Source of the DNA: a virus
Taxonomy: Duplodnaviria > Caudoviricetes
Virus record (IMG/VR): IMGVR_UViG_3300021400_000136
Location: 1 to 64,000 of that record
Reading direction: 5' to 3' (one strand)
Length of the DNA: 64,000 bases
The notes under the pieces are model-generated. The model searched no databases. It saw only the letters and a program-made list of their open reading frames with translations, and was not told the DNA's origin. This document shows, one piece after another, positions 1-64,000 of the stretch. Numbering within the stretch: position 1 is the stretch's first letter; each line of letters opens with the position of its first letter. The position numbers and the translations under genes are program-made.

Positions 1-46
1 GGCATTAATCTTGCGCTGAAGTATGCGCAGCAAATTGACGAAAGAT
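1..46 (+). CDS. Major capsid protein, exon 1 (5'-partial; GINLALKYAQQIDER + T)
   Basis: Frame 1 reads GINLALKYAQQIDER, like the N-terminus of Firmicutes phage capsids (INYAxKYxxxVDERF). It is cut at T46, the group I 5' splice-site U. The start codon lies outside the window. Confidence 0.85.
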
Positions 47-1014
47 AAACAAACTGTCTGCTGTAGCAGTAATGCTACAGGCAAAATCGACCGAAAACGG
101 TAAAAGCTAAACTACTAAGGAGTATTAATGCCTAAAAAAACTTACACCGTTTATAAGCATTTGTTTCCAAATGGGAAAGTGTATATAGGGATTACTTGTC
201 AGCGGATATCATCGCGATGGGGCAGAAAAGGTCGCGGATATCGGACTCAGCCCTATATATGGCGCGCTATTCAGAAGTATGGCTGGGACAACATCGAGCA
301 CATAGTTATTGCCGAAGGTCTGTCCGAAGAAGACGCGTCGATAGCGGAGAAGAAACTTATTAAGCGCTATGACTCTAGAAATCCGGAGAAGGGCTATAAC
401 ATTGACTGCGGTGGGTCGACTATCAGCGGCGGATGGCATCAGCCGGATTCCGCGAAGGAACATCTTCGTGAGATACATTTAGGGGAAAATAACCACATGT
501 ACGGGAAACACTGGTCCGATGAGCAAAAAGAGCTTCGCAGGAAGGCTAGTAGCTTTAAGAGGTCCGAAGAGACGAAGGCTAAAATGTCCTTGGCGCAGAG
601 TCATCGATCAGAGGAGTATAAGAAGATTCTGTATGAAGCACAGCCGAGAACAGCAATTATTTGTCTAGACACCGGATTCGTTTACCGGGGCGTGTATGAA
701 GCTGGCAGGATCCTTAAAATTCAAGGCGCGAATATAAGTAAATGCTTACGGGGAGAAAGGAAAAAGGCTGGGGGCTTACGCTTTGCGTATGCTCCTTTAC
801 TTTTAGAAGCAAGCTAATACCGTGGTAAGTACAGGAACTAAAGAGCCTGTGCCACCGTAACGCGTACCGATTGAACCTCGAAAGAGAATAAATTATCGGC
901 ATGAGCGGTTGACACCCGAACCAAGTCTCCTTTCTTGGAGGGTGAAAATGTACGCTGAACTTATGGGAAACCATAAGAGCTATCGGATAAAAAGCCGATA
1001 GGGTAACAGAATTG
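47..1014 (+). mobile_element. Group I self-splicing intron (IA-like, with P7.1 extension) in the major capsid gene
   Basis: P1: AGAU(43-46)/GUCU(56-59) with U.G. P2: CTGTAGCA-GTAA-TGCTACAG (61-80). P3: TCGACC(87-92)/GGTTGA(907-912). P4: ACGGTA(97-102)/TACCGT(818-823). P7: GCGTAC(862-867)/GTACGC(950-955). P8: CACCC/GGGTG. P9: CTTATGG-GAAA-CCATAAG (960-977). Terminal G1014. Splicing restores the frame as ...DER-W-YTESQ... Confidence 0.92.
128..817 (+). CDS. Intron-encoded GIY-YIG homing endonuclease (NUMOD3 / NUMOD1-type DNA-binding modules)
   Basis: N-terminal VYKHLFPNGKVYIGIT..RW motif, GYN motif, NHMYGKHWSDEQK (NUMOD3-like) and C-terminal helix-turn-helix (NISKCLRGERKKAGG). AAGGAG RBS at 117-122. 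Confidence 0.9.
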   Translation: MPKKTYTVYKHLFPNGKVYIGITCQRISSRWGRKGRGYRTQPYIWRAIQKYGWDNIEHIVIAEGLSEEDASIAEKKLIKRYDSRNPEKGYNIDCGGSTISGGWHQPDSAKEHLREIHLGENNHMYGKHWSDEQKELRRKASSFKRSEETKAKMSLAQSHRSEEYKKILYEAQPRTAIICLDTGFVYRGVYEAGRILKIQGANISKCLRGERKKAGGLRFAYAPLLLEAS

Positions 1015-2111
1015 GGTATACCGAGTCCCAGGCTCAACTGGCGCTCGGAGCAAAGTTCGACATTACGGGCGTTAAAACAGTCCGTATTTATAGCATTCCT
1101 GTAGCTGTTATGCACGATTACACCAGAAGTGGTGTGAATCGTTATGGTACTCCTGAAGACCTTGCGCGTAACATCCAGGAAGAGAGCATGAAGATGGACC
1201 GTGGTTTCACCTTCATCATTGATGCTGGCGATAAAACACAAAGCCAGAACGTGTCCGACGCAGGTGCAGCCCTGGCACGCCAGATTAAGGAAGTTATCGT
1301 TCCTGAATTTGATACTTACTGCTTCAAGACCATGGCAGAAGCTGCAAAGAAAGCGGGCGGTTATGCAACTACTGCTATTACTAAGTCTAATGCTTATGAA
1401 GCTTTCCTGAATGCACAGGAGTATCTGGGCGACCATAATGTTCCCGCAGGTGGCAGAGTTTGCTTTGCAAGCTATCGCTACTGCAACCTGGTCATGCAGG
1501 ACCCGGCTTTCATGAAGACCGGTGATCGCAGCCAGGAAATGGTAACCAAGGGCGTCATCGGTGAAATCGACGGTGTTCAGATTTGCAAGGTCGCTTCCAA
1601 TAAGCTACCCGCGGGTTGTGCATTTATCCTTGCTAATAAGGAATGCGCGGCTGGTCCTGAGCAATTGCAGGAGTTCAAAATCCACGACAATCCTCCGGGA
1701 ATTTCCGGTTGGCTCGTGGAAGGCAGAACCATTTATGACTGCTTTGTTCTTAACGAAAAGCGTCATGGTATTTTCTATCATGGTGGCCAGACTGTGTTCA
1801 AGGTGATGGACGCTATGACCGCAGCTACCAACATTGGTAAGACCACTCTTATTGTTAACGGCCAGCTGAATGCTGCTGGTAACAAGTGGTACTACATGAC
1901 TGCTACTGATGCATCTGGTCTGACTGCCATTACCTATGGCACTGCCATTTCTACTGACGACTGGACCGAGATGAAGGATGCTTCCGACAATCCGGTTAAC
2001 TTCATGGAGATCACTCCGACCGCTGGTCACACTGTTGGCCGTATCGTCGAAGTCGATGCCGAGGACAAGCCGGTTGGTTTTGCAGATGTTATTCTGAACA
2101 TCGGCGAGTAA
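1015..2111 (+). CDS. Major capsid protein, exon 2 (HK97 fold, P22-coat/N4-gp56-like) with C-terminal extension
   Basis: The ORF is open upstream of ATG1110 back to 1015 (YTESQAQLALGAKFDITGVKTVRIYSIP-MHDYTRSGVNRYGTP). GVIGEIDGVQI and GWLVEGRTIYDCFVL are capsid-type motifs. Spliced length 46+1097=1143 nt stays in frame. Confidence 0.88.
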
Positions 2112-2120
2112 TCAAACTTA

Positions 2121-2160
2121 TAGCGGGAATGTCTTTAGCGGCATTCCCGCTAATCTTTTA
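2121..2160 (+). terminator. Intrinsic terminator after capsid gene
   Basis: TAGCGGGAATGTC (2121-2133) / GGCATTCCCGCTA (2140-2152) stem followed by ATCTTTT. Confidence 0.75.
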
Positions 2161-2179
2161 GAAGGAGAAGAATTGATAA

Positions 2180-2818
2180 ATGACTTACGGACAATTTAAA
2201 AATAGAGTACTCCAGCTGATCTTCTCCTACAGCATAGCCGGAGATGAGATTGAGTTATCATACAATAACCAGGAAGACTATGTAAAACAGATACCAGGTC
2301 TTCTTAGTTCTTGTCAATCTTACATTTATCAAATAAAGAAGATAGAAGATAGCATTCTTCTGAAGGACCTAGATTCCGAGGAACTGGAGAATGGCCTGAT
2401 GCTGTACCACTTACCGGATGACTGTCTGAAGATGAAACCTGGTCTTATTATTCCGCATACCCGTCGTGGCATGCCGGTGTTTGAAAGATATACAGGCTAC
2501 CGGCTGTATGGCGGAAATAAGATCCTGTGTAAGAAAGGTCTGCCGGAAGATACTATTTTAGAATATCAGAAGCGCGGGTTACCGTTACCGGAGAACCCGC
2601 CTGATTCTTACGTGCTGAGGAATCCGGACGAAGTAAATGATATCATGCCGTTCTACGTGGCGGCGTTTGTTGTCATGTACGATGATGCATTCCGGTACTC
2701 CGCACTTTACAACGAGTTCGAGACACGCCTCCAGAGGCTGATGCCGACTCCGACATATACCGAGGTGAACGATGTGTTTGACGTATATGGCGGGTTTGAT
2801 ACAGGGGTGTGGTGGTAA
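2180..2818 (+). CDS. Head-tail adaptor / tail tubular protein A-like
   Basis: 212 aa directly after the capsid gene, AAGGAG RBS, YxLPxDCLK motif typical of podovirus adaptors. Assignment rests mainly on synteny. Confidence 0.6.
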   Translation: MTYGQFKNRVLQLIFSYSIAGDEIELSYNNQEDYVKQIPGLLSSCQSYIYQIKKIEDSILLKDLDSEELENGLMLYHLPDDCLKMKPGLIIPHTRRGMPVFERYTGYRLYGGNKILCKKGLPEDTILEYQKRGLPLPENPPDSYVLRNPDEVNDIMPFYVAAFVVMYDDAFRYSALYNEFETRLQRLMPTPTYTEVNDVFDVYGGFDTGVWW

Positions 2819-5124
2819 TGGCGTATGTAAATCTTGGAAAGATGCCAAGTCATGCGCGGGAGTACGTTGTTGACTTTCCTCAGCTTGACGGCGGTCTAAA
2901 TTTACAGGAGCTTGACTACAGAATAAAAAACGATGAAACGCCGGAGATGAAGAACCTCTGGTGGAAAGACGGCCTACTGTGCTGCAGAGATGGCCAGGTG
3001 TGGATAAGTGAAGATCCGATTGGTGTTTATCATGCATCCTACAGTCGATTGTGGAATGGAAAGATGCTTCTCCATGCCGGGAATAAACTGTGCGCAGTTG
3101 ATCCGCTGGATGGTGCTGAGACTGTACTATTTACAGGCAATTCCAATTTCAATGTTGGTGGTACGTTCTTTCCCTATAACGAGAAGATGTACTACAAGAC
3201 CAAGGGGTACTATATCGAGGTTGTGTATGACGGCGGTACGGATACTTTTTCCGCTTCAGAGGTGGAGGGGTATATTCCGGTAACATACATCAGCTGTTCT
3301 TATACGAACGGGGCTGGGACGATATACCAGCCGGAGAACAGAATCAGTTCGAAGAAGACCCTTTGGTATAACTCGGCCTACACTTTAACGGTAACGCCTT
3401 CCGGTACGCTCACGGCCATAATAGAAGCAGCCGCGTTTCGTATGAAGATCAATACTCCGGGGACGTACACCTTTACATATAGCTCTGGCTGGAAGCTCAA
3501 TGGAGAGGCGGCAGATCCTCTGGACTATGGGATCTCTGTAAGTGGAACTCCAGCGAGTGGCAACACCCTTGTTGTTAAGTATGGCTTTGTTACTGAATAT
3601 TATCTGCCGGAAAAGAATCTTGACGTCACAAAAGTAGAGGTCGAGGGAGTAAACAAAGCTATCGAGTCGAAGACAGTAACTGTAAGCAAGTCAAGTATGA
3701 AGGTCACTATTGATGACTATGCTTGGAGGGCGAAGGTTACTACCTCCGGTACGTACATGTTTGTTTACGATGGGGAGGCAACACCCTCACCCGGTTGGCG
3801 TTTAAACGGAACGCTGATTACTGCTTCTGAGTACGGTTTGTCCGTTACGGCATCCCAACTCCTTACCGGTGACACGATCACTATTAAGTATACGAGAGGC
3901 GAGTGCTGGTACGATCCGGAGAACGGTATTGTAGGTTTCTACACAGCACCGAATGTTTATTATCCGGAGATCACGAACACAGTCCATATCACATACAGCA
4001 AAGAGAATGCTCTGGCTGAGAAGAACGTGATGGACTGCACTATTGCAGAAGTTTACGGCGGTACCGGGGCATTGTGTATAGTAATGGCCGGATCTGAGGA
4101 TCAGCCGAACGCGTACTTCTGGAATGGGCAGAACTCGATATCGATGGATCCGTCCTATTTCCCGATGATACAGTACCAGCTTGCGGGTGATGCAGTTGAT
4201 CCGATTACGGCGTTTGGCAAGCAGCAGGGTTTTCTTATCATCTTTAAGAAAGGCAGCATAGGCAGAACTTCTCTCGGAACGGAGACTGTAAACGAGAGAA
4301 TGACCATCGATCTTCCTTATGTGAATATCAACGCGAAGATTGGTTGTGATTTGCCTAAGTCGATCCAGCTGATAGAGAACAATCTCACATGGTGCAACAC
4401 TTCACAGGGAGTTCATTTCCTGGCGAATACATCATCCGCGTATGAAAACAACGTTGTTTGTATTTCTCAGAAGGTTAACACATCCAACAGTTCGTGGACG
4501 ATGGGATTACTAAACGATGTGCAGAGATGCGATCCGATACTTGTCACGTCTCATGATGACGAGTACCGCTACTGGCTTGTGGCTGACGGGCATGTGTGGC
4601 TTTGGGACTACAACGTAAGCAACTATAAGAATCCGGCGTGGTTCTATTTTGAAAATGTTAAGGCCAGAGGTATTGTCCAGGAGGAGAATAACGTCTGGCA
4701 TTTTGATACTCTGAGCAGGCTAACTAAATTCGGAAGTACCTATTCTGACTATGACGGTGCGATAGACAAGGTGTACAGATTCACCACTCAGTACTTTGGC
4801 ACGTATGACAGAAAGAAGAATGTTAACTCGGTAATTATCAATTTGAGGTCTTCAACGGACTCTGTTGTGAAGGTCCGGTATTTGACTGACTACGAGGAAA
4901 GAGACGATCTTACCGATCTGAGGTCTCTATCCTGGTCGCTTGTACCGAGAGATCTGTCGTTCAGAAATCTGGAAGGAACCGGATTCTCAAAGACATTCAG
5001 ACGAAAGCCACATTGCAGAAGGGTACAGTATTTCACAATGCGTCTTGAGAACAACACACCTCGTATGGACCTGGCTGTTGTCTCGGCGCAAATTTATTAT
5101 ATTTATCAAGGGGGTCAGAGATAA
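2809..5124 (+). CDS. Tail nozzle / tail tubular protein B-like (P22 gp10-like beta-propeller) with inserted repeat domains
   Basis: 771 aa, beta-rich; GGLN..E motif at the N-terminus; AITAFGKQ..LIIFK blade motifs; C-terminal YFTMRLENN..DLAVVS. Follows the adaptor. Confidence 0.65.
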   Translation: MVVMAYVNLGKMPSHAREYVVDFPQLDGGLNLQELDYRIKNDETPEMKNLWWKDGLLCCRDGQVWISEDPIGVYHASYSRLWNGKMLLHAGNKLCAVDPLDGAETVLFTGNSNFNVGGTFFPYNEKMYYKTKGYYIEVVYDGGTDTFSASEVEGYIPVTYISCSYTNGAGTIYQPENRISSKKTLWYNSAYTLTVTPSGTLTAIIEAAAFRMKINTPGTYTFTYSSGWKLNGEAADPLDYGISVSGTPASGNTLVVKYGFVTEYYLPEKNLDVTKVEVEGVNKAIESKTVTVSKSSMKVTIDDYAWRAKVTTSGTYMFVYDGEATPSPGWRLNGTLITASEYGLSVTASQLLTGDTITIKYTRGECWYDPENGIVGFYTAPNVYYPEITNTVHITYSKENALAEKNVMDCTIAEVYGGTGALCIVMAGSEDQPNAYFWNGQNSISMDPSYFPMIQYQLAGDAVDPITAFGKQQGFLIIFKKGSIGRTSLGTETVNERMTIDLPYVNINAKIGCDLPKSIQLIENNLTWCNTSQGVHFLANTSSAYENNVVCISQKVNTSNSSWTMGLLNDVQRCDPILVTSHDDEYRYWLVADGHVWLWDYNVSNYKNPAWFYFENVKARGIVQEENNVWHFDTLSRLTKFGSTYSDYDGAIDKVYRFTTQYFGTYDRKKNVNSVIINLRSSTDSVVKVRYLTDYEERDDLTDLRSLSWSLVPRDLSFRNLEGTGFSKTFRRKPHCRRVQYFTMRLENNTPRMDLAVVSAQIYYIYQGGQR

Positions 5125-6791
5125 TGGCAGCAACGCTAATGACTTTTGATAAGAGCTGGACTAATATTGCTGACTTTCCTACTCACGAGTCGCAGGAAGC
5201 AAAAGTCCGTGCTGATATGCAGTATCTGTTTGACAGTATCAGAGACCAGTATAACAACTTCCTGACTAACGAACTGAACGCGGATAACATTCCGTATGCA
5301 GCAAGTGGTGGTCTGCAGGTGGACAACGTACAGCAGGCTATTGATGCGATCCAGGCAGAAATAGATGATATCTCCCAGGGATCTGTTGCTGACGGTTCTA
5401 TTACGACCATTAAGCTTGATCAGACAGCAGGGAGTCAGGCAGTAACGGCATCCACTATTCGTGACGGCGCTATTATAAATGCAAAGATAGCAAATGCAGC
5501 TATTACTACCGCAAAGCTTGCAGATGGTATTGTCACAGATGCCAAGCTTGCGAGCGGCAGTGTTACAGCGGCAAAGTTGGCGAAGTTATCGGTTGGTACG
5601 GATGCGCTTATTGACGCGGCAGTTACATCCGCGAAGATCAAAGACGGCAACGTAACAGCGGACAAGCTGTCGAGCAATTCTGTCTCTAATGTCAAGATCG
5701 TCGATGGAGCAGTCACGGCTGCTAAGATCGGGTCCTCTGCTGTCACCGAGGCAAAGATCGGGTCGAGTGCGGTAACAACGGCCAAGATCAAGGATGCTAA
5801 TGTTACGTCCGCAAAGATCGCGGACGGCTCTATTACAACGGCAAAGCTGGATCAGACGAGTGGAGCGCAGGCAGTTACGACAGCAACGATCAGAGATGCG
5901 AACGTGACCGCAGCGAAACTTGCATCTTCCGCTGTTACTGAGGCAAAGATAGGATCGAACGCTGTTACGACAGCAAAGATCAAGGACGCGAATGTTACGA
6001 CTGCGAAAATAGCTGATGGCTCTATTACTACGGCAAAGCTGGATACGACCACAGATGCTCAGGCGGTTACGACAGCTACTATAAGAAACTTAGCTATTAC
6101 GGCTGACAAGATTGCTTCTTCTGCTGTTACTGAGGCAAAGATCGCGTCGAACGCGGTTACAACAGCGAAGATCAAGGACGCTAATGTTACTGCGGCAAAG
6201 ATTGCAAGTGGGGCAATCACTACGGCTAAACTCGATCAGACAGATAAAGCTCAGGCAGTAACTACTGCCACGATCAGGGATGCGAATGTGACTGCGGCAA
6301 AGTTGGCATCTAACTCGGTGACTACAGAGAAGATCGCCGATGCGAACGTAACGAATGCGAAGATTGCTGACGGCGCTATTACTGCAGGGAAGTTGGGCGC
6401 AAGTGCTGTTGAGACGGCTAAGATTAAGGATGCTAATGTCACAGCGGCTAAACTCGCATCATCTGCTGTTACCGAGGCAAAGATTGCATCGAGTGCTGTA
6501 ACTACGGCGAAGATAGCGGATAGTGCAGTAACGTATGCAAAGACGAGTGGTGTACAGCAGGAGCACACGGCAACGACAGCATCCCTGACGGCAAATGCAA
6601 AATCCTGGACGGTGTCGGTGTCCGGCGTAACAGCATCGAACTCGGTGGTCTGTACTCCTTCTCCGGCGTCCTATGCACAGTGGGTTGATAATCGAGTGAG
6701 ATGCACAGCTCAGGCAGCAGGTAAGCTTACATTCACTGCTGATACAAATATCACGGCTGCGATCACTGTAAATGTTCTCATCCTGAACTAA
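5124..6791 (+). CDS. Tail fibre-like protein with AVTxAKIxD repeats
   Basis: 555 aa, dozens of 10-aa-periodic AVT(T/E/A)AKI repeats, and a C-terminal ~75-aa beta domain. Confidence 0.7.
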   Translation: MAATLMTFDKSWTNIADFPTHESQEAKVRADMQYLFDSIRDQYNNFLTNELNADNIPYAASGGLQVDNVQQAIDAIQAEIDDISQGSVADGSITTIKLDQTAGSQAVTASTIRDGAIINAKIANAAITTAKLADGIVTDAKLASGSVTAAKLAKLSVGTDALIDAAVTSAKIKDGNVTADKLSSNSVSNVKIVDGAVTAAKIGSSAVTEAKIGSSAVTTAKIKDANVTSAKIADGSITTAKLDQTSGAQAVTTATIRDANVTAAKLASSAVTEAKIGSNAVTTAKIKDANVTTAKIADGSITTAKLDTTTDAQAVTTATIRNLAITADKIASSAVTEAKIASNAVTTAKIKDANVTAAKIASGAITTAKLDQTDKAQAVTTATIRDANVTAAKLASNSVTTEKIADANVTNAKIADGAITAGKLGASAVETAKIKDANVTAAKLASSAVTEAKIASSAVTTAKIADSAVTYAKTSGVQQEHTATTASLTANAKSWTVSVSGVTASNSVVCTPSPASYAQWVDNRVRCTAQAAGKLTFTADTNITAAITVNVLILN

Positions 6792-6802
6792 GGAGGGGAA
6801 GT

Positions 6803-9622
6803 ATGGCACAGTTTCGATTTGCTGTATTTAAAGAACGACTTGAGCTACTGACTCCGACGAGGGGTATATCCGATAACTATAATACGTATTCTGCAACATT
6901 TGACTTCCGTTCACCAGACTGGGACAGCACTTCCAAATGGGTGCACTTTACGAATTATGATTATGACGGCGGTGTTCAGTATGACTTCAATCTTATAAAC
7001 GACAGTATCCCGGAGTCGGATGGACTGAATCTCTATCCCGGCATTTGGGATATTTATTTACATGGTGAGGTACTCGAGGAAGAAGAGGTTGTAAAGAGGA
7101 TTGTAACGAATCCCGTATCTATATACGTGGAGCAGTCCGAGAACTTCGACGGAGACTACCTCCCGCCGATTGGCCCTTCTGTCGCGGAGCAGATAGATGC
7201 GAAAGCAACAGCAGCATGGAACGCGAAGATCATCGGGGCAACTGCTGAGATCGATGAGCATGTCGGCGATCCTTCAGTAGATGTAGAGATAACAGAGGCC
7301 GACGGGAATAAGAAGATAAACTTTTCTTTCCATAATTTAAAAGGTCAAGACGGCGTTGCAGGCGCACAGGGGCCGAAGGGAGAGAAAGGTGAAAAAGGCG
7401 ATACCGGTGAGAGAGGCGAACAGGGTCCACAGGGTCTTCAAGGAGATCCTGGCTTACCGGGTGCTGCATTCGCCTACGATGACTTTACGGAAGAGCAGCT
7501 GGAAGCATTGACCGGTCCCCCCGGTCCTCAGGGCGAAAAAGGCGATACCGGTCCTCAGGGACCGAGAGGTTATGCCTTTACTTACGAGGACTTTACGACA
7601 GAGCAATTGGAAGCGCTGACTGGTCCGCAAGGCCCGAAGGGTGATGCGTTCGAGTACAGTGATTTCACTCCTGCTCAACTGGAAGCTTTGCGCGGTCCGC
7701 AGGGTATTCAAGGCGCGACCGGCCCAACTGGCCCTCAAGGCGAACAAGGCCCAAAAGGTGATGCGTTTGAGTATAGCGACTTTACTCCCGCGCAATTAGA
7801 AGCTTTGCGTGGTCCACAGGGTATCCAAGGTCCACAGGGCGACCAAGGCGTCCAGGGAGTAAGTATTACCTCGGTGACAAAAACGTCAGGTACTGGGGGG
7901 CCCGGTTCTACGGATGTCTATACGGTGAATAAGTCCGATGGAACTTCCGCCGGAACTTTTAATGTATATAATGGAAGAGACAGCACGAGTCTTCCTAGTA
8001 CGAACCCACCGCTTATGGACGGCACGGCGTCTGCAGGTACTTCAGATAATTATTCAAGAGAAGATCATGTGCACCCAAGCGATGATACAAAGGTGGACAA
8101 GGTAAGCGGTAAGGGCCTGTCAACAGAGGACTATACAACCGAAGAGAAGACCAAGCTGGCCGGAATTGCTACTGGTGCTCAGGTGAACCAGAATGCATTC
8201 AGTAACGTAGCCGTAGGAAGTACGACCATCGCAGCGGATAGTAAAACCGACACCCTGACGTTGGTTGCCGGTAGCAATGTTACGCTCACTCCTGACGCTA
8301 CTAATGACAAGATTACAATAGCGGCAAAAAACACGACGTATACAGCAGCATCGGCCGCGCCTCTGGACCATAGCGGGTCCGGAGAGGTTGGTACTTCAGC
8401 AAAGTATGCGAGGGAGGACCACAAGCATCCGATAACGAGTGACGCAGCGAATGCCTATCTTAATGCTCTTTCCACCGGTACTTCAACACCGCAGGCTAAT
8501 GACTATTATATCGCCCAATATGCTGGTGGTGGTACTACAACAACGACGTACCATAGGCGGCCTGTTTCTGCGCTTGCTACTTATGTCAAGTCAACCATTC
8601 CGACAGCAACAACTTCCGATGCCGGTTATATGGCCGCAGCAGACAAAACCGCGCTGAACAACACGGTAAGACTCACCGGCAATCAGACAGTGGCGGGAGT
8701 AAAGACACTTACATCAGCACCAGTAGTCGATATCTCTGGTACAAAACTTACTGCTGATACAGCATACAACATCCTTTCCTTTAAATACCAGAACCCGCAT
8801 GCTCAGGTGAAGACGGTAAATGTCATTCGTACATATGGCGACTCAGAAACAACCGCGAATAACGGTATTGCTATCGTCGGGTCCAACTCCGGTACCACGG
8901 TAATCAGTGCTGGAGAGTCGGCTCCAACAGTAGTGAAGAATAAATCACTGAGCAATACAGAGAACATATATCTAATTGCTGATGACACCATCGGTTTTAT
9001 GACTAACGCTGGTACCGCTGCGAATGTTGTTACGGCATTAAGTCTTGCAGCGGATGGTACACCCTCCTTTGCGAAGCCGGTTCCTATAGGTAGCGGCGGT
9101 ACAGGTCTTACAGCTTCTCCGTCAATGCTTACGAACCTAGGTAGCACGACTGCTGCTAATGTACTTGCGGCGTCCCCACGCCCCGGCATTACCGGCACAC
9201 TGGCTATTGGTCATGGTGGTACAGGTCTCACAGCTTCTCCGTCCATGCTTACGAATCTGGGCAGCACGACTGCTGCTAATGTACTTGCGGAATCCCCACG
9301 CCCCGGCATTACTGGCACACTAGCTATTGCTCATGGCGGTACTGGGAAGACTACAGCAGCTACTGCGTTGGAGGCCTTAGGCGGACAGGCAAAGCACAAA
9401 ACCGCAACCGCAACTCTCGCTAAGAGCACGAAGTCATGGGCAATAAGCGTCACGGGAGTTACTGCGAGTAATACGGTCATCTGTACACCAGATCCTGCGT
9501 CCTATGCGCAGTGGGTTGATAACAGGGTTAGATGCTCAAAACAAGAAGCTGGTAAGCTTACGTTCACTGCCGATACGAACACTTCTGCGGCAATAACTGT
9601 CAATATATTAATTCTCGATTAA
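6803..9622 (+). CDS. Tail fibre protein (collagen-like GxY repeats, mosaic distal region)
   Basis: 939 aa; GPQGxxG repeats interleaved with AFxYxDFTxxQLEAL; 40-aa tandem repeat; C-terminal domain shared with 5124..6791. Confidence 0.75.
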   Translation: MAQFRFAVFKERLELLTPTRGISDNYNTYSATFDFRSPDWDSTSKWVHFTNYDYDGGVQYDFNLINDSIPESDGLNLYPGIWDIYLHGEVLEEEEVVKRIVTNPVSIYVEQSENFDGDYLPPIGPSVAEQIDAKATAAWNAKIIGATAEIDEHVGDPSVDVEITEADGNKKINFSFHNLKGQDGVAGAQGPKGEKGEKGDTGERGEQGPQGLQGDPGLPGAAFAYDDFTEEQLEALTGPPGPQGEKGDTGPQGPRGYAFTYEDFTTEQLEALTGPQGPKGDAFEYSDFTPAQLEALRGPQGIQGATGPTGPQGEQGPKGDAFEYSDFTPAQLEALRGPQGIQGPQGDQGVQGVSITSVTKTSGTGGPGSTDVYTVNKSDGTSAGTFNVYNGRDSTSLPSTNPPLMDGTASAGTSDNYSREDHVHPSDDTKVDKVSGKGLSTEDYTTEEKTKLAGIATGAQVNQNAFSNVAVGSTTIAADSKTDTLTLVAGSNVTLTPDATNDKITIAAKNTTYTAASAAPLDHSGSGEVGTSAKYAREDHKHPITSDAANAYLNALSTGTSTPQANDYYIAQYAGGGTTTTTYHRRPVSALATYVKSTIPTATTSDAGYMAAADKTALNNTVRLTGNQTVAGVKTLTSAPVVDISGTKLTADTAYNILSFKYQNPHAQVKTVNVIRTYGDSETTANNGIAIVGSNSGTTVISAGESAPTVVKNKSLSNTENIYLIADDTIGFMTNAGTAANVVTALSLAADGTPSFAKPVPIGSGGTGLTASPSMLTNLGSTTAANVLAASPRPGITGTLAIGHGGTGLTASPSMLTNLGSTTAANVLAESPRPGITGTLAIAHGGTGKTTAATALEALGGQAKHKTATATLAKSTKSWAISVTGVTASNTVICTPDPASYAQWVDNRVRCSKQEAGKLTFTADTNTSAAITVNILILD
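9091..9345 (+). repeat. In-frame 120-nt tandem repeat (about 2 copies) in tail fibre gene
   Basis: GGTGLTASPSMLTNLGSTTAANVLAxSPRPGITGTLAI occurs twice with near-identical DNA. Confidence 0.85.
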
Positions 9623-9637
9623 TGGAGGAAAAAGAAA

Positions 9638-9910
9638 ATGGAAAAATATTTTCTCGTACAGATCAAGCACACTAACGGCACCTGGGAGAAGGGTGTAGTA
9701 GTAAAGGACACACTCGATGAAGTGCGTCAGGCATATCACGCATATCTTGGAGCATACGGTTATGGCAAGGACAATAACACAGACTATGTAGCTTGTCATA
9801 TTCTGGATCTGGTTGGTACAACTTTTGACATGACAGTGGATGACAGACTTCCTGATCCTGAGCCTGATCCTGAGCCTGAACCCGAACTGGAGGAAGAAGA
9901 GAATGCTTGA
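9638..9910 (+). CDS. Hypothetical tail-associated protein
   Basis: GGAGG RBS; 90 aa with acidic DPEP-repeat tail; lies in the structural operon. Confidence 0.7.
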   Translation: MEKYFLVQIKHTNGTWEKGVVVKDTLDEVRQAYHAYLGAYGYGKDNNTDYVACHILDLVGTTFDMTVDDRLPDPEPDPEPEPELEEEENA

Positions 9911-9972
9911 TAGAGATGAACTGGAGCAGATCATCACAGCACAGATCGACAATAAATGGAAGTGAGTAGGGC

Positions 9973-10611
9973 ATGATATTTAATCTAGTCCAGGGTAAGG
10001 CGAAGGTAGCGACGATAACAGTTACCGCTCCGGCGGGAACTACGGTTAAATGCACTCAGTCTCCATACTCTTTGTCCGGGACGGTGGCCTCTACATCTGT
10101 GTCCTTTACTGTTCCAAAGGCCGGGACGTGGTCGATTTCTGCGACTAAAGGCGGTACTACTAAAACGTCATCTGTCTCGGTAGCAGCGTATGGCGGTTCC
10201 TATTCTGCGTCCTTTACGTTCGAGTCGTGGCTCTTTAAAGAAGGAAGCGGCGCACAGGTTTCGCTCTATGATAAGGGTAGAGTTACGTTTTCGGATGCTT
10301 CCTTCGTATGCGGTTCAGGTCCCGAGACATACACGATCAATAAAGTAGATCTTACAAATTACAGCAAGATATGCATAGAATATGTATCCAAATATGGAAA
10401 CTCGTTTTCAATTGGTATTACACAGAACGCAGACTATAGAGCTATTCCGATTTACTGGACTGCGTCGAAAGCACTTTCTAAAGTAACCTCTCGATCGACA
10501 ACAACTCTGGATATCTCCGCTTATACGGGTTCGTATTATATATGTCTTGAAGGAAGCGTAATGGGCGATAGTAATAGTCTTACCGGTTATAACTGGTATT
10601 TAAGTGCATAA
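9973..10611 (+). CDS. Putative receptor-binding / fibre-tip protein (beta-sandwich domains)
   Basis: 212 aa, T/S-rich. N-terminal ITVTAPAGTTVKC..FTVPKAGTWSISAT module followed by an aromatic-rich lectin-like domain. Confidence 0.55.
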   Translation: MIFNLVQGKAKVATITVTAPAGTTVKCTQSPYSLSGTVASTSVSFTVPKAGTWSISATKGGTTKTSSVSVAAYGGSYSASFTFESWLFKEGSGAQVSLYDKGRVTFSDASFVCGSGPETYTINKVDLTNYSKICIEYVSKYGNSFSIGITQNADYRAIPIYWTASKALSKVTSRSTTTLDISAYTGSYYICLEGSVMGDSNSLTGYNWYLSA

Positions 10612-10623
10612 GGAACAAACATT

Positions 10624-11718
10624 ATGAATATTATATTAAACGCTCCCGCAGAACAGCTTACATGCAAGTACTGCGGGAATACTTATACATCTCGCGGAAA
10701 GAAAGATCCCGGTTATTGCAAGGACTGTGAGCGCAAGATGAAGGGCGATGCAGCTCCTATATCCGGTGGTGATGAAGGATTCGATAAGGTAGAGAATTAT
10801 GTGCAGATGGCAGAGAATATAGCCTACGATAATTCCCATGGCTATTCTCAGGCCAGACGTAACGGCGATCCGGACTACGATTGCTCCAGCCTAGTATGTA
10901 ACGTCGTACAGAGAGCAGGTATTCCGGTCATGGAAAACGGAGCTTCCTATACCGGTAACATGCGGGCAGCCTTCATCAAATCCGGTTTCGTCCCTGTCTC
11001 TGTTAACCTCGCTAACTGCGATGGCATGGAACGTGGGGATATCCTTCTGAACGATCAGTCTCATACTGCTATTTACATTGGTAATGGACGGATCGTGCAG
11101 GCTGGTGGATCAGATGGCCATCCCGAGCCTGGTGATCAAACTGGCCGAGAGATACAGGTCATGCGGTATTACAACTTCCCTTGGAGTATCGTTCTCCGGT
11201 ATCCGCATAATACCCAGACGACAGAACACAATATTCCTGCTCCGGACCTTCTTCCTTATGAAGATCCTACGCACATCAACCATGATGACTATCCTTATAT
11301 TATAAGGTATGGCGACTGGGGTAAAGAGGTGCTGGATATTCAGGAGAAACTGAAAGCACTCGGCTACTACAAAGGCGATCTGGACGGGAAGTTTGGTGAT
11401 CAGACTATGGCTGCGGTAATGCAGTTCCAGGAGAGGAACAGACTTCTCATGGATGGTGAGGTTGGTCCGGATACGATGGGCAAGCTGAACGAACGGTATA
11501 AAGAGATAGGGAACAAGGAACTGAAGCTTGGCCAGATCGTGTACTTCACGGGTGGCAAGGCGCGGATATCCTCGAATGTAGATATGGGCAGGAGCTATGA
11601 ACCGGGTAAGGCGAAGATCACATCCATAAAACTCGGAGCAAAGTTCCCGTACCATCTGGCCCCGAATGAATCTGATGTATACGGTTGGGTAAAGCCCGAC
11701 CAGATTAAAGGAGAATAA
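10624..11718 (+). CDS. Endolysin: NlpC/P60-type peptidase + peptidoglycan-binding domain
   Basis: YDCSSLV (catalytic Cys), HTAIYIG (catalytic His), PG-binding repeat (LQEKLKALGYY.G.LDGKFG..T..AV..FQ...L..DG.VG..T). N-terminal CxxC..CxxC. Confidence 0.85.
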   Translation: MNIILNAPAEQLTCKYCGNTYTSRGKKDPGYCKDCERKMKGDAAPISGGDEGFDKVENYVQMAENIAYDNSHGYSQARRNGDPDYDCSSLVCNVVQRAGIPVMENGASYTGNMRAAFIKSGFVPVSVNLANCDGMERGDILLNDQSHTAIYIGNGRIVQAGGSDGHPEPGDQTGREIQVMRYYNFPWSIVLRYPHNTQTTEHNIPAPDLLPYEDPTHINHDDYPYIIRYGDWGKEVLDIQEKLKALGYYKGDLDGKFGDQTMAAVMQFQERNRLLMDGEVGPDTMGKLNERYKEIGNKELKLGQIVYFTGGKARISSNVDMGRSYEPGKAKITSIKLGAKFPYHLAPNESDVYGWVKPDQIKGE

Positions 11719-11719
11719 A

Positions 11720-11893
11720 ATGATCTCTATTTTACTATTATCTCTCGCAATTGTATTTTTAATATTTACGGATGCGATGCTTTTCAAGAAAGTAGTCGAT
11801 CTTGAGGAAATCGTTGACTCCCACTGGGCAGCAACACAGACGGAATGCAACGCTATCTGGGGGCAGCTACATGACAGAGAAGACGGAGAATGA
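11720..11893 (+). CDS. Small membrane protein in lysis cassette (57 aa; missed by ORF track)
   Basis: AAGGAG RBS; MISILLLSLAIVFLIFTDAMLFKKVVDLEEIVDSHW... with an N-terminal hydrophobic helix. Confidence 0.6.
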   Translation: MISILLLSLAIVFLIFTDAMLFKKVVDLEEIVDSHWAATQTECNAIWGQLHDREDGE

Positions 11894-12044
11894 TCTGCCT
11901 AAGTGCAGAAAATGCGGACAGACGGTACCAGCAGGGAAGGATCTCTGCTGGTGCTGTGAACATGAGCCGAAGCTAGGGCGCAATAAAGGTAATCACACCT
12001 GCGGGGTTGACAGCTGTGAGATAGATTTTACTCAGAAAGGGTGA
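11871..12044 (+). CDS. Small Cys-rich (zinc-finger-like) protein
   Basis: MTEKTENDLPKCRKCG..CWCCE..CGVDSC; weak RBS. Confidence 0.45.
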   Translation: MTEKTENDLPKCRKCGQTVPAGKDLCWCCEHEPKLGRNKGNHTCGVDSCEIDFTQKG

Positions 12045-12478
12045 TTCCAATGTCTAATTTAATCGCCTTCATCCAAGTGTTGGCTCCGATCATCGTGGCC
12101 CTCGTCGGTATTATTCCTACTATTATAGCTAATAGGAAGAAAACGGAAGCGAGTCTTGCGGCACTTGGCGAAAAGGTGGACGGCCTCGATAAGAAGCTGG
12201 ACAAGCACATTCAGGAAAACGAATTTGACAATGCTAAACAGGTACGAGTTAGGATATTGAGATTCTATGACGAGCTATGCCGAGCAATGTCACGAGGAGA
12301 GATGCCATGCTCGGAGAGTCACTTCGAGGACATCTTAGACGACGTTAGTTATTACAAGCGGTTCGTTATAAATCATCCGGATTTTAAAAACAGCCGTGGG
12401 GAAGTAGCTATGGAATATATTGAGAAGACGTATCATGAAATGAAAACAACCGGCGGATTTCTGGTGCATACGCCATGA
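12041..12478 (+). CDS. Membrane-anchored lysis-cassette protein (holin/XhlA-like)
   Basis: N-terminal TM helix followed by a coiled coil (LGEKVDGLDKKLDKHI) and a RVRILRFYDEL motif common next to Firmicutes phage holins. Confidence 0.6.
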   Translation: MIPMSNLIAFIQVLAPIIVALVGIIPTIIANRKKTEASLAALGEKVDGLDKKLDKHIQENEFDNAKQVRVRILRFYDELCRAMSRGEMPCSESHFEDILDDVSYYKRFVINHPDFKNSRGEVAMEYIEKTYHEMKTTGGFLVHTP

Positions 12479-12567
12479 TGGAAAACACATCGGCATTTAT
12501 TGTATTTGTTCTCTTCGTTACTTATGCGTGTATTGTGAGTGACGAGGACCATCACAGGAAGCCGTAA
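12475..12567 (+). CDS. 30-aa hydrophobic peptide (missed by ORF track)
   Basis: ATGA overlap with the upstream stop; MMENTSAFIVFVLFVTYACIVSDEDHHRKP. Confidence 0.4.
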   Translation: MMENTSAFIVFVLFVTYACIVSDEDHHRKP

Positions 12568-12582
12568 AGGAGAGTGGAAACT

Positions 12583-12870
12583 ATGAGTGAAGAAACGAAA
12601 AAGAACCTTGCAAGAAAATTTACCTCCCGTAAATTCTGGATGGCAGTGGCCGGTTTTATCGCAAATATCCTTGTACTTGCCGGTGGCAGTTCCGGTACAA
12701 CCGAGCGAATCACCGCTATGATAATGGCGGGTGGTATGATTATCGCCTATATTATCGGCGAAGGTTTCGCAGACGGATCTCCGAAAGAATATAACTACTA
12801 CTATCAGGGTAACGGAGAAGTGCAGTATGGAGATGCTACAGGGTATGAGGATGATAGAATTATACAGTAA
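12583..12870 (+). CDS. Holin
   Basis: RKFTSRKFWMAVAGF motif, two TM helices, IIAYIIGEGFAD motif. AAGGAG RBS; alternative GTG start at 12574. Confidence 0.8.
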   Translation: MSEETKKNLARKFTSRKFWMAVAGFIANILVLAGGSSGTTERITAMIMAGGMIIAYIIGEGFADGSPKEYNYYYQGNGEVQYGDATGYEDDRIIQ

Positions 12871-12881
12871 TAAACAACATA

Positions 12882-12911
12882 AGCCCATTCGTTTCAATGT
12901 ACGAATGGGCT
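12882..12911 (+). terminator. Stem-loop after lysis cassette
   Basis: AGCCCATTCGT (12882-12892) / ACGAATGGGCT (12901-12911), 11-bp perfect stem; weak U tract. Confidence 0.55.
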
Positions 12912-12939
12912 CTATTCGTATATAAGGAGATGATGTGAT

Positions 12940-14922
12940 ATGGCAGATACACAGCAAAGTGCTGTCAATAAAGCCTACGGTGGGTCAGTTGGTGGCGGTT
13001 CCGGGAGTGATGGAAGTACCTCCGGGTCAGCGCATGCTTATGCCGGGCCAATTTCTACCTATAGGGCTCCGTCTCCGGGGACTGGTGTAGCAGATCAACA
13101 AGCCCAGCAACCTGCTGCTCAACAGGATCAGCCTAAAAGCACTTACCATCCTTATGTAGGTAGCCACCCATATGATGACGGATATGTTCGTCCTTCTCAG
13201 GCTGATTTGGATGCGGAGAATGCCAGACGTTCCGGTGGTTACGGCGATGCTGCAGCTTTGACAGATGCATTAGCTGAGGAGAATATAGTTCCCGAAGATA
13301 CATCCTATGTTAAGACCGATCTGCTTAACGGCGAGGAGAACGGGAAGACAGCAGCTGGTCTTTTAAAGTCGGCTGGTTATGATACGGAGAATGCGCCAGC
13401 AAAGTTGGATGTTCCGGGGCAGGTGGCTCTTCCGAACAGAGTAGATCTTCCAAATGTGGATCTTCCTAATAGGGTAGAGAATCCGAACGTAACTCTCCCG
13501 GACCAGGTCGCGCTGCCGGATGATGTGAATCTCCCCAGAGAATTGGCTCTGCCGGATGAGGTGGCACTCCCAGATGAGATCAAGTTCGAGGATGCATTGG
13601 CCAGAGCAGGCGTAGATGTTGGTCAGGTGGATCGTATCGATACCGCCAGAGAGGAAGCTATCCTTTCGCAGATGACTGAGGCGCAGAGACAGCAGGCTAT
13701 CCTGGCTGCTAATAGAGCTGTAGAACAGGGTACTACCAATCTCCAGCGTAGCCTGCAGGACGCACAGGGTCAGTTTGTCTCCCAGCGTAACCAGATCGAT
13801 ATTGACACTCAGAGAGCTTTGGACAACCAAGCACTGTATGCCGAAGCTCGTGGTGACAGAGGTGGCATAGGACAGGCGCAGTACAACGATATCCAGAACA
13901 CTGCTGCTACCAATCGACTGATGGTTCAGCAGGAGCAGACGAAACTGGCGACAGATACTGCGAGACAGATTGCGGATCTTCGTTCTCAGGGTGAATTTGA
14001 GAAAGCGAATCAGCTTCTTACTATCTCACAGAATTACCTGTCTCAACTGATGGATCTGTATACCTGGGCGAAGGAAACCAATGTCAGCATAGATGAGTTC
14101 AATCTCCAGGTGGCTCAGTGGGAAGAGAACTACAAGCTCAACCTTATTGACGCAGAACTTGGTGCGCAGGCATCCAACCTCAATCTTGCACAGATGCGGA
14201 TGCAGCAGGGAATGAACCGGTACAATGCCGCATATCAGCAGGAGAATAGTCTGTACAACGCCAGATGGAACCAGGCACAGCAGTTGTATGAGGACGCTTA
14301 CAACCAAGCAAACAGCCAGTACAACGCTCGTTGGAACCAGGCACAGCAGCTTTGGCAGAACGAGTACAACCAGGAGAACAGTCTGTACAATGCCAGATGG
14401 AACCAGGCTACCGATCTGTTCAATGCTGCGTATAACCAGGAGAACAGCCAGTTCGAGGCAAGACGTAATGCTGCGAACGATTACTTCAACAACCAGCTCA
14501 ATGCAGCGAACTATGGGCTCAATGCAAGTAAGGCAGCTCTGGAGGCACAGATCAATGCAGCTAATGCTACTGGTGCATTCAGCAATGGAACTCCTACGTA
14601 TGTTGCCCAGCAGAACGCGAGAGAGATTCTGGCGGCATCCGGTCAAGCACTACTGGAGCAGGGTATTATCCCGACTGCAGAACAGCTTGCGGCGATGGGT
14701 ATGACAGCATCTCAGGCAGCTGAGTATACTGGTGGAGACTTAGCAGGGCTTACTAATGGAACTGGAGTTACAGGTACAGCTACAAAAGATAACGCTGCAG
14801 GCACACTGGTAACCAGAGGGAATATCCAATATCTTAACCAGGCGCAGGTGAACCGGCTGTTTCGGAATGCGCAACCTGGTGGATACATAGAACAAAACGG
14901 TGAGAAAACAAGGATAGTTTAA
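12940..14922 (+). CDS. Internal virion / ejection protein (coiled-coil, Q/N/A-rich)
   Basis: 660 aa, helical and low complexity, directly upstream of the giant gene. Carries VxLP hexapeptide repeats and 22-aa YNARWNQA repeats. Function from position and composition. Confidence 0.55.
   Translation: MADTQQSAVNKAYGGSVGGGSGSDGSTSGSAHAYAGPISTYRAPSPGTGVADQQAQQPAAQQDQPKSTYHPYVGSHPYDDGYVRPSQADLDAENARRSGGYGDAAALTDALAEENIVPEDTSYVKTDLLNGEENGKTAAGLLKSAGYDTENAPAKLDVPGQVALPNRVDLPNVDLPNRVENPNVTLPDQVALPDDVNLPRELALPDEVALPDEIKFEDALARAGVDVGQVDRIDTAREEAILSQMTEAQRQQAILAANRAVEQGTTNLQRSLQDAQGQFVSQRNQIDIDTQRALDNQALYAEARGDRGGIGQAQYNDIQNTAATNRLMVQQEQTKLATDTARQIADLRSQGEFEKANQLLTISQNYLSQLMDLYTWAKETNVSIDEFNLQVAQWEENYKLNLIDAELGAQASNLNLAQMRMQQGMNRYNAAYQQENSLYNARWNQAQQLYEDAYNQANSQYNARWNQAQQLWQNEYNQENSLYNARWNQATDLFNAAYNQENSQFEARRNAANDYFNNQLNAANYGLNASKAALEAQINAANATGAFSNGTPTYVAQQNAREILAASGQALLEQGIIPTAEQLAAMGMTASQAAEYTGGDLAGLTNGTGVTGTATKDNAAGTLVTRGNIQYLNQAQVNRLFRNAQPGGYIEQNGEKTRIV
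14221..14500 (+). repeat. In-frame 66-nt repeat (about 4 copies, YNxxNSxYNARWNQA)
   Basis: AACGCCAGATGGAACCAGGC-like blocks recur at 66-nt spacing. Confidence 0.75.
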
Positions 14923-14941
14923 TTAATGGAGGCTTTAATAT

Positions 14942-17900
14942 ATGCCTGATTTAATAAAGAAGAGACAAGAGATGACTGACTCCGGTACGGGCGATGTTAC
15001 CCCGGTTAACGTACCGGCTCCAACTCCTATTCCTCCGGCCAGTTCGCAGGCGGCTGGAAGAGCAGCGGCTCAGGCAGCGGCATCCGACCCTAATAAGCAC
15101 GCCACCCAAGCCGGTAAAGAGACTAGCGATGAGACTAATAAAAAAATGGGCTGGGGCGACTACGCAGAACCTACACCCACTCCTGAGTCCACACCCGACT
15201 ATTCCGGTTATTCCGAACCTACACCCTCTGCTGAGGATCTTGCAGCAGAGAATGCAGATAGCTATGAGTACAATCAAGCTGGAGAGACTCCGACCGTCAA
15301 GGCTGATGTAGCTGATGATACTGTCGAGGTTGCTGTCGAACCCGAGAAGCAGGAGGAGACCAGTAGCCAGGTGTCTAAAGGCAAGGAAGATGCTACGGCA
15401 ATGGGCGGTGTCGATGCCACTAAGATGGCGGAAGACGCTGTTATGCAAGGCCGTAGGGATGCAAGATACTATCCAGACTATACTGACTTCTATGGCGGGC
15501 TTGAAATTGATGGTACATCTCCGGATCGTAATGAACTGGATGAAAACGGCATGCACATATTCAAAGGCTATGAGGACGATGAGGGCAATTATGTCTCTGG
15601 CTTTGATGAGTGGTACAGTTCTAACAAGGCCGGTCTTACAGAAATAATTGACTTCGCTACCGATGGACAATTCCATACAGGTGATGAAGTGTATGCCCAC
15701 CAGAAGCTTGCTGCTAACCTTGCCTATGACTACCAGACGATGGCAGATTACTGGCAAGGTCGTATTGACGAAGCTAAGGAGTTTGTTGACTCCGCTCATG
15801 CTGATTTCGATGCGTTCAATTTTGACCAGTATGGTGAAGCGGGAGAGGAAGCAAAAGCAACCTGGCAGCAGGAACTGGATACGTTGGATGCCCAGTATGC
15901 TTCCATGGTCGAGGGTCTTGGTATCATCCAGGAGCATGGGGAAGCGGCAAAAGAATGCTATGATCTCATGGTGGAGAATAACAAGGCTTTTGCTCAGTAC
16001 GATGACGATAAGCTTCTTACTCAGGAACAGATAGATCAGCAGGTGTTGGATGCGGCGAAGAGCGCGAATGTGGCAACTGCATTCACTGATGAGGAGATAG
16101 CAGATTTCACTAAGCTCACCGACGAGCAGTGGGACGCGCTAATCGAAAGCGGTGAAGAGAGCTATGATAAGCGCCAGTTTAAAGCGCCTCCGATACCTAT
16201 CTTCAGCACTGAAGCAACCAGAGAGGAGCAGAGACTGGCTGACCTGCAGATCATGCGACAGGCCATCCAAGGGGCTCGTGATGCGGCTCAGTACAAGAAC
16301 GATGAGATTATGTTTGGCCGTAAGTATATCGGGCAGGATAATACTATCGCAGCTTGGGATGCAGCGGAAGCAGCACTCGAAGCTAATGCCCCGACAGCAG
16401 ATTCTACTCCGGAAGAGAAGGCTGCATACAACCATGAGCGCCGGTATATTCAGGAGAGAATTGATGCCTGCGAGTATAAGGCTTTCGTTGACGAGTATGC
16501 CGATGTAAGTGATTCAGATATTCGTCAAGAGCTTTTTGAAATGCGGTTTGGTAATGGCGAAACTACGACAGAAGATAGCGCGGATACTAATGACACAGCG
16601 CATAATTTGTTGACGGCAAAATCTGCTTACGATGCAGCAGAAGAGGCCTTTAATGAAATCGCCGAAACTGCCCGTCCTACATCGGCTGAGTACCTTGATG
16701 CATACCAGGCAATGAAAGAAGCGGAAGCTGCATACGCCGAAGCACTTCAGCTCGCGAAGGATGAGTCAAAACTCGATGTCGGTGAGATCTTCGACTTTTC
16801 AGCCTTTGCAGATATCTTATCTGGGGCGCCAGAAGAAAATGAACTCAGCGCCGAAGAGCAGAAAAGAGCTGAGTATCTCCAAAGATTGCTTCAGGATCGA
16901 GAGATATCGGCTATACAAGAAGAAATTAAGAGCTACGAAAAGGACTACCCAGATGGGACTGCTATGCGGCATTGGGCAGAAGATATCGAGCTCGACGTAG
17001 AAAAGAAAGAAGCAGCACTTCTGGACGCGCAGACAGAAGCAGGTAAGCTGGATGCAGAGGCTTATCAATATGCTACTGTAGACGCGCATAGTACAGAAAA
17101 TCATACGCCGGAAGAGGCGGCACAGAAGGCCCAAGAAGCAAAAGACGCGCACAATAGAGCACTGATCGCGGAGCAGGAGCTTGCTGAGGCGAAAGGAAAA
17201 CTCGCTCTTGTGCAGGCGCTGAACCAGACCAGTATCCGATCCGAAGCAGACTATGCCGAGCAGGTTGCCAAAGGTAAAGAAATGGCTGGAGATATAGCCC
17301 AGTATAAAGAGGCTATCGATACGGCGATGGATGTTGGGCTCGATAGGAAGCCTGCGGTTGATGCTCTCGTCACTCAGTTCGGCCTTACCCAAGAGGACGC
17401 CGAGAAGTACGTGGATATGTACTTCACACTGGACGAAAAGGAGAGGGCAGTACTTTTCCCAAATGTAGATGGAGTTGAGGAAGAGGAACAAGGCTGGCTC
17501 GGAAAATGGTGGGACAAAGTTACAAGGTCTCCGTACCTTGGTGAAAAAGAAGTAGGCAAATTTACTGACGAAGAACTGAATGACTTTTACTACCATCTTG
17601 CTAAGGAAGGTGCATCAGCTGCAGCTCAATATGCGATGGGTGTAAATAATGCCTATCGTAACGAGTACAACGATCTGGCGAAAGAGCGTTTCATGCAGTT
17701 GCAGAACTACAGGGCAGGTCATAATGGCAAGTTCCAGACTGCTGTAGAAGCGGCGATGATGCCTGTAGGTAACTTTGCGCTGAATCTCACAGCCCTTCCG
17801 GAAGCTATCAGTAATTTTATCCAGGCAGAAAAACTTGGAATGTCTGTAGCTCCTACCGATCCGACAAACAGCCAGTTGGCTGAATGGGCGCAGGAAAGTT

Positions 17901-20900
17901 CCAGTAGACAAGTTACGGCTATGCTGCCGAACTTCAAACCGGCAGAGTTCCTTTATAATACTTATAACAGTATCGTTAACAGTGCTCTGTCACTGGCAAC
18001 ATTCTCAGCTCTTGGTAGCGCACTTGGCTTAACAGATGATATCGTTATCGGTGGTAAAGGTGCTTTACAGGCATTCGTATCAGCAGCTACAGATCTTGAA
18101 TTCTTCGGTTCAGCAGCAGCCAGTAGGTACAGAGAGTTGCTTGAGCAGGGAGTCGATCCGCAGAAAGCAGGATGGGCGTCAGTGTACTCCGGTCTTGCCG
18201 AGGCTATGTTCGAGCACTTCTCCATTGAGAACTTGTACCACGCAAAAGGTGTTGCTGATTGGCATAATGCACTGGATTGGGCGTGGCACACAGCGTGTTC
18301 TGCCGGTGTCGAAGGCTCTGAAGAATTGTTCACCAACTGGGCTAACCGACTTGGTGATGCCTTATACTTAAAAGAAGATAATCCTTTCAACGATAGTGTT
18401 GATGCCTATATAGCGCAGGGTTTTGAAGAAGATCAGGCTCTGCGTTTTGCTATGCACGATCTGCTGAAAGAGGATGCTCTGTCCTTCCTTGGTGGTGCTA
18501 TCTCCGGTGGTGTTAATGCCGGTAGTTCCAGCATGATGGAGTGGCAGATAGACAAAAATAAACTTGCAGATTTCCGCGCATCCCAAGGTAAGAACTTCAA
18601 CATTGATCTTCCAAACGGAAAGAAAGCCTCACAGGAACTGGGTACTTATCTGTGGAATCATGAGTTCATCAGACCCGGTGACGAACATCTCTTCAACGAG
18701 GGACAGCGCAATACTGTTGAAGAAATAAAAGATCTGGCGTGGAAAGCTAGTGAGGGTAAAGCTTCTGACGAAGAGATTGGCCGTTTGCAGTATCTCACGG
18801 CACAATTCGACAGTAAAGTACTTGATGATTTTGCTCTCGCTAACAAAGATTGGTATGGCCGTGTAGAACCGATGCGTCTGGTACAGGTATCCCAGGAAGC
18901 ACTTAATAAGCTCCTTGGTCCTGAGAACGCGCAGAAATATCTTGAGGCAGTAAGAGCTAATCCGCATGCAAAAGTGGAGAACGACTTCTCCTTAGGACTT
19001 CAGCAGGCCGTTCCAAATATGGGCAGTAATGAAGCATCGGAAGTTGCTGGATTCCTCGAAAGAATATTCACAGGCTCTGACAGAACAACACCTGAAGATA
19101 TAGCAAAGGTATTAGACTCCGAATTGCTCAGTTCTCCAGAGGCTCAGATGTATCTTTGGAATTATCTGAAGGATAAGGTACCGACAGATACTCCCGCTAT
19201 TGAAGTGGCTGCCCCGGCAGAACCGAGTGGGCTGACTCCTTCTGCTGAATGGGCTGGCCAGAATGTAAAGAGAGAACCTTCTCCGATTAAACCTGCCAGC
19301 CAGATGGAAACTGACTCTGGAACAGAGGCCGCAGATAGAGAGCCTACTCCTATTCCCTCTGCGGAACAGGCAGCGGAGAATGAGAAGAGTAGAGAAGAAG
19401 CTGAAGCCAAAGCACGGGAAGAAATACAGAATCCGTTTATTCCAATCATGCAGTCGATTGGCATGGATCCGAATATTACATCGGAGAATGTAGGCGAAGC
19501 CTTGAAGAACCTGCTCACAACAACCTGGGAGAGAGCAAAGGAAGCGGCATATCAGAATCAGATACTGAAGAACGGCTTATCTGATACTAATCGTAAGTTG
19601 AACGATATGCAGCATGAAGCAGCTGAACAGCAGACGAGAGACAGGCTTAACCGCGCCCCGAAAGGTATAAAGACCGATGCGTTGGCCCAGTACAGAGATG
19701 ACTCCGACTCCATTACTTTTGGTAATAATACCACTACCCGTAAGGAGTTCGTTGAAGCCTATATGAAGGGCTATGACCCGTTCAACGATAAGGAGATAAA
19801 GGGGCCGAAAGACGAGAAGGCAGCAAACCGTGCCTTTGACCGTATCCTATTGAACAGCACCACAAAGGATGGACTTCCTCTTGAAGGTGTTAAAGCCTCC
19901 ATGAAGAACTACGATCTTTCTTTGCGGAAGGCTATTGTTTCTGATACCAAAAAAGGAACTGGAGAGCCTAAAGACCTGGAACGCAATGGCGAACCAAAAG
20001 CGCAAGAGCCAGCATCCGGTAAGCTTAATGTTCAGACTCCAACAGATAATAGTGCTGATATGAAGGAAGGCACGGCCACCGGTACGGAAGTTACCAGAAA
20101 TGGTGAGCCTGACCAGACAGAGCCTACTGATAGTAAGCTTAATGTTCAGAATCCAACAGATGATAGTGCTGACATGAAGGACGGCACAGGTACTGGTACA
20201 GAAGTTACCAGAAAGGGTGAGCCCGAGCAGACAGAACCTACTGGCGGCAAGCTTAATGTCCAGACTCCGGCAGATACTAGCAGTGATACCACAACGGGCC
20301 AGACTTCTGTCGATGGCAGTGAGTTGTCCAGAACTGAAAAGCCTGCTGAAGAAACTCCGGTAGAAGATCAGACCACTGAAGAGGTAGCTCCAGATAAAGC
20401 GCAGCAGTTCCTTGACTATCTCCAAGTCATGATGCAGCAGACTGGCGAGATGACCGATGAGGAATTCAATGCCCTGTTTGGTGGTGCTACTGACACAATA
20501 CTCGACGCATTGGTTGGAAGAGAACCTGCTAATGATTTCGAGCGTAGAGTTATTGATGCTGCTACGCGGGAGATGGACAGGCGCACATCCGAAGACCAGA
20601 CTATGGCTCAACAGGACGAAGCTCCGGCATCAGCAGAAACTTCGGATTTCAAAACAGATGATAACCTCTTCGCAACTAATGGAAAAGAGGATAAGAGCTG
20701 GCGCAGCTGGGATGACACAATAAATAACCCCGACAGCAACGATGACGAGATTATAACCAGAGCAGAGTTTGTTGAACGCGCTATGAATGGCGTTGGCAAG
20801 ATTAAGCCGATGACTTTCGCCGAGGCAAATGACTTGTTCGATGACTTGGCTTATATCGACGAACATGATAGCGATACCAACACGGACTACGGTAAAAAAG

Positions 20901-23900
20901 GTAGCAACCCAATGTACTCTGCAGGTGGCGCATCCACTGGAGCATCTGTAGCTACTGGTAGTGAACTCAATATGAAGCCGGTTACGTACTCTGCTTCGGA
21001 TGTTCCCGGCCTTGTCGAGCTTGGCAGGACGAGCTATTCCCCCTCTAACCGTACTATTAGTTCCTCTGACCGTAGCTGGGGTGATGCAATCAGCAATGAG
21101 TACGGCAAGACCATTACTCGTGCAGAGTTCGTTGCAGCTGCTATGTCTGGACAGAATCTGTACTCCGGTACCAGGATGCCTACAATTTCCGGTGTTGCAG
21201 CTAACGATCTGTTCGATGATATTGTCGATAATAAGATTGCTTATGGCGGATATGCCGACAGAACCAATAACGGTTACAGTATAACAGACGCTACAGTTAC
21301 AGCGGATATGCTGAACGCTCCTGGTTTTGTCGGAGCTATGGCTAACACACTGGCTATCCTCGAAGCGGAAATGAGGTCGGCATCTGATACGAGCAATCAA
21401 AAACTCGCTCCGTTCATGAAGCGAGTAGATTTAGCACGTAAGCAACTTGAGGGCCTGCTTGGACGGAGTGTATCCGACGCGGCAACCGAAGTTACTGACG
21501 TACGAAATCAGATCAACACAAGACTTGCGGAGATTAATAACAGGCTTGAAGTACTGATGAGCCGGTCGGATCAGAACAAGATCGGCTATCTGGTAGACCT
21601 TAAAGAAATGTCCCAGCTCAGAGCAGAGCGTCAGAAGCTAATGACTCAGACGTTCAGACTTGGGCAGGCAGAAGCAAAGTACACGAAAGCTCTTGACCGT
21701 TTGAACTCGGCAAGAAACAGAATGTACTCTAATGATTATTATTCTTATATTGGAGGAAAATTATATGGCGGACCAGCGGGTACTCGTGGACTCACCGGCA
21801 GGAACAACGATGTGGCTCAGTCCAGAAGCGGCGGATCGGTTACAGGATCTGCCGGAGGATCAGCTCAGTCGGTACAAGGAAATGCAGGAACAGTCTCAGA
21901 GCAGACTTTTAAAACTGTTGAAGAAATACTATCCGCAGGAGGGCTGACACTCCGAGGCAAAGTACTATTCGATTCTGCCGGGATGTCCCCGCAGGAGATA
22001 GCAAATGCCAAGATCCCGTTGTCCCTTCGTAACAGCATACTCCACGCTATGCGTAATGGTGTTGGCCGTGTTGTACTTACTGACGGTGATCTGCTGAATG
22101 GTAAATCCTATATTAATGAAAAGGGTAAAGAAGTTGAGCAGACAGTCGGTGGATTCTATGACACTCTCATGGACGGTGGTACGGAAAGATCTGTTATTGT
22201 TCTGCACAAAGACAGCTTCACCGAAAAGAACATCCAACACGAATACATGCACCATATGCTCCGAAAGATGTCTGAGCGTCAGAAGCGCGGATTTCTTACC
22301 AGCGCTATCCGGACAATGTTTGGATCACGCCAGGATCTCTTCGAAGAACTGTTTGACTCCTACAAGATCGACTATGCAATTGCTCATGGCAGAGTGATCG
22401 ATGAGAACGGCAGAGTGGATGAAGATCTCGCATATATTATATATGAAGAGATGGTCGCCGACTTCTATGCAGGACTCAATCGATTCAAGACCCCCGAGAT
22501 GGCAGAAGCGATGGGGCCGCTCGTCAGGGAGATGCGTGTAAGCCTGTACAATTACTGTGAGAGACTTGGACTTGAGGACTACGCCAGATCAAAATGGATT
22601 AACAGAGAGTATACTCCTAAAGAAGGAACTCTGGACATCCGGAGAACCGGTAGAGCCACTGCGCCGTATGAGCAGCAGTTCAAAGAAAGAACTGAATCAG
22701 ACAACGAACTGGCAAAGGGCGAACACCGATTCAATCCAGAGCGAAATGCTTATGAGGCGCGATTTAGTTTGGCCAATACTATGGGTGGAATCTACGACAC
22801 ATATGGTGTGGACATTAATACTGCCGAGGATAGCAGACTTGACGAACTGGCGAGGCAAATCGACGAGGAGTACGAGGCAGCGCAAAAAGAGCAGGCTGAC
22901 ATTCGAAGCACATGGACGGATAAGGACTACGCAGATCTCACTCCCGATGAATATTGGGCCCGATATCATGAGTGGAATGAGCAGTCTGGCATTGACGCCG
23001 TAAAACGTCGCGTCGATACACTTGGGTCGTACAGTCGTGCAATCAGCAAAGAGAAAGCTTGGAGAGCGATAGACCCAGAGGCCCTTATTCAAAAGGCAAA
23101 AGATATCTACGGAACCACTGATGACTTCCGGAAATCTGGGTACATCCTGCCGGATGGAACGATGTTGGATATGTCCCAGGGTGCCAACAAGCGGACTCTG
23201 TTCCACCATGAGACCGCTCAAGAAGTTCTGTTCGCCTTGAAGTATCCGGCTTCAGACGCAATTGAAAAATTCGTAGGTCGTGGCGGGGCCATCAGAATCG
23301 ATGTAGACTCCGATGGTATTGATATCCCGCAAAGTGGCATGACCCCGGCTCAGTACGAAACCCTGCGCGACTTTCTTTCTGACTTCATAGCTACTGAAGA
23401 CTACGATAGAGCAGCATTCTATGTATCTACTTTTGGTAAGAACCTGGGAACGTCGGAGAGATTTAATCCTTCCAATACCACACAGATCTTAAACGCAATT
23501 CGCCAGTACTACGATACAGGTTCCTTCCCGAAACAGTCAACCACACAGCAGTTCTACGGTAGATATAGCCTGGCCAACACAGAAGCTGTATCTCTTGACG
23601 AACTTCAGACAGCTCGTGATGAGATGCTTGATCTGCGTCAGCAGCTCAGAGATCGTAAGGCTGATGTCGATGAGTGGAGCCGTAGAATTATGGCTGGTGA
23701 AGCTGAGATCGACGACTACAATAAGTGGCTGTCCGATAGCGGTTACAACAGACTCTACATGCAGGAACGTGAGGCAAGCAAACGGTATAACGACCTCAAC
23801 CGCGCTTATGACGAGCAGCAGGAGAGCGCGAATGCCGAAGCCGAGCAGAACGCAATAGAACAGTCCGGCTTATCCGAAGCAGATTACTTTGGCAAAGAAG

Positions 23901-26900
23901 CCGTAAAGGTATTTGGTTATACACCGTACTTCTATGACGCTGGGTACATTACTCCGAACGGACGGATGCTGAACTTCTCCGGTGAGAAAGGTAAGCACTA
24001 TGGCTCTCGAGGCCAGGATCACCGGAGCATAGGCCAGATCTTTGCGGTAACTTCCGGCACAGAAGCCATGAACAGGTTTATCAGCTATGGTAATATCCGC
24101 ATTATGGCAGAGGCTCCAGGCCTGGATATCAGCGCGAATATCGAACCGACAGCAGAGCAGTACTCTAGGATCCGTGACTTCGCAAGGAGCGCACGGGATG
24201 AGGACTACTTCAGTATCGATATCACGGGCGAAGATGGTAGGGTCATTGATACAATCGAGTACGAAAGCGTCAACCCAGCGAAGATAGTAAACGATCTGAA
24301 GAACTACTACCGTACTGGTGAAGTACCGCAGCAGTCTGTTACTGCGCAGTTCCATGCTAGCTTTAGCCTTGTTGGCGTTTCAGATGATGGTATGGAGGTA
24401 TACGAAACCTCTCAAGCCGTAAAAGATATGACCAGGGAAGAACGTATGGACGCTTTCGAAGCACGAATGGCTAACGAGTTCAGAGGCCGTACCGCTAGAT
24501 TCGAAAGAAACGGTCATATCTACTATGCTAAGTTCGATAGTACTGGCGTTTCTAAAAATATCTATGGGGACGACAAGTCTGATCAGTCCGGATGGAGAGC
24601 CAAGATAAGAGCCGGAGCAGATGGCGATATCTTTGATCTGATAGAGAATTCTACTTATAATGGCAGCAGCGCAGAAAAGAGTGGAAAAAAAGGTAAGGCC
24701 CATAACAAGACCCAACGCTGGGACTACTTCATAAAGAAGGTCCAGATCGATGGTATTGTGTATGACCTCACTGCAAATGTAAGACGTAAAAACGATGACT
24801 TCGTTTATAATATCCAGCTTAACCGGGATATTAATACAAAACCGGCGACGTCTTACAGCCCACTCCCGAAGGCGGGTTTTAACCAAGACATCGCCGGTAC
24901 AGATAATGTATCACAAAACGGCTCAACTGTCAAGTACAGTAAGCAGGAACATCCGAATGCTAGGTACAGCCTGTGCGCATTTGAAGACGGCACAAAGTTC
25001 GTAAACGTCGAAACAGATCAAGAACAGTTTGATGGACTAACGGATAAAGAAAAGCGCGACTTAGCAGAAAAAATAATAAAAGAGCGGTTCTCCGGGAGAA
25101 TAATCGGTGAGACGAACAAAGCCTTCGTCAATAGCCAGACTGCAAGAGAGTATGCTTATCCGTCAAAACGCCTTACAGATAGTGGGGTACTTGACGCTAA
25201 GATGAGGGCGTCAACCGAACTAGATAATCTACTGGAGGCCGGTAGTAATTTTAGGACGGCACCTGATGGGGCTGACGGGCATACACACCCAGACGCCGTA
25301 GGAGGATTCACTTATTTTGACACGCTGTTTAAAGTAGGTGAGGAATTCTATAAAGGTCTTGTCAATATTAAGAATAATGCCAAGGGCGCTCTTCTAGTAG
25401 ATATTACAAAAATAGAAAACGTCACTAAGGACACATACAACTCATACGGAAAAAATCCGAAGTTCGTATTCCTTAATGACGTTTCTAATGATATTAAATC
25501 ACAGAATAACCCGAATGTCAAGAACCAAAATGAATCTGAGCCGAGCTACTCCATCGCTGTCTCCGATCCCGATACGTTGGACTTCCTTAACGACCAACTC
25601 GAGAACGGGGATGTAGTTTACACCTACAAATCCTTCCTTGAGTACGAAGACGAGAATGGAGATCCGTATCTAATTGCTCCTATGGCTGGTGTGCAGAAAG
25701 ACGAGACGGGCAAGAAGAGCCAGTCGCATGCCCTTCGTCCAGGTGTGTGGGAAGAGTCTGTTGGTAATCCCAACTCTAAGAGCCTCGGTAAGAAAGTCAA
25801 TGACAAGACCGGTGAAGTATCCTGGACTTATGGACTTGAGAAGAGTGACGTAGATGGTTCTGTTGTACCGGCTGCATATAACCCGTATCAGCACTCCAGT
25901 GATGTAGTTCTCAATGACCAGTTCTCCATTGCGTACAAACGTCCAAACCTGGTAACGTATATGTGCGCTATTCCTAAGAGTGAACTGACCAGTGGCTATC
26001 ACTTTGGTGTAACCGATCCTGAGAAGGCAACTCGTTCTGACGGCGATATTGTTACCGCAAAAGACGCGGTTGGTATGCACGACTGGAAGAGCGGTTCCCT
26101 AGCAAGCCAGTTAGAAAACACACAAAGACATGTGTATCTTTCTCGGTGGCTCATGCCGGTACGTAAGCTGTCCAACATAGAAGTTGCTCAGCAGTACAAG
26201 GAGATCCTCGATAGGGAAGCACCCGGTCTTGGTGTGCCATTCAATGTTGTACCTTCCGGTTTGCTCTCAGCTCTTCAGGAAGTTGGCGTTCCAATTGACC
26301 TTACTGGTACAGGACTATCTGAAGCCAACTACAGAAAATATCTTTCTGAAGTAAACGCTGCTCGTGAAGAGGCAGGTCTTGAACCGTTCCCGTACTCTTA
26401 TCAGACTAAAGCCGAAAGAGATGCCGCAAAGAAAGAACGGAAGAACGCTTCCAAACGGTTCTCGATCTCTGGAGACAACCTTGATAATCTTGACGATCTT
26501 CTGATGGATTATGATCTTTCGGATCTCGGAAGAATAGTTTCTGACACATTTGGTTCTACCTTTGAAACAGAAGAGGACGAAATGCCTCCTGAACTTCCGT
26601 ACGAACAACAGCGTCCTAGAAGATCTGTAGAGAACCCGACTCACAATCCAACTGCTTATCTGAAACCAGAAACACTAAATGCATGGCTGTCCGGAAGGGG
26701 CTTTGCCGATACAGGTAACCCGAACTATGCGCAGGCTTACATCGGATGGATGAATCCAGAGGACTTCCTATACTTGACAACCTCTACCTATGATTACGAG
26801 GACAATAGAGTAAGGGCGGAAGGATACTACGGTGATCTGGAAGATATCTCTAGCAGGGCGCAACGTGGAAGAGAAGCCGATACAATTCATCTTTCAATTG

Positions 26901-29900
26901 ATTCTGAAACAGGAAGAGTATACGGGCATGAAGGGCGCCATCGTATGGCCTACCTGCAAAGCCTTGGTGTGGAGAGAGTCCCTGTTCTTTTCTTTGACAG
27001 CGGAAATAAGTATGATAAGGAAATAATGGAGGACTATACTCTATCTGGAGAGCAGAGGCCAGGGAAGAAAGTTACTCTCGATAATCCTCTGATCCCTCTC
27101 AGCAATGGGTACAGAGGGCTTGTCGAGAACGAGTTCGTTAAAGGCGAAGAGCAAGACAACGATCTTCAGACAGCGCGATTTTCCATCACGGACGATTCGA
27201 ATGCCGATGGCTATACTCTGTCAGATATTGATTCCACAGGAAGAGAATTGACGGACGAGCAGTATTACTACTTCCGCAATTCGAAAGTAGTGGACGAAGA
27301 TGGGCATTTAATTCCGCTTTACCATGGAACGAATGCATTCGGCTTTACCGAGATAGACTTCGATAAAGCAGACGATGGAATATCCTTCTTCCTCACGGAT
27401 AGTCCAGAAGTGGCCGGGTCCTATACAAGGAACAATACTGTCCGATCCTTATTTGATAAGCAAAGACAGCGGCGGGCGATTGATGTATCAAAGCTTTCGG
27501 ATGAAGATCTAGCTTCGCTGTTTTCCCAAGTTAGTATACCGTACTTCGAATCAGCTACCGTATCGAAATTTGAGGATGTACTCAGAACCTTCACAGGCCC
27601 ATTGAACGCCGCAAAAATGCGATACGCCAGTTTCTTTGAAGAAGAACTGTTACCGTCCAGAGAAGATCTTGGCCTTACTGAAACGGACTTAGCCTTCTAC
27701 GACGCGCTGAAAGGCAACAGCACTAGTGTCGAAAGCATCATAGATTTGCTTGATAGAGCAGATAAATTCTATTATAGCCTTCGCAAAAAGATATGGGATA
27801 CCGACGAAAGCTATATTTGGGACGAAATGCGATCGCTGCAACCGCAATTACAAACCGCAGCTTCTCAGGCACAAAGATTTCTGGCTGACCATAATTCTGC
27901 TGGAGTATCTTTGGAGGATAATGTTTTTATTACGGATCCAGGTAGCAAGAATTTCTACACGAGAGAGCAAATCGAGAGACTTACTGGCAGAAGACAAGAG
28001 GAAGAAGAGCTCGGAAGGAACTCTGCCGGTATTTACAAGGGGTACGCAAATCTAACAAATCCATTTATTGTTGATGCAAATGGAGCTGAATGGAATCAGA
28101 TTCCGGTCGATCAAGAAGTAGTAGACTATCTAAAAGCACTTAATTCGCCAGAGTTCTACGTCTCAGAATGGGCAGAAGACGGAGAGGTTAAAACAAGGGG
28201 AATAGCTAAGTACGCAAAGGATCACGGATATGACGGCGCTATAATTAGAAACTGTGTTGACATCGGAGAGTATAAGCGTTCCTACGACTACGAAGCGTAT
28301 TCTACTCCGGCAACTCTGGTGCTATGCTTTGAACAGAATCAGTTCAAAGACTATAGAAATACAGAACCTACTGATGGCATTGATTTAAGATTTTCTATTG
28401 CCGATACCTATGACGCCTTTGGAGATGAAATCGATGTCCAAGATGGAACAGTTCTGAATGCAACCAAGTCCACACTTTCTGATCAGCTTTTCTATTCTGA
28501 AGACGGTAATACCGCCTACTACCAGCTCGACTCTGGTGAGACGGTGGTTATGGAGAACGTAGGGGAAGACTCTCCCGAAGCACGATACATTAATTTCTTG
28601 GAGGCAACGAACAATGCCAACAGTACTGACACAACCACAGCAAAACCTTATACGATACCTCCTGCAACTCGGTATGAATCTGATGGATATAATATCGGTG
28701 AATCGAATGATGGCCTACGACGAGGAGCGGAAGAAGTTCCTTCGGCGAATCAAGAAGGAACACTTCGACGTGCAGGAAGTAATGGAGAACGCAATGAACA
28801 GAGTCAACCGCAGAGTGAAGAGGCGGAAGGTGTAAGGTTCTCTGCCACTATCCCGACAGCTGACGACCCGAACCATCCGACAGCCTTCGTCAACCAGAAC
28901 GGCGATGTGGTTACCACTGCTGAAGCTTACCCGTACGGATCTATGGAGCGCATGATCATCGAGGCATGGAACACTGGTGACTTCAGATCTATTGAGGACC
29001 AGATTAACGAAATGCTCGATATCGGCCACGCCAGAGATGAAGTCTTCGATATGATGGAAGAGATCGCTGCACAGCCTCTGGGGCTTACTCCTCAGGAGCG
29101 CGACGCAGTCTACAGACAGATCGAAGAGATGCGTGTACGGTATGGAACGATGCCGTCGGCGAATGTTACGAAGCGGGATGTACATTTCCCAGTAGCTACA
29201 GACGACGACACCAAACTGATGAAGGGCGCACAGACCCATGCACAGGAGGCCGAGACCGAGTGGCTGTCTGAAGAGATCATGGCAGAAGCACTCCGTAACG
29301 AGATTCTCTCCTATGTCCCTGCATCTAATAAGTCCTCCATCGAAAAAGCGGAAGACTATATCAAAGCGAAGAAAGGTAATTACGAAGAGATCGCAAGAGA
29401 TGTCCACGCTTGGCTGGCATCCGGAGAGCGTGTCAAACCGTGGCAGGTAGCAGTCGGCGAACTCCTTCTTAAAGAGGTAGAAACCGAAGGCAGAGCAGAC
29501 CTCGCTATGTCTCTCGTAATAGACCTTACTCTTATGGCCCATGAAACCGGACAGGCTCTGCAAGCTTTCGCTATTCTCCGGAAGGCGACTCCGCGTGGAC
29601 AGCTCTACTATCTGCAAGGTGTTGTTAACCAACTGAATAAAAAGTATGAGAAACAGATCCGAGAAGGGAAGATGGGCAAGATCGAACTTCCGCAGGATGC
29701 TGCGCAGAGAATGCTCGCATGCGAAACACGGCAGGAACTGAATGACGTAGTCGAGGAAATAAAGGACGAGATCGCGAAAAAGATTCCTGTATCATGGGCT
29801 GATCGCTGGAACGCATGGAGATACCTGGCTATGTTGGGTAACCCCAGAACACACGTTCGTAACATGCTTGGTAACGGCCTGTTCCGTCCCGCCGTATTTA

Positions 29901-32900
29901 TCAAAGACGTTATCTCCAGAAGACTGGAGGATATAGCAAGTAGGCACGGCAAGCTGGAAGGTAGGTCTCGTATAGCAGGAGCGAATCTGAAATCCGATAC
30001 GGAATGGATGCGCTATGCCAACGAAGACTATGAGGAAATGTACAAGATCCTTGTAGGCGAGGCAACCGGTAATAAGTATGCTGATGCCAACGACATCCTC
30101 TCCAGACGAGATCTCTGGGGTAAAGACAAGTGGCTCGGTGGTAAGTTCCTTGCATGGGCAGACCGTAAGAACAGCGACTTACTTACTAAGGAAGATGCTA
30201 CATTCCTAAAGAAGTACTACACCAGAGCGTTTGCAGAATTCCTGCAGGCGAGGGGTGTAACGGAAGAAGATCTCCGTGATAAGAAGTTTGGCGCTACCAA
30301 GGCAAATAAGAAGCTCATCAACGAAGCAAGAGCATGGGCAACAATCGAGGCTCAGAGGAATACCTACCGTGATGCCAATGCAGTAGCTTCCTGGCTTAAC
30401 TCCATGAAGCGTCAGGGTACTGTTCCTTACACAATCCTCGAAGGTGTTGTTCCGTTCACCAAGACCCCGATGAACATCCTTGCCCGTGGTATTGAGTACT
30501 CTCCGATTGGACTGATTCAGAGCGTACGGCAACTGGCTAAAGATCTTCGTAGTCCGAGCGAGATGACCACCAGCCAAGCGCTGGATAGACTCGCTGCCGG
30601 TATGACCGGTACGATGATCGTTGGCCTCGGCCTGTTCCTCACTGCTATGGGCTGGCTCCGTGGAAGTGGTGGAGATGATGATAAGAAGAAAGAGTTCGAA
30701 GAGCTCATGGGTCATCAGGCATGGTCTCTTGAACTGTTTGGCTACAGCTACACCATCGACTGGATGGCACCGGCTGCACTGCCACTCTTCATTGGCTCCG
30801 CTATCTACGATATGCTGGCGACAGAAAGGGAAGAGGAGCTCGGCTTCGAAGATATCGTCAAGGCACTGCTTGGTATAGCGGATCCTCTCAGCCAGTTGTC
30901 CATGCTGGATGGTATCTCTACTATGCTCTCCAACCTGGCGGATGCACAGGGGACGGAACAATTCTCCGTATTACTCTGGACTGCACTGACAAGCTATGTT
31001 GGACAGGGTATGCCTACACTCCTTGGGCAGGTAGCTAGAACATTCGATCCGGATAGACGGTCAACGTATATCCAGCCGGGTAGCAAAAACCCGATGCTGC
31101 AGCGGTTTATCCAGTCCTCCATACAGGCTAAGATCCCGGGTTGGGAGAACCAGAAGATGCGGTATGTGGATAACTGGGGTAGAACAGACTCAGCCAATAC
31201 ACCTTGGGAGAAATTCCTAAAGGGCGTTGAGAACTTCCTTTCACCGGGTTATCTGAACAAGATCGAGACCTCCGCTGTTGAGGACGAGCTGATGAGGCTG
31301 TACGAAGCAACCGGAGATAAGAACATTCTGCCAGACAGAATGGGTAAGTACTTCCAGGTTGACGGAGAACGGAAGAACCTCACAGCAGATGAGTACGAGC
31401 AATTGCTCACGGAAAAAGGACAGATGCACTATAACCTTCTGAACGAGGTTATGTCCTCTGAGTATTACGCTTCTCTGACTGATGAACAAAAGGCAAAGCT
31501 GCTCCTCAACGCTGGAGAATTCTCAAAGAACTACGGCAAGCAGATGGTAGATCCAGAGTTCGATATGGACAGCCACTGGATGGATGTAGCAAGGGCAATA
31601 GGCCCCGCCGATTATCTGATGATCCAGGATGATCTTTCCCACAACAGGACTCATGACCAGCTGTTCACCTACCTTGTATCCAATCCGAATCTCAGCTACG
31701 ATCAGATCGCATATCTCATCGCTGATGAATATGCCGCTCCGGACAAGATTCCCAGTGTCGGTAACAACGGCTACAACTATGAGATCACTGAGGAAGATGA
31801 GGCAGCGATGCAGGAGATCTTCAAAGATCTGGTACATACGCGCCTTGCTGAATTAGAGACTGATCCCAGGTATGTTGCAGGCGATGAGTACAAGAAGGGC
31901 GATATGATGGACAACCTCTATAATGAAATTAAAGAGGATGTCAAAACAATATACGCCGAACAGCTCGATGCATCCGACCGTCCGATGGTACTTGGAAAGG
32001 CATCTTCTGTAGGAACCGAGTCCTTTAATATGGTACTCGATCTTACACGTAACGAGATCGAAGGAGAGTACAGGGATGACATCGCAGCACAGGCTGGATG
32101 GTTAAGCCAGAAGTACCGGGCTGACTCCCAGATCAGTAACCCCGATAGAGACGGCTGGGATATCAAGCTCAGTGCTGATGACAAGGACGAGCTGTATGAT
32201 GAATTCCAGAAAGCTTGGGAGCCTGCATACAGAAAGATGCTTACTGAAGATCCTGAGTTCCGCAACGCCACAAGCCGAGCATATCAGGATAAGATGATAG
32301 CATCCTTGTTCAATGAAGTTTCCCAGCAGGTAGAAGATGCATACGCTTCTAAACTGTACAAGTCCGGTAAGGCTGATGAAGTCATCGGCGATCCGAAGGG
32401 GACGGCAAAGAAAGACTGGCTGAAGAACTATGAGATTGCCAACGAAGCCTACACCAATCCTAAGGATCAGGCAGCGTGGTTAGCAAAGAGATTTACCGGT
32501 GCTACCACTTTGGACAACCCCGACAGACCTGGGTACAATATCAAGACGAGCGATGCACAGCAGGCTCAACTTGCTCAGATCGAACAGGATAGATTCACTG
32601 CCGAATATGAAGCAATGAAGAAAGATCCGAAGTTCAAGAGCATGACACCGGAAGAGCAGGCTATCCAGACATACCAGCTGGCGCAGAACATCATGGATGT
32701 CGAAGAGGCCAAATACTCCAGATATCTGCTGGATAGAGGCGCAAAGATCGAACAGGCAATCGATACTCAGTGCACGAATTCTGAATACTTCAATATGGTA
32801 TTCTCAGAAGATCTCACTGATAGCGAACGGTACGACCTGATCGAACAACGCTATGACAGATATGTTGGTAAGAGTATTCTCAATAACTCCCTCGACTACC

Positions 32901-33328
32901 TCCAGCAGCACCAACGTGTCGGGTACTACATGGACTACGTACGTGAGAACATGTATAAAGTCGCTGGACTTACCGGAGCAGAGGAAGCAGAAGCTTATAT
33001 CAAGAAGATCCATGAACCGGCGATGAAGGCATCCGGAAATGCGATCAAGGCAGACTATAATTTAGCCAAGACCACGGCGGAGGCAGATGACGCGGCAAAG
33101 ATAGCAGCCGGATATAACTACGGTATGCATCTCGGAACGGATCTGAATACTGTGGCGCCTAACACTACACCGGCGGAGGCTTCGGTAAGACCGAGGAACG
33201 GATATGTTATACCTCCTGCGGCTACAGAGAATACGCCAGAAACAAAACAAAGAACCAACTCTGGACTCGTGATCCCGACAGCTAACGAAGCTGTACAGGA
33301 CGCATTCAAGTACAGAAGGTTCTGGTAA
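14942..33328 (+). CDS. Giant polyvalent (virion-injected) protein, 6128 aa: zincin peptidase, duplicated unknown domain, two LPD3/BECR-like domains, ParB-like, ART-PolyVal-like, C-terminal LPD38-like
   Basis: GGAGG RBS and an uninterrupted 18.4-kb ORF. HEYMH (22238-22252) with downstream EEMVAD; H..F/W.YF..I/V.G..Y..NI/V motifs (24360-25550); GHEGRHR (about 26924); YHGT (27320)..FFLTDS..GYDG; C-terminal WLRGSG..WSLELFG.SYTIDW.AP. Confidence 0.85.
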   Translation: MPDLIKKRQEMTDSGTGDVTPVNVPAPTPIPPASSQAAGRAAAQAAASDPNKHATQAGKETSDETNKKMGWGDYAEPTPTPESTPDYSGYSEPTPSAEDLAAENADSYEYNQAGETPTVKADVADDTVEVAVEPEKQEETSSQVSKGKEDATAMGGVDATKMAEDAVMQGRRDARYYPDYTDFYGGLEIDGTSPDRNELDENGMHIFKGYEDDEGNYVSGFDEWYSSNKAGLTEIIDFATDGQFHTGDEVYAHQKLAANLAYDYQTMADYWQGRIDEAKEFVDSAHADFDAFNFDQYGEAGEEAKATWQQELDTLDAQYASMVEGLGIIQEHGEAAKECYDLMVENNKAFAQYDDDKLLTQEQIDQQVLDAAKSANVATAFTDEEIADFTKLTDEQWDALIESGEESYDKRQFKAPPIPIFSTEATREEQRLADLQIMRQAIQGARDAAQYKNDEIMFGRKYIGQDNTIAAWDAAEAALEANAPTADSTPEEKAAYNHERRYIQERIDACEYKAFVDEYADVSDSDIRQELFEMRFGNGETTTEDSADTNDTAHNLLTAKSAYDAAEEAFNEIAETARPTSAEYLDAYQAMKEAEAAYAEALQLAKDESKLDVGEIFDFSAFADILSGAPEENELSAEEQKRAEYLQRLLQDREISAIQEEIKSYEKDYPDGTAMRHWAEDIELDVEKKEAALLDAQTEAGKLDAEAYQYATVDAHSTENHTPEEAAQKAQEAKDAHNRALIAEQELAEAKGKLALVQALNQTSIRSEADYAEQVAKGKEMAGDIAQYKEAIDTAMDVGLDRKPAVDALVTQFGLTQEDAEKYVDMYFTLDEKERAVLFPNVDGVEEEEQGWLGKWWDKVTRSPYLGEKEVGKFTDEELNDFYYHLAKEGASAAAQYAMGVNNAYRNEYNDLAKERFMQLQNYRAGHNGKFQTAVEAAMMPVGNFALNLTALPEAISNFIQAEKLGMSVAPTDPTNSQLAEWAQESSSRQVTAMLPNFKPAEFLYNTYNSIVNSALSLATFSALGSALGLTDDIVIGGKGALQAFVSAATDLEFFGSAAASRYRELLEQGVDPQKAGWASVYSGLAEAMFEHFSIENLYHAKGVADWHNALDWAWHTACSAGVEGSEELFTNWANRLGDALYLKEDNPFNDSVDAYIAQGFEEDQALRFAMHDLLKEDALSFLGGAISGGVNAGSSSMMEWQIDKNKLADFRASQGKNFNIDLPNGKKASQELGTYLWNHEFIRPGDEHLFNEGQRNTVEEIKDLAWKASEGKASDEEIGRLQYLTAQFDSKVLDDFALANKDWYGRVEPMRLVQVSQEALNKLLGPENAQKYLEAVRANPHAKVENDFSLGLQQAVPNMGSNEASEVAGFLERIFTGSDRTTPEDIAKVLDSELLSSPEAQMYLWNYLKDKVPTDTPAIEVAAPAEPSGLTPSAEWAGQNVKREPSPIKPASQMETDSGTEAADREPTPIPSAEQAAENEKSREEAEAKAREEIQNPFIPIMQSIGMDPNITSENVGEALKNLLTTTWERAKEAAYQNQILKNGLSDTNRKLNDMQHEAAEQQTRDRLNRAPKGIKTDALAQYRDDSDSITFGNNTTTRKEFVEAYMKGYDPFNDKEIKGPKDEKAANRAFDRILLNSTTKDGLPLEGVKASMKNYDLSLRKAIVSDTKKGTGEPKDLERNGEPKAQEPASGKLNVQTPTDNSADMKEGTATGTEVTRNGEPDQTEPTDSKLNVQNPTDDSADMKDGTGTGTEVTRKGEPEQTEPTGGKLNVQTPADTSSDTTTGQTSVDGSELSRTEKPAEETPVEDQTTEEVAPDKAQQFLDYLQVMMQQTGEMTDEEFNALFGGATDTILDALVGREPANDFERRVIDAATREMDRRTSEDQTMAQQDEAPASAETSDFKTDDNLFATNGKEDKSWRSWDDTINNPDSNDDEIITRAEFVERAMNGVGKIKPMTFAEANDLFDDLAYIDEHDSDTNTDYGKKGSNPMYSAGGASTGASVATGSELNMKPVTYSASDVPGLVELGRTSYSPSNRTISSSDRSWGDAISNEYGKTITRAEFVAAAMSGQNLYSGTRMPTISGVAANDLFDDIVDNKIAYGGYADRTNNGYSITDATVTADMLNAPGFVGAMANTLAILEAEMRSASDTSNQKLAPFMKRVDLARKQLEGLLGRSVSDAATEVTDVRNQINTRLAEINNRLEVLMSRSDQNKIGYLVDLKEMSQLRAERQKLMTQTFRLGQAEAKYTKALDRLNSARNRMYSNDYYSYIGGKLYGGPAGTRGLTGRNNDVAQSRSGGSVTGSAGGSAQSVQGNAGTVSEQTFKTVEEILSAGGLTLRGKVLFDSAGMSPQEIANAKIPLSLRNSILHAMRNGVGRVVLTDGDLLNGKSYINEKGKEVEQTVGGFYDTLMDGGTERSVIVLHKDSFTEKNIQHEYMHHMLRKMSERQKRGFLTSAIRTMFGSRQDLFEELFDSYKIDYAIAHGRVIDENGRVDEDLAYIIYEEMVADFYAGLNRFKTPEMAEAMGPLVREMRVSLYNYCERLGLEDYARSKWINREYTPKEGTLDIRRTGRATAPYEQQFKERTESDNELAKGEHRFNPERNAYEARFSLANTMGGIYDTYGVDINTAEDSRLDELARQIDEEYEAAQKEQADIRSTWTDKDYADLTPDEYWARYHEWNEQSGIDAVKRRVDTLGSYSRAISKEKAWRAIDPEALIQKAKDIYGTTDDFRKSGYILPDGTMLDMSQGANKRTLFHHETAQEVLFALKYPASDAIEKFVGRGGAIRIDVDSDGIDIPQSGMTPAQYETLRDFLSDFIATEDYDRAAFYVSTFGKNLGTSERFNPSNTTQILNAIRQYYDTGSFPKQSTTQQFYGRYSLANTEAVSLDELQTARDEMLDLRQQLRDRKADVDEWSRRIMAGEAEIDDYNKWLSDSGYNRLYMQEREASKRYNDLNRAYDEQQESANAEAEQNAIEQSGLSEADYFGKEAVKVFGYTPYFYDAGYITPNGRMLNFSGEKGKHYGSRGQDHRSIGQIFAVTSGTEAMNRFISYGNIRIMAEAPGLDISANIEPTAEQYSRIRDFARSARDEDYFSIDITGEDGRVIDTIEYESVNPAKIVNDLKNYYRTGEVPQQSVTAQFHASFSLVGVSDDGMEVYETSQAVKDMTREERMDAFEARMANEFRGRTARFERNGHIYYAKFDSTGVSKNIYGDDKSDQSGWRAKIRAGADGDIFDLIENSTYNGSSAEKSGKKGKAHNKTQRWDYFIKKVQIDGIVYDLTANVRRKNDDFVYNIQLNRDINTKPATSYSPLPKAGFNQDIAGTDNVSQNGSTVKYSKQEHPNARYSLCAFEDGTKFVNVETDQEQFDGLTDKEKRDLAEKIIKERFSGRIIGETNKAFVNSQTAREYAYPSKRLTDSGVLDAKMRASTELDNLLEAGSNFRTAPDGADGHTHPDAVGGFTYFDTLFKVGEEFYKGLVNIKNNAKGALLVDITKIENVTKDTYNSYGKNPKFVFLNDVSNDIKSQNNPNVKNQNESEPSYSIAVSDPDTLDFLNDQLENGDVVYTYKSFLEYEDENGDPYLIAPMAGVQKDETGKKSQSHALRPGVWEESVGNPNSKSLGKKVNDKTGEVSWTYGLEKSDVDGSVVPAAYNPYQHSSDVVLNDQFSIAYKRPNLVTYMCAIPKSELTSGYHFGVTDPEKATRSDGDIVTAKDAVGMHDWKSGSLASQLENTQRHVYLSRWLMPVRKLSNIEVAQQYKEILDREAPGLGVPFNVVPSGLLSALQEVGVPIDLTGTGLSEANYRKYLSEVNAAREEAGLEPFPYSYQTKAERDAAKKERKNASKRFSISGDNLDNLDDLLMDYDLSDLGRIVSDTFGSTFETEEDEMPPELPYEQQRPRRSVENPTHNPTAYLKPETLNAWLSGRGFADTGNPNYAQAYIGWMNPEDFLYLTTSTYDYEDNRVRAEGYYGDLEDISSRAQRGREADTIHLSIDSETGRVYGHEGRHRMAYLQSLGVERVPVLFFDSGNKYDKEIMEDYTLSGEQRPGKKVTLDNPLIPLSNGYRGLVENEFVKGEEQDNDLQTARFSITDDSNADGYTLSDIDSTGRELTDEQYYYFRNSKVVDEDGHLIPLYHGTNAFGFTEIDFDKADDGISFFLTDSPEVAGSYTRNNTVRSLFDKQRQRRAIDVSKLSDEDLASLFSQVSIPYFESATVSKFEDVLRTFTGPLNAAKMRYASFFEEELLPSREDLGLTETDLAFYDALKGNSTSVESIIDLLDRADKFYYSLRKKIWDTDESYIWDEMRSLQPQLQTAASQAQRFLADHNSAGVSLEDNVFITDPGSKNFYTREQIERLTGRRQEEEELGRNSAGIYKGYANLTNPFIVDANGAEWNQIPVDQEVVDYLKALNSPEFYVSEWAEDGEVKTRGIAKYAKDHGYDGAIIRNCVDIGEYKRSYDYEAYSTPATLVLCFEQNQFKDYRNTEPTDGIDLRFSIADTYDAFGDEIDVQDGTVLNATKSTLSDQLFYSEDGNTAYYQLDSGETVVMENVGEDSPEARYINFLEATNNANSTDTTTAKPYTIPPATRYESDGYNIGESNDGLRRGAEEVPSANQEGTLRRAGSNGERNEQSQPQSEEAEGVRFSATIPTADDPNHPTAFVNQNGDVVTTAEAYPYGSMERMIIEAWNTGDFRSIEDQINEMLDIGHARDEVFDMMEEIAAQPLGLTPQERDAVYRQIEEMRVRYGTMPSANVTKRDVHFPVATDDDTKLMKGAQTHAQEAETEWLSEEIMAEALRNEILSYVPASNKSSIEKAEDYIKAKKGNYEEIARDVHAWLASGERVKPWQVAVGELLLKEVETEGRADLAMSLVIDLTLMAHETGQALQAFAILRKATPRGQLYYLQGVVNQLNKKYEKQIREGKMGKIELPQDAAQRMLACETRQELNDVVEEIKDEIAKKIPVSWADRWNAWRYLAMLGNPRTHVRNMLGNGLFRPAVFIKDVISRRLEDIASRHGKLEGRSRIAGANLKSDTEWMRYANEDYEEMYKILVGEATGNKYADANDILSRRDLWGKDKWLGGKFLAWADRKNSDLLTKEDATFLKKYYTRAFAEFLQARGVTEEDLRDKKFGATKANKKLINEARAWATIEAQRNTYRDANAVASWLNSMKRQGTVPYTILEGVVPFTKTPMNILARGIEYSPIGLIQSVRQLAKDLRSPSEMTTSQALDRLAAGMTGTMIVGLGLFLTAMGWLRGSGGDDDKKKEFEELMGHQAWSLELFGYSYTIDWMAPAALPLFIGSAIYDMLATEREEELGFEDIVKALLGIADPLSQLSMLDGISTMLSNLADAQGTEQFSVLLWTALTSYVGQGMPTLLGQVARTFDPDRRSTYIQPGSKNPMLQRFIQSSIQAKIPGWENQKMRYVDNWGRTDSANTPWEKFLKGVENFLSPGYLNKIETSAVEDELMRLYEATGDKNILPDRMGKYFQVDGERKNLTADEYEQLLTEKGQMHYNLLNEVMSSEYYASLTDEQKAKLLLNAGEFSKNYGKQMVDPEFDMDSHWMDVARAIGPADYLMIQDDLSHNRTHDQLFTYLVSNPNLSYDQIAYLIADEYAAPDKIPSVGNNGYNYEITEEDEAAMQEIFKDLVHTRLAELETDPRYVAGDEYKKGDMMDNLYNEIKEDVKTIYAEQLDASDRPMVLGKASSVGTESFNMVLDLTRNEIEGEYRDDIAAQAGWLSQKYRADSQISNPDRDGWDIKLSADDKDELYDEFQKAWEPAYRKMLTEDPEFRNATSRAYQDKMIASLFNEVSQQVEDAYASKLYKSGKADEVIGDPKGTAKKDWLKNYEIANEAYTNPKDQAAWLAKRFTGATTLDNPDRPGYNIKTSDAQQAQLAQIEQDRFTAEYEAMKKDPKFKSMTPEEQAIQTYQLAQNIMDVEEAKYSRYLLDRGAKIEQAIDTQCTNSEYFNMVFSEDLTDSERYDLIEQRYDRYVGKSILNNSLDYLQQHQRVGYYMDYVRENMYKVAGLTGAEEAEAYIKKIHEPAMKASGNAIKADYNLAKTTAEADDAAKIAAGYNYGMHLGTDLNTVAPNTTPAEASVRPRNGYVIPPAATENTPETKQRTNSGLVIPTANEAVQDAFKYRRFW
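19966..20285 (+). repeat. In-frame 120-nt tandem repeat (about 3 copies) in giant gene
   Basis: GEPxxxEPxxxKLNVQxPxDxSADMKxGTxTGTEVTR repeated; AAGCTTAATGT recurs at 120-nt spacing. Confidence 0.85.
21765..21947 (+). CDS. Nested +1-frame small protein (60 aa) inside the giant gene
   Basis: GGAGG (21752-21756), 8-nt spacer, ATG; MADQRVLVDSPAGTTMWLSPEAADRL...KKYYPQEG. The host frame turns into G/S/R/A-rich filler over exactly this span. Confidence 0.65.
   Translation: MADQRVLVDSPAGTTMWLSPEAADRLQDLPEDQLSRYKEMQEQSQSRLLKLLKKYYPQEG
24838..24898 (-). ncRNA. Candidate antisense small RNA 1 (closed 14-bp stem, inner C(UUCG)G hairpin)
   Basis: ACCGGCGAUGUCUU / AAGACGUCGCCGGU pairs fully on the - strand (U.G) but has a C-A mismatch on +. 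It starts 7 nt after a -10 box and ends in UUUU. Confidence 0.6.
24905..24933 (-). promoter_or_regulatory. Antisense sigma70/sigmaA promoter inside giant gene (TTGACA-N17-TACATT, extended TG)
   Basis: -35 at 24928-24933, -10 at 24905-24910, TGn present. Confidence 0.7.
25408..25486 (-). ncRNA. Candidate antisense small RNA 2 (closed 16-bp stem)
   Basis: GAAACGUCAUUAAGGA / UCCUUAGUGACGUUUU pairs fully on - (wobbles become mismatches on +). It starts 7 nt after the -10 box, is followed by UUUUU and contains CUUCGG. Confidence 0.6.
25493..25521 (-). promoter_or_regulatory. Antisense sigma70/sigmaA promoter inside giant gene (TTGACA-N17-TTTAAT, extended TG)
   Basis: -35 at 25516-25521, -10 at 25493-25498, TGn present. 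Confidence 0.7.
28614..28835 (+). CDS. Nested +1-frame small helical protein (73 aa) inside the giant gene
   Basis: GGAGG (28600-28604), 9-nt spacer, ATG; MPTVLTQPQQNLIRYLLQLGMNLMDIISVNRMM... The stop coincides with the next RFS linker motif, and the host frame is G/R/S/E filler here. Confidence 0.65.
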   Translation: MPTVLTQPQQNLIRYLLQLGMNLMDIISVNRMMAYDEERKKFLRRIKKEHFDVQEVMENAMNRVNRRVKRRKV

Positions 33329-33334
33329 AACGAC

Positions 33335-33379
33335 AAAACCCCCTACTACCGTAATAAGTAGTAGGGGGTATCTTTTTTT
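33335..33379. terminator. Bidirectional intrinsic terminator between the convergent halves of the genome
   Basis: CCCCCTACTAC (33339-33349) / GTAGTAGGGGG (33358-33368), with AAAA 5' and a T tract 3'. Confidence 0.85.
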
Positions 33380-33393
33380 AGGATAATCGCGCC

Positions 33394-33564
33394 TTAATGC
33401 CACTCCGCTCGGAGGAAGTTTCGCTGTGCAGAACGTATGTCTTCGACAAGGCATTCCAGCTCAGCTTTCTCATTGTAATCGGTTAACTTATTTCGAAGCG
33501 CATCTAATTTCTTTTCAGCTTTTTCCAAGGTTCTAAACAAAGTTAGTATATCAAGAGTTGTCAT
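33394..33564 (-). CDS. Hypothetical protein
   Basis: GGAGAGG RBS before MTTLDIL; coiled coil. Confidence 0.6.
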   Translation of the reverse strand: MTTLDILTLFRTLEKAEKKLDALRNKLTDYNEKAELECLVEDIRSAQRNFLRAEWH

Positions 33565-33776
33565 GTTTCCTCTCCTTGTTTCCACTCGCAATTCAGAAAC
33601 TTATGTAATGCCTCAGCAGCGGCATCACTTCTATCTTGCGCGTCATATACTTGAAATTTATTTTCTGTTATGGGGTTCTCTCTGTATCTTTTGAAAGCCA
33701 ATATAGCCTGACGGTCACTTATCTCTAACTCCTTATACAAGTGTTGCCATTTTCTTACTATATCTTTTGTCTTCAT
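33561..33776 (-). CDS. Hypothetical protein
   Basis: Tightly packed operon gene with RBS. Confidence 0.6.
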   Translation of the reverse strand: MKTKDIVRKWQHLYKELEISDRQAILAFKRYRENPITENKFQVYDAQDRSDAAAEALHKFLNCEWKQGEET

Positions 33777-33779
33777 TCT

Positions 33780-34400
33780 TTACTCCGTGATCAATTCAGA
33801 GGAGGGAAGTGTCTCTAATTTTGCACAGAACTTATGCCAATCACCGAGTTTGTGGTCCTTCCTTGCGTGGTAGATATGCCGTAGTACCTGGTAGTTTCCA
33901 CTCCATGTACGGAGCTGCATAAAGGACTGGGGGAGAAACTCATTAGCTTCGGCAAAGATATCAGCCTTCTTATCCGGATCTTTCTCTGCTAAGTACTGGC
34001 CCCTTAATGTGTTCAGATGTGCCAGTATATTGTCCTGCACATACATAGGGGTGTGGTCGAAAGAGAAATCATCCACGGTAAACGGATCAGCAAGGAGTCT
34101 GTGCATGGTCGAAGTGGAGTCTGTTACCGTTCCTACCTTGTATTGGTCCATTTGTTTCCACCAGTAGAGAGGCGCGGTTATATCCATGATAACCGGTAAC
34201 ATACGCATGAACTTGCCATGATCATCGCCAGCATGTGCTAGGCGTTTCATCAGTGTGTAATCTTGTTCACCTATGTAGTATTCGCTTTCTCCCCATTTGC
34301 TGTCGGACTTATGCCAGCTGTTGAACGGGTTTCTGCAGCCAGCAACAACTGTCGCCCATTGATACTGGCTCGGTGTTATTATGTTCTCAACTATTATCAT
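33780..34400 (-). CDS. ThyX-like (flavin-dependent thymidylate synthase-like) protein
   Basis: AGxDHGKFMR, ITAPLYWWKQMDQYKVG, STSTMH, LPQSFMQxRT, NYQVLRHIYHARKDHKLxDW motifs of the phage ThyX-like family. Confidence 0.7.
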   Translation of the reverse strand: MIIVENIITPSQYQWATVVAGCRNPFNSWHKSDSKWGESEYYIGEQDYTLMKRLAHAGDDHGKFMRMLPVIMDITAPLYWWKQMDQYKVGTVTDSTSTMHRLLADPFTVDDFSFDHTPMYVQDNILAHLNTLRGQYLAEKDPDKKADIFAEANEFLPQSFMQLRTWSGNYQVLRHIYHARKDHKLGDWHKFCAKLETLPSSELITE

Positions 34401-34412
34401 TTTTCTTTTACC

Positions 34413-34595
34413 TCAACCCCAATTCCCGCAATTATAGGCCTCGTCCTCTTTCTGCTGCAAATATACAATATGAAGGGTTTGGAGCGCCTTAACGAGACCT
34501 TCGTAATTCCACATAGATTCTTCTGGCTCCAATTCCATCTCTGCCAGATGATCCACTACTCTCTCAATTTGTGTGTAAATCTTATCACTCAGCAT
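34413..34595 (-). CDS. Hypothetical protein
   Basis: Operon packing; 60 aa. Confidence 0.55.
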   Translation of the reverse strand: MLSDKIYTQIERVVDHLAEMELEPEESMWNYEGLVKALQTLHIVYLQQKEDEAYNCGNWG

Positions 34596-34764
34596 TTTCT
34601 TTTACCTCTATCATTGAATTAGGATGCCTAGGGAAAAACATTTCTGTTTCTACCCGTGGAATCTCATATATACGGACTTGGCATTCGCTCCACGGGTAGA
34701 ACATCTCGTCTATTTCCGGATGGTCTTCCAGGATTTCTAAAAACTTCTCGTATAAATTCTCCAT
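34585..34764 (-). CDS. Hypothetical protein (59 aa; missed by ORF track)
   Basis: MENLYEKFLEILEDHPEIDEMFYPW...; fills the gap between its neighbours. Confidence 0.5.
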   Translation of the reverse strand: MENLYEKFLEILEDHPEIDEMFYPWSECQVRIYEIPRVETEMFFPRHPNSMIEVKENAE

Positions 34765-34766
34765 AT

Positions 34767-34952
34767 CTACCTTGTGCCTAAATAGATTGCGATGCTAACC
34801 AGGATCAGAAGCAGGAGCGCAATCCAGATAGGGGAGAGCACCCAGACCCATGACCAAGTGATTACGTTCATAAGTTTTAATGCAATAAATAAGAGGGTTA
34901 GTAGTCCAGCGAAGCCAACGCTGCCCCCAGTGTTTGAATTGTTATTGTTCAT
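34767..34952 (-). CDS. Small two-TM membrane protein
   Basis: GFAGLLTLLFIALKL..VITWSWVWVLSPIWI, a widespread phage membrane family motif. Confidence 0.7.
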   Translation of the reverse strand: MNNNNSNTGGSVGFAGLLTLLFIALKLMNVITWSWVWVLSPIWIALLLLILVSIAIYLGTR

Positions 34953-35136
34953 TTTCGTTCTCCTCTTCATTATCGATCCAACTCCATTCGCTTGAGTTAT
35001 CACCTGTCCATATTGACATTTGTTGTTTCCTTTCAGATGAATTGCTCCAGTTAATCTGAAAGGAAATGTGCCAACAGCATAATCATTGCAGGCGATATAG
35101 CAAGCAAAATTGATTTAATGTTAATCATAACTGCTC

Positions 35137-35493
35137 CTAACAAAACCACCTATCATCAAACCGATATCCGTTCACGTTCCTTACACCCTCCCGGAAGTTG
35201 TTTTGGTTTCCCAGATTGTACGGATCGTTCTGCTTCTCATCTACCAGATCGATGAATTCATCGAGATTGACTATGTTATCGTACTCATCCATGATAACAT
35301 AATCGTTTCTTTCAACTGTGTATTTCCGTAACCAATCCTTCACTTCGTCATAGCTGTTCCATACAATGGGCGGATCATGGTATTGGTTGTCCTGTGCCTG
35401 GAACAGAAACAGCCAGCCCCATGAGGACTTACCGATATGAACAGGCTCCCCAACCGTAGGTCTGGTACGGACAGCGTAGTAATTAGTTCCCAT
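35137..35493 (-). CDS. Hypothetical protein
   Basis: MGTNYY..HIGKSSWGWLFLFQ motif seen in phage accessory proteins; AGGAG RBS. Confidence 0.7.
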   Translation of the reverse strand: MGTNYYAVRTRPTVGEPVHIGKSSWGWLFLFQAQDNQYHDPPIVWNSYDEVKDWLRKYTVERNDYVIMDEYDNIVNLDEFIDLVDEKQNDPYNLGNQNNFREGVRNVNGYRFDDRWFC

Positions 35494-35504
35494 TTTAATT
35501 CTCC

Positions 35505-35738
35505 TTAACCAAACGCCATAGAGTCTGCTTCATTATCAAAGAAGCGGCAAGCCCACCAGGTGTTCTCTTTTTCATCATAATAATTATAATACACGGCTAT
35601 ATCACCGTTGGCTAAATCCCACGCTGCTTGTTTGCATGCTTCTTGAAATGTGTCCGCTTCATACCGCCCAACGAGTTTATGCTCGCCACTTTCTCCGGTA
35701 GAGGCATAGCCTTCCATCCATACTTCATATTCTTTCAC
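35505..35738 (-). CDS. Hypothetical protein
   Basis: GTG start overlapping the upstream stop; WMEGYASTG..AxTFQEAC..WWACR. Confidence 0.6.
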   Translation of the reverse strand: MKEYEVWMEGYASTGESGEHKLVGRYEADTFQEACKQAAWDLANGDIAVYYNYYDEKENTWWACRFFDNEADSMAFG

Positions 35739-36430
35739 TCTTCTGGCTCCTTGTATGGCTTGTCCATCCAAGAGTCCGGAATGAAGATGCCGTTGTCTCC
35801 GAAAGAAAAAACGCGAGATATATCATTAGGAGAATAAGGGAATACTTCTTCAAACTTATCCCGGTTAGTAGGCGCGGATTTCTTGGATTCTTCGTAGGCC
35901 TTGATCTTCTCGATAAATTCCTCTGGAGTAAACTTCCGTAGGACATCACTGACTAGATCGAATTCTCCAAATATTTTAGCCATATCCGCAATTGTAAGCC
36001 CGCCTTCCGAAGTATCTAGATACAGCTTCTTTATTGCCCACCACAGTACATAACGTGCATCATCAGCGCCTTTGTCGTAGCCATTCTGATAGATCTGATC
36101 TTGAGCTTCTTCCAGGCCGGTTGCATAACCTTTGTCGTAACCGTTCTGGTAGGCTTCACCTAATTTCGCCTTGCCTTCCTCAACAGTCCAGCCGGAGAGT
36201 TCCTTGTAGGCTACGTCCTTACCGCTATCATAGCCATGCTGATACCCAAGGTTGTACTGCATGTTAGTATCCACTTCATACTTGTCTTTGGCTTTTCTCT
36301 CAGCAGTTTCATAACCATGGTAATATCCGTTATTCCAGATACCGCTCAGCTCGGACCGGATCGCAGGGCCAAAAGGAGTATGCCGTTCGAGATAGTCGTT
36401 AATTACTTCGTCTTGTGTTTTCATATTCAT
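35735..36430 (-). CDS. YxxGYxxG-repeat protein (paralogue 1)
   Basis: Repeated YxxGYxxG; shares blocks with 36588..37187. Confidence 0.7.
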   Translation of the reverse strand: MNMKTQDEVINDYLERHTPFGPAIRSELSGIWNNGYYHGYETAERKAKDKYEVDTNMQYNLGYQHGYDSGKDVAYKELSGWTVEEGKAKLGEAYQNGYDKGYATGLEEAQDQIYQNGYDKGADDARYVLWWAIKKLYLDTSEGGLTIADMAKIFGEFDLVSDVLRKFTPEEFIEKIKAYEESKKSAPTNRDKFEEVFPYSPNDISRVFSFGDNGIFIPDSWMDKPYKEPEE

Positions 36431-36591
36431 TCCTCCCTATTCAGTAGATCAAGGATTTCTCCAAGATCAGTCAGGACCATATAGTCAATATGCGATATCA
36501 TTGGCTGGCCCTTAATCAAGCCGACGACACCCTTTACTTTGGCTTTCACTTCTTCGATATCCTTTTGGCTAAATACCACTATTTGCTTCAT
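36427..36591 (-). CDS. Hypothetical protein
   Basis: MKQIVVFSQ...; overlaps neighbours by 4 nt. Confidence 0.5.
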   Translation of the reverse strand: MKQIVVFSQKDIEEVKAKVKGVVGLIKGQPMISHIDYMVLTDLGEILDLLNREE

Positions 36592-37187
36592 TCTTTTTGC
36601 TCCTTGTATGGCGAATCTAACCACTCGGATTGTTTCTTCCTCCAGCTCTCATCTTTTGACTGGATCGTAAAAGCGCGCCGGTCTCTATCAAGGTTAGTGT
36701 TGCACTCTATTGTCAGGCCGAACACTTCCTCAAACTTATCCCGGTTAGTAGGCGCAGATTTCTTTGGCCCTTCTTTGTAATCCTTTACCTTCTTAATAAT
36801 CTCCTCTGGAGTAAAATTCATAAATATGTCTTCAAGGAAATAAGTGTTAAATATCTTCTCAACAGCTATACCTCCAAGACCGCCACGATCAGGAGAGAGA
36901 ATAACCTTCGACACCGCCCACCACAATACATAACGTGCATCATCAGCGCCTTTGTCGTAGCCATCTTGGTAGGCTTCTACGTCCTTGCCCGCATCGTATC
37001 CGTTGGCATAGCCTTTATTGTACTGACGGTGCAACTCTTCGGTTACGTCGAGCGCACCAAAATCTCGACGACCACGGATATACCCATTCTCCCAGATGTT
37101 CTCCAGCTCAGAGCGGATCGTCTGACCTTCTGGCGTGTGCCGTTCAAGATAGCCGTTAATTACTTCGTCTTTTGTTTTCATATTCAT
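36588..37187 (-). CDS. YxxGYxxG-repeat protein (paralogue 2)
   Basis: MNMKTKDEVINGYLERHTP start near-identical to paralogue 1. Confidence 0.7.
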   Translation of the reverse strand: MNMKTKDEVINGYLERHTPEGQTIRSELENIWENGYIRGRRDFGALDVTEELHRQYNKGYANGYDAGKDVEAYQDGYDKGADDARYVLWWAVSKVILSPDRGGLGGIAVEKIFNTYFLEDIFMNFTPEEIIKKVKDYKEGPKKSAPTNRDKFEEVFGLTIECNTNLDRDRRAFTIQSKDESWRKKQSEWLDSPYKEQKE

Positions 37188-37190
37188 TCC

Positions 37191-37418
37191 TCACTTCGAA
37201 TCTTGTCCGCACGTTATTTCGGTTCCATAGTAAACCGGAATTGTGGATGGCGTCGTCTTCTGCCACAGATCGTTAGAGATCAGTGATGACCTATTCTGAA
37301 CGCTTGCTTTCCCATCCGCGACACCTTCGTTATATGCGTCTTCTACCATCTTCCGGATCTCATCCACTGTGATCAGAAGCTTTCCATCCTGGTCAGCTTT
37401 TAAAATTATAGGTCTCAT
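37191..37418 (-). CDS. Hypothetical protein
   Basis: Operon packing. Confidence 0.55.
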   Translation of the reverse strand: MRPIILKADQDGKLLITVDEIRKMVEDAYNEGVADGKASVQNRSSLISNDLWQKTTPSTIPVYYGTEITCGQDSK

Positions 37419-37723
37419 ATTTCTGCTCCTTTGTATGGTTCATCCCATTTGAGAACGGGTCCTTTTACAGCGTTTATAAAATAGTCTTTACTAAATATAA
37501 CGTCTCCGTCTGGCAAGAAACCAAACACTTCTTTGAACTTCTGAGCATTGGTGATAATAGGATGCTCTTTGTTCCACTGTTCGGTAACTCTTATTATTTC
37601 TTGTAGTCTCTCCTCAGTAGAATCAGGTATATTACATCCTGTATTTTCTAATGGGCAACCTATACAACCTGTGTGCGATTTACACATTCGCCTGTACTCT
37701 TTCAAAAATTCAATCGCTTCCAT
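37415..37723 (-). CDS. Hypothetical Cys-containing protein
   Basis: MEAIEFLKEYRRMC..CIGCPL..EQWNKEHP motif; GGAGG RBS. Confidence 0.65.
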   Translation of the reverse strand: MEAIEFLKEYRRMCKSHTGCIGCPLENTGCNIPDSTEERLQEIIRVTEQWNKEHPIITNAQKFKEVFGFLPDGDVIFSKDYFINAVKGPVLKWDEPYKGAEI

Positions 37724-37949
37724 GCTCGTCCTCCTTTTCTTTGTAATGAGAGCAGTATTTGGGTGTGATATAAAACCACTTCCAAAGCTCTCTGCATCTA
37801 CGTTTACCTTTCCAATCTTTAAAGGACATATATTTGCATTTATCGCACATGGAGTCACCTTTTATTAATTTGGGAATGACGCATAAAACGTATGCAAGCA
37901 AAGCACTAAAAAGCCCTACGGCTATGCCGATGTAGTATTCAATTGGCAT
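37710..37949 (-). CDS. Hypothetical membrane-anchored protein
   Basis: N-terminal TM helix, then CxxC and CxxY; GGAGG RBS. Confidence 0.5.
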   Translation of the reverse strand: MPIEYYIGIAVGLFSALLAYVLCVIPKLIKGDSMCDKCKYMSFKDWKGKRRCRELWKWFYITPKYCSHYKEKEDEHGSD

Positions 37950-38298
37950 TTTCTTTTACCTCCTTTTTCAGCCATTTAAGACAGCAATCAAGGCATGTAG
38001 TAGTCTGGCAGTTATCGTCGCACCAAGCAGGCCAGTATCTTTGATGAATAAGAAGAACCATCAGTTCCTCATCACTCATCTGTCGTATTTTTTCTCCGTT
38101 AGTCATGCGCTTATTATCTGTTTTTTCTCCTAACTTTCTTCCACACATTGGGCAATAATTAATTTTGCACTCACGATGTTCTTTGCCGAATCTTAGTATC
38201 AGTGCGTCCGGATAATGATAATATGCGTGTGCATTCTTATCCAACGGGCTAATATATCCGTCTCTGTCTTCGTGACAGTATTCGCAACTCATGCTCAT
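37939..38298 (-). CDS. Hypothetical zinc-ribbon protein
   Basis: CEYC..INYCPMCGRKL and MTNGEKIRQMSDEEL modules. Confidence 0.65.
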   Translation of the reverse strand: MSMSCEYCHEDRDGYISPLDKNAHAYYHYPDALILRFGKEHRECKINYCPMCGRKLGEKTDNKRMTNGEKIRQMSDEELMVLLIHQRYWPAWCDDNCQTTTCLDCCLKWLKKEVKENAN

Positions 38299-38591
38299 TC
38301 CTCCGCTTCGATGATGGTTGGTGCGCTATCAATATCATCCAAGCAAACCACTTTTCTTACATCATCTTGTTGTAATGCAGCGGAAGCATAGTACCAATTA
38401 TCTGCTAAAGCATCCGCATCAATCAATCTGCCGTGCGGTGTAGGAATATTACTGATAGGGCAATCTGGATGTCTACTTGTAGCATAGTCATCGAATCCAA
38501 TGTACAGCTCACATCCAATCTGTTTGCAGAATCCTACATGGCAAGCACCACAATACTGCGGTACTTCCACATTCTTTATTATGACACTCAT
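38295..38591 (-). CDS. Hypothetical RLIDAD-family protein
   Basis: PHGRLIDADAL..APTIIEAEE C-terminus. Confidence 0.65.
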   Translation of the reverse strand: MSVIIKNVEVPQYCGACHVGFCKQIGCELYIGFDDYATSRHPDCPISNIPTPHGRLIDADALADNWYYASAALQQDDVRKVVCLDDIDSAPTIIEAEE

Positions 38592-38593
38592 CT

Positions 38594-38794
38594 TTAGCCC
38601 TCCTGGTATATGATGTTGAGCATAAAGTGTTTTAGTTTTTCTATCATCTCATTCACTATTATGGCTTTTGGCGGAGCAAGCCTATCTACTACGACACTGT
38701 AATCTGTGCGAACCGGATCTTCGATCTTATGTGCTTCTCCATTCTCATCGATGTATTCATGGACGAGAGTAAGTCTGTATCTCTCAAAAGTCAT
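38594..38794 (-). CDS. Hypothetical protein
   Basis: GGAGG RBS; operon packing. Confidence 0.55.
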   Translation of the reverse strand: MTFERYRLTLVHEYIDENGEAHKIEDPVRTDYSVVVDRLAPPKAIIVNEMIEKLKHFMLNIIYQEG

Positions 38795-39024
38795 GTTTCC
38801 TCCTCTGCCTTGTGCAAACGCTGATTCAACTCCATAACAAGTGCTGGAACTTCAATCGCCATCATGCGTTCGCCGCCAACGGCGAATGCGATGTCTGCAC
38901 AGTTGCCAACGATGCACTTTACAAAGTCTTCCCATTCCTCGTCCCGCCAGTGAACGGCAGTGTAATAGATTGCCGCAAGCTGTTTGGCAATTTCGGCTTG
39001 CTTCTTTCTGGTGATTATTATCAT
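38791..39024 (-). CDS. Hypothetical protein
   Basis: GGAGG RBS; operon packing. Confidence 0.55.
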   Translation of the reverse strand: MIIITRKKQAEIAKQLAAIYYTAVHWRDEEWEDFVKCIVGNCADIAFAVGGERMMAIEVPALVMELNQRLHKAEEET

Positions 39025-39323
39025 GTCTCGCCCTCCTCCGCTTCGATGATTGTTGGTGCATTATCTATTGCTTCCTCTATTTCATCCAAAGAATAGCCGT
39101 ACTGCCCTCCAATAAAAGCATTTCTTATCTCAGTATCCGCATCGATCAATCTGCCGTGCTGCGGGACTTCAATGAGAGGACACCAATCTGGCCTTCGCTC
39201 TTCACAATCGTTCTCTAATTGCTTGTAAAGATGCGCTGCTTTGCAAAGATAAAACCCATCATTGGTAAAGTCACAATCGTAACAGCTTTCCGGCATCTCC
39301 ATGCCCTTAATGTAAACGCCCAT
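39021..39323 (-). CDS. Hypothetical RLIDAD-family protein
   Basis: IKGMEMPESCYDC..RPDWCPL..HGRLIDAD..APTIIEAEE. Confidence 0.65.
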   Translation of the reverse strand: MGVYIKGMEMPESCYDCDFTNDGFYLCKAAHLYKQLENDCEERRPDWCPLIEVPQHGRLIDADTEIRNAFIGGQYGYSLDEIEEAIDNAPTIIEAEEGET

Positions 39324-39532
39324 CACTCGTTCCTCGCAATCGAAGCGTTCGCCCACATCACGGCCTCTTCAAGTCTGGTAAATGCGAGGGACTTTTCCCG
39401 GCTATCCGGACAATATTCATTGATATAGGCGGCAAGCATCTTCGCCTTATAGCGGATGCGCTCATACCTCTCAGGCTGTCCCTCTTTTGGTGCATGGTAG
39501 GTGTAGTTATTTTCGATCTCGCTGTTTTTCAT
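39323..39532 (-). CDS. Acb2/Tad1-family nucleotide-signal sponge (anti-CBASS/anti-Thoeris-like)
   Basis: About 69 aa; FxYHAP..Y..IR..A..LA..I...CP.SREKSLAFTRLEEAVMWANASIARN matches the Acb2/Tad1 hairpin signature. GGAGG RBS. Confidence 0.75.
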   Translation of the reverse strand: MKNSEIENNYTYHAPKEGQPERYERIRYKAKMLAAYINEYCPDSREKSLAFTRLEEAVMWANASIARNE

Positions 39533-39534
39533 GC

Positions 39535-39873
39535 TCATTCCTCCTTCGGTGGTTCTGGGAGCGGCATCCAAAACTTCACAAGCCAACTGTATATTTGCTG
39601 GCCTTTTTCATCATACCAATTATTCCCATTTCGGAATGAAACAGGAGCCGCCATCCCATACCTAAGCATTCTTATGGGGTTGTATGACGAGTCGGTATAT
39701 ACTATGTAGAATCCTGGTTCATCCGGCAACCGCTCTGTTACGGGAATCCATTTCGGCTTGCTCAGTTTTTCAATGGCATCAGCGGCTTCATCCATGATGC
39801 AGTTTTCCATCTGGTTGATTTGCTTGAACAGACGCGCTCTCATTCTCAGCCGCTTTACCAGTTCGTCATACAT
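39535..39873 (-). CDS. DUF551-like protein
   Basis: EAADAIEKL..WIPVTERLP..W..V..WMPLPEPP. Confidence 0.7.
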   Translation of the reverse strand: MYDELVKRLRMRARLFKQINQMENCIMDEAADAIEKLSKPKWIPVTERLPDEPGFYIVYTDSSYNPIRMLRYGMAAPVSFRNGNNWYDEKGQQIYSWLVKFWMPLPEPPKEE

Positions 39874-40520
39874 CAGCTTTCCTCCTTTTCATTCAGCCAA
39901 TCACAGTATTTCTTACATTCCTCTTCGTTTAAAAACACTGCTCTGTAGCAATTAATTGATTCTAAGTTCTCCGGTAGTTCTTGATAGAAATCAGCTTGTG
40001 TTGACCAGATATCCCCATAACTGCCTTCATCAGCAAGTTCGAAGTTATAACTGTCGATCGTATTATCAATGGAAAATCTTAAGCATTTCACCTCTTTTGG
40101 TGAATAACGGATTTTTTTCTTAGCACACTCGCACTCTTCTGTCATTTGCCTGCCCATTGGGGAAACATAATGAATACGCCTGTTTGCATCACACTTATCG
40201 CACTTTGGCAATTCTTCGTAGGTAATATGTGGTCTATATCCTTTTCCTGCGATGCTTTTCAGAATATCTGCCGCTCTCTGTCTCTTGGCTTCTCTCTCTG
40301 CGTTTTCAGTTTTATAGCGCAATTCACGCATAGCACTGTCATGTTCTTTCTTGATTTGGCTCCAGTTCTTTTTGACTTCTTGAAGCTCCGCATTTTCCTC
40401 TTCCAATTTTCGAATGTGGTCTTTAATCTCTTGGCGTGTATTGTCGATAATCGTTTGCTTGAATTCAGACATCATTACGTCAAATTCTGATGGTTCATAG
40501 TAATTATCCCAGTAATCCAT
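39873..40520 (-). CDS. Hypothetical protein (coiled coil + Cys motif)
   Basis: GGAGG RBS; 215 aa; CDKC..CEC. Confidence 0.7.
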   Translation of the reverse strand: MDYWDNYYEPSEFDVMMSEFKQTIIDNTRQEIKDHIRKLEEENAELQEVKKNWSQIKKEHDSAMRELRYKTENAEREAKRQRAADILKSIAGKGYRPHITYEELPKCDKCDANRRIHYVSPMGRQMTEECECAKKKIRYSPKEVKCLRFSIDNTIDSYNFELADEGSYGDIWSTQADFYQELPENLESINCYRAVFLNEEECKKYCDWLNEKEES

Positions 40521-40814
40521 TCATGTTTCCTCCTTCAGCGGTTTATAAGGCTTTGGTTTCGGCATCCATGCCACTATGCCGTCCATATCTCCGTTATCTT
40601 CAAAATAGCAACCGTATTCTGGATCGTAATTAAAAGTATCAATTCTAACGTTCCCATATCTGTTGCAAGTCAGTACCTCTTCGCCATCATCTGGCATCTG
40701 CGATGTGAAGATTATTGCGTCTTCGTCTTCAATGTCATATCCGATTTTTGCTGACCACTCTGCGCGTTCTTCTTCATCCATTGGTCTTGATTTAATAGGA
40801 ATCCACTCGCTCAT
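40521..40814 (-). CDS. DUF551-like protein
   Basis: WIP..PDDGEEVL..IVAWMPKPKPY. Confidence 0.65.
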   Translation of the reverse strand: MSEWIPIKSRPMDEEERAEWSAKIGYDIEDEDAIIFTSQMPDDGEEVLTCNRYGNVRIDTFNYDPEYGCYFEDNGDMDGIVAWMPKPKPYKPLKEET

Positions 40815-41101
40815 GTTTCACCTCTCATGTCAGCACCGCAGTTGGGGCAGAAATCGTACTTTGTCGTGATACCGATGTAGTGGAAATCGCCATCACATAC
40901 GGAACAATGGAAACAATACGGTTTCCCATTCGGCTCATATTCCAACACCCACTTCCCCCGCACCACAGGCCGCACATCAGCGGCTGGTTGTCTGTTAATT
41001 AAAGCATACACACCCCAGTTGTCCCAACCATCTCCTGTCATTGGGCCAGATATTCTTTTCGCCTCGGCAAGCAAAGCATCTCGATCAATGTACTCAGCCA
41101 T
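40811..41101 (-). CDS. Hypothetical zinc-ribbon protein
   Basis: MAEYIDRDALL..PAADVRPVVRGKW..CSVC..CPNCGADM. Confidence 0.7.
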   Translation of the reverse strand: MAEYIDRDALLAEAKRISGPMTGDGWDNWGVYALINRQPAADVRPVVRGKWVLEYEPNGKPYCFHCSVCDGDFHYIGITTKYDFCPNCGADMRGET

Positions 41102-41402
41102 TTTCTTTCTCCCATCGTGAGCAAAAATCATTCCACATAATACAGCCAATATTTAAAAATGAGCATGGCGCACAGCCCTGGACATTATGTACTCCTTCAT
41201 AGTATTTGCATGTATTGCACGATCTCCGCTCGACAAGATTCCCTGTTTCATAAGCGTCCATGACAAGTGCCGCTTTCTGAAGAGCATATATCTCTCCTGT
41301 ATCGAAAGGCTTTTCGATGCAGTTCTCTTCCAACTTAATTCGTTTCAGAATCAGTTCTTTGGCATGTGAGATAGATTGTTTTGATGGGATATACTTATCC
41401 AT
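41094..41402 (-). CDS. Hypothetical protein
   Basis: Operon packing; C-terminal Cys cluster. Confidence 0.55.
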   Translation of the reverse strand: MDKYIPSKQSISHAKELILKRIKLEENCIEKPFDTGEIYALQKAALVMDAYETGNLVERRSCNTCKYYEGVHNVQGCAPCSFLNIGCIMWNDFCSRWEKENG

Positions 41403-41925
41403 CTTCCTCTACCTTCCTACTCTTCCAGTACTGGCCACCTGTGCAGAGTACTACACTGTTGCACATCCAGTCCTTTTCCTTACCATCCCATGCCGCATAC
41501 CGACAGGCCCAGCACTCTCCGTATCCTTCAGGCTTTGGCTTCTCCGGTTTTGGCTCTTCTTTCTTCTCAGGAAGCCACCACATCTTGCGGTCTGGCTTGA
41601 TCAGCTTCGAACCGCACTTCGGACAGAAATTATCATAGAATACAGACTCATGACATCTAGCGCATTCGCCGATCCAGTAATATTCTTCTTCCTCACAACC
41701 CGTCGGAATCCAATCAGCTTTGACTTGATTGGGTTTAGCATACTCCACGCCGTCCTGGTAGCCCTTCATGTACTGGTTACGATCATACTGAAGAGCTTTC
41801 ATTAGTTCCTCTTTGTCAACGATGACATCCACTTTAGCGAGAACCTCTGTCATGATTGCATCATCGTATCTCTGTACAGTCATCGGAGTAAATGAATTCA
41901 CTAACTCTATCGGGCTTTTATACAT
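41395..41925 (-). CDS. Hypothetical protein with zinc ribbon
   Basis: MYKSPIE..VDKEELMKALQYDRNQYxKGY; CARC..CPKCG. Confidence 0.65.
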   Translation of the reverse strand: MYKSPIELVNSFTPMTVQRYDDAIMTEVLAKVDVIVDKEELMKALQYDRNQYMKGYQDGVEYAKPNQVKADWIPTGCEEEEYYWIGECARCHESVFYDNFCPKCGSKLIKPDRKMWWLPEKKEEPKPEKPKPEGYGECWACRYAAWDGKEKDWMCNSVVLCTGGQYWKSRKVEEDG

Positions 41926-42324
41926 TTACGCAACATCCTCCACAAGTTCAAAGGTATATCCCTTCACCATTCGATTCGTTCCATCCTTACGCTTATGGTA
42001 CACAGCGGTGCAGATAGAGTTGGCATAGCAGCTGGGAAGGCCAAGTCCTTCGCAAGTCTCTCTATAGCTGTAGTATATCTCGTCCGTTTCAATAACCCGG
42101 ATCTTGGTTCGACCACGCGTCTCACTCGGATAGCCTTCGAAAGCTTTAAGGTACAAGCCATATACGCTCTTATCGACACGCGTGTCTCTACTGCCGGAGT
42201 ACAGAACCACAGTTCCTTTTCCACTTGTCTTCAATATTCTTCCGGTCTCATTGTTCCGAATTCTCAAGCCGTTACTAACAGAGTACTTCGGATACTCTTT
42301 TATTATGCGCCATTCTTCTTGCAT
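41926..42324 (-). CDS. NUMOD4-domain protein, probably a degenerate homing endonuclease
   Basis: EEWRIIKEYPKYSVSN.LRIRN (NUMOD4). The expected VHRLVA/HNH residues are replaced (VYGLYLKAF). C-terminal NUMOD1-like helix. Confidence 0.6.
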   Translation of the reverse strand: MQEEWRIIKEYPKYSVSNGLRIRNNETGRILKTSGKGTVVLYSGSRDTRVDKSVYGLYLKAFEGYPSETRGRTKIRVIETDEIYYSYRETCEGLGLPSCYANSICTAVYHKRKDGTNRMVKGYTFELVEDVA

Positions 42325-42358
42325 AGCATTAGCTCCTCATTCATTTGTTTCGAATTGA

Positions 42359-42387
42359 ATCATATCATAAGACTCAGAACGAGTCAA
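42359..42387 (-). promoter_or_regulatory. Strong leftward promoter TTGACT-N17-TATGAT (extended TG) overlapped by operator GACTC-N5-GAGTC (42371-42385)
   Basis: Consensus boxes in a short intergenic gap; same palindrome as at 61821-61835. Confidence 0.75.
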
Positions 42388-42404
42388 TAAGAAAAATAAA
42401 AAAA

Positions 42405-42650
42405 CTACTCCTCGTCCTCGTCGTCACATCGCTCGTAGAAGTTCATCTCGAAATCATCTATTGGCATGAACACAACATCGTTTCTATTTGCCTGATTTGA
42501 ATACGCTGCCCAGATGTAATTAATAATCCAGAGCTCCTCTTCCTGACTTACCATCACTACATAGTTCTCGTCGATCAATGCCTTTACAATTGGCCAGACA
42601 TTCTCCTCGTGATGTAAAGCTATCTCCTGTTTCGGTATACGATCAGCCAT
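42405..42650 (-). CDS. Hypothetical protein
   Basis: RBS; operon packing. Confidence 0.6.
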   Translation of the reverse strand: MADRIPKQEIALHHEENVWPIVKALIDENYVVMVSQEEELWIINYIWAAYSNQANRNDVVFMPIDDFEMNFYERCDDEDEE

Positions 42651-42900
42651 TCTTTTTACCTCTCTTTACTACCGGTTTCGCCTGTTCTTCCGTCGATTTT
42701 TTAGGGATGAATTCGTCGAAAAGCTCGTGAAAGAAATCTCCAATTGTTTCTTTTGAAGGAAATTCCTTATCAATCCAGGCTCTGTTTTTGCTTATCGACC
42801 CGTCGTTTGATTCAATTTTCGCAGTGGCATATGCTCCCGGAAGCCCTTCTACGTTTGAATAAACTTGCATGGAAAGTGTATACTTCTTATCCGATTCCAT
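42643..42900 (-). CDS. Hypothetical protein
   Basis: AAGGA RBS. Confidence 0.55.
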   Translation of the reverse strand: MESDKKYTLSMQVYSNVEGLPGAYATAKIESNDGSISKNRAWIDKEFPSKETIGDFFHELFDEFIPKKSTEEQAKPVVKRGKKNG

Positions 42901-42970
42901 TAGAATATTTCCTTTCTTCGAATATAAATACCGCGAGTAAAATTGAAATCAATCCTCGGCTATGCCCGCC

Positions 42971-42999
42971 TTGACAATAATTAAAAATTGTGTTAAACT
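42971..42999 (+). promoter_or_regulatory. Rightward promoter TTGACA-N17-TAAACT (extended TG) pointing into attP
   Basis: -35 at 42971-42976, -10 at 42994-42999. Confidence 0.7.
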
Positions 43000-43089
43000 T
43001 TTATTGTGGTATTTGTGTGGTAATTACAAATTGTTACAGGCCCAAACCACCAGTGATTACTGGGCAGTTGGAGGTTTAGGACAGTATTC

Positions 43090-43133
43090 CTCTGACTCCG
43101 TATGTGAGGGTTCGAATCCTTCTCCCGCTGCCA
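43090..43133 (+). other. attP core = 3' half of a tRNA-Gln(CUG) gene (anticodon loop to CCA)
   Basis: CT-CTG-AC loop, TCCGT, T-arm GAGGG-TTCGAAT-CCTTC, TCCCGCT-G-CCA. Upstream bases do not form the D arm or 5' strands. Confidence 0.8.
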
Positions 43134-43137
43134 CTTC

Positions 43138-43186
43138 AAAAAGTTCTCAGATTTGAGTAAATCGCTTGAATCTGGGAACTTTTTTT
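43138..43186. terminator. Bidirectional terminator after the tRNA 3' end / integrase
   Basis: 20-bp stem AAAAAGTTCTCAGATTTGAG / CTTGAATCTGGGAACTTTTT, with G.U pairs on +. Confidence 0.75.
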
Positions 43187-43370
43187 ATTACTTTGATTTC
43201 ACATTTGTTGCAAACATGAGTAAAAGTAATAAACAAATGTTGCGAATGTGTAGCAACTGTTGTTGTTTTTACGTGGTACTTACGGGGTACAAAGTCAAAG
43301 TCCGCATTTGTGTGGTGGTTATGTGGTAGTACTACCACATGAGTACCACATTTATGTGGTACAATTTTTA

Positions 43371-44474
43371 TTAGCCTAAAGCCAATCGGAGACTATCAGA
43401 ATTAATTTTTTCTGCGGTTTTAGGCAATTCCTGTTCAGCCATATATTCTGCATAAATAGCCATCGTGATATCCGGTGAAGAATGCCCCATCAGATACTGC
43501 GCTTCTTTAGGCTGCATCCCGCTGGCGATCCATCTCGTGCAGCAGGTGTGCCGCAGAACGTGTGGCGTAACGTGAAAGTCCAGCGTCGGCTTTAGATGAT
43601 ATCCAGTGCTCGGTCCGCCCACTGTCCGGTTCGTTACGAAACTCCACATGCTGCGGATGGATTCTGCTGTCATGAAGCTTCCAGACTTACAGGGGAACAC
43701 GTACAGGGATTTGCTTCCAGACTTCAGTGGCTTCAGAACCTGGTAGATCTCCGGTGCCATCGGGATCTTCCTGTGGGCCGCATCGGATTTCATCATGGTG
43801 TTGATCTCGCCCTGCCGATTTGACTTCGGCCACACGATAGATCTTTCCACACTGATCATCCGGTTCTCAAAATCCAGATCCTTCCACATCAAACCAGCAG
43901 CCTCGCCTTTACGCAGACCGCTGAATAGACAGGTGACGATGAACGGGTACACCCTGGTCCCTTTGGTAGCTTTCAGTAAAGCCTCGCACTGTGCATCCGT
44001 CAGCGGCCTTACCTTCTCTGGTTTATCAGCCGTAGCTTTTTTATTGAAGGCAGGGGAGCGAGGGATGATATCATTCTCTACAGCTTTGTTGAAGATCTTG
44101 TTCGTGTACGTCAGCACCTTTTCCTGTGTGCTCTTCGACAGGTGGGAGATGTTCAGCAGCATACGATCTATGTTCGCTGGCTTAATGTCCTTAACCCTTC
44201 TGTTACCGAGCTCTGGGAGAATGTACCGCTTGACAATATCTTCTGTTGATTCCTTTGTCCGTACATGGAGTTTGCGCTGGGCCTTATACTCTTCGAGCCA
44301 GAGCTCGGCAAGTTCGCCAAACGTCGTGCTGTTACCGACGTCATATCCCATAAGAAGTTTGCGCTTCGCTTCTTCTCTTTTCTGCTCAGCCTCCTTCTTT
44401 GTCTTGCCGTAAAAGTACTTCCTGCTCTTGTCCGGGAGCTGAAGAGATACTTTAACTAATTTTTTATTGGCCAT
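43371..44474 (-). CDS. int: Tyrosine integrase
   Basis: N-terminal arm-binding domain (RKYFYGKTKKEA); SGLRKGE (R), HVLRHT (HxxR), LMGHSS..ITMAIY (H/W, Y). Confidence 0.95.
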   Translation of the reverse strand: MANKKLVKVSLQLPDKSRKYFYGKTKKEAEQKREEAKRKLLMGYDVGNSTTFGELAELWLEEYKAQRKLHVRTKESTEDIVKRYILPELGNRRVKDIKPANIDRMLLNISHLSKSTQEKVLTYTNKIFNKAVENDIIPRSPAFNKKATADKPEKVRPLTDAQCEALLKATKGTRVYPFIVTCLFSGLRKGEAAGLMWKDLDFENRMISVERSIVWPKSNRQGEINTMMKSDAAHRKIPMAPEIYQVLKPLKSGSKSLYVFPCKSGSFMTAESIRSMWSFVTNRTVGGPSTGYHLKPTLDFHVTPHVLRHTCCTRWIASGMQPKEAQYLMGHSSPDITMAIYAEYMAEQELPKTAEKINSDSLRLALG

Positions 44475-44576
44475 TTGTTTTTCCTCCTGTTAGCTTGCAG
44501 GCTTAGTGGAGGATTGATTTCCTCCACATTGTAACCTACACATACGGACAAAGTCAACCAACTTTTGGTTGAAAAT

Positions 44577-46532
44577 TTATAATCGGTCTCTGGTAAAGGT
44601 GTAGTACCGACTATTCCGATCTCGGTCCTTAGTTACTTCAATCTCGTCCTTATTCAAAAAAGAATCTGCCAGACTAAAGACCCTGAGTCCTAACTTCCTT
44701 GGGGAGTCGATCCCATCTCCTGCTGTCGAATAGGCCTTTATACAACCGTCGTACAAATCCTTCGCCGATACCTGCCATACTACAGGATCTTGATCTGTTT
44801 CCGCTTCCAACAGATTCATATGGTTCTTTACGTATTTCACCACCGGCTCGCCCTGGTACAACCTATCTTCCTCTGTCTCTCTGACTTCCTTCTCAGATCC
44901 AAGGTTCTCCCAGCGATAGGAGATCTGGTTGAAGGTCATCATGTACGTCTGCTTGTTTATGTCTCGGCCTGTGAGTTCCAGCTTCGCCTCGTCATCATCC
45001 CACTTCTTCTTGGACATACCGAACGCATAGTCGATAGCACCGGACAGACCATTCGTACCACTGATGTTTCCGATCAGGTCGTTTGGATCTATGATCTTTC
45101 TCGTGTGATGGACAAGAAGAATCGAGATATCTCTCTTCAGGGCGAACTTCTGAATCTTACCTGCATCGTTGTAGTCGTTGGAGTACGCGCCCTCTGATCT
45201 TTTGGCAGGTGGCCTGACCTTCTGCAGAGTGTCGATTACGATGAACTTAATCTCCGGGTACATCTTTAGATACGCATCGATCTCATCAAAGAGTCCTTCG
45301 TCCATAGTAGGGCAGTCTTCTTTATGATAGAACCACGCAAGCTCCTTATCCTTACCGGATACCTCATCCAGACGATTCTGGATTCGACGGTCGTTATCTT
45401 CCAGGGCATAGTACAGGACCCCGGACTTAACCGTCTTCTTCCCGAAGAACTCTCGGCCTGTCGCTATAGAGATAGCCAGGTCCAGCGCAAACCACGACTT
45501 ACCAAACTTCGGAGGAGCTACCACCATACCGAGCCCCGTCGTCACCATGTCCTCCACGAGGAAGACAGCTGGCTTAATGTACCTGCTGAGAAGCTGGTTG
45601 CCGTTCTCCAGAGGAGGAGCGAGCTGCTTCTTGGACTCGCCCAGATCTTTGAAGACATCATCAGCCGTGTAAGCACTCTCCGGAATCATCTCACCTTTTT
45701 CGAATTTCTTCGCAGACGTAGCAATTGATCTCAGCTCGTCGTCCCTTAGAGGAGGATCACAATACTTATCATTGAACAGACGGATCGATTCAAGAATGAT
45801 ATCTGTATCTAGTCCAGCCCCGCGAAGCTTTGATGCGTACCGGAACACAGTGAGGTTCCGCATACCCTGTGGGATCTTCCCGTCGTCAGCAAAGGCTATC
45901 GTTGTATCCGATGAAGTTGTGGGGGAGTACTCGACAGGCTTCATCCCGCCTGGATCTATCTCGTCCAGAATTTCATCCGGATCAATAGGAGTATCCCCGC
46001 CTTCCCAGAATGCATAATGCGCATCCCATGAAACGGAAGGCCAGAACATCAGGCGCTCCGGTTGGTCGGTTGTTTCGTCTATAGTATTCGAACCGACCCA
46101 TGATGCAACCACTCCTACCAAAGCTTTGTATTCCTCCGACGTTACAGGCCGGGTAAGTGGGAACAGCCAGCGGAGTCTTGGGTTCTCTTCGGTGCTGGTA
46201 TGGGTGGAGTGACAGAAGAACATCACATGCTCGTTCAGAAACTGGAAGTCCTCTACGTCATGATTGGTTGCATCGTCCGCGTCAATGGTAAGAATGTATC
46301 TGCTCTTCAGCAGTTTCTTCTCGCGCTTGCCGCCCTCGAATTCTCCGGCCACATAGCCACCAACATCTTTTGCTTCCGTGCGATCCTCGTTAGGCATCGC
46401 CCAGTATTCATCGATAGACTCTTCCGTATAGATCGGAGTCTTCAACCGCTTAACCAGATCGGACCAGGTGGTGTTCTTTATTATGCCGTTTGGGTTTCTC
46501 CTACTCGTGAATTCAGTTATTACTATATCCAC
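44577..46532 (-). CDS. Primase-helicase (AEP/VirE-N-like primase + PriCT-1 + AAA_25 helicase)
   Basis: LTIDAD..STHTST..PRLRWLFPL..RLMFWPS; G.RN.TVF.YAS.LR (PriCT); Walker A APPKFGKS, Walker B IVIDTLQK, LLVHHTRK. Confidence 0.85.
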   Translation of the reverse strand: MDIVITEFTSRRNPNGIIKNTTWSDLVKRLKTPIYTEESIDEYWAMPNEDRTEAKDVGGYVAGEFEGGKREKKLLKSRYILTIDADDATNHDVEDFQFLNEHVMFFCHSTHTSTEENPRLRWLFPLTRPVTSEEYKALVGVVASWVGSNTIDETTDQPERLMFWPSVSWDAHYAFWEGGDTPIDPDEILDEIDPGGMKPVEYSPTTSSDTTIAFADDGKIPQGMRNLTVFRYASKLRGAGLDTDIILESIRLFNDKYCDPPLRDDELRSIATSAKKFEKGEMIPESAYTADDVFKDLGESKKQLAPPLENGNQLLSRYIKPAVFLVEDMVTTGLGMVVAPPKFGKSWFALDLAISIATGREFFGKKTVKSGVLYYALEDNDRRIQNRLDEVSGKDKELAWFYHKEDCPTMDEGLFDEIDAYLKMYPEIKFIVIDTLQKVRPPAKRSEGAYSNDYNDAGKIQKFALKRDISILLVHHTRKIIDPNDLIGNISGTNGLSGAIDYAFGMSKKKWDDDEAKLELTGRDINKQTYMMTFNQISYRWENLGSEKEVRETEEDRLYQGEPVVKYVKNHMNLLEAETDQDPVVWQVSAKDLYDGCIKAYSTAGDGIDSPRKLGLRVFSLADSFLNKDEIEVTKDRDRNSRYYTFTRDRL

Positions 46533-46542
46533 GGGGCCTCCT

Positions 46543-46737
46543 TCAGTCCGACTGCATCGTCAAATAGTTTGCAGCGTCCTTGCCGTATTTTGTAGAGATA
46601 CGGTACAGAGACACGAAAGGATTCCAACCACACTCTACACAGTCATGCTTATAACAACCAACACAGCAATTATAAATACAATCTGGAGCGTCATCGTATG
46701 GACCGACCCACACTTCATCAGAAATATTCTGGTCCAT
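46543..46737 (-). CDS. Hypothetical Cys-rich protein
   Basis: C..CCVGC...CVECGWNP; AAGGAG RBS. Confidence 0.55.
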   Translation of the reverse strand: MDQNISDEVWVGPYDDAPDCIYNCCVGCYKHDCVECGWNPFVSLYRISTKYGKDAANYLTMQSD

Positions 46738-47080
46738 GCGGTGCTCCTTTCCCGCCGGAGATCTCGATCCACTTCTGCATATTACGCAGACCTCGTTCCG
46801 CTTTCTCCGCTCGTTTTTTATATTCCATTAAGTCCTCACTTAGCATCTCTGACAGCCGCCTCAGTCTCATAGCCTCACTCATCCACGCATAAATGTTATT
46901 GAGATCCGCTTGCCTGTGCTCTTTCTCTTTATCCTGCTGGGCCTTCAGCTCTGACTCGAGAGCAGCTATCTTTACTTCTCTGTTCCTTACTTGCTCTTCC
47001 AGTTTCTCGACCATCGGTTTGTACTCTTCGACGGTCAGGAACTCTTCGATCTCATCCTGTGTACTTCGGATCTTCGGCAT
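46718..47080 (-). CDS. Hypothetical coiled-coil protein
   Basis: GGAGG RBS; heptad composition. Confidence 0.65.
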   Translation of the reverse strand: MPKIRSTQDEIEEFLTVEEYKPMVEKLEEQVRNREVKIAALESELKAQQDKEKEHRQADLNNIYAWMSEAMRLRRLSEMLSEDLMEYKKRAEKAERGLRNMQKWIEISGGKGAPHGPEYF

Positions 47081-47411
47081 CCCTCACCCTCCAGTACTCA
47101 TCCAGCAGCTCTTGAAGATAATGTGCCGCCGTACCCGGAGCATAGGTAACTATGTCAGCCAGATAACTCCCTCTGGGTATCCAGTGTATATCATCCCCGT
47201 CCTTTGAATAGATGTGCGCGCCAGCAATAAACGGATAGAACATAACCAGATCGGAGGGCTTCTCAATTTGAACAGGACGATCATCCCCACCATACGAATA
47301 AAAGATCTCTGAGCCTAAACGCTTGTAGCATTCATACGGAGTCTCACCCGGCTCACAGGCGATCATACCGAACCAATCGTATAGATCACATTTTCCGGAA
47401 AACTTACTCAT
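47052..47411 (-). CDS. Hypothetical protein
   Basis: MSKFSGKCDLYD motif seen in phage accessory proteins. Confidence 0.65.
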   Translation of the reverse strand: MSKFSGKCDLYDWFGMIACEPGETPYECYKRLGSEIFYSYGGDDRPVQIEKPSDLVMFYPFIAGAHIYSKDGDDIHWIPRGSYLADIVTYAPGTAAHYLQELLDEYWRVRDAEDPKYTG

Positions 47412-47562
47412 ACTTCTCCAGCTCCTCTGCTATTGCTTTCGGCACATCCTTCCTACGGATTCCGCGCCGTACCTCTTTACCATCAATCAGTAGGCGGAAC
47501 TTATCTCCAGGTTCTGGCAGAAGCTCCAGCTTACCGTAGCTCATGTAATGAGGCTCACTCAT
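47404..47562 (-). CDS. Hypothetical protein
   Basis: Internal ATG overlapping the upstream stop. Confidence 0.5.
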   Translation of the reverse strand: MSEPHYMSYGKLELLPEPGDKFRLLIDGKEVRRGIRRKDVPKAIAEELEKYE

Positions 47563-47866
47563 CGGCAGGAACCTCTTCTGTATTTTCCAGTGCACTGATC
47601 TCGATCTCCCCTCCGCAAGCTGCATACCCTGCGAGGTCAATCCAGTTGTCAGCTTTAGCATGGCCGGATGCGATACGGATGATCTTCAGCATGGCAAGCA
47701 TGGCAGCAACGTCTTTAGCATCCAAAAGTCTATGCCCAGTTCTTGCAATGTAGATGTTCCACATAGCAGCGATGGAAAGAAAATTTGTTTCCGGAGTACC
47801 ATAGTCTTGCTCACGATCACCGTTCACACACTGTAGTGCTCGGCCGAGTATCTCTTGTCTTGTCAT
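47555..47866 (-). CDS. DUF6378-like protein (dimeric dUTPase/MazG-like fold)
   Basis: L..A...VNGDREQDYG.PE.NF..IA.MW..LKI.R....H..DNW.DLAGYAA. Confidence 0.8.
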   Translation of the reverse strand: MTRQEILGRALQCVNGDREQDYGTPETNFLSIAAMWNIYIARTGHRLLDAKDVAAMLAMLKIIRIASGHAKADNWIDLAGYAACGGEIEISALENTEEVPADE

Positions 47867-48330
47867 TTGTTCATTACCTCTTCTTTATATTTTCCAGTTT
47901 CATTCACCCAGGTAGCACATGCTTCGAGGGCTTTGTTATGGTCGTAGAATAACTTCCGCTGGGAGAGTTCCTGCTTATCCCGCAGTATCAGAAGGATCAT
48001 ATCCCAGCTCGTACCCATGATGTATCTTCGCCAGAGGATGTCCTTATAATACAGATCGATCTCCGCGTCTCTTATGAATGACTTAATTATTTCCCGTTTC
48101 TTCTCAACGATCTCTTCCCATCTATGAAGACTGGTCTCGGCATCCCCAAGATTTGCGAGCGTCGCATTCCGATCAGATCCTCCACCACCCGGCATCCCTG
48201 TTATTGCGGTTGTGGTTTTCGTAGCAGCCTCATACATCGACAGGTATTTATTCCGCTGGTCCTCCGAAAGGGAGGAGAAGAGAAGAGCGGATTCGAGGAA
48301 GGACTTTACAGCTTCTGTATTAACTCCCAT
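47863..48330 (-). CDS. Putative late transcription activator (ArpU/RinA/DUF1492-like)
   Basis: TAITGMPGGGG..IL..RYI.G.SW..I....S.R..F..H..AL sigma-region-4-like pattern. Confidence 0.65.
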   Translation of the reverse strand: MGVNTEAVKSFLESALLFSSLSEDQRNKYLSMYEAATKTTTAITGMPGGGGSDRNATLANLGDAETSLHRWEEIVEKKREIIKSFIRDAEIDLYYKDILWRRYIMGTSWDMILLILRDKQELSQRKLFYDHNKALEACATWVNETGKYKEEVMNK

Positions 48331-48797
48331 AAATGGCGTTCTCCTTCTTCACCCCAGAAATGAAATGCGCGGTCATCAATAAACAGATGGGCAATTACCT
48401 TGCGAGGATTCTGCCCCGTATTCTGTATAGTTTCCGGGACATTATCATTGACTGCATCAAACTCAAGACCGTAGTCCTTGCACCACTCGACCGCCTCGTC
48501 AAGGTAGTGCCCCTCTCTACTTGTCCACAGGATAAGCTTGACCCCCATGGTGTGGGCCAACTTCAGCAGCTCAATTAGGTTGACATTCGGTTTCCCAATA
48601 TTCGGCCAAACCCCTCCAGTAGTAAGCGTCCCGTCGAAGTCGATCGCCCAGATCTGGGTTTTCTTCTCCACCTTTTTTTCCTTTTCTTTTTCGCGCTTTT
48701 CTTTTTGTTTCTGTGCCTGGGCCATTAGCTTTAGCCCCTGGATCACCGCTGGGTTCGTTGCATTTATCTGAATCTTCGGCTGCTTTATCTTTTGCAT
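48306..48797 (-). CDS. HAD-superfamily phosphatase
   Basis: IDFDGTL (DxD), LILWTSR, FDAVNDN, RKVIAHLFIDDR. Confidence 0.8.
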   Translation of the reverse strand: MQKIKQPKIQINATNPAVIQGLKLMAQAQKQKEKREKEKEKKVEKKTQIWAIDFDGTLTTGGVWPNIGKPNVNLIELLKLAHTMGVKLILWTSREGHYLDEAVEWCKDYGLEFDAVNDNVPETIQNTGQNPRKVIAHLFIDDRAFHFWGEEGERHLWELIQKL

Positions 48798-49002
48798 TCT
48801 GCGTCTCCTTATAGTCGTTGTGGTACCAGTCGAGGATATCCTTATCTTTCAGACTGTGGAACCAGTAAAGAACAGCTTCGTCTTCCGTATAGAACCTGGG
48901 GTAGTCGTCCATGTACATAGCCATTGCCACCCACTCGGGACCGAAGCCATACTCTACCGGATTGGAGCCATTATGTTTCTCGTACAGCTTCAGATCTATC
49001 AT
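48571..49002 (-). CDS. Hypothetical protein with long 3' overlap into the HAD gene
   Basis: First ~70 aa look coding; the rest overlaps 48306..48797 in another frame. Confidence 0.45.
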   Translation of the reverse strand: MIDLKLYEKHNGSNPVEYGFGPEWVAMAMYMDDYPRFYTEDEAVLYWFHSLKDKDILDWYHNDYKETQNAKDKAAEDSDKCNEPSGDPGAKANGPGTETKRKARKRKGKKGGEENPDLGDRLRRDAYYWRGLAEYWETECQPN

Positions 49003-49370
49003 GCGTCCACCTGCATCATCAGCTTGAGAAGATTGTCCTGCAGCTCTTGGATCTCATCACGCATGTTGATCCAGCTATCAGAACGCTCATCATATCTGAG
49101 GCAGTCCCCGGGAATAAAGTAGCCTGGTGTATCATAGCCACCTTCCCTCTGTACATATTCAAAGTACTTCTCCGCTCTATCCGGATCACTGATGAACATA
49201 TACGTCGCATGTTCAAATGCTTCGAGTCCACCCTGGTTACATTTTTCGAATGTGTAGGTGAACATATCCACACCGTCGATGCATCTCAGCTGTTCCTCAT
49301 ATTCGAGGCATTCTTCCTCGGTCTCGAACTCTTCGCCGTCGTCTGCGATATAAATGTTTTTAATCGTCAT
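48999..49370 (-). CDS. Hypothetical protein
   Basis: YIADDGEEFETEEECLEYE motif; AGAGG RBS. Confidence 0.7.
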   Translation of the reverse strand: MTIKNIYIADDGEEFETEEECLEYEEQLRCIDGVDMFTYTFEKCNQGGLEAFEHATYMFISDPDRAEKYFEYVQREGGYDTPGYFIPGDCLRYDERSDSWINMRDEIQELQDNLLKLMMQVDA

Positions 49371-50742
49371 GTTTAATGTACCTCTTTAGCGCATCTAATA
49401 ATGATTTCTGTGTTGCGTTCTTACTCTGTAGTACTTTCAGCACCTTCTCATCCAGCGTACCCTCACAGATAATGTGATGGACAATAACCGGATGCTCCTG
49501 CCCCTGCCGATGCAGACGGGCGATAGACTGCTGATAATTTTCCAATGAATAGGGGAGGCCGAACCACACCATGATATGTGATCCTTCCTGCAGGTTGATA
49601 CCATAACCTGCAGAAGCCGGATGGCAGAGTAACATTGGTATCTCTCCGTTGTTCCATCTCTGGATATCCGCGCTGTCTTTCAGCACAACTGCTTCCGGGT
49701 GTCGCGCCTTTATCCTGTCTACGTCATGCTTATAACTGTAGAACACAAGGATCGGTTGCCCCTGGGAGGACTCGACTATTTCATCGAGCGCATCCAGCTT
49801 CTGATCGTGGAGGTGAAAGACCCCTCCGTTGTCATCGTAGACTGCTCCGTTTGCCATTTGTAATAACTTCCCGGAGAGCGTTGCTGCTGTCTCCCCAACA
49901 ACTGCGGAGTCCATGGTATCAATTGATCCAAGCTTGCTTTCGAGAAGAGGCAGGACTTTATCAACTTCGAACTGCTCATATACTTTCCGTTCTTTCTTCG
50001 TCATCTTAACTCGGACTTCATTAAAGATAAGCGGTGGTATCTGCAGCCAATCTTCTTTACTCATGGATAGACAGATGTCCGAGAGTCTTCTGTCTATCTT
50101 TTCTTTTGCTCCGGTTCTCAACTTGTACTCGTATACGATGAACCCGTTGTGAGCACCGGCATAAAAGAACTCCTGCCGATACGAACCGATAAACTTACCC
50201 AGTCGCTCGCCATTATCGATCAGATAAATCTGAGCCCATAGGTCCATATATCCGTTCGATGCCGGTGTACCGGTCAGACCCCAGACGTAATCGCACTGCT
50301 TGATCACTCGCTTGAGCATCTTGAATCTCTTGGCTTGTGGGGATTTGAAACTGGACAGCTCATCTATGATAACCATATCGAATGGCCAGATCCCGTTCGT
50401 ATATTCCACAAGCCACTGGACATTCTCCCGGTTGATAACATAGATATCTGCTTCAGCCTCCAGGGCTGCTATCCTGTCTGACTTGGAACCGAGTACTTTG
50501 CTTACCCGGAGGTCATGTAGGTGATCCCATTTTTTCTGTTCAGCTGACCAAGTGGACTCGGCCACTCGCTTCGGAGCTATGACCAGAACCTTTTCAACTC
50601 TGTAGTCATCGATCAGTTCCTTCGCTACAGTTAATGAAGTGACCGTCTTCCCCAGTCCCATGTCCAGGAAGAGAGCACAGTGGGAATGGGTACGGAGGAA
50701 GTCCATTGCTATGATCTGGTATGGCTTAGGCTTGAATTCCAT
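49360..50742 (-). CDS. SNF2-family DEAD/DEAH helicase
   Basis: LFLDMGLGKT, DMVIIDELS, GLTGTP, SAGYGINLQ, Q..ARLHRQGQ. Confidence 0.92.
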   Translation of the reverse strand: MEFKPKPYQIIAMDFLRTHSHCALFLDMGLGKTVTSLTVAKELIDDYRVEKVLVIAPKRVAESTWSAEQKKWDHLHDLRVSKVLGSKSDRIAALEAEADIYVINRENVQWLVEYTNGIWPFDMVIIDELSSFKSPQAKRFKMLKRVIKQCDYVWGLTGTPASNGYMDLWAQIYLIDNGERLGKFIGSYRQEFFYAGAHNGFIVYEYKLRTGAKEKIDRRLSDICLSMSKEDWLQIPPLIFNEVRVKMTKKERKVYEQFEVDKVLPLLESKLGSIDTMDSAVVGETAATLSGKLLQMANGAVYDDNGGVFHLHDQKLDALDEIVESSQGQPILVFYSYKHDVDRIKARHPEAVVLKDSADIQRWNNGEIPMLLCHPASAGYGINLQEGSHIMVWFGLPYSLENYQQSIARLHRQGQEHPVIVHHIICEGTLDEKVLKVLQSKNATQKSLLDALKRYIKHDD

Positions 50743-51127
50743 ACAGCTTATTCATTCTTTCCTTTACCTCGGCCACAAGTTGCTCCCGGATAGGTATAGG
50801 AGTTCTCCGCAAAACAGGGAGGCCTAACCTTATTCTGGCTTGACATACTGAGTGAGGATGATATTTCGAGTGACTTGCTATGTCGTCATCGTCCTTCGAC
50901 GTAACATAGTACTGCAGTACTACATTCTCCACACCGGATAGTCCCTTCTTCGGTCTGCCTCCATGGTTCTGCCTCGTCGTCCTCTCACCGCTAGGAGTGC
51001 TGCGTTTGCCCTTGCTGTCAATGCAGTTAACACAACGGGGGAACGGACAATTCAGACACATGTTGATCATGTTCAGATCGTCTCCAACAAGTTCCTGATG
51101 AAACGCAGAACTTTTTTTCTTTTTCAT
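50726..51127 (-). CDS. Hypothetical protein (Cys cluster + possible HTH)
   Basis: CLNCPFPRCVNC; operon packing. Confidence 0.55.
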   Translation of the reverse strand: MKKKKSSAFHQELVGDDLNMINMCLNCPFPRCVNCIDSKGKRSTPSGERTTRQNHGGRPKKGLSGVENVVLQYYVTSKDDDDIASHSKYHPHSVCQARIRLGLPVLRRTPIPIREQLVAEVKERMNKLYGIQA

Positions 51128-51295
51128 TTAGTCGTCTCCTCTTACCTTATAAACATCCATCGCATACAACAGACAAAGATCAGAGCAGTAATAAACATTG
51201 TTATCCATCTCGTAGCGATCATCGTAGGACCAGATCTCCTGGCCGCATACGTCGCAATGTCCTACAAGATAGGGACCTTCTGGATCTATTGTCAT
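51128..51295 (-). CDS. Small zinc-binding protein (55 aa; missed by ORF track)
   Basis: MTIDPEGPYLVGHCDVCGQEIW..YYCSDLC; overlaps the upstream stop. Confidence 0.55.
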   Translation of the reverse strand: MTIDPEGPYLVGHCDVCGQEIWSYDDRYEMDNNVYYCSDLCLLYAMDVYKVRGDD

Positions 51296-52002
51296 GGCTC
51301 TAACCCTCTATTACATAAGCTGTTTGTTTTGTTTTTCATCTGGTCCTTTAGAGGTATCCAAGTACAATTCTCTGGGCAGTAATTTCCATAGACATTTAGG
51401 CGCTCAATTGTCAGTCCTTTACGATAACCGTTATTCAACGCCCACTCTCTGAAGGCCGGATAATCCAGCCACTCTTCGCATACCGTTATTCCTTTTGCAC
51501 CGTACCATTTATAATCGCGGCTGTTTGAGTTCAAGCACCGCTGCTTCAATGTTCTATGAACGTTGTATAAGTCCTCTCCGCAGAAGCCGTGCTTGGTTGC
51601 TTTCTCTCTATTCACATCGGCCGATAAACATCCGCAGCTCTGCGTAGTTTCTTCGCGCAGCCCTCGGTAAGGAATCCATTTCTCTTTCCCGCAATCGCAA
51701 TGACAAAAGCATCGAATGGATTTGCCCTTATATTCTTGGGATAAAACAGTAAGCCGACCTATCTTCTTCCCTACAAGGTTCTGTGCTTTAGCGTGTAGTT
51801 CGTCAATATGCAGACAGCCACAACTGCGAGTATCCCCGCTTAACAAATTTCCACTCGTAATAACTTTCTGATTTCCACAATCACACTGGCAAAGCCACCT
51901 AGCCTTTCCGGCTTTTGTGTTTTCAGCTGGAGCAATTACTACAAGCCTACCGAACCTTTGTCCCATTAAGTTCTTTCTGTTCCAAGCAGCCATATAAATC
52001 AA
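51292..52002 (-). CDS. Free-standing HNH/AP2-associated homing endonuclease-like protein
   Basis: Two NL.G.RFGRL.V..WLC.CDCG..SCGC repeats; YGAKGITVCEEW..F..WA..TIERLNVYGNYCPENC.W. Confidence 0.8.
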   Translation of the reverse strand: MIYMAAWNRKNLMGQRFGRLVVIAPAENTKAGKARWLCQCDCGNQKVITSGNLLSGDTRSCGCLHIDELHAKAQNLVGKKIGRLTVLSQEYKGKSIRCFCHCDCGKEKWIPYRGLREETTQSCGCLSADVNREKATKHGFCGEDLYNVHRTLKQRCLNSNSRDYKWYGAKGITVCEEWLDYPAFREWALNNGYRKGLTIERLNVYGNYCPENCTWIPLKDQMKNKTNSLCNRGLEP

Positions 52003-54335
52003 TCCTTTTTATAGAACATAGTTTCAAAACCATCGGCATTAAGCGGGAGGCCTTCCATCCACGGAGCGCCTTTGCACATCAACCGGATGGCTTCTTCCAA
52101 AGAGCCATGGTCAAAGGGATCTGTGATAATAACCTCATCATGTACAGTAGCCCGGACATCGTATCCGGCTTTGTCCAGATTGAAGAGTGCTTCCTTGAGG
52201 CAGTCTCTTGCGGTGGCCTGGATGAGATTTTCTGTCAGTTTCCCGCCGAATGTCTCTGTACGCTCCCACTTACGTGTCGTCTGGTTCATACTCATGTAGG
52301 TCATCGACGGACGGCCCCATCGGTCCTGGCCCATAGCCGCTCCCCAATAGGCTATCCGTCTTCCAGATGGGAGAGTCATCCACATCACCCCGTCTTCCAT
52401 GTCAAATCGGATGTGACCGACAGTGGAGATCGTAGGTCTACCTTTTTTAATACACCGGATGGCAGCGTCCTCTAAGGATTTCCATAGTGCGGTAATATGC
52501 GGTGAAGCTTCTCTCCACTTGGATACCAGATCGGACATTTCTTCTTCGGACATGCCCATGCGGTCTGCCCCAAAATTCTTCATCGCTCCTACGCCACCGC
52601 CGTATCCGCAATTGTGGACGAGCTTTCCAGATACAGTGTAACGATGGTTCGGTCCGGCATTTAAGATGTCATACACCTTTACTTTGTTCTCAAGACACCG
52701 AACTTCCGGACCACGAGCCGCTGGGTACTTACCATCTCGTAAAACCCAACCGCCTATTGCCGCCCAACCAAATGGGGCTGCCTCGTCTGTAGCAGTAAGA
52801 AATACTGGATGATCTGGCGTTGCCATTAATCCTTGATACGCAATAACGAACTTCTCGCCTTGAAACACAACCCCATCATGGCTTACAAAGGACTCACCAT
52901 CCCAGACTTTCATCTCGGTAGTAACATCTTGAATAGGAACGAGGCCATGATCGGTAAGAACAAGCTGGTCTTCAGCTATACAAGCAAGTTCAATGATCTT
53001 ACCCTTTGCTCTGAGTTCGCCGTTCACACCATGCTTCACAACGGGAACTTTAAATGCACGGCTGGCTGACGCGCAGTAGATATCCTCGCCATTGGCAAAA
53101 GCTTTGATCCGCCACTCCTCATTAGCTATCCAGGCGATAACTCTCGCTTCGATAGCACTGAAGTCCGCCACAATCAATCGGCTATTCTCTTCCGGTATTA
53201 TCATGGTACGGATCAATGCGCTCAACGCACTCTGGACTTTCGGATACATACATTCAAAGTCTTCCTCATCTCCGAGCATCGCCCACATCCGGGCATCATC
53301 CAGATCCGGAAGAGAGTCATGCGGTAGGTTCTGAAGCTGCACTAATCTTCCTGCCCACCGCCCAGTTGACGCTCCATAGAATTGGAATGTTCCGCGGACA
53401 TGATTATCTTTACAGCACGAACGGAGGAAGGCCTCATACTTTTTATTACTACTCTTGGAAAACTCTTCCCTTAATTTGAGGACTTCCTTTGTCTGGTCAT
53501 CAGACAGGGAAGCGTACACATCAGCAATGGCTTTCTTATTTAAGGAAAGAACTTCGATCCCTTCCTGCTCTTCCAACCAGGATTTAATTTGTGCGGTAGA
53601 GTTAGGATTCTCCAGTCCGGTCAGTTGTTTGCAATGTTCAATCAACTCCTCACGATACTGGTTGCCAATCTTGATAGCGTTCTCGGCTAACCTCGGTTCG
53701 ATGCGGACACCCTTGTCGTTCATCCGCTGATCGAGACACCAGAGCTTTTGTTCTGAGAAGTCCGGCCTCCATTTCAACAGACGCTGGCGGATTGTATTCT
53801 CCGTCTCGACATCTCGTCTGTTGTACTCGATGAATGTTGCCCACTTCTCTGGTGCATCCTCCGGTCGGTTCCGAGTTCTGCCACCATTAGTTTTAGTAGG
53901 ACGGCATGGCTGACAGAAGTACCGAATAAGCTCTTTGCCTTCCTTCATCTTCGCCTTGTCTTCTGGAAGCTCCAGTGCTGCACCGACTCCGGCGAGGGAG
54001 AGGGGAAGACCACAGGACGCAGAGAGGATCATGGTGCAGCTCCATTGCTCCGGTTCACAGTACCGACCGAACCACTTAGTCAGACATGTCCTCTCAAAAT
54101 TCGCATTGAACGCTGTCTTCTCGACAGCAGGATCATAAAGCCAGTCAACTATCTCAGTAGGGATCTCCTCACCCTGGGCCAGATCGATTACTTCTACCGG
54201 GCCATAGTCCAGACTGTAGGCAAAGAGCAGGATCTCGAAGTCGTCGGATTCGGTGTAGCGATATACACCGCACTTACCAATGTCCACGGAGGAGTAGGTT
54301 TCGAGGTCCGCTGAAAGAGTATGTGGCTTATTCAT
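51999..54335 (-). CDS. DNA polymerase family A (phage type) containing a mini-intein
   Basis: ADLETYS and AFNANFER (exonuclease); TGRWAGRLVQLQNLP; ADFSAIEARV; K..ELACGYGG after splicing; ATVHDEVI. Confidence 0.93.
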   Translation of the reverse strand: MNKPHTLSADLETYSSVDIGKCGVYRYTESDDFEILLFAYSLDYGPVEVIDLAQGEEIPTEIVDWLYDPAVEKTAFNANFERTCLTKWFGRYCEPEQWSCTMILSASCGLPLSLAGVGAALELPEDKAKMKEGKELIRYFCQPCRPTKTNGGRTRNRPEDAPEKWATFIEYNRRDVETENTIRQRLLKWRPDFSEQKLWCLDQRMNDKGVRIEPRLAENAIKIGNQYREELIEHCKQLTGLENPNSTAQIKSWLEEQEGIEVLSLNKKAIADVYASLSDDQTKEVLKLREEFSKSSNKKYEAFLRSCCKDNHVRGTFQFYGASTGRWAGRLVQLQNLPHDSLPDLDDARMWAMLGDEEDFECMYPKVQSALSALIRTMIIPEENSRLIVADFSAIEARVIAWIANEEWRIKAFANGEDIYCASASRAFKVPVVKHGVNGELRAKGKIIELACIAEDQLVLTDHGLVPIQDVTTEMKVWDGESFVSHDGVVFQGEKFVIAYQGLMATPDHPVFLTATDEAAPFGWAAIGGWVLRDGKYPAARGPEVRCLENKVKVYDILNAGPNHRYTVSGKLVHNCGYGGGVGAMKNFGADRMGMSEEEMSDLVSKWREASPHITALWKSLEDAAIRCIKKGRPTISTVGHIRFDMEDGVMWMTLPSGRRIAYWGAAMGQDRWGRPSMTYMSMNQTTRKWERTETFGGKLTENLIQATARDCLKEALFNLDKAGYDVRATVHDEVIITDPFDHGSLEEAIRLMCKGAPWMEGLPLNADGFETMFYKKD
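52611..52982 (-). mobile_element. Mini-intein (124 aa, no endonuclease) in DNA polymerase motif B
   Basis: Starts CIAEDQLVLT, has block B ATPDHPV, ends VYDI..GKLVHN followed by +1 Cys. Flanks rejoin as ELA-CGYGG. Confidence 0.92.
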
Positions 54336-54676
54336 ATCGCCTCTGCCTTCTTGAAGACTTCCAACATCTTCGGAAACTGGAGAGCGACCCAGTCTATCTC
54401 GGCCTCATCATGACCGTAGGAAGTGTGATACATACTCTGAGCTAAGCCACTCTCATAGAGGAAAGCGTGAATGATCTCATGCCGCTTAACCTCTTTCAAA
54501 TAGGAACTGTAGTCCTTCAGATCATCGACCTCACCGAAAGCATCATCGGGGATAAAGATCGTCTTGATAGATCTGTCAGTGTACCCATCCACCTGCTCAA
54601 ACATCGGATCGGATAGCCTGGGGACTATCTTCATCTTCCACTTGCTGCCTAAGATATTCAGATTGTAGGTCTTCAA
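54332..54676 (-). CDS. HExxH metallopeptidase-like phage protein
   Basis: RHEIIHAFLYESGL..E..DW.A.QFPK; probable TTG start with GGAGG RBS. Confidence 0.7.
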   Translation of the reverse strand: MKTYNLNILGSKWKMKIVPRLSDPMFEQVDGYTDRSIKTIFIPDDAFGEVDDLKDYSSYLKEVKRHEIIHAFLYESGLAQSMYHTSYGHDEAEIDWVALQFPKMLEVFKKAEAI

Positions 54677-54842
54677 CTTCTTCTTCCTCCACGTCAATAG
54701 AAATGTAGTACTCGATCTGCGCGCCACAGTTAGTGCAATGACAGAAATGTACGATGCCTTCTCCCTCCAGCCCGACATCCGAGAAATCAAAGTCGCTGTC
54801 CCAGATCACCGCCCTGGCCAGACAATGGAAGCACTCATACAT
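54597..54842 (-). CDS. Small zinc-finger protein
   Basis: CFHC..VIW..DFD..CHCTNCGA; GGAGG RBS. Confidence 0.65.
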   Translation of the reverse strand: MYECFHCLARAVIWDSDFDFSDVGLEGEGIVHFCHCTNCGAQIEYYISIDVEEEEVEDLQSEYLRQQVEDEDSPQAIRSDV

Positions 54843-55022
54843 CCTTGGCTGCCTCCTTGTTATTTCGGAGATACTGCATGACGGCCTGCCATTCTTCCTT
54901 CAACGTAGGCATCATGACTATGCCGTCATTGCGATACTGTTTTTGTCGCCACTCGTTTTTCCTCATGGCATCTCTGTTCCGCTGTTTCTTTTTCATGCTT
55001 ACCTACCTTTTAAATAGAGTAG

Positions 55023-55104
55023 TGCCGGAGAGGGGACTTGAACCCCTACGGATTTCTCCCTCAGATTTTAAGTCTGATACGTCTACCGATTACGCCACTC
55101 CGGC
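55023..55104 (-). tRNA. tRNA-Leu(UAA)
   Basis: GCCGGAG/CTCCGGC acceptor, TCAGA-CTTAAAA-TCTGA anticodon arm, long variable arm, GTTCAAGTC; no encoded CCA. Confidence 0.88.
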
Positions 55105-55110
55105 ATATAA

Positions 55111-55175
55111 AGCCACCGGCTGGACTCGAACCAGCGACAACCATTACGGGCTCTAGCCATCTGAGCTACGGTGGC
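55111..55175 (-). ncRNA. tRNA-like RNA lacking an anticodon arm
   Basis: Intact acceptor GCCACCG/CGGTGGC, D arm GCTC/GAGC and T arm GCTGG-TTCGAGT-CCAGC. The anticodon arm is reduced to CCGTAATGG. Confidence 0.7.
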
Positions 55176-55192
55176 ATAGTGAATTTTAATAG

Positions 55193-55279
55193 GACCAGGG
55201 GTGGGATTCGAACCCACATGGATATTCTCCAACGGTATGCACACTACCGATACGCGCCTACCAATTGCGCCGCCCTGGC
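55193..55279 (-). tRNA. Atypical class II tRNA (Leu-like body, GUG/His anticodon, C73)
   Basis: GCCAGGG/CCCTGGT; D arm GCGC/GCGC; three extra bases before CGGTA-GTGTGCA-TACCG; variable hairpin TGGA-GAATA-TCCA; canonical T arm. Confidence 0.55.
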
Positions 55280-55289
55280 TTGTGCGATC

Positions 55290-55363
55290 TGGTACTCCGG
55301 GAAAGAATTGAACTTTCGTTAAGGCCTTATAAGGACCCTACTCTGCCATTGAGTTACCGGAGC
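55290..55363 (-). tRNA. tRNA-Ile(UAU)
   Basis: GCTCCGG/CCGGAGT, ACTC/GAGT, GGGTC-CTTATAA-GGCCT, GAAAG-TTCAATT-CTTTC, encoded CCA. Confidence 0.85.
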
Positions 55364-55569
55364 GGGTGTGTGGGATTTCCACCCACGCGGCTTGGTTTCA
55401 ACCTGCGACCCTACTGGTGGGCCAGCTGCCATGAGGTAGATGAAAGGAGGTGGGTGTTCGCGACCACCGACACAGGTAGCATAGCCAGTTGCTGCATGTG
55501 CCTAAAACGCATATCAGAAATCCGTTCGTGCCATTGGACTCCGCGACAAGTCCGGCATAGATACGTAAG
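55364..55569 (-). ncRNA. Candidate structured RNA within the tRNA cluster (anti-SD motif, T-arm-like hairpin)
   Basis: Hairpins at 55530-55556 and 55370-55386; CACCUCCUUUC at 55442-55452; no credible ORF. Confidence 0.35.
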
Positions 55570-55643
55570 CAGAGCCGACAGGATTCGAACCTGTGAATAC
55601 GTGGTTCAAAGCCACGCGTGATAGACCGCTACACCACGGCTCT
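55570..55643 (-). tRNA. tRNA-Gln(UUG)
   Basis: AGAGCCG/CGGCTCT, CGTGG-CTTTGAA-CCACG, ACAGG-TTCGAAT-CCTGT; no encoded CCA. Confidence 0.88.
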
Positions 55644-55678
55644 ATATACGGATGGGGGAAGTACCCCATCCATGGAAC

Positions 55679-55924
55679 TTAGATATCGATGACTACATTC
55701 TCGAACTTCTTATATGCGTCGAGGAAAGCTATATGCTTATCTCCGCTATAGGTCAGCTCGTAGTACATACCATCGTGGAGAGTAGTACTCAGCAAGTACT
55801 TACAGTTCTGTAGGACCTTACACTTCCACACAATGAAGACATCGTAGTGCGGAGCGGGATCTGATGCATCGAGATGTTTGCCCACATACTCCCGGACGAT
55901 CAGCTTTGCTTGAACATCGTTCAT
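55679..55924 (-). CDS. DUF6275-like protein
   Basis: VFIVWKCKVLQN.KYLLSTTL.DGMYYELTY.GDK...LDAYKKFEN. Confidence 0.8.
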   Translation of the reverse strand: MNDVQAKLIVREYVGKHLDASDPAPHYDVFIVWKCKVLQNCKYLLSTTLHDGMYYELTYSGDKHIAFLDAYKKFENVVIDI

Positions 55925-56493
55925 CCAAGATCACCAAAGTCTTCGTCGGAGGATGCGCCACCACCGGAGAGTCGCTCGCCATCTCTGGTCTTGATGCAGT
56001 TGCCAAGGCTCACGGCCACACCTTTGTTCCCGTTCTTATTGAACGGATAGAACTCCAGAGTGACACCACCGTAGCACCCAGCGTAGAAATCTTCCGGTCC
56101 ATTGGCATCGTACCGGATACCTTCCTCCAGTACCTGCACCCCTGGCTTGCGTCTGTTGGATGCGTTGAGGAACATCATACCTTCATAGGCAGGATCGTCT
56201 TCACGTTCCTCGCCATCGCGAAGGGGCTTCTTCAGTGTGGCAGGGATCTTGCCGTTCCAGTACTTCTCCGCACCCAGCTTTGCCGCAGCAGCGATGCCGT
56301 TGTTGACAAGCTTCAGTGCCTCTTCGTTATCCTTCGGGATCAGAATAGATACCGAGTACTTTTCATACTCACTGCCTTCTGGCTTGTATGCTTCGAAGAC
56401 ATGCGGGAAAGAGAAGCGGACCTCGCCGATTCGAATAGCTGTACCAGATTCATTTCTTTTCATGTTAAGATTCATGTTCATTACCTCATACAA
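55921..56493 (-). CDS. Single-stranded DNA-binding protein (DUF2815 / T7 gp2.5-like)
   Basis: VRFSFPHVF, KYSVSILIPK, PLRDG, FLNAS..RKP, GVAVSLGN; acidic C-terminus. Confidence 0.88.
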   Translation of the reverse strand: MYEVMNMNLNMKRNESGTAIRIGEVRFSFPHVFEAYKPEGSEYEKYSVSILIPKDNEEALKLVNNGIAAAAKLGAEKYWNGKIPATLKKPLRDGEEREDDPAYEGMMFLNASNRRKPGVQVLEEGIRYDANGPEDFYAGCYGGVTLEFYPFNKNGNKGVAVSLGNCIKTRDGERLSGGGASSDEDFGDLG

Positions 56494-56513
56494 AATAACT
56501 GTTTTTGTTTAAA

Positions 56514-57701
56514 CTAATTGACGTTATTGTTTGACTCGCCGAGATCCGCAAAGTCAAGTTCAACTGGGCGGTACTCTTCACGCTTGTCGGACACCGGGAC
56601 AAGAGTGAGAGCACCTTTACCCTGGTAGACATAGCCCCCAACCAGAGCATCGAATGCTGAGTGCTTTAATGCCTTTTCTAATTCAGCCGGAGACTTGAGC
56701 TTTGGCTCAGTAAAGATCTGTTCCTTTGAATACCCCGCCCGCGAAAGCTGGTCGATAACTGTGGACTCATCCTTCCACACTCGACCCGGGCGTCTCCCCT
56801 CAACTAACTTGTACCCCGGAATGTGTTCACCGGCGAGAGCTCTGTTATAGACGTAAGCTCTTACATCCTTTATCCATTGCTCCGCTGATTCCAGATAGGG
56901 GAGCATCTTCTCTAGCCTCTCGTCTGGGATTACGTCAGGCGAGTCAAACATATTTTGAATGACGGACAGGGAGTTCAGAACATTCTCCCTACAGATTGCT
57001 TTTACGTTGCAGAATTGGCAATGCTCACCGCTCTTAAATTCTCCTTGTCCAGTCCATGCCAATTGTGCAGCGGGTCTGATTACCTCGTCCGCCCAGCTGA
57101 GAAGGTCTTCTATCGGAAGTATTTCCTCCGTTACCGAGTCAAGCCTCGGCTGAATTATCATTTCCTTTACGTGCTTAATATCGTAGATCTCCCGGAACGC
57201 TGCGTAAGCACCTAACGCATAGATCCTAGCCTGATAGTTTCCAACCGCAGATACGGGGACACCTTTGCCGTATTTTAGATCTTGTACGATCAGTCCACCT
57301 TCGAACACGATCACCGCGTCCGATGTGCCAAAGCATTCCGGTATCCACTCAGACATATCCAGCCGCTGCTCTACAAAAAGTTGGGCGGTCGGATCAATCT
57401 TTCGTACGGCATACAGTTCCGACATGACCACATCAACGTAGTCATCTGTCGCACGATCCATGTCGCGAGGTATATCACCAAGCGACTTGACCTGTTCAGT
57501 GTAGCTGAAGTCATTGATTTCTCCATTCTCTCTACGGAGTTTTAACTCCGCCAGACTATGGGCCAACGTACCTTCTTCCGCATATTCACTCGACTTATCA
57601 CCGAATAGTTCTCTGTACTTCTGGTTCAGCCTCCCGGATGGCGGACATGTAATCCACCGCTTCGCCGCACTCGGTGATAAAGCCGCATGCATAGTAGGCA
57701 T
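56514..57701 (-). CDS. DUF2800-family Cas4-like PD-(D/E)xK nuclease
   Basis: HAALSPSAAKRWITCPPS, EGTLAH, FGTSDAVI, DLKYGKG, IIQPR, G.HCQFC..K..C. Confidence 0.88.
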   Translation of the reverse strand: MPTMHAALSPSAAKRWITCPPSGRLNQKYRELFGDKSSEYAEEGTLAHSLAELKLRRENGEINDFSYTEQVKSLGDIPRDMDRATDDYVDVVMSELYAVRKIDPTAQLFVEQRLDMSEWIPECFGTSDAVIVFEGGLIVQDLKYGKGVPVSAVGNYQARIYALGAYAAFREIYDIKHVKEMIIQPRLDSVTEEILPIEDLLSWADEVIRPAAQLAWTGQGEFKSGEHCQFCNVKAICRENVLNSLSVIQNMFDSPDVIPDERLEKMLPYLESAEQWIKDVRAYVYNRALAGEHIPGYKLVEGRRPGRVWKDESTVIDQLSRAGYSKEQIFTEPKLKSPAELEKALKHSAFDALVGGYVYQGKGALTLVPVSDKREEYRPVELDFADLGESNNNVN

Positions 57702-58192
57702 TACAGCAGCCCCTTCAGCTTAGAGATTACTTCGCCATACTTGCTGGCAGGGATTGCTTCGAGTCCATCACATCCCGCGTTGTCGCGTATCCACTGCTTC
57801 GGACTACCGATCTTCCCGGCTGCCTTCGCTGCAGACAGAGCGGCTTTCACATCAGCGAGTTTGAACTCTTCCGCCACTTCAGTTTCCTCCGGCTCCACAG
57901 GAATGGGATCACCAACCACAGCAGGGGAGAACTTCTCTGCCTCGGACGTGGGCGGATTGAACGGGACGATATTTGCATCGGCCTCTGTCACCTGCCCAAC
58001 CTCTGGCGGCTGGGGTTTCGGGTATCCAATACGGAGAACCCAGTCAACATTGTCTATCGATGCAGCGAACCGCTCGAGGTTCTCCAGAAGAACACCATAC
58101 GCAAGGGATGTCGGATCAGTCTGCGGGATCAGTTCAACAAGTCTCTTCAGTTCGTCAGCAGAGAATTGTGTCATAGTCAATTCATTATCCAT
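57701..58192 (-). CDS. Hypothetical replication-module protein
   Basis: Usual position upstream of DUF2800; C-terminal KLADVKAAL..G...L..IPASKY motif. Confidence 0.7.
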   Translation of the reverse strand: MDNELTMTQFSADELKRLVELIPQTDPTSLAYGVLLENLERFAASIDNVDWVLRIGYPKPQPPEVGQVTEADANIVPFNPPTSEAEKFSPAVVGDPIPVEPEETEVAEEFKLADVKAALSAAKAAGKIGSPKQWIRDNAGCDGLEAIPASKYGEVISKLKGLL

Positions 58193-58208
58193 AGATACTC
58201 CTTAAAGC

Positions 58209-58400
58209 TTATTCCATATTCAGACCAAGGTAGGCCATGATAACACAGCCGAAGGTTATTACTATCTCGATAGCACACCAGGCCATACCCTCCAGCCTCT
58301 TGAATCCATCAGCAGACTTCAGTCCATTACGCAGGGAAACTACACCGGATACCATGGAGACAAGTCCTGCTGCCGTTAATATATAAGGTAGATAACTCAT
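58209..58400 (-). CDS. Small two-TM membrane protein
   Basis: Two hydrophobic segments; AGGAG RBS. Confidence 0.6.
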   Translation of the reverse strand: MSYLPYILTAAGLVSMVSGVVSLRNGLKSADGFKRLEGMAWCAIEIVITFGCVIMAYLGLNME

Positions 58401-58487
58401 ACTGTTTTCTCCTACATTCCTAACAGGGATGTAGGGAATTTCCGCATCTCTGTACGGTTATTAAATTCCCTACTCCTGTGAGTGGAC

Positions 58488-59012
58488 TTACTTCTTCAGT
58501 CTATCCATCCCGTCCTCATTCGCCTTGTCGATAAGAAAGTACTTCAGATCGACGAGAAACTCGGGCGGATCGAGCAGGATCTTCAGCGCATCGTTGTATG
58601 CCTTGACATCCTTGTCTCGGATTGGAAGCTTCTCCCTGATGGCCTGCTCGAGGGTGGCCTCGGCTGCGGAGATCTTCAGCAGGGCATCAGCTTTCTCCGG
58701 CCCATCCTTTTTAACAGACTCGAGGTATGCCTTCTTCGCACTGTCCTCGTACTCCTCCAGCTCTGCCTCTTCATCATCCTCATCTTTCTCCCCATCGTCA
58801 TCGATGGAGGTAAGGAAGTCGATGAATTCTTTGAAGTCTTTAAACTCCTTCTCTTCCAGTGGTGTGTCATCGATATCATCAATATCGATAGGGCAGGTGT
58901 CCTTACCTTCACAGGTGGACTCGTCCTCGTCGTCCGGTACGGTACGCTTGATGGTGATCTCCACATCGTCGTCGCCATTGATAACTTCATTCAACAGATC
59001 TTTGATGGTCAT
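58488..59012 (-). CDS. Acidic hypothetical protein
   Basis: GGAGG RBS; D/E-rich. Confidence 0.65.
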   Translation of the reverse strand: MTIKDLLNEVINGDDDVEITIKRTVPDDEDESTCEGKDTCPIDIDDIDDTPLEEKEFKDFKEFIDFLTSIDDDGEKDEDDEEAELEEYEDSAKKAYLESVKKDGPEKADALLKISAAEATLEQAIREKLPIRDKDVKAYNDALKILLDPPEFLVDLKYFLIDKANEDGMDRLKK

Positions 59013-59013
59013 G

Positions 59014-59235
59014 TTAATAATCCTCCAAATTTATATCTACATCAGAGCTGTTGTCCCTGTTGTAGTCGTAGTCAATCGCACAGTCACTCGGTGCTCCCCA
59101 GTGTTTGCACCAATCATGGTTGCGAATGTTGTCGATCCTGTGCCCATCACACAAACATTCTCCGGTGTACCAGTCGTCCTCACTATGCAGCATCTTGTTA
59201 CAGTTAAGGCAGTACCTTATCTTCTGCTTCTTCAT
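59014..59235 (-). CDS. Hypothetical Cys-rich protein
   Basis: CLNC..C.C..WCKHW. Confidence 0.55.
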   Translation of the reverse strand: MKKQKIRYCLNCNKMLHSEDDWYTGECLCDGHRIDNIRNHDWCKHWGAPSDCAIDYDYNRDNSSDVDINLEDY

Positions 59236-59654
59236 CCCGCCCTCCTAGGTACAAGCTCTCGGTACAGTTCTCCGATGTACTCGTATCCTTTCGGACAAGT
59301 CCGCGCCTTGGTCGTACGATACTTTACCCGCTTGCCCGTCTCTTTGTTCTTACAGAGGATGATGTAGTTCCAGACAATATCCTCTATGCCGAACCTCCTG
59401 CAGAGAGTGCAAATGGAGTTGATCGCCGTCACAGCAGCAGCAGCCTGGAGTTTGTAGTAGCCTGTGCGGATCGGCTGAACTACTTTCCTCGCATCGACAC
59501 CGTGCTCCAGCAGCAGCTTGATATGTTCCTCGATCCAGTCCAGTTGCCATTGCTCCGGCGGCTTCCTTTCCGGAACAGCCTGCGGATAGCATGTATCCCC
59601 ACGGAGACCTTTGATCTTGTTATTAAGCTTTTCGTGGTTATACTTCGTGCTCAT
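59232..59654 (-). CDS. Hypothetical protein
   Basis: AAGGAGG RBS 9 nt before the MSTKYN start. Confidence 0.55.
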   Translation of the reverse strand: MSTKYNHEKLNNKIKGLRGDTCYPQAVPERKPPEQWQLDWIEEHIKLLLEHGVDARKVVQPIRTGYYKLQAAAAVTAINSICTLCRRFGIEDIVWNYIILCKNKETGKRVKYRTTKARTCPKGYEYIGELYRELVPRRAG

Positions 59655-60234
59655 CGTCGGCATCCTCCTTAAACCATTCCTCAATCGGTACTGTCGTGCA
59701 CCGGAGAGGTAAGATGCATTGATCACACCAGGGGCTTATCCATCCTGTACTGATCCGTGTAGCAGGAGCACCACAGTTGATGCATGTCCTTTTTGACAGC
59801 TCCTCGTACTTCGGGATGATCTCCCGGAAGATCTTGTCCGTGCCACCAAAGTCGCACCATCTCAGCTCGCCGTACTTCTCTTTGATCTGCGTGACCCTGT
59901 ACTTGTCCACACAGTTGTGCTCGACCAGCTCCTGCATGATCTCCTCGCACATCTGTTCGCCGAATGCTTTACGCCATCCCTCTGGCATATCATCCAGCTT
60001 GGTGTACTCCCAGTCGTAATCGGGGTGATGGTCTGGTGATCCCGGCCAGTAGCCTTCTTCACCGTCTGGACCACAGCAATCCGTGATCCGCTTACCGCTC
60101 CACTCATTAGTAGGAATGAGGAATGGGAACCGCTTGCACAATTTTTTGTTCCGCTTCTTTACAGACTTCGGAACCTCCGGAGAAGTAGCCTCGACAATTA
60201 CGCTGTTCTCCATGTCCTGATAGCTATCACTCAT
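59638..60234 (-). CDS. Hypothetical protein
   Basis: LCKRFPFL..LDDMPEGWRKAFG..QIKEKYGELR..CINCG motif seen in phage accessory proteins. Confidence 0.7.
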   Translation of the reverse strand: MSDSYQDMENSVIVEATSPEVPKSVKKRNKKLCKRFPFLIPTNEWSGKRITDCCGPDGEEGYWPGSPDHHPDYDWEYTKLDDMPEGWRKAFGEQMCEEIMQELVEHNCVDKYRVTQIKEKYGELRWCDFGGTDKIFREIIPKYEELSKRTCINCGAPATRISTGWISPWCDQCILPLRCTTVPIEEWFKEDADDEHEV

Positions 60235-60466
60235 CGTCGGCCTCCGTGGATACAATATCGAAGGCCTCACCAAGCTGCGCCAAACAGTCGGCCAGGTGAA
60301 ACACCATGTCCTTCAGACTTCCAAGGGTGTAGCCCTCAAGACACTTCTCCTGCTCCTCGTGAGTCAGATCAGAGAAACATCTATCCTCCCACCTGCCATT
60401 CCGCAGGACTCTAAAGTAGATCCCATCCAGATCTCTCTTAACAGGGATCTCTTCCTTATTACTCAT
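60227..60466 (-). CDS. Hypothetical protein (paralogue A)
   Basis: RDLDGIYFRVLRNGRWEDRCFSDLT.EEQ. Confidence 0.7.
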   Translation of the reverse strand: MSNKEEIPVKRDLDGIYFRVLRNGRWEDRCFSDLTHEEQEKCLEGYTLGSLKDMVFHLADCLAQLGEAFDIVSTEADDE

Positions 60467-60686
60467 CGTCTTTCTCCGTTTCGTTCAAGTCATAGTCATC
60501 GCCGAGTCTCATTATCGTATCGGTCATGATGTTCAGCATGGTGTATAGCCACTCTCGATCCCGTCCATTCATCTGGATCTTCCGCTCTTCTTCAGTGAGA
60601 TCGGAGAAGCATACGTTCTGCATTCTTCCATTCCGGCCTACTCTAAATCTGACCGGATCTAAACTTCTTTGTTCTGGGTATACCAT
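60459..60686 (-). CDS. Hypothetical protein (paralogue B)
   Basis: RSLDPVRFRVGRNGRMQNVCFSDLTEEE. Confidence 0.65.
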   Translation of the reverse strand: MVYPEQRSLDPVRFRVGRNGRMQNVCFSDLTEEERKIQMNGRDREWLYTMLNIMTDTIMRLGDDYDLNETEKDDE

Positions 60687-60713
60687 ATGTTGTGTTTCCT
60701 TAATTCGCTATGC

Positions 60714-60737
60714 ATGAATAAATATGCATTTATTCAT
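60714..60737. promoter_or_regulatory. Operator-like palindrome ATGAATAAAT-ATGC-ATTTATTCAT
   Basis: Perfect 10-bp inverted repeat with a 4-nt spacer just upstream of the replication operon. Confidence 0.55.
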
Positions 60738-60817
60738 TTTAAACTTTTCCGCGCCTCATAACCTGCGCATCCCGATAGTGTATAATAGGGTATAAATTCT
60801 TTTCCACATTTTATCCT

Positions 60818-61016
60818 GGCCTCTGCCCCTTCTCGCTGCCCTTCTGCATATCAAAGTCTGTTGAGGTAGAGTCAGAAAGGAATGTATATGAAGGCAACAT
60901 ATTTAAAAAGGAAAGAAGTGATGCTCAGGAGGTAGGGTTAAATGATCGACCGGCCAAAGTCAATCTCGCTCTATTGAGCAACGAACTACGAAGGGCAGGG
61001 AGAAAAAGCAGAGGCC
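60818..61016 (-). ncRNA. Candidate ~200-nt structured RNA closed by a 27-bp long-range stem
   Basis: Arms 60818-60844 and 60990-61016: 26/27 pairs on - (three G.U) but only 23/27 on +. Confidence 0.5.
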
Positions 61017-61054
61017 TGTAGGATCAAACGTAGGAGGAAAGGAATAGAAGAAAC

Positions 61055-61549
61055 TTATTCACCGATTGGCTTTTCTATCTCGGACCAGTAGAGTACATGG
61101 CCATTGAATCGGTCATCTGTTTTCCCGCCAGCACCATCGAGGTATCGCCACTCGCCATTCACTGCGTCAAAGAACAGGGTCAAATACCGGAGTGCTGAGC
61201 TGTACTTCAGCTTGAATGCGGCAAGGTAGAAACCGTCACGCTTCGGAAGATAGAAGTTGGAGTCAACCCAAGGTGTGTCCTGTTCCACTCCGAGGATCTC
61301 AGGCACCGATGTTTTCAGCACAAGGGCTATAGCCTTAATGATCTGCATGTCACGGGGTCTGTTTCCTTTCCGCTCCAGACTTGCTATCCCGCATCTCGAC
61401 AGCCCAACCATGTTCGCCAGCTGCTGCTGTGACAGTCCTGCTTTCAATCTGTACTTCCGTATCTGGTTAGGGGGAGTGGTGTAGTCATGTGCTGGCTTGT
61501 AATTCGCGGCTGTAATTGGTCTGCCTGGTTTATTCATCGGATTATCCAT
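61055..61549 (-). CDS. XRE-family HTH protein fused to a DUF551-like domain (Cro-like position)
   Basis: IRKYRLKAGLSQQQLANMVGLSRCGIASLE; C-terminal W..LP..DG.YL..W..V..W. Confidence 0.75.
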   Translation of the reverse strand: MDNPMNKPGRPITAANYKPAHDYTTPPNQIRKYRLKAGLSQQQLANMVGLSRCGIASLERKGNRPRDMQIIKAIALVLKTSVPEILGVEQDTPWVDSNFYLPKRDGFYLAAFKLKYSSALRYLTLFFDAVNGEWRYLDGAGGKTDDRFNGHVLYWSEIEKPIGE

Positions 61550-61552
61550 ACA

Positions 61553-61774
61553 CTACCCCCATTCCACTTCACTCGGATCGATGTACTCGATCTGCGTCTT
61601 ATGGTACTTGAACAATCTCTCATCGCTCATCTCTGGTTCCGTCTTGTACCAGTCATTCCGTTCCCAGTACTTGTCATTGCTCATGTACTCATAGGTTCTT
61701 CTGTACTGACTGGCAAGAATCGCTGCGGCTGCGAAACCAAGTGCTGCAAATATGATCGCCTGTAATACTGTCAT
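61553..61774 (-). CDS. Small membrane-anchored protein
   Basis: N-terminal hydrophobic helix; AAGGA RBS; first gene after the leftward promoter. Confidence 0.6.
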   Translation of the reverse strand: MTVLQAIIFAALGFAAAAILASQYRRTYEYMSNDKYWERNDWYKTEPEMSDERLFKYHKTQIEYIDPSEVEWG

Positions 61775-61820
61775 TGTGTTGTCCTTTCTTGCTGATCGTC
61801 TCGGTTTGAAACAGCTTCTC

Positions 61821-61958
61821 GACTCGATGTGAGTCTACTATAGCACACGTCGACTCAGAATGCAACATATTTTTTGACTCGAAACGCGACTTTCTTTTTT
61901 AAATTTTTTGTAATTTGTTGTTGCTTTTTGAGTCAACGTATGCTACACTAAACGAGTC
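61821..61958. promoter_or_regulatory. Genetic switch: divergent twin promoters with GACTC/GAGTC operator half-sites
   Basis: Left: TTGCAT-TCTGAGTCGACGTGTGC-TATAGT (61865-61837). Right: TTGCTT-TTTGAGTCAACGTATGC-TACACT (61921-61949). Perfect GACTC-N5-GAGTC at 61821-61835. Confidence 0.75.
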
Positions 61959-62000
61959 AATAATGCTACGATTATATTCTAAGAAAGGGAGGAACCGGGA

Positions 62001-62345
62001 ATGTCAACCACGGAACTGTCCAGAAGATTAAATGCTTTAAGAACATACCTAGGCCTGTCACAGGAGCGAGCGGCTAAGCAGCTTGGCATCCCACGGACTA
62101 CCCTGTCGGGCTGGGAGAGGGGAGCAAGAGAGCCAGATGCTGAGTCACTGAAGAAGCTTGCCGACCTCTACCATTGTACGATTGATTACATCCTCGGCTA
62201 TGCAGAGGACGGAGTTGATGAAGAGCTGTCTCCCAACCAGAAGGTGCTGTTCAACAAACTCCGTGGCTGCACAGATGAGGAGGCTAAGCAGGTACTGGAT
62301 ATCCTTGCTGTGGTCCAGAGGAATAAGAACCCGTCGGATTACTGA
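62001..62345 (+). CDS. CI-like XRE repressor
   Basis: LRTYLGLSQERAAKQLGIPRTTLSGWERGAREPD..LADLYHCTIDYILG; GGAGG RBS. Confidence 0.88.
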   Translation: MSTTELSRRLNALRTYLGLSQERAAKQLGIPRTTLSGWERGAREPDAESLKKLADLYHCTIDYILGYAEDGVDEELSPNQKVLFNKLRGCTDEEAKQVLDILAVVQRNKNPSDY

Positions 62346-63136
62346 TGCTTCCTGTTCTGTACCTCAGTAATGATCTGGGTCATTGCATCGCACAGAGCCT
62401 TACCCAGTGCATTCGTTACTGCCGTCTTGATCAGCTCGTTGAACTCTTCCATCGTGAAGGGGATCTGTTCAACTGACACATTGTTAACAGGATAATCGCG
62501 CCTCTCAACCGGGAGCAGGTCATTACGAACTGAGGTAACGTAGCTGCGACCTGGGGTTGAGGTAACCCGGGGAAGAGCCGCATCCGGAAGAGACATAAGA
62601 TAATTGTAAACTCGTACCCGCTTGGCCTTACCTACACAGAATTTCTTATCCTTGCCCCGTTCAAATCCTGCGAGGTTATAGTAGTTAACCCCAGTCGCTT
62701 TGGATACATCTACTATCGTCAGCCCCTTTCTCTCCCGCAGCTGCCGGAGATAAGGACCGGAGATCTCTACTGCATCAGACACTGACTGCTTCACTTCATA
62801 CTTACCAGTCCGTCTGATAGCGGGGATGATCTCGTCTGCTACCTTCGCCTGGAACGCTTCTGCTGTAGCGTTCTTTGCCTTCATTGCCAAACGATAGAAG
62901 ATGTTCTCGGGGATGAACGTGTCTTTCGCAACTTCCTGCGAAAAGCCCATGTCCTTTAGATACTGCTTCACGGTATTCCAACGGACATACTCAACACCTT
63001 TGCTCTGATCTACAAACCCAAGACCACGAGCTGCTGTCTCGAGATTGAGATAAGCTACCCCATTTCTTTCATAGCAATCAACACCTTGGATCGTAGTGAT
63101 AGCGATGTCGTTGCTTGCTGCCGTTTCTTTTTTCAT
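62339..63136 (-). CDS. Antirepressor (Bro-N-like) with internal XRE HTH
   Basis: IPENIFYRLAMKAKN..AEAFQ..VADEIIPAIRRTGKY; LRQLRERKGLTI.DVS.ATG. Confidence 0.82.
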   Translation of the reverse strand: MKKETAASNDIAITTIQGVDCYERNGVAYLNLETAARGLGFVDQSKGVEYVRWNTVKQYLKDMGFSQEVAKDTFIPENIFYRLAMKAKNATAEAFQAKVADEIIPAIRRTGKYEVKQSVSDAVEISGPYLRQLRERKGLTIVDVSKATGVNYYNLAGFERGKDKKFCVGKAKRVRVYNYLMSLPDAALPRVTSTPGRSYVTSVRNDLLPVERRDYPVNNVSVEQIPFTMEEFNELIKTAVTNALGKALCDAMTQIITEVQNRKHQ

Positions 63137-63299
63137 ACTACGTTTCCTTTCTAATTGATGTTCAATACTGAACTCGGCGGTTCATATTGTGACAATACAT
63201 TACCACCGCTTTGTTCGGCATGCAACAACAATTCAGTTACAATTTGAACTTTATAGTTACAGCGTGAACATTATTGTCTGGCATAGAACAGGAGCTGCT

Positions 63300-63653
63300 A
63301 TGAACGCTGAAGATTTTGCAATAAGAATTAAGGAACTCCGCGCAAATAAACACGTCACCCAATCTGATGTCGCTGAGGCTACAGGAATACCTAGGAGCAC
63401 AATTGCGCATTACGAACTAGGAAAAAGGCTCCCAGACTACGAGTCAATCGTAGCCCTCTGTTCTTACTATTCAGTGAGCGCGGATTATCTTATCGATCCT
63501 TTCCCCAGAAGTGGGGAAAACTCTTTTGCAACTTCCTGCAAAAAAGAATCTTCTCCTGCCACCACCCGGCTGATGAACACAGTACGAGGCATGGAGGAGA
63601 AGGACATAGACACCCTGGCTGACATCGCAGAGGTACTGAAGAGACACAGATAA
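63300..63653 (+). CDS. Second XRE-family repressor
   Basis: AGGAG RBS before ATG63300; IKELRANKHVTQSDVAEATGIPRSTIAHYELGKRLPD..YYSVSADYLI. Confidence 0.85.
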   Translation: MNAEDFAIRIKELRANKHVTQSDVAEATGIPRSTIAHYELGKRLPDYESIVALCSYYSVSADYLIDPFPRSGENSFATSCKKESSPATTRLMNTVRGMEEKDIDTLADIAEVLKRHR

Positions 63654-63656
63654 ATA

Positions 63657-63685
63657 TTGACTAACTGCTTTCGCTGTGGTATATT
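63657..63685 (+). promoter_or_regulatory. Antitoxin promoter TTGACT-N17-TATATT (extended TG)
   Basis: Consensus boxes directly after the repressor stop; no ORF downstream on +. Confidence 0.75.
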
Positions 63686-63691
63686 TACCGC

Positions 63692-63766
63692 AGATAGCTT
63701 CTATGTGAACAGTATGGAGCATATGCAAAAAGAAAAGCAGCAGTGTCGAGACCACTACTGCTTTCC
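63692..63766 (+). ncRNA. Type I antitoxin RNA (Fst/par-like)
   Basis: Carries TGTGAACAGTAT-nnn-GCATATGC (63704-63726), repeated at the toxin start (63886-63908). Ends in the shared hairpin 63734-63764. Confidence 0.7.
63726..63764 (-). terminator. Terminator shared by toxin mRNA and antitoxin
   Basis: AAAGCAGUAGUG / CACUGCUGCUUU stem followed by UCUUUUU on -. Confidence 0.7.
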
Positions 63767-63805
63767 GCTATTTAAAGCATAGCTGCTGTGTGTTGCGTAC
63801 TGTGG

Positions 63806-63904
63806 TTACATCTTGTCCAACACATGGCTGAGAATGTAGAGGAGGATTCCTGCTACGACATCTACAGCAACAAGATACATGAAATTGTGAACAGTATTTT
63901 GCAT
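63806..63904 (-). CDS. Type I toxin, 32-aa membrane peptide (Fst-like; missed by ORF track)
   Basis: AAGGAGGTGA RBS (63911-63920) sequestered by ACCTCC; MQNTVHNFMYLVAVDVVAGILLYILSHVLDKM; TGG-TATACT -10 at 63956-63964. Confidence 0.78.
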   Translation of the reverse strand: MQNTVHNFMYLVAVDVVAGILLYILSHVLDKM

Positions 63905-64000
63905 ATGCTCTCACCTCCTTCTCTGGGGAGGTATGGGTTACCCACAGCATGGATCAGTATACCACACCCCCGGCCAGACAATAAACTTTTCCGCGCCTCT

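Follow-up and report, generated by a model that had tools for sequence, protein, structure and literature searches.

Conserved elements embedded in the coding sequence of a giant phage polyvalent-protein gene

The window, i.e. the whole stretch of 64,000 nucleotides considered here, is part of the 80-kb genome of a temperate phage that encodes a capsid, a tail fibre, an endolysin, an integrase, and a DNA polymerase. The phage host is probably a member of the Clostridia. The giant reading frame that had been singled out in a sequence-only reading of the same DNA is present in the ORF list (Table 1). Two LPD3 domains and one ART-PolyVal domain of its product exceed the Pfam cut-offs, and the gene is located in a phage genome together with structural genes. 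It shares with the polyvalent proteins described by Iyer, Burroughs, Anand, de Souza, and Aravind in 2017 (PMC5512222) the giant multi-domain composition, the LPD3 and ART-PolyVal domains, a metallopeptidase-like module, the position on a phage genome near structural genes, and the mosaic shuffling of domains. By analogy, for example with gp47 of phi24B (bioRxiv 10.64898/2026.04.10.717836), the giant protein is presumably packaged into the virion and enters the cell with the DNA.

The domains proposed in the sequence-only reading were a peptidase, two LPD3/BECR-like domains, a ParB-like domain, and an ART-like domain. Pfam recovers both LPD3 domains and the ART domain. The peptidase corresponds to a zincin-like module whose HExxH motif is invariant in 5 relatives (H98, E99, and H102 in alignment A12), and for which no match was found in Pfam, in NCBIfam, or by sequence search of the PDB. 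The putative ParB-like region was recognized by eye from a GHEGRHR motif; here Pfam gave no match at E<=1 and the PDB sequence search returned noise. Modules resembling LPD3 domain 2, with 49-57% identity, are found in the related loci L014-L019. A megablast search of the giant gene against the phage collection yielded zero matches, and a PHROGs search of the giant protein gave nothing useful. On phage-sized contigs, 108 giant relatives of 3.4-7.8k aa are found. A further 90-aa 'homologue' (P0113, DUF969) was set aside, as it originates from an apparent chimeric contig of 706 nt.

Table 1. Features of the giant gene and its immediate surroundings, in window coordinates.
Feature	Position (nt)	Strand	Details
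Giant polyvalent-protein gene	14942..33328	+	6128 aa; ORF list; Pfam LPD3 x2 and ART-PolyVal
ORF A	21752..21947	+	GGAGG 21752-21756, 8-nt spacer, ATG 21765, stop 21945-21947; 60 aa, +1 frame
Zincin-like module	21947..22669	+	aa 2336-2576; HEYMH at nt 22238-22252 (aa 2433-2437); directly 3' of ORF A
LPD3 domain 1	24362..24856 (folded part)	+	aa 3178-3288; Pfam E 6e-8
Antisense RNA unit 1	24822..24942	-	promoter TTGACA-17-TACATT, 24933..24905 (-35 24933-24928, TG-extended -10 24910-24905); hairpin ~24898-24841; U-rich tail
LPD3 domain 2	24962..25399	+	aa 3369-3482; Pfam E 1.6e-3
Antisense RNA unit 2	25395..25530	-	promoter TTGACA-17-TTTAAT, 25521..25493 (-35 25521-25516, -10 TTTAAT 25498-25493); hairpin ~25487-25413; tail UAUUUUUGU
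ART-PolyVal	27293..27436	+	N-terminal part, aa 4118-4165; Pfam E 5e-12; module ~27176-28390
ORF B	28600..28835	+	GGAGG 28600-28604, 9-nt spacer, ATG 28614, stop 28833-28835; 73 aa, +1 frame
Conserved C-terminal module	28835..33241	+	aa ~4632-6100; hydrophobic segments; common to largest relatives
Terminator-like hairpin, bidirectional	33338..33369	.	3' of giant gene; terminator scan, 12-13 bp stem

Linkers with the motif R[FY]S[LI] are the points of the giant protein at which domain cassettes swap. L001 shares 94% identity over the cassette of aa 3529-3844, and L002 shares 89% over that of aa 2874-3146, compared with 26-45% identity over the remainder of the protein. The blocks bear out the earlier proposal that the domains move as cassettes. 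For all four embedded units listed in Table 1 (two nested ORFs and two antisense RNA units), the peptide encoded by the main frame is low-complexity, poorly conserved, or predicted to be disordered. The explanation we favor, and consider moderately probable as a whole, is that of a polyvalent cassette gene of the Iyer-Aravind type: a chain of exchangeable cassettes between conserved N- and C-terminal regions, with four genes (two for proteins, two for antisense RNAs) overprinted in stretches of low constraint. The gene would then differ from the polyvalent proteins described so far in holding four conserved embedded genes within its coding sequence; a search of the text of PMC5512222 found no mention of overlapping, antisense, or small-RNA elements in polyvalent genes.

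A first class of embedded units are two small ORFs in the +1 frame. Across all frames of the giant gene only two combinations of GGAGG and ATG occur, namely the starts of ORF A and ORF B, and apart from these two starts GGAGG is underrepresented (14 occurrences in the gene vs 31 +/- 5 in synonymous shuffles). Both ORFs had been put forward as genes in the sequence-only reading; both are present and conserved in diverged relatives. ORF B is intact with identical start, stop, and length (73 codons) in five lineages, namely L001, L002, L004, L006, and the window. Its mean identity is 0.80 in the +1 frame and 0.62 in the main frame, with a null of 0.28. Substitutions over ORF B occur mostly at position 1 of the main-frame codons, which is the wobble position of the +1 frame (e.g. 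21, 14, and 6 differences at the three main-frame codon positions). The main-frame third-position identity is 0.88-0.95 over ORF B vs 0.42 +/- 0.13 across the 5-kb module, and ORF B is the sole spike of synonymous-site conservation in the 5 kb scanned. ORF A is found with the same layout in four lineages (L007/L008, L011 with a GTG start, L012, and the window) that share the motifs W[VL][ST]PE and KYYP. In 3 of the 4 lineages GGAGG is located 8 nt before the annotated start; in L012 it is located 8 nt before an internal ATG instead. The identity to L007 is 37% in the +1 frame (BLOSUM score 132) vs 26% in the main frame (score 64), which encodes a Gly/Ser-rich low-complexity stretch. Synonymous resampling gives a null of 12.8 +/- 4% (z 9.1). 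The independent lineages with ORF A are few, and such resampling nulls overstate the significance because related sequences have common ancestry. These substitution patterns show that purifying selection acts on the +1 frame of both ORF A and ORF B, whose conservation exceeds that of the main frame.

A search for further alternative-frame ORFs by six-frame fragment BLAST was dropped as too noisy, because main-frame conservation shows through in the other frames. Scans of codon positions and third positions were used instead and cover the C-terminal 5 kb. The closest giant relatives (P0005, P0006, and P0014, >5000 aa) lie outside the DNA comparison of the nested ORFs. Neither the alignment of ORF A nor that of the zincin module retrieved any locus from viral contigs; a single scan of metagenome contigs with the alignment of the ORF B region yielded 1 locus, as did a single scan of genome contigs with the LPD3 alignment. 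Searches of ORF A and ORF B against Pfam, PHROGs, and NCBIfam returned noise only.

It could be argued that the embedded units are not genes at all, and that the patterns instead arise by chance or reflect main-frame protein motifs or sense-mRNA structure (e.g. a pause in translation after a domain). In the case of the two ORFs, this view can draw on the synonymous shuffles, in which a pair of GGAGG+ATG ORFs with 60 or more aa has P ~0.1. It is difficult to reconcile with the lower conservation of the main frame across both ORFs, with +1 codons that set the periodicity of substitutions, and with Shine-Dalgarno sequence, start, and stop that are kept at 33-45% main-frame identity. We disfavor it as highly improbable, for the ORFs as well as for the RNA units described below.

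The nested ORFs are also linked to particular parts of the giant protein. ORF A co-travels with the zincin-like module, which is detected only where a nested +1 ORF lies upstream (L007, L012, and L001, all three by tblastn, and L002 by alignment); loci L013-L019 have neither the module nor such an ORF. L001 and L002 harbor nested +1 ORFs of their own, with Shine-Dalgarno sites and in a position equivalent to ORF A. Homology between these and ORF A is not established, because hhalign assigns a probability of only 16%. The partner of ORF B is the conserved C-terminal module and not ART: it keeps with this module in relatives without ART-PolyVal among their listed Pfam domains, such as P0004, the giant gene of L001. 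The C-terminal module itself is 37-45% identical to P0002-P0006 and P0014 over ~1600 aa. The claim of the sequence-only reading that each unit belongs to its adjacent enzyme domain holds for ORF A with the zincin-like module and, in 22 of 23 cases, for the RNA units with LPD3, and fails for ORF B with ART.

A second class of embedded units are the two antisense RNA units, whose promoters and stems had likewise been noticed earlier. Both are present, and both are members of one family that consists of TTGACA, 17 nt, TAnAnT, a hairpin, and a U-tract, and of which 23 distinct copies were found. The -35 element is TTGACA, TTGACT, or TTGCTA, the spacer is 17 nt in all copies except one, and a few units have a hairpin tail poor in U. 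With a single exception the copies are located directly 3' of an LPD3 domain; the exceptional unit, in L007, adjoins an ART domain. The layout of unit 1 after its LPD3 domain is repeated in 20 related loci, and of 20 further LPD3 loci, 16 have a unit at this position according to the CM, with 3 more recognized by eye. Unit 1 has a promoter scan score of 10/12 and is found by CM R1 at E 0.01-0.02; the stability of its hairpin corresponds to z -3.7 (z -5.0 for unit 2), although it ranks just 12th among the 100-nt windows of the region. Rfam gave no gathering-score match in the window and none at E<=1 for positions 24700-25700. The arms of the hairpins encode the conserved peptides VTKD and FLxD.

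The alignment of unit 2 (A8, 7 sequences) contains 27 base pairs, 11 of which show compensatory changes. Paired cells amount to 98.4%, whereas shuffles reach 86% and slid controls 43-50%. The minus strand is the more stable one by 5-14 kcal/mol in all 7 sequences, and 22 G-U cells would become C-A mismatches on the plus strand. The position of the promoter is likewise fixed in 7 of 7, and non-synonymous compensatory changes are present on both arms of the hairpin. Between LPD3 lineages the sequence of the hairpin differs while its structure is kept, and the outer stem varies freely. Across the promoter, the main frame encodes a conserved tail motif, S-V-x-Q-N-x-x-x-V, with otherwise variable residues; where a Val codon overlaps the -35 element, it is invariably GTC (18 of 18 units, vs a background share of 21%). 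Conceivably, the tail motif is a feature of the protein that only resembles a promoter, a reading that is disfavored because the GTC and NTA codons are invariant. In these alignments, the antisense promoter is conserved, and the hairpin is conserved, covarying, and strand-specific.

Promoter-like sites are not enriched in this single sequence (17 found vs 24 +/- 5 expected). What carries the argument is therefore the conservation in relatives, which is strong for each of the four units. The lack of enrichment, as well as the peptides encoded by the hairpin arms, could be taken to mean that the RNA units, too, are by-products of the main frame or of chance. Against this, only the minus strand accommodates the G-U pairs, the -35 Val codon is GTC throughout, and the compensatory changes affect both arms, some of them at the expense of the encoded residue. 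Co-occurrence with specific domains (RNA units after LPD3, ORF A with the zincin-like module), covariation (RNA units), and reduced synonymous divergence (over ORF B), all of which the sequence-only reading had proposed to look for, are each found. By comparative analysis, the four embedded units are confirmed as real conserved genetic elements: their conservation and their linkage to modules are joined by purifying selection on the +1 frame for the ORFs, and by covariation and strand specificity for the RNAs.

The arrangement suggests how the units may be expressed. Ribosomes would translate ORF A and ORF B by internal initiation at the two GGAGG+ATG sites of the giant mRNA, to which the conserved GGAGG at 8-9 nt lends indirect support. 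Each antisense RNA (~65-95 nt) would be transcribed from a near-consensus promoter of the sigma-A type and would comprise one long hairpin and a U-tract (a putative intrinsic terminator), complementary to the 3' tail of the LPD3 module. The host polymerase could make these RNAs without any need for late transcription, e.g. in lysogens or at an early stage of infection, and the RNAs may then base-pair with the mRNA of the giant gene or associate with LPD3, such that the module stays silent. Production of the nested proteins would keep pace with that of the giant protein, on which they might act as inhibitor, chaperone, processing factor, or packaging factor.

A more specific version was advanced in the sequence-only reading: each enzymatic cassette is toxic and has its own nested antidote, and toxin-antidote pairs share DNA and shuffle together between phages. 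ORF A would then inhibit the zincin peptidase, ORF B would neutralize ART or a neighboring domain, and the hairpin RNAs would be type I- or type III-like LPD3 antitoxins that protect producer cells or lysogens. The strict positional linkage of ORF A to the zincin-like module and of the RNA to LPD3 is consistent with this version, and LPD3 lineages differ in the sequence of the hairpin and not in its structure, as expected of co-evolving partners. The AF2 model of LPD3 domain 1 is confident for residues 1-165 (pLDDT ~85-94), with a tail (170-200, pLDDT <40) that encodes the RNA and is predicted to be disordered. Among the weak structural neighbors of this model in VIA are the BECR RNase toxins BrnT, MqsR, RelE-like, colicin D, and CdiA-CT. 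These neighbors do not exceed Z 3.8, however, and Foldseek against the PDB gave a best E of 0.018 and no match at E<=0.001. Further points against nested antidotes are the association of ORF B with the C-terminal module where ART-PolyVal is not among the listed Pfam domains, the RNA unit that follows ART and not LPD3, and the fact that no embedded unit was detected in the repeated domains of aa 2700-3135, in aa 3535-3840, or in the ParB-like region. We consider nested antidotes a possibility, if a doubtful one.

Known toxin-antitoxin systems provide a partial parallel. hok/sok and ToxIN are examples of type I and type III systems, respectively. As in these systems, an RNA is located beside or antisense to the sequence of a potentially harmful protein, with silencing or neutralization as the proposed outcome. 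In contrast to them, the locus encodes no small hydrophobic toxin, and the putative toxin is one domain of a 6128-aa protein. Tandem RNA repeats of the ToxI type are absent as well: each unit consists of 1 promoter and 1 hairpin.

Alternatively, the units might be independent passengers in free coding space and not regulators of the giant protein. In this case, host RNA polymerase would transcribe the RNAs early from their consensus promoters; the RNAs would act in trans, e.g. by serving as decoys for host defence or by regulating genes of the host or the phage, and the nested proteins would be unrelated accessory factors, ORF B for example a small DNA-binding protein. The AF2 model of ORF B (pLDDT 80) is a small bundle of 4 helices with a very basic C-terminal helix. 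It weakly resembles a DNA-binding domain of the Noc/ParB type (TM 0.47, E 3), all PDB matches of the model having E>=2. The near-consensus sigma-A promoters would require no phage factor, and since polyvalent proteins have been described as counter-defence arsenals (PMC5512222), more counter-defence products at the same locus are plausible. The outer stem, however, is free to vary in sequence between lineages, which argues against a conserved trans target, and the tight positional coupling to particular modules despite strong divergence suggests a functional link to these modules. We regard independent passengers as unlikely.

Under the favored explanation, a polyvalent cassette gene with overprinted genes, the nested ORFs and the RNA units each have counterparts in well-studied phages. 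Rz1 of lambda is embedded in the +1 frame of Rz, and phiX174 also has overlapping genes. ORF A and ORF B resemble these cases in that a larger gene encloses, entirely and in its +1 frame, a small gene with its own ribosome binding site, and neither frame is lost. They differ in that the host gene is an 18-kb polyvalent-protein gene, and in that ORF A and ORF B occupy low-complexity or poorly conserved stretches and are linked to modules. OOP RNA of lambda and sar of P22 are phage cis-antisense RNAs and share with the present RNA units the short antisense transcription unit, the constitutive-type promoter, the hairpin terminator, and the overlap with the 3' part of a coding gene. There is no relationship in sequence or in Rfam between them and the present units, which, unlike OOP and sar, recur with a domain cassette (23 copies) and are located in a late effector gene, not in a regulatory gene.

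One gene thus provides three sequence families without entry in Rfam, Pfam, PHROGs, or NCBIfam: an LPD3-linked antisense RNA and two nested proteins. The gene has several functional layers, which are overlooked by the usual gene callers and domain catalogues, and it indicates that the disordered tails and 'linkers' of giant phage effectors can be dense with other genes. The RNA and ORF A supply first experimental handles, as a candidate cognate RNA for LPD3 and a candidate cognate peptide for the zincin-like module, respectively, and the simple design of the RNA (consensus promoter, hairpin, terminator) is open to direct testing. If the units do regulate or neutralize their modules, they would represent a new packaging of toxin-antidote or effector-regulator pairs, which recombine as one piece. 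Elsewhere among the giant relatives, the Pfam domains include LPD23, PBECR3, and a DNA methylase. One related prophage-like contig originates from an Oscillospiraceae MAG.

The 6128-aa open reading frame that the sequence-only reading had proposed is real and takes up 23% of the genome. It encodes a polyvalent protein as defined in PMC5512222, with 108 relatives in the database (3.4-7.8k aa, on phage-sized contigs). Of the domains claimed for it, both LPD3 domains and the N-terminal part of ART-PolyVal are recovered by Pfam; the ParB-like region has no support in Pfam profile and PDB sequence searches. At aa 2433-2437 lies a zincin-type motif, HEYMH (HExxH), that is unchanged across five relatives; its region has no profile match. 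The domains had also been said to move as cassettes, and they do move as units: in two relatives compared with the giant protein, single cassettes are 89-94% identical against a background of 26-45%, with boundaries that coincide with a recurring R[FY]S[LI] motif. One paralogous pair of cassettes of an unknown family (window 22760-24360, aa 2606-3140), each beginning with an R[FY]SL linker, has, among other motifs, G-Y-I-x-P-(D/N)-G and F-x-(S/T)-G-(S/E)-(F/V)-P-(K/Q)-Q-S in common; this domain is the most widespread of all among the relatives.

Features of the giant gene and of the phage genome that carries it (nucleotide positions refer to the window)
Feature	Position	Strand	Remark
Homing-endonuclease-like gene	128-817	+	GIY-YIG / NUMOD3
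Major capsid gene	1110-2111	+	
Collagen-like tail fibre, endolysin		+	
Giant gene	14942-33328	+	
ORF A	21765-21947	+	60 codons, +1 frame
Antisense unit 1	24822-24942	-	promoter and stem 24838-24933
Antisense unit 2	25395-25530	-	promoter and stem 25408-25521
LPD3 domains	aa 3178-3288, aa 3369-3482		Pfam
ART-PolyVal, N-terminal part	aa 4118-4165		Pfam
ORF B	28614-28835	+	73 codons, +1 frame
DNA polymerase	51999-54335	-	
tRNA cluster (4 genes)	55022-55643	-	
Integrase, primase-helicase		-	

Comparison with related loci establishes four conserved elements embedded in the giant gene and their linkage to modules. Two of these are the proposed +1-frame ORFs with GGAGG sites, which, judged by their conservation, are real genes: start, stop and length are kept in relatives, and the +1 frame is conserved better than the main frame of the giant gene. 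GGAGG is depleted in the window's giant gene (14 found, 31 +/- 5 expected), and the only two GGAGG+ATG pairs in any frame are the starts of ORF A and ORF B.

The ATG, stop and 73-codon length of ORF B are unchanged in four related loci (L001, L002, L004 and L006), and in the DNA that they share, mean identity is 80% for the +1 product, compared to 62% for the main-frame peptide. Pairwise differences follow the main-frame codon positions in the order 1 > 2 > 3 (for example [21,14,6] and [23,14,8]), which in the +1 frame reads as wobble > first > second position. Across the C-terminal 5 kb of the giant gene, the stretch covered by the systematic screen for further embedded elements, main-frame third-position identity is 0.42 +/- 0.13, and a sliding scan finds 0.88-0.95 over ORF B only. 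The predicted structure consists of four helices, of which the C-terminal one is basic; the model has no significant match among PDB structures. Synonymous-site conservation is also raised over about 120 nt before the start (window 28490-28613, plus strand; third-position identity 0.68-0.79), perhaps because of a regulatory element, for instance one for translation initiation; no promoter is evident there by eye. In L010, from a strain near-identical to that of L006, a main-frame TAG at about 31-33, some 120 nt 5' of ORF B (TTATTC to TTAGTC), is either a true split of the giant gene or a sequencing error.

The evidence for ORF A comes from four to six lineages. Its counterpart in L007/L008 keeps the 60 codons, start, stop and 8-nt spacing from GGAGG, within a low-complexity main frame of just 26% identity. 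For the +1 product, identity is 37% (BLOSUM score 132, main frame 64), where synonymous resampling predicts 12.8 +/- 4% (z 9.1; the resampling nulls ignore shared ancestry, and the codon-position, third-position and slid-partner controls are independent of them). An exhaustive HMM search adds two family members, P0114 and P0116, both of them +1-frame ORFs nested in low-complexity sequence immediately 5' of the zincin-like module. GGAGG lies 8 nt before a GTG start in L011 and 8 nt before an internal ATG in L012. In L001 and L002, the zincin-like modules share only about 27% identity with that of the window, and nested +1 ORFs of their own occupy this place (60-63 aa, with Shine-Dalgarno sites, 40% identical to each other); a homologous relationship of these ORFs with ORF A is no more than suggested. 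No nested +1 ORF of this type is present in the giant genes that lack the module (L013-L019).

The other two elements, both antisense units, belong to one conserved RNA family by the structural comparison. Their hairpins are stable (z -3.7 for unit 1, -5.0 for unit 2). The unit 2 hairpin of about 77 nt has the same fold in seven of seven LPD3 modules with 49-57% protein identity, the minus strand being more stable by 5-14 kcal/mol in every case. In the alignment of these seven sequences, 11 of the 27 predicted pairs show compensatory changes, and 98.4% of the cells are paired, versus 86% after column shuffling (0/500) and 43-50% with partners slid by 1-3 columns. Twenty-two cells are G-U pairs; on the sense mRNA these would become C-A mismatches, so that the antisense strand is the functional one. 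A minus-strand promoter (TTGACA, TTGACT or TTGCTA, 17-18 nt, TAnAnT) lies at a fixed distance upstream of the hairpin in all seven, and the main-frame residues over it vary.

A covariance model made from the seven sequences picks up unit 1, its L013 counterpart and one L007 unit. Of 20 additional LPD3 loci it matches 16, always directly after the domain; in three more the unit is seen by eye. All but one of the 23 distinct units have a 17-nt spacer, and the hairpin begins 0-10 nt past the -10 box, usually followed by a U-rich tail. Where a Val codon lies under the -35 box it is GTC (18 of 18 units, background share 21%), which shows constraint at the nucleotide rather than the protein level. 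The units are unmatched in Rfam. The proposed antisense units are borne out as conserved elements by recurrence in relatives, covariation and fixed promoter placement; the suggested homologue check found co-occurrence with particular domains, covarying stems and reduced synonymous divergence over ORF B. In an AF2 model of LPD3, residues 1-165 are predicted with confidence and the RNA-encoding tail as disordered (pLDDT<40); the fold search gave weak matches only (Z<=3.8), several of them BECR-type RNase toxins but many also NTF2-like proteins. A unit of the same family is found in L007 (14613-14760, minus strand) and L008 (11068-11215, minus strand), where the giant gene is broken up, giving one ORF of 4143 aa and one of more than 2669 aa. 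It sits where the two meet, behind an ART-PolyVal domain and at the beginning of the ORF that contains a DNA methylase, which means that the linkage of the RNA unit to LPD3 is not strict.

Ribosomes would translate the nested proteins by starting internally on the giant gene's late mRNA, which would yield them alongside the giant protein. The RNAs would be transcribed by the host RNA polymerase from consensus promoters, without need of late transcription, and could silence or process the giant mRNA, as they are fully complementary to its LPD3 tail, or act by binding to the LPD3 domain itself. The antidote model of the sequence-only reading, with embedded units that neutralise harmful domains, is a concrete version of this mechanism, which we regard as unlikely. 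It would fit the linkage of ORF A to the zincin-like module and of the RNA to LPD3, as well as a hairpin structure that stays constant while its sequence differs among LPD3 lineages. As a general rule, however, it is at odds with the RNA unit that adjoins an ART domain and with ORF B, which tracks a conserved C-terminal module where the listed Pfam domains of relatives omit ART-PolyVal. Several cassettes with no detected unit likewise speak against such a rule.

Overprinted phage genes, such as Rz1 in Rz, and short antisense phage RNAs, such as lambda OOP, are known kinds of element, which ORF A/ORF B and the antisense units resemble, respectively. The reference description of polyvalent proteins (PMC5512222) does not mention overlapping, antisense or small-RNA elements, and further literature searches gave nothing on embedded elements in polyvalent genes. 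We therefore rate the finding as three hitherto undescribed families of sequence that are built, one cassette at a time, into a class of giant effector genes.

The source is a single contig of 80,151 bp, whose first 64 kb make up the window. Its gene set (capsid, tail fibre, endolysin, integrase, DNA polymerase, primase-helicase and tRNA genes) identifies the source genome as a temperate tailed phage. The homing-endonuclease-like gene lies shortly 5' of the major capsid gene. PHROG profile matches to the DNA polymerase are split (aa 3-453 and aa 576-778), and the stretch between them (aa 467-576, phrog_26005, unknown function) may be an insertion. The tRNA cluster consists of Leu-taa, His-gtg, Ile-tat and Gln-ttg. 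The most stable 100-nt segment within 12-36 kb (35021-35120; MFE -32.2, 36% GC, z -4.0) sits downstream of the giant gene in a minus-strand gene block. The LPD3-bearing relative L016 lies on a 72-kb contig (SVKN01000003.1) of an Oscillospiraceae MAG, which hints at the host group.

Follow-up and report, generated by a model that had tools for sequence, protein, structure and literature searches.

A probable overprinted small gene on the linker before a peptidase domain in a giant phage polyvalent protein

Does the linker of a giant phage protein carry a second gene of its own? The question is raised by the window analysed here, a stretch of 64,000 nucleotides whose source record is a complete phage genome of 80,151 bp with direct terminal repeats; the phage is of a rumen or gut type. 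The original prediction held that a 60-residue protein is hidden in the +1 frame immediately upstream of a metallopeptidase domain, and that it serves as a peptidase inhibitor or chaperone. Our results suggest that the interval 21765-21947 is very probably a real overprinted protein-coding gene, as judged from its conservation in related phages. For the whole statement, in which the gene is real and its product would work with the adjacent peptidase module, we put the probability at about 0.45.

The small reading frame and the giant gene around it

The enclosing gene, taken from the list of open reading frames, covers 14942-33328 on the plus strand (6128 codons) and starts with GGAGG-N9-ATG. 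Pfam detected an ART-PolyVal domain (4.7e-11) and an LPD3 domain (1.8e-7) in the 6128-residue protein, with no match in the half that bears the peptidase, and the genes upstream encode head, tail-fibre and endolysin functions, that is, a phage structural module. The enclosing gene is thus that of a polyvalent protein: giant and multidomain, with signature domains and a phage structural context. The polyvalent proteins described by Iyer, Burroughs, Anand, de Souza and Aravind (2017, PMC5512222) have the same giant multidomain build beside virion genes, and ART-PolyVal, LPD3 and a zincin-like HExxH peptidase are shared with them. Searches of the phage and plasmid collections turned up no close DNA relatives.

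Inside this gene, and on the same strand, the letters read exactly as predicted: a Shine-Dalgarno-like GGAGG (21752-21756), a spacer of 8 nucleotides (21757-21764) and an internal ATG (21765-21767) open a +1 frame of 60 codons that ends at a TGA (21945-21947). The phage's own genes start in like manner, with a Shine-Dalgarno sequence and an ATG. In the main frame the same DNA encodes a low-complexity linker (21770-21925, about residues 2277-2328), rich in G, S, T, R and A. The giant frame had been said to read as filler only across this span; the low complexity is there, but the "only" is wrong, since at least one further linker lies at about 28614-28835. The window's +1 frame is open further 5', to an ATG at 21732, which would give 71 codons; this extension is not conserved, because in relatives +1 stops occur 2 to 8 codons before the conserved ATG.

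A weak promoter had also been proposed upstream. Its letters, TTGAAC-N18-TACTCT, are present at 21701-21730, but a function for them is unsupported and we rejected the candidate: it matches 7 of the 12 sigma-70 consensus positions, falls below the threshold of the promoter scan, in which it is unlisted, and is not conserved, being absent from L001. Promoter-like sites in the giant gene are, if anything, depleted (15 found and 22.2 expected).

Taken by itself, the window sequence does not place the small frame beyond chance. The giant gene contains 18 ATG-started +1 frames of at least 60 codons, among which this one ranks 14th; no stop enters its span in 7.5% of the synonymous resamplings that leave the main-frame protein unchanged; and the giant gene has two cases of GGAGG-N5-10-ATG, compared to 4.0 expected from synonymous shuffles. 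The probability of openness lies between 0.04 and 0.48 per lineage, and openness alone is weak evidence because a main frame rich in G, S and A seldom makes +1 stops. What raises the frame above chance is its conservation in relatives.

Conservation and selection in the +1 frame

Seven lineages have readable DNA at this locus (the window and L001, L002, L003, L007, L008 and L010); this count leaves out the homologous giant proteins P0004, P0006, P0007, P0008 and P0011. The peptidase domains of the six other lineages are 23-40% identical to that of the window, and a +1 frame led by a Shine-Dalgarno sequence and an ATG, 50 to 66 codons long, is found at the same place in all seven. The ATG is invariant, and GGAGG, AAGGAG, AGGAG or GAGG lies 6-9 nucleotides 5' of it in every lineage. 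The putative ribosome-binding site persists although the main-frame residues encoded by the same letters vary (GG, QGE, TGD or EEE). Stops in the +1 frame or loss of the ribosome-binding site in close relatives had been named among the observations that would speak against the gene; the open frame, the Shine-Dalgarno sequence and the ATG are instead kept in 7/7 lineages. Note that the main-frame linker of the relatives is of similar length and poorly conserved in sequence.

The predicted +1 products of the seven lineages are homologous. In tblastn, the small product of the window matched L001 (1e-13) and L003 (4e-5), and the 71-codon extended form matched L008 (3e-10); the remaining matches had E values of 0.006 or worse. 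Moreover, when profile HMMs were built with one member left out and run against 1661 six-frame pieces, the left-out member was always the top non-training match (E 5e-17 to 2e-4), with noise at E 0.3 or worse.

Conservation of this kind could be a by-product of the main frame. To measure this, the main-frame protein was fixed, synonymous codons were redrawn and the +1 local score was recomputed. The window and L001 scored 133, compared to 22.7 +/- 5.1 under this null model (z 21.7), and the median z over 15 pairs was 6.5. In 12 of the 15 pairs the +1 score exceeded the main-frame score for the same DNA; in one segment, for instance, the +1 frame reads PEAADR, PEAAER and PEQAER where the main frame reads SRSGGS, AGSSRT and PGASGE. 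Amino-acid conservation in the +1 frame therefore exceeds a by-product of main-frame conservation. Frame-agnostic tblastn served for control comparisons: a control +1 frame within the peptidase domain (22098-22397) gave no +1 matches, and its main frame matched five loci (1e-9 to 1e-20).

The pattern of substitutions between the window and L001 changes with position. By main-frame codon positions 1, 2 and 3, the fractions of differing nucleotides are 0.56, 0.38 and 0.66 in the upstream flank and 0.50, 0.39 and 0.61 in the downstream flank; inside the small frame they are 0.54, 0.48 and 0.39, which corresponds to 0.48, 0.39 and 0.54 at +1 positions 1, 2 and 3. The periodicity switches to the +1 frame inside the small frame. 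Together with the Shine-Dalgarno sequence, ATG, frame and homologous product kept in 7/7 lineages, this visible +1 selection strongly supports the hidden gene on the linker that had been proposed, and the small product is under purifying selection in the seven lineages.

The same data bear on three readings in which no separate small protein is made. In the first, the small gene once lay between two genes that were fused by read-through in another frame, and it is now an unexpressed relic with residual conservation. The +1 offset would be the expected leftover of a two-gene operon with a 4-nucleotide overlap, and codon usage in the two frames over the span is silent on which of them is older. 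However, third positions in the flanks differ at 0.61-0.66, so that synonymous sites are near saturation, and an unselected frame would by now be interrupted by stops and be without its ATG and Shine-Dalgarno sequence; all three features are kept in the seven lineages, and the +1 replacements are conservative. We consider a relic improbable.

The second reading is programmed +1 frameshifting from the giant frame, which would join the first 2270 or so residues of the giant protein to an alternative tail of 60 residues, the GGAGG acting as stimulator and not as a start signal. Shine-Dalgarno-like sequences stimulate frameshifting in prfB and dnaX, and the phage might benefit from a shortened protein that stops short of the peptidase. 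Against this, L001 and L003 have a +1 stop 2 codons 5' of the ATG, L002 and L007 have one at 7-8 codons, every one of the seven lineages keeps the ATG unchanged, and no common slippery sequence is visible. Frameshifting is very improbable on these grounds.

In the third reading it is the nucleotides that are conserved, for example to form an RNA structure, to signal packaging or to serve as a DNA site with a regulatory role. A relative about 96% identical to the window (run X2) gives it some ground, in that its low-divergence tract (21638-22065) is broader than the frame; the tract could also be a recombination block. In favour of the gene, the small frame of this relative shows a single change, 21929 C>T, at a rate elsewhere of about 4%, and by codon reading the change is silent in both frames. 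Window and L001, however, differ at about 47% of the nucleotides in the small frame, and yet the +1 product aligns at 1e-13; changes are commonest at +1 third positions; and the RNA around the small-gene start has no shared structure and folds no more stably than shuffled sequences (z -1.1 to +1.4). A nucleotide-level explanation is scarcely credible. RNA-library contigs (X5) overlap 21802-22123, and the two frames are inseparable in them.

The small product and the neighbouring peptidase domain

The predicted product is acidic (pI 4.9), and the window copy lacks both cysteine and a hydrophobic N-terminus. A fold model built from 7 sequences only (pLDDT 80) shows a beta-hairpin, a short helix and a long helix. 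Pfam and PHROGs gave no match for the product, and neither these nor the profile and fold searches matched it to an inhibitor family: its best PDB profile match was CpxP (E 0.033), Foldseek with the model returned noise-level rows (E 2.8 or worse), and the best VIA score was Z 3.8, with MazE at Z 3.1 within noise. The antitoxin and DNA-binding folds compared with the product were RHH, AbrB/MazE and HTH.

Relatives of the 60-residue product were absent from 5.8 billion predicted proteins of 33-105 residues. This was expected, because gene callers skip nested out-of-frame reading frames. Scans of viral and metagenome contigs, with a single protein or with two sequences as query, gave no match, a degenerate DNA pattern search found nothing, and a scan of bacterial genome contigs gave no match either, and thus no copy in a host or prophage. 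The alignment of the small protein is too variable to be used as a locus query.

The peptidase domain that had been placed downstream, at about 21950-22600, was found in the main frame at 21908-22612 (plus strand), with HEYMH at 22238-22252 and a downstream EE..AD motif. The residues H111, E112, H115, E180, E181 and D185 are invariant in the seven lineages. In a model of the domain (pLDDT 90) the motif residues lie on helices 106-119 and 172-188; as modelled, the domain is zincin-like, having HExxH and a glutamate on a later helix. Its best Foldseek match was anthrax lethal factor, a weak, grey-zone match (E 0.02, probability 0.89), and VIA likewise gave grey-zone scores for lethal factor (Z 5.4, 152 aligned residues, rmsd 5.4) and for Pro-Pro endopeptidases (Z 5.0 and 4.8).

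In every lineage 62-104 codons separate the stop of the small frame from HExxH further downstream, and homology of the upstream domains to those of the window is confined to L001 and L008. By this comparison, the small frame travels as a cassette with the peptidase domain and not with any particular upstream domain. The constant position bears on a fourth reading, which we regard as quite possible: the gene is real and translated, and the mutationally tolerant linker was simply used as coding space for a function unrelated to the peptidase, such as anti-defence, host takeover, or packaging or assembly of the giant protein. Whatever speaks for a real gene counts equally for this reading, and the product has no homology to any inhibitor family. 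The products of overprinted viral genes are often accessory or counter-defence proteins (PMC8227390). In addition, a second +1 gene, unrelated to the first, lies at 28614-28835 on the other linker, after the ART domain, and suggests that linkers generally serve as coding space. Free use of linkers, however, does not predict a constant position relative to HExxH, and the position is constant in 7 lineages though the upstream domains differ.

Proposed role and comparable systems

We propose that ribosomes initiate internally on the long late mRNA to make the small protein, and that it works with the neighbouring peptidase module. Its yield may be low, because the internal start would be crossed by ribosomes already translating the giant frame. 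The likeliest role would be that of a trans-acting brake or chaperone, which keeps the peptidase quiet during synthesis and packaging of the polyprotein in the producing cell. As it is not part of the polyprotein, the small protein would be left behind, and once the polyprotein is in the capsid or has entered the next host, the peptidase would be free to cut it at recurrent (R/S)(F/Y)S sites. Downstream of the peptidase there are nine (R/S)(F/Y)S(L/I/A/V) motifs, compared to 0.9 expected, and autoprocessing by the peptidases of polyvalent proteins has been proposed in published work (PMC5512222). Position is what points to the inhibitor or chaperone role, which is plausible.

Small genes nested in larger ones have precedents. 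As occurs here, one of the Rz/Rz1 spanin genes of phage lambda is small, has its own start and is completely embedded, in the +1 frame, in a larger gene; the Rz and Rz1 products work together (PMC5295617, PMC6139136). Rz1, however, is a secreted lipoprotein with a lipobox, whereas the small protein described here lacks a signal peptide and its window copy lacks cysteine; and the gene hosting Rz1 is a lysis gene, whereas the enclosing gene here encodes a polyvalent, virion-type protein. An embedded Rz1-like o-spanin was considered and rejected, the window product being acidic and without the cysteine and hydrophobic N-terminus.

In Bacillus subtilis, comS is nested out of frame in srfAB, and its translation begins at a start within that mRNA. 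The likeness is that a giant multidomain gene carries, in another frame, the code for a small regulatory protein; the difference is that srfAB is a bacterial chromosomal NRPS gene and that ComS acts on the MecA/ClpCP adaptor, not on the host protein. In a eukaryotic plus-strand RNA virus, a second-frame gene likewise lies on a polyprotein-linker stretch, with the nested product conserved and the linker free to vary. There the nested product is a movement protein of 320 residues; here it has 60 residues, in a tailed dsDNA phage, with a bacterial Shine-Dalgarno-ATG start. The words "overlapping", "linker" and "low-complexity" do not occur in the text of PMC5512222, and a dual-coding linker is an addition to its picture of polyvalent proteins.

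The finding means that a giant polyvalent protein can have "filler" linkers whose DNA codes in two frames. Since gene callers never report out-of-frame nested genes, a family of small proteins has been missed, although selection on this gene is clear in phages of several rumen and gut data sets. It adds a putative new component to injected phage proteins, whose processing and timing are poorly understood, and the change T21766C, which removes the start codon of the small gene and leaves the giant protein unaltered, offers a simple genetic handle. A broader idea, which we hold to be unlikely, is that giant polyvalent proteins carry their own regulators in their linkers, a dedicated, unpackaged brake before the peptidase, which would time the self-cleavage of the polyprotein, and, likewise, the product of 28614-28835 for the toxic ART domain; if true, dual-coding linkers would be a general, unannotated control layer in injected phage polyproteins. 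If the small product controls the peptidase, this would account for the survival of a self-cleaving polyprotein in one piece up to its delivery.

The giant gene and its +1 open reading frame

The source genome is a complete phage of 80,151 bp with direct terminal repeats, and the sequencing runs containing the stretch are ruminant gut metagenomes. The giant gene is a single ORF of 6128 codons (14942-33328 on the + strand, from the ORF listing), with genes for major head, tail-fibre and endolysin proteins 5' of it and replication genes, on the opposite strand, 3' of it. Since it contains ART-PolyVal and LPD3 (Pfam), its product is a polyvalent protein as defined in PMC5512222. A strong bidirectional terminator hairpin lies just past the gene, at 33338-33369. 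Sigma-70-like promoter matches in 14900-33400 are fewer than in shuffled sequence (15 vs 22.2 +/- 4.6).

The original prediction placed a hidden gene in the +1 frame of a linker of this protein. The signals it described are present exactly as claimed: an SD-like GGAGG (21752-21756), an 8-nt spacer and an ATG at 21765 that opens 60 codons in the +1 frame of the giant ORF, ending at the TGA at 21945-21947 (the small ORF). The main frame of the giant gene, translated across the same bases, is low-complexity and rich in G, S, T, R and A. The start resembles the real gene starts of this phage, which have AGGAG or GGAGG 5-11 nt before the ATG. The promoter proposed upstream (TTGAAC-N18-TACTCT, 21701-21730) did not hold: it matches the consensus at just 7 of 12 positions, is absent from the promoter-scan list and is not conserved.

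Judged from the window sequence alone, the small ORF is no better than chance. It ranks 14th, in its 71-codon version, among the 18 ATG-started ORFs of at least 60 codons that the giant gene has in this frame, and its span was open in 7.5% of trials that redrew the synonymous codons of an unchanged main-frame protein. Across the giant gene there are two GGAGG-N5-10-ATG sites, compared to 4.0 in synonymous shuffles, and each of the two opens a long +1 ORF (P = 0.048). A second SD-led +1 ORF (28600-28835; GGAGG, 8 nt, ATG 28614, 73 codons) overlies another low-complexity linker, past the ART-PolyVal domain, and is kept, SD and ATG included, in the related locus L003 (6239-6460). There, the +1 product is 87% identical and the main frame 77%, the differences fall 5/8/16 by +1 codon position, and the ORF forms an island of 78-92% nucleotide identity whose flanks do not align. 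It has the look of another genuine overprinted gene, with no sequence relation to the small ORF. Elsewhere, L003 and the window share 95% residue identity over 23619-24287 and only about 30% in the peptidase domain (21908-22612). The mosaicism of the giant proteins points to module exchange between polyvalent genes.

Conservation and selection in related loci

Relatives were found by an exhaustive HMMER search with giant-protein residues 2121-2620 as the query, which returned six other representatives (identity 30-37%). The DNA examined was that of L001 (for P0005), L002 (for P0009), L003 (for P0015, which belongs to the P0006 cluster), L007 and L010 (from IMG/VR) and L008 (from a JGI metagenome). 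At all six loci a low-complexity linker, similar in length to that of the window, precedes the peptidase domain and carries in its +1 frame an SD-like site 6-9 nt 5' of an ATG, which opens 60, 50, 55, 66, 62 and 54 codons. The predicted hidden gene is strongly supported by these loci, with an SD-like site, ATG, open frame and alignable product at all six. In the alignment of the seven products M1, G13, E21 and L52 are invariant and a hairpin-plus-helix motif is common to all; the products are acidic in 5/5 computed (pI 4.8-5.3). Since +1 stops lie 2-8 codons ahead of the conserved ATG in the relatives, the conserved start is 21765 and not the upstream ATG at 21732. The main frame stays open over the span in 7/7 lineages, so the region is truly dual-coding rather than a misjoined gene pair.

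The products were searched by tblastn against the window and the loci in six-frame translation. The window product matched L001 (1e-13) and L003 (4e-5) at the cognate sites, its 71-codon extended form matched L008 (3e-10) and the L001 product matched L002 (3e-5); no other match in these frames was better than E 0.006. In a leave-one-out HMM search of 1661 six-frame pieces, the left-out member was always the top non-training match (5e-17, 7e-16, 2e-16, 4e-6, 8e-7 and 2e-4; best noise E 0.3). As a by-product null, each main-frame protein was kept, synonymous codons were redrawn and +1 local alignments were scored. Window and L001 scored 133 against 22.7 +/- 5.1 (z 21.7), window and L008 reached z 19.6, and the median z over 15 pairs was 6.5; in 12 pairs none of the 1500 resamplings reached the observed score. 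The +1 product also outscored the main-frame linker on the same DNA in 12/15 pairs, as where +1 PEAADR, PEAAER and PEQAER overlie main-frame SRSGGS, AGSSRT and PGASGE. A control +1 ORF inside the conserved peptidase domain (22098-22397) had no +1 match in any locus, whereas its main frame was matched in five loci (1e-9 to 1e-20); +1 similarity arose as a by-product only where main-frame identity exceeded about 50%.

Differences between window and L001, taken by main-frame codon position, were 0.56/0.38/0.66 for the upstream flank, 0.50/0.39/0.61 for the downstream one and 0.54/0.48/0.39 for the small ORF itself, the last being 0.48/0.39/0.54 by +1-frame position. It could be argued that the small ORF is a fusion relic, a tail reached by +1 frameshift or a nucleotide-level element. 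All three fit poorly, because the ATG is invariant, the SD is conserved, +1 stops lie close upstream, the changes follow a protein-level pattern and there is no RNA structure. What the comparison of loci shows is a conserved, selected and SD-led nested gene that makes up a cassette together with the peptidase domain.

Contigs of run X2, about 96% identical to the window, have one change within the small ORF, 21929 C>T, read as synonymous in either frame (CTA to TTA, and TAC to TAT); a second, 21739, falls within the unconserved upstream extension. The change rate elsewhere is about 4%. This pattern agrees with double constraint but does not settle the matter, as the quiet tract (21638-22065) extends beyond the small ORF. 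The tract has 2 changes in 428 nt and adjoins a patch of 64 nt (22066-22129), in the early part of the peptidase domain, that has 14; the border between them could be a recombination boundary or mark a hypervariable surface.

The peptidase domain and the predicted product

The peptidase domain starts at the end of the small ORF, and its H-E-x-x-H and E-E..D residues are invariant in 7 lineages. The best structural matches of its model (pLDDT 90) are weak, yet zincins are over-represented among them: anthrax lethal factor (Foldseek probability 0.89; VIA Z 5.4), Pro-Pro endopeptidases, PprI, HtpX and aminopeptidases. Published work has linked polyvalent-protein peptidases to lethal factor (PMC5512222), and the modelled fold fits that link. 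From the stop of the small ORF to HExxH there are 62-104 codons in every lineage, while homology to the upstream coiled-coil region of the window was found in L001 and L008 only; the small ORF thus travels with the peptidase. Nine (R/S)(F/Y)S(L/I/A/V) motifs with domain-sized spacing occupy giant-protein residues 2607-4635 (22760-28846), all 3' of the peptidase domain, compared to 0.9 +/- 0.9 in residue shuffles. They are plausible cleavage sites, likely to delimit polyprotein cassettes.

The phage genome has one copy of the small gene. The AlphaFold2 model of its product, built on an alignment of only seven sequences, has a mean pLDDT of 80.4 and shows two strands (6-9 and 15-18) followed by two helices, the first at 20-27 and the second, a long one, at 31-55. 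There was no family match in Pfam or PHROG; the best PDB profile match had E 0.033, Foldseek gave E of 2.8 or worse throughout, and the top Z of an exhaustive structural search was 3.8.

We propose that the small gene would be translated from an internal start on the late mRNA and that its product is a putative partner acting on the peptidase in trans, most likely restraining or chaperoning it within the producing cell and remaining there once the polyprotein has been packaged. The onset of self-processing would thereby be delayed. That the gene is real and its function unrelated to the peptidase is a sizeable, if somewhat doubtful, possibility.

In being nested out of frame, the small ORF is like genes of phiX174 and like lambda Rz/Rz1. 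The lambda pair is an already known case (PMC5295617, PMC6139136). The text of the paper defining polyvalent proteins (PMC5512222) lacks the terms 'overlapping', 'linker' and 'low-complexity', and the literature searched gave no account of nested out-of-frame genes in such proteins. Since nested genes are known and none was found described in polyvalent proteins, the product of the small ORF represents, with strong comparative support, a small-protein family that is new, as is its host-gene context.

Follow-up and report, generated by a model that had tools for sequence, protein, structure and literature searches.

Predicted antisense RNA genes embedded in the LPD3-like modules of a phage polyvalent protein

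The LPD3-like modules of a very large polyvalent protein, encoded by a temperate phage and by its relatives, very probably contain a selected antisense RNA gene, as judged from the DNA and its homologues. In each of these modules, the last ~40 codons and the linker hold a full predicted transcription unit on the minus strand, made of a sigma-A-type promoter (TTGACA, a 17-nt spacer often with TG, and TAnAnT), a closed hairpin of 55-95 nt, and a U-rich tail. The predicted transcription start, 7 nt past the -10 element, is the first base of the hairpin, and since the start base is also the stem base and a U-rich tail follows, the RNA would be essentially a 5'-blunt terminator hairpin. Being encoded on the opposite strand, this RNA, if made, would be perfectly complementary to the last codons of the module, i.e., to the 3' end of its coding sequence. 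The predicted unit matches no Rfam family or published description and recurs across dozens of related phages of the gut, which gives these elements the look of embedded antisense RNA genes of a class not described before.

The phage and its modular polyvalent gene

The window analyzed here is a stretch of 64,000 nucleotides (positions 1 to 64,000 of the IMG/VR record IMGVR_UViG_3300021400_000136) and represents part of the ~80-kb genome of a temperate phage that encodes an integrase and an anti-repressor, and whose relatives occur in Clostridia MAG contigs. The polyvalent gene is located in the late structural (head/tail/lysis) cluster, and its features relevant to this report are the following:

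14942..33328, plus strand: gene of the 6128-aa polyvalent virion/ejection protein (single ORF; Pfam ART-PolyVal and LPD3; cluster context)
24332..24961, plus strand: module A, consisting of an LPD3 domain, C-terminal tail and linker (Pfam LPD3, homologue boundaries, alignment A2)
24962..25570, plus strand: module B, a divergent LPD3-like domain with tail and linker (paralogue of module A)

The domains of polyvalent proteins are believed to include effectors, which the phage ejects along with its DNA (Iyer et al. 2017, PMC5512222). In the sections of that paper devoted to these domains, the functions of LPD1 to LPD40 are described as elusive, LPD3 is not named among the potentially enzymatic ones, and the account of LPD3 mentions no RNA.

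The Pfam LPD3 core (PF18798) of module A spans 24476-24805 and scores 31.7 bits, above the cut-off of 27; module A is thus a member of the family and module B a divergent relative, and an embedded RNA gene would be new for this family. The two modules are collinear with 24-25% identity, and their direct comparison gives an E value of 0.01 at low probability with hhalign and of 2.2 with BLASTP. The sequence of module B itself has no match to Pfam LPD3, while three of eight of its relatives do (best E 3.2e-5), the ESM Atlas clusters nearest to it are LPD3, and its AlphaFold2 model has a pLDDT of 89.7. The paralogy of the modules is a sequence-based assignment founded on the collinear motifs, the Pfam and Atlas matches, and the common RNA unit. 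This unit lies at the 3' end of module A (A-unit) and at the homologous place of module B (B-unit), with unrelated sequences in the two; a third module type also bears it, and there are several units (2-3 copies) per gene. One copy occurs in a prophage (locus L092) of the cultured strain Eubacterium oxidoreducens DSM 3217, and no DNA or protein match was found among INPHARED phages or PLSDB plasmids.

Architecture of the units in the window

All the elements of the two units are on the strand opposite to the gene:

24928..24933, minus strand: A-unit -35 hexamer, TTGACA (conserved in 20 A-type homologues)
24905..24913, minus strand: A-unit extended -10, TG-A-TACATT (-10 T, A and T invariant in alignment A6; codon choice)
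24841..24898, minus strand: A-unit RNA, a 58-nt closed hairpin from the predicted transcription start (folding; 17 of 20 A-type homologues)
24832..24840, minus strand: A-unit U-rich tail (UUUGUAUUA), presumed intrinsic terminator run (sequence; U-rich tails in homologues)
25493..25521, minus strand: B-unit promoter, TTGACA, 17-nt spacer ending TGTGA, TTTAAT (motif search, homologue pattern)
25400..25492, minus strand: B-unit RNA, closing stem 25484-25470 with 25431-25417, inner helices and UUUUCUAUUUUUG tail (covariance model R1, alignments A4 and A8)

Promoters recognized by sigma-70/sigma-A have TTGACA and TATAAT about 17 bp apart, T-12, A-11 and T-7 being the most conserved positions and TG an optional extension. 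The A-unit promoter agrees with this consensus at 10 of 12 positions and has the TG extension, its 17-nt spacer ending in TGA with TG at 24913-24912 and TACATT at 24910-24905, which is the minus-strand arrangement that a first-pass annotation of this DNA had described. Taken by itself, such a promoter match is within chance expectation, as 16 promoter-like sites were observed within 15-34 kb against 22.6 in shuffled sequences.

The same annotation had placed the start of a closed stem immediately downstream, and this is borne out: base 24898, the seventh nucleotide past the -10 element, opens a 14-bp stem in which 24898-24885 pairs with 24854-24841. The stem is complete on the antisense strand only, also as described earlier, and it includes a single G-U pair whose plus-strand equivalent is an A-C mismatch. 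The folding energies of the region are -32.4 kcal/mol for the minus strand (z -4.7) and -26.5 kcal/mol for the plus strand (z -5.0). An inner hairpin is present as well, but not in the proposed C(UUCG)G register, which is an alternative fold with two supporting pairs; the minimum-energy inner helix is CCCG/CGGG with the loop CCUU. The U-rich tail reported after the stem is there, and the 14-bp stem followed by UUUUGUAUU has the form of an intrinsic terminator (a stable G+C-containing hairpin, then a U run), with a loop that exceeds the length handled by a simple terminator scanner.

The B-unit also has the form of an intrinsic terminator, its closing stem being followed by UUUUCUAUUUUUG, and it scores 100.2 bits (E 2e-18) against R1, the B-type covariance model, which misses the A-type RNA. 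Its -10 element, TTTAAT, is without the A at position 2 (A-11), and the alternative TAATAT implies a 19-nt spacer; lacking this key base, the copy in the window may be a weak promoter.

Regarding the rarity of these structures, two stems of at least 14 bp were found in the 18.4-kb ORF against 0.05 expected, and a chance origin of the units was rejected on this ground. The second of these stems, at 25417-25484, has the same kind of motif upstream as the A-unit, and both lie in the homologous tails of the paralogous modules. An unbiased scan of 94 kb returned 28 antisense units and one sense unit. Compositional strand bias was likewise discarded, since the ORF background has no strand preference in folding stability (47% of windows).

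Conservation of the hairpin among homologues

The homologue evidence comes from ~70 loci, in IMG/VR phages and in prophages of Clostridia MAGs, which were recovered with alignment queries; a single-protein query returned none. Across 40 distinct IMG/VR loci, the homologous stretch folds at z -3 to -9 relative to the remainder of the module, and in 34 of them the minus strand is more stable than the plus strand.

Covariation across homologues had been set beforehand as a check, and the compensatory changes were found. In the B-type RNAs of the IMG/VR set, the fraction of paired cells is 91% (~46% in slid controls), compensatory changes occur at 15 of 20 pairs, and none of 500 shuffles was equally good; in the independent MAG set, 95% of the cells are paired and compensatory pairs amount to 16 of 20. 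G-U pairs outnumber A-C mismatches by 42:5 and 71:7, for a total of 113:12, which points to the minus strand. Model R1 detects the RNA in all 27 B-type loci that cover the module tail, and the B-type internal loops are strongly conserved, a feature confounded by the conserved SYG-NPKS peptide encoded there.

Of the A-type homologues, 17 of 20 form a closed hairpin at this position, the stems differing in sequence. Conservation is limited to the closing stem, the promoter and the tail, U-rich tails being present in homologues, while the interior is variable and the RNA length goes from 55 to 95 nt. Because the loop lengths differ, MAFFT/RNAalifold gave no consensus structure for these RNAs, and they were compared via per-sequence folds anchored on the promoter, so that A-type covariation means differing stems and not a formal column count. 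Rfam 15 at the gathering threshold reports only tRNAs in the window and, in E-value mode, the unit region yields only chance-level matches to miRNA/snoRNA hairpins, far below threshold. Searches of 151 genomes with R1 and of the E. oxidoreducens genome with Pfam LPD3 gave no match and are uninformative, as the known weak copy was missed too.

These data bear on the possibility that there is no antisense gene at all, and that the signal derives instead from structure in the sense mRNA (a ribosome pause at the domain boundary), from a DNA hairpin used in recombination for module shuffling, or from chance. The plus strand does fold well (z -5.0), and the units are located at the module junctions of a mosaic protein, as this explanation would have it. 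It is nevertheless scarcely credible in view of the 113:12 ratio favoring the minus strand, by which sense-strand structure was rejected, of the greater minus-strand stability in 34 of 40 homologues over an unbiased background, and of the chance expectation of 0.05. In addition, TTG and TAnAnT at fixed spacing, with a variable spacer between them, are unlike the product of gene conversion or an mRNA pause site. Homogenization of the linker by recombination as the sole cause of nucleotide conservation was rejected for a similar reason, namely that the hexamers are kept while the spacers vary.

Constraint on the promoter and on codon choice

Among 46 distinct B-type sequences, the -10 counts are T46, A44, T35, A43, n, T46 and those of the -35 are T44, T46, G42, with a 17-nt spacer in 41 and a 7-nt gap between the -10 and the stem in 40. 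Judged by sequence, the pattern in the homologues agrees with the sigma-70/sigma-A consensus.

The -10 element is held by rare codons, namely Ser-AGT, Ile-ATA and Val-GTA. The A-type -10 is encoded by AGT/AAT plus GTA/ATA in all 27 sequences, an NTA codon is found at the -10 in 49 of 51 sequences compared with 20-33% usage in the domain core, and Ser at this place is AGT in 37 of 37 cases compared with 14%. The peptide over the promoter had been regarded as a by-product, and the alignments agree with that: its residues vary (S/N/T/R/K, then I/V/K) while T-A-n-A-n-T is kept via the rare codons, and AlphaFold2 models the linker that holds it as disordered. Synonymous variation is reduced exactly across the unit, where the same-codon fraction rises from 0.46-0.50 to 0.72 in both families. 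That the minus-strand promoter and the closed-stem RNA of the first-pass reading are a feature under selection is sustained by covariation, the G-U asymmetry, the -35/-10 pattern and fewer synonymous changes in ~70 homologues.

Proposed function

The most likely function, to which we commit about halfway, is that of a cis-antisense silencer of the module mRNA, of the lambda OOP-like or type I-like kind. The particular mechanism, an OOP-like cleavage of the duplex at the 3' end of the module, is held somewhat more tentatively. Constitutive transcription by the host RNA polymerase would supply the RNA both in the lysogen and during early infection, and the RNA would pair, at the module 3' end, with any sense message that leaks from the late giant gene. 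The duplex would be cut by an RNase III-type activity, and the upstream fragment, now unprotected, would decay 3'-to-5' or yield a non-stop product, with the outcome that the LPD3-like effector domain is not made at the wrong time; finally, massive late sense transcription would titrate the antisense RNA out.

The presence of several units per gene fits a cis-acting role at each module, although two or three of them per mRNA look redundant for a silencer, and a site at the 3' end leaves the domain translatable if neither decay nor tagging ensues. The temperate lifestyle of the phage and the late-cluster location of the gene are in line with the mechanism. Inspection by eye of the apical loops, which are short and rich in U, revealed no obvious YUNR kissing motif.

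The first-pass annotation had offered an RNA antitoxin or decoy next to a cis-antisense silencer. The former would work in a type III-like manner, the hairpin binding the nascent LPD3-like domain and keeping this putative RNase inactive until its ejection into the next host. Consistent with it, there is one RNA per module whose type follows that of the module (A, B or third), and the unit is retained in every copy, even with 2-3 modules per gene; physical overlap alone, however, accounts for the co-inheritance of RNA and domain. The partner of the RNA is a soluble alpha/beta domain of ~170 aa inside the 6128-aa protein, and a wide search with VIA-align 2 gave, for module B, top neighbours that are mostly RNase toxins of the RelE/BECR fold (CdiA-CT, BrnT, RelE, YafQ, YoeB, colicin D and T4 RegB), all of them weak matches (Z 3.0-4.1). 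A Foldseek comparison with the PDB returned no hit at E <=0.001, nor did an HMM search against PDB sequences give any, and the best fold matches in the ESM Atlas are the C-terminal domains of HTH/CI-type regulators, which suggest no toxin, so that the BECR/RNase assignment of LPD3 is weakly supported by the models. The A-type interior, varying from 55 to 95 nt, is not what a specific protein ligand would lead one to expect, and the layout is unlike that of known type III systems. Overall, an antidote or decoy role appears unlikely but is a serious rival of the silencer.

Rather doubtful, too, is the broader notion that LPD3-like modules are self-contained, shuffle-able cassettes of toxin and RNA antidote, the antidote gene being antisense in the last codons of the domain. 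If true, the antidote would travel with the domain through recombination, toxin-antitoxin systems would gain a new architecture, and there would be a general explanation of how injected toxic domains can be made safely in the phage's own host.

A small RNA acting in trans on a target unrelated to LPD3 (for example a defence protein of the host, or an mRNA of host or phage origin), overprinted to save space, could be expected to have its own promoter and terminator, a stable 5'-blunt hairpin, and the strong conservation found in the B-type internal loops. This conservation is confounded by the SYG-NPKS peptide, and a single external target is hard to reconcile with an RNA that is kept at every LPD3-like module, in multiple copies and with very different sequences, which makes the trans-acting role improbable.

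Still less probable is that the act of transcription matters rather than the RNA, with promoter and immediate terminator either hindering leaky sense transcription, through an RNA-polymerase roadblock or interference, or serving to make primers. The RNA is barely more than a terminator hairpin 7 nt from its promoter, and the units form arrays along the gene, both in keeping with this idea; the hairpins, though, with closing stems of 13-16 bp and further helices inside, are long, and their conservation goes well beyond the needs of termination, and a block at the 3' end would not shield the same module from transcription.

Implications

We know of no account of the control of polyvalent protein expression, or of what would spare the producing cell if some of the domains are harmful. 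A conserved antisense RNA gene tied to a single domain family would be a concrete and testable control element, accessible at the bench through the copy in cultured Eubacterium oxidoreducens DSM 3217, and it would add a class of structured RNA absent from Rfam. It would also offer a case of dual coding in which the constraints on RNA and promoter mould a protein linker, and a caution for annotators that conserved linker peptides may arise as by-products of opposite-strand features.

Comparison with known systems

In type III systems (ToxIN, CptIN and TenpIN), the antitoxin is a tandem direct-repeat RNA encoded on the same strand and upstream of the toxin, and the toxin processes this RNA. The likeness seen in the first-pass reading is that of a structured RNA proposed to neutralize an RNase-like protein, each RNA being specific to its own toxin. 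The LPD3 unit instead consists of one antisense hairpin, which is embedded in the coding sequence and not repeated in tandem, and this sets it apart from type III; of the two options offered, the cis-antisense silencer appears to fit its anatomy better.

In txpA/RatA, bsrG/SR4 and similar type I pairs from prophages of Bacillota, a sigma-A-driven antisense RNA is convergent with a harmful gene and overlaps its 3' end. Similarly, the RNA of the LPD3 unit, as predicted from sequence, would be antisense to the 3' end of the module mRNA and driven by a sigma-A-type promoter. In pairs of the txpA/RatA and bsrG/SR4 type, the toxins are small membrane peptides and the RNAs have 100-220 nt, largely in the 3' UTR, whereas the LPD3-unit RNA has 55-95 nt and is fully intragenic, and its partner is a ~170-aa domain in a 6128-aa protein rather than a hydrophobic peptide of less than ~60 aa, as is typical of type I.

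Lambda OOP, from a temperate phage, is a constitutive antisense RNA of ~77 nt that is transcribed from a promoter of its own up to a hairpin terminator; it is complementary to the cII coding region at the 3' end, and acts via RNase III cleavage of the duplex. No relation in sequence or in Rfam was found between it and the LPD3-unit RNAs; the likeness lies in a short antisense RNA with promoter and hairpin terminator at the 3' end of a coding sequence in a temperate phage. In contrast to OOP, the LPD3 unit is contained entirely within the coding sequence of a protein domain and moves with this domain between mosaic genes, occurs in 2-3 copies per gene, and has an RNA predicted to start directly in its stem.

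The Phage and Its Giant Gene

The source record in IMG/VR is 80,151 bp long with direct terminal repeats, and the window is its initial 64 kb. From 1 to 33 kb, the plus strand encodes a major head protein, tail fibres, an endolysin-like protein, and an ORF of 6128 aa (14942-33328); given these head, tail, and lysis surroundings, the giant gene is placed in the late virion cluster. Past 33.7 kb lies a minus-strand block that encodes a primase/helicase, a DNA polymerase, an exonuclease, and the following:

43371-44474, minus strand: integrase
55022-55643, minus strand: cluster of four tRNAs (Leu, His, Ile, Gln)
62339-63136, minus strand: anti-repressor

Because of the integrase, the anti-repressor, and the rest of this block, the phage is probably temperate. 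Directly past the stop of the giant ORF lies a perfect G+C-rich palindrome of 12-13 bp, flanked on either side by T runs (33338-33369); it probably terminates transcription from both directions where the late and early gene blocks converge.

The giant ORF matches ART-PolyVal and LPD3 in Pfam, and by the usage of Iyer et al. 2017 (PMC5512222) it therefore counts as a polyvalent protein; where that paper treats the LPDs, they are grouped as domains of elusive function, and RNA is not mentioned for LPD3.

Two Antisense Units in Paralogous Modules

Homologue boundaries define two adjoining modules, A (residues ∼3130-3335) and B (residues ∼3340-3540), which align collinearly at 24-25% identity with common motifs. 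Module A exceeds the Pfam LPD3 cut-off, relatives of module B match LPD3, and the nearest ESM Atlas clusters of module B are LPD3. The two units, each named after its module, therefore occupy homologous C-terminal tails of paralogous LPD3-like modules. For module A, the first-pass annotation had claimed an antisense promoter and a 60-nt closed-stem RNA at 24838-24933, and inspection of the window located every element in its place.

Elements of the A-unit and B-unit
24933-24928, minus strand: A-unit -35, TTGACA
24910-24905, minus strand: A-unit -10, TACATT, after a 17-nt spacer with TG
24898-24885 with 24854-24841, minus strand: A-unit 14-bp stem, starting 7 nt past the -10
25521-25516, minus strand: B-unit -35, TTGACA
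25493-25498, minus strand: B-unit -10, TTTAAT, after a 17-nt spacer ending in TGTGA
25417-25484, minus strand: B-unit long stem, 8 nt past TTTAAT, then a U-rich tail

The A-unit ends in the tail UUUUGUAUU, and its stem contains one G-U pair, the plus-strand equivalent of which is A-C. The minus-strand RNA folds at -32.4 kcal/mol (z -4.7), and the plus-strand fold of the region is likewise significant. Long stems (14 bp or more) are rare, with 2 observed vs 0.05 expected. Both units also belong with the most stable 80-nt windows on the minus strand of the giant ORF, in which folding has no general strand bias and promoter-like matches are not enriched (16 vs 22.6 in shuffles).

The B-unit repeats the design of the A-unit with an unrelated stem sequence. 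Its -10 is non-canonical, with T at position 2 where A is near-invariant elsewhere, and the alternative TAATAT requires a 19-nt spacer. Although its RNA scores 100 bits, the B-unit may be weak or in decay.

Conservation of the Hairpin

Alignment-driven searches returned 33 A-type and 29 B-type loci (homologues of the respective units) from IMG/VR and 30 B-type loci from bacterial assemblies, the latter nearly all Clostridia (Oscillospiraceae, Acutalibacter, Christensenella, and Lachnospiraceae). Across 40 distinct viral loci, folding of the homologous stretch is far stronger than that of the remaining module sequence (most z values between -3 and -9), and in 34 of them the minus strand gives the better fold.

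Covariation across LPD3 homologues, proposed in the first-pass annotation as a check, is present in the B-type RNA, whose RNAalifold consensus has four nested helices. In the viral set, 91% of cells are paired vs ∼46% with slid partners, and 15 of 20 pairs have compensatory changes, a result equalled in 0 of 500 shuffles; sequence kinship inflates this shuffle statistic, and the slid-partner controls, which retain kinship, guard against it. When the viral sequences were turned into a covariance model, it recovered the minus-strand RNA from each of the 27 bacterial-assembly loci whose sequence covers the tail; its E-values are rough owing to shortened calibration. These loci form an independent set, with 95% of cells paired and compensatory changes in 16 of 20 pairs. 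Of the B-type alignments, A8 was fitted to the model and A4 was not. Stems hold G-U rather than A-C by 42:5 and 71:7, an excess that points to a structure selected on the minus strand. Differences in loop length defeated column alignment of the A-type RNAs; 17 of 20 form a closed hairpin of 55-95 nt from the predicted start to the U-rich tail, and their closing stems differ considerably.

Just one of the matching genomes belongs to a cultured strain, Eubacterium oxidoreducens DSM 3217 (locus L092, NZ_FMXR01000016.1), with a divergent B-type module and its RNA (31.8 bits) plus an additional unit at about L092:566; this strain could serve as an experimental handle.

The Promoter and Its Probable By-product Peptide

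Promoter features in 46 distinct B-type sequences
-35 positions: T44, T46, G42
-10 positions: T46, A44, T35, A43, n, T46
Spacer of 17 nt: 41/46
Distance of 7 nt between the -10 and the first stem base: 40/46
Promoter score of at least 10: 54% of sites vs 2% of control windows

A-type loci have the same pattern, with the T-A...T of the -10 invariant and a frequent TG extension. On the sense strand, the -10 hexamer coincides exactly with a pair of codons. In 49 of 51 sequences the latter codon is NTA (Ile-ATA or Val-GTA), a choice that accounts for just 20-33% of the Ile/Val codons used by the domain core, and Ser in the first is AGT in 37 of 37 cases vs 14% core usage, while the encoded amino acids vary. 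Among sequence pairs sharing an amino acid, the same-codon fraction is 0.46-0.50 in the core and climbs to 0.72 across the unit, a step that in family B matches nt 25412-25531 and drops back afterwards. The AlphaFold2 model of module B (mean pLDDT 89.7) is confident over residues 1-170 and disordered at the promoter-encoding residues 180-190. Codon bias, same-codon rise, and predicted disorder together lend good support to the earlier suggestion that the peptide is a by-product of the promoter.

Distribution of the Units

A pattern-plus-fold scan, blind to gene strand, of 94 kb of MAG loci gave 28 units antisense to the polyvalent gene vs 1 sense unit, often two or more per gene. Locus L082 has three consecutive modules in the order B-type, third type, B-type, each ending in a unit, with the three units ∼600 nt apart; the third type opens with the common YSL..DG.E.V motif, and its unit (1040-1230) reads TTGCTT-N17-TATACT, 7 nt, a 13-bp-stem hairpin, and a U tail. 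Promoter and RNA are also kept in short contigs where the domain is a short called gene. At L065:649-742, a one-base insertion within an internal loop of the RNA splits the domain ORF and leaves fold and promoter intact, which could reflect a sequencing error or an RNA outliving its ORF.

Two further sites lie in the window. Close to the giant ORF's 5' end, 15182-15290 folds at -32.9 kcal/mol on the minus strand vs -21.8 on the plus (z -3.5), with no matching promoter seen upstream. In the window, the pattern-plus-fold scan detected one sense-strand unit at about 12608-12760 (plus strand), upstream of the 12940 ORF: TTGCAA-N16-TAAATT, followed by a closed hairpin of 106 nt that ends in a U-rich tail.

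The LPD3-like Domain and the Function of the Unit

Foldseek returned no PDB match for the domain. An exhaustive VIA-align 2 search gave weak matches (Z 3.0-4.1), with mostly RelE/BECR-fold RNase toxins at the top (CdiA-CT, BrnT, RelE, YafQ, YoeB, colicin D, and T4 RegB). In the ESM Atlas, the module B model (24962-25471) matched C-terminal domains of HTH_3/CI-type regulators of Bacillota and LPD3 clusters (TM 0.66-0.69 over about 155 residues), which hints that the domain may bind a ligand or nucleic acid instead of acting as a toxin. Given the low Z scores, the Foldseek outcome, and these regulator-type matches, we treat the BECR/RNase identity as a lead, not a result.

Comparative analysis demonstrates a conserved predicted antisense transcription unit, with purifying selection on promoter, structure, and tail, physically joined to the LPD3-like modules in phages of Clostridia. 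No Rfam family matches the RNA, and full-text searches on polyvalent proteins with LPD3 or antisense RNA yielded no description of such an element. We favour a cis-antisense silencer because the RNA has built-in complementarity to the module 3' end, and because the host sigma-A-type promoter would fire in lysogens and early infection, whereas its target is a late gene. Two more observations favour this reading: the A-type RNAs conserve only closing stem, promoter, and tail; and every copy keeps its own unit even where one gene has several similar modules, which fits action in cis. The RNase-antitoxin idea, in which the hairpin would be a protein-binding antidote, draws on the BECR-like matches, and we consider it a less likely rival; if true, such a type III-like antidote would be a more novel outcome than the silencer, which would be of the OOP or type I kind.
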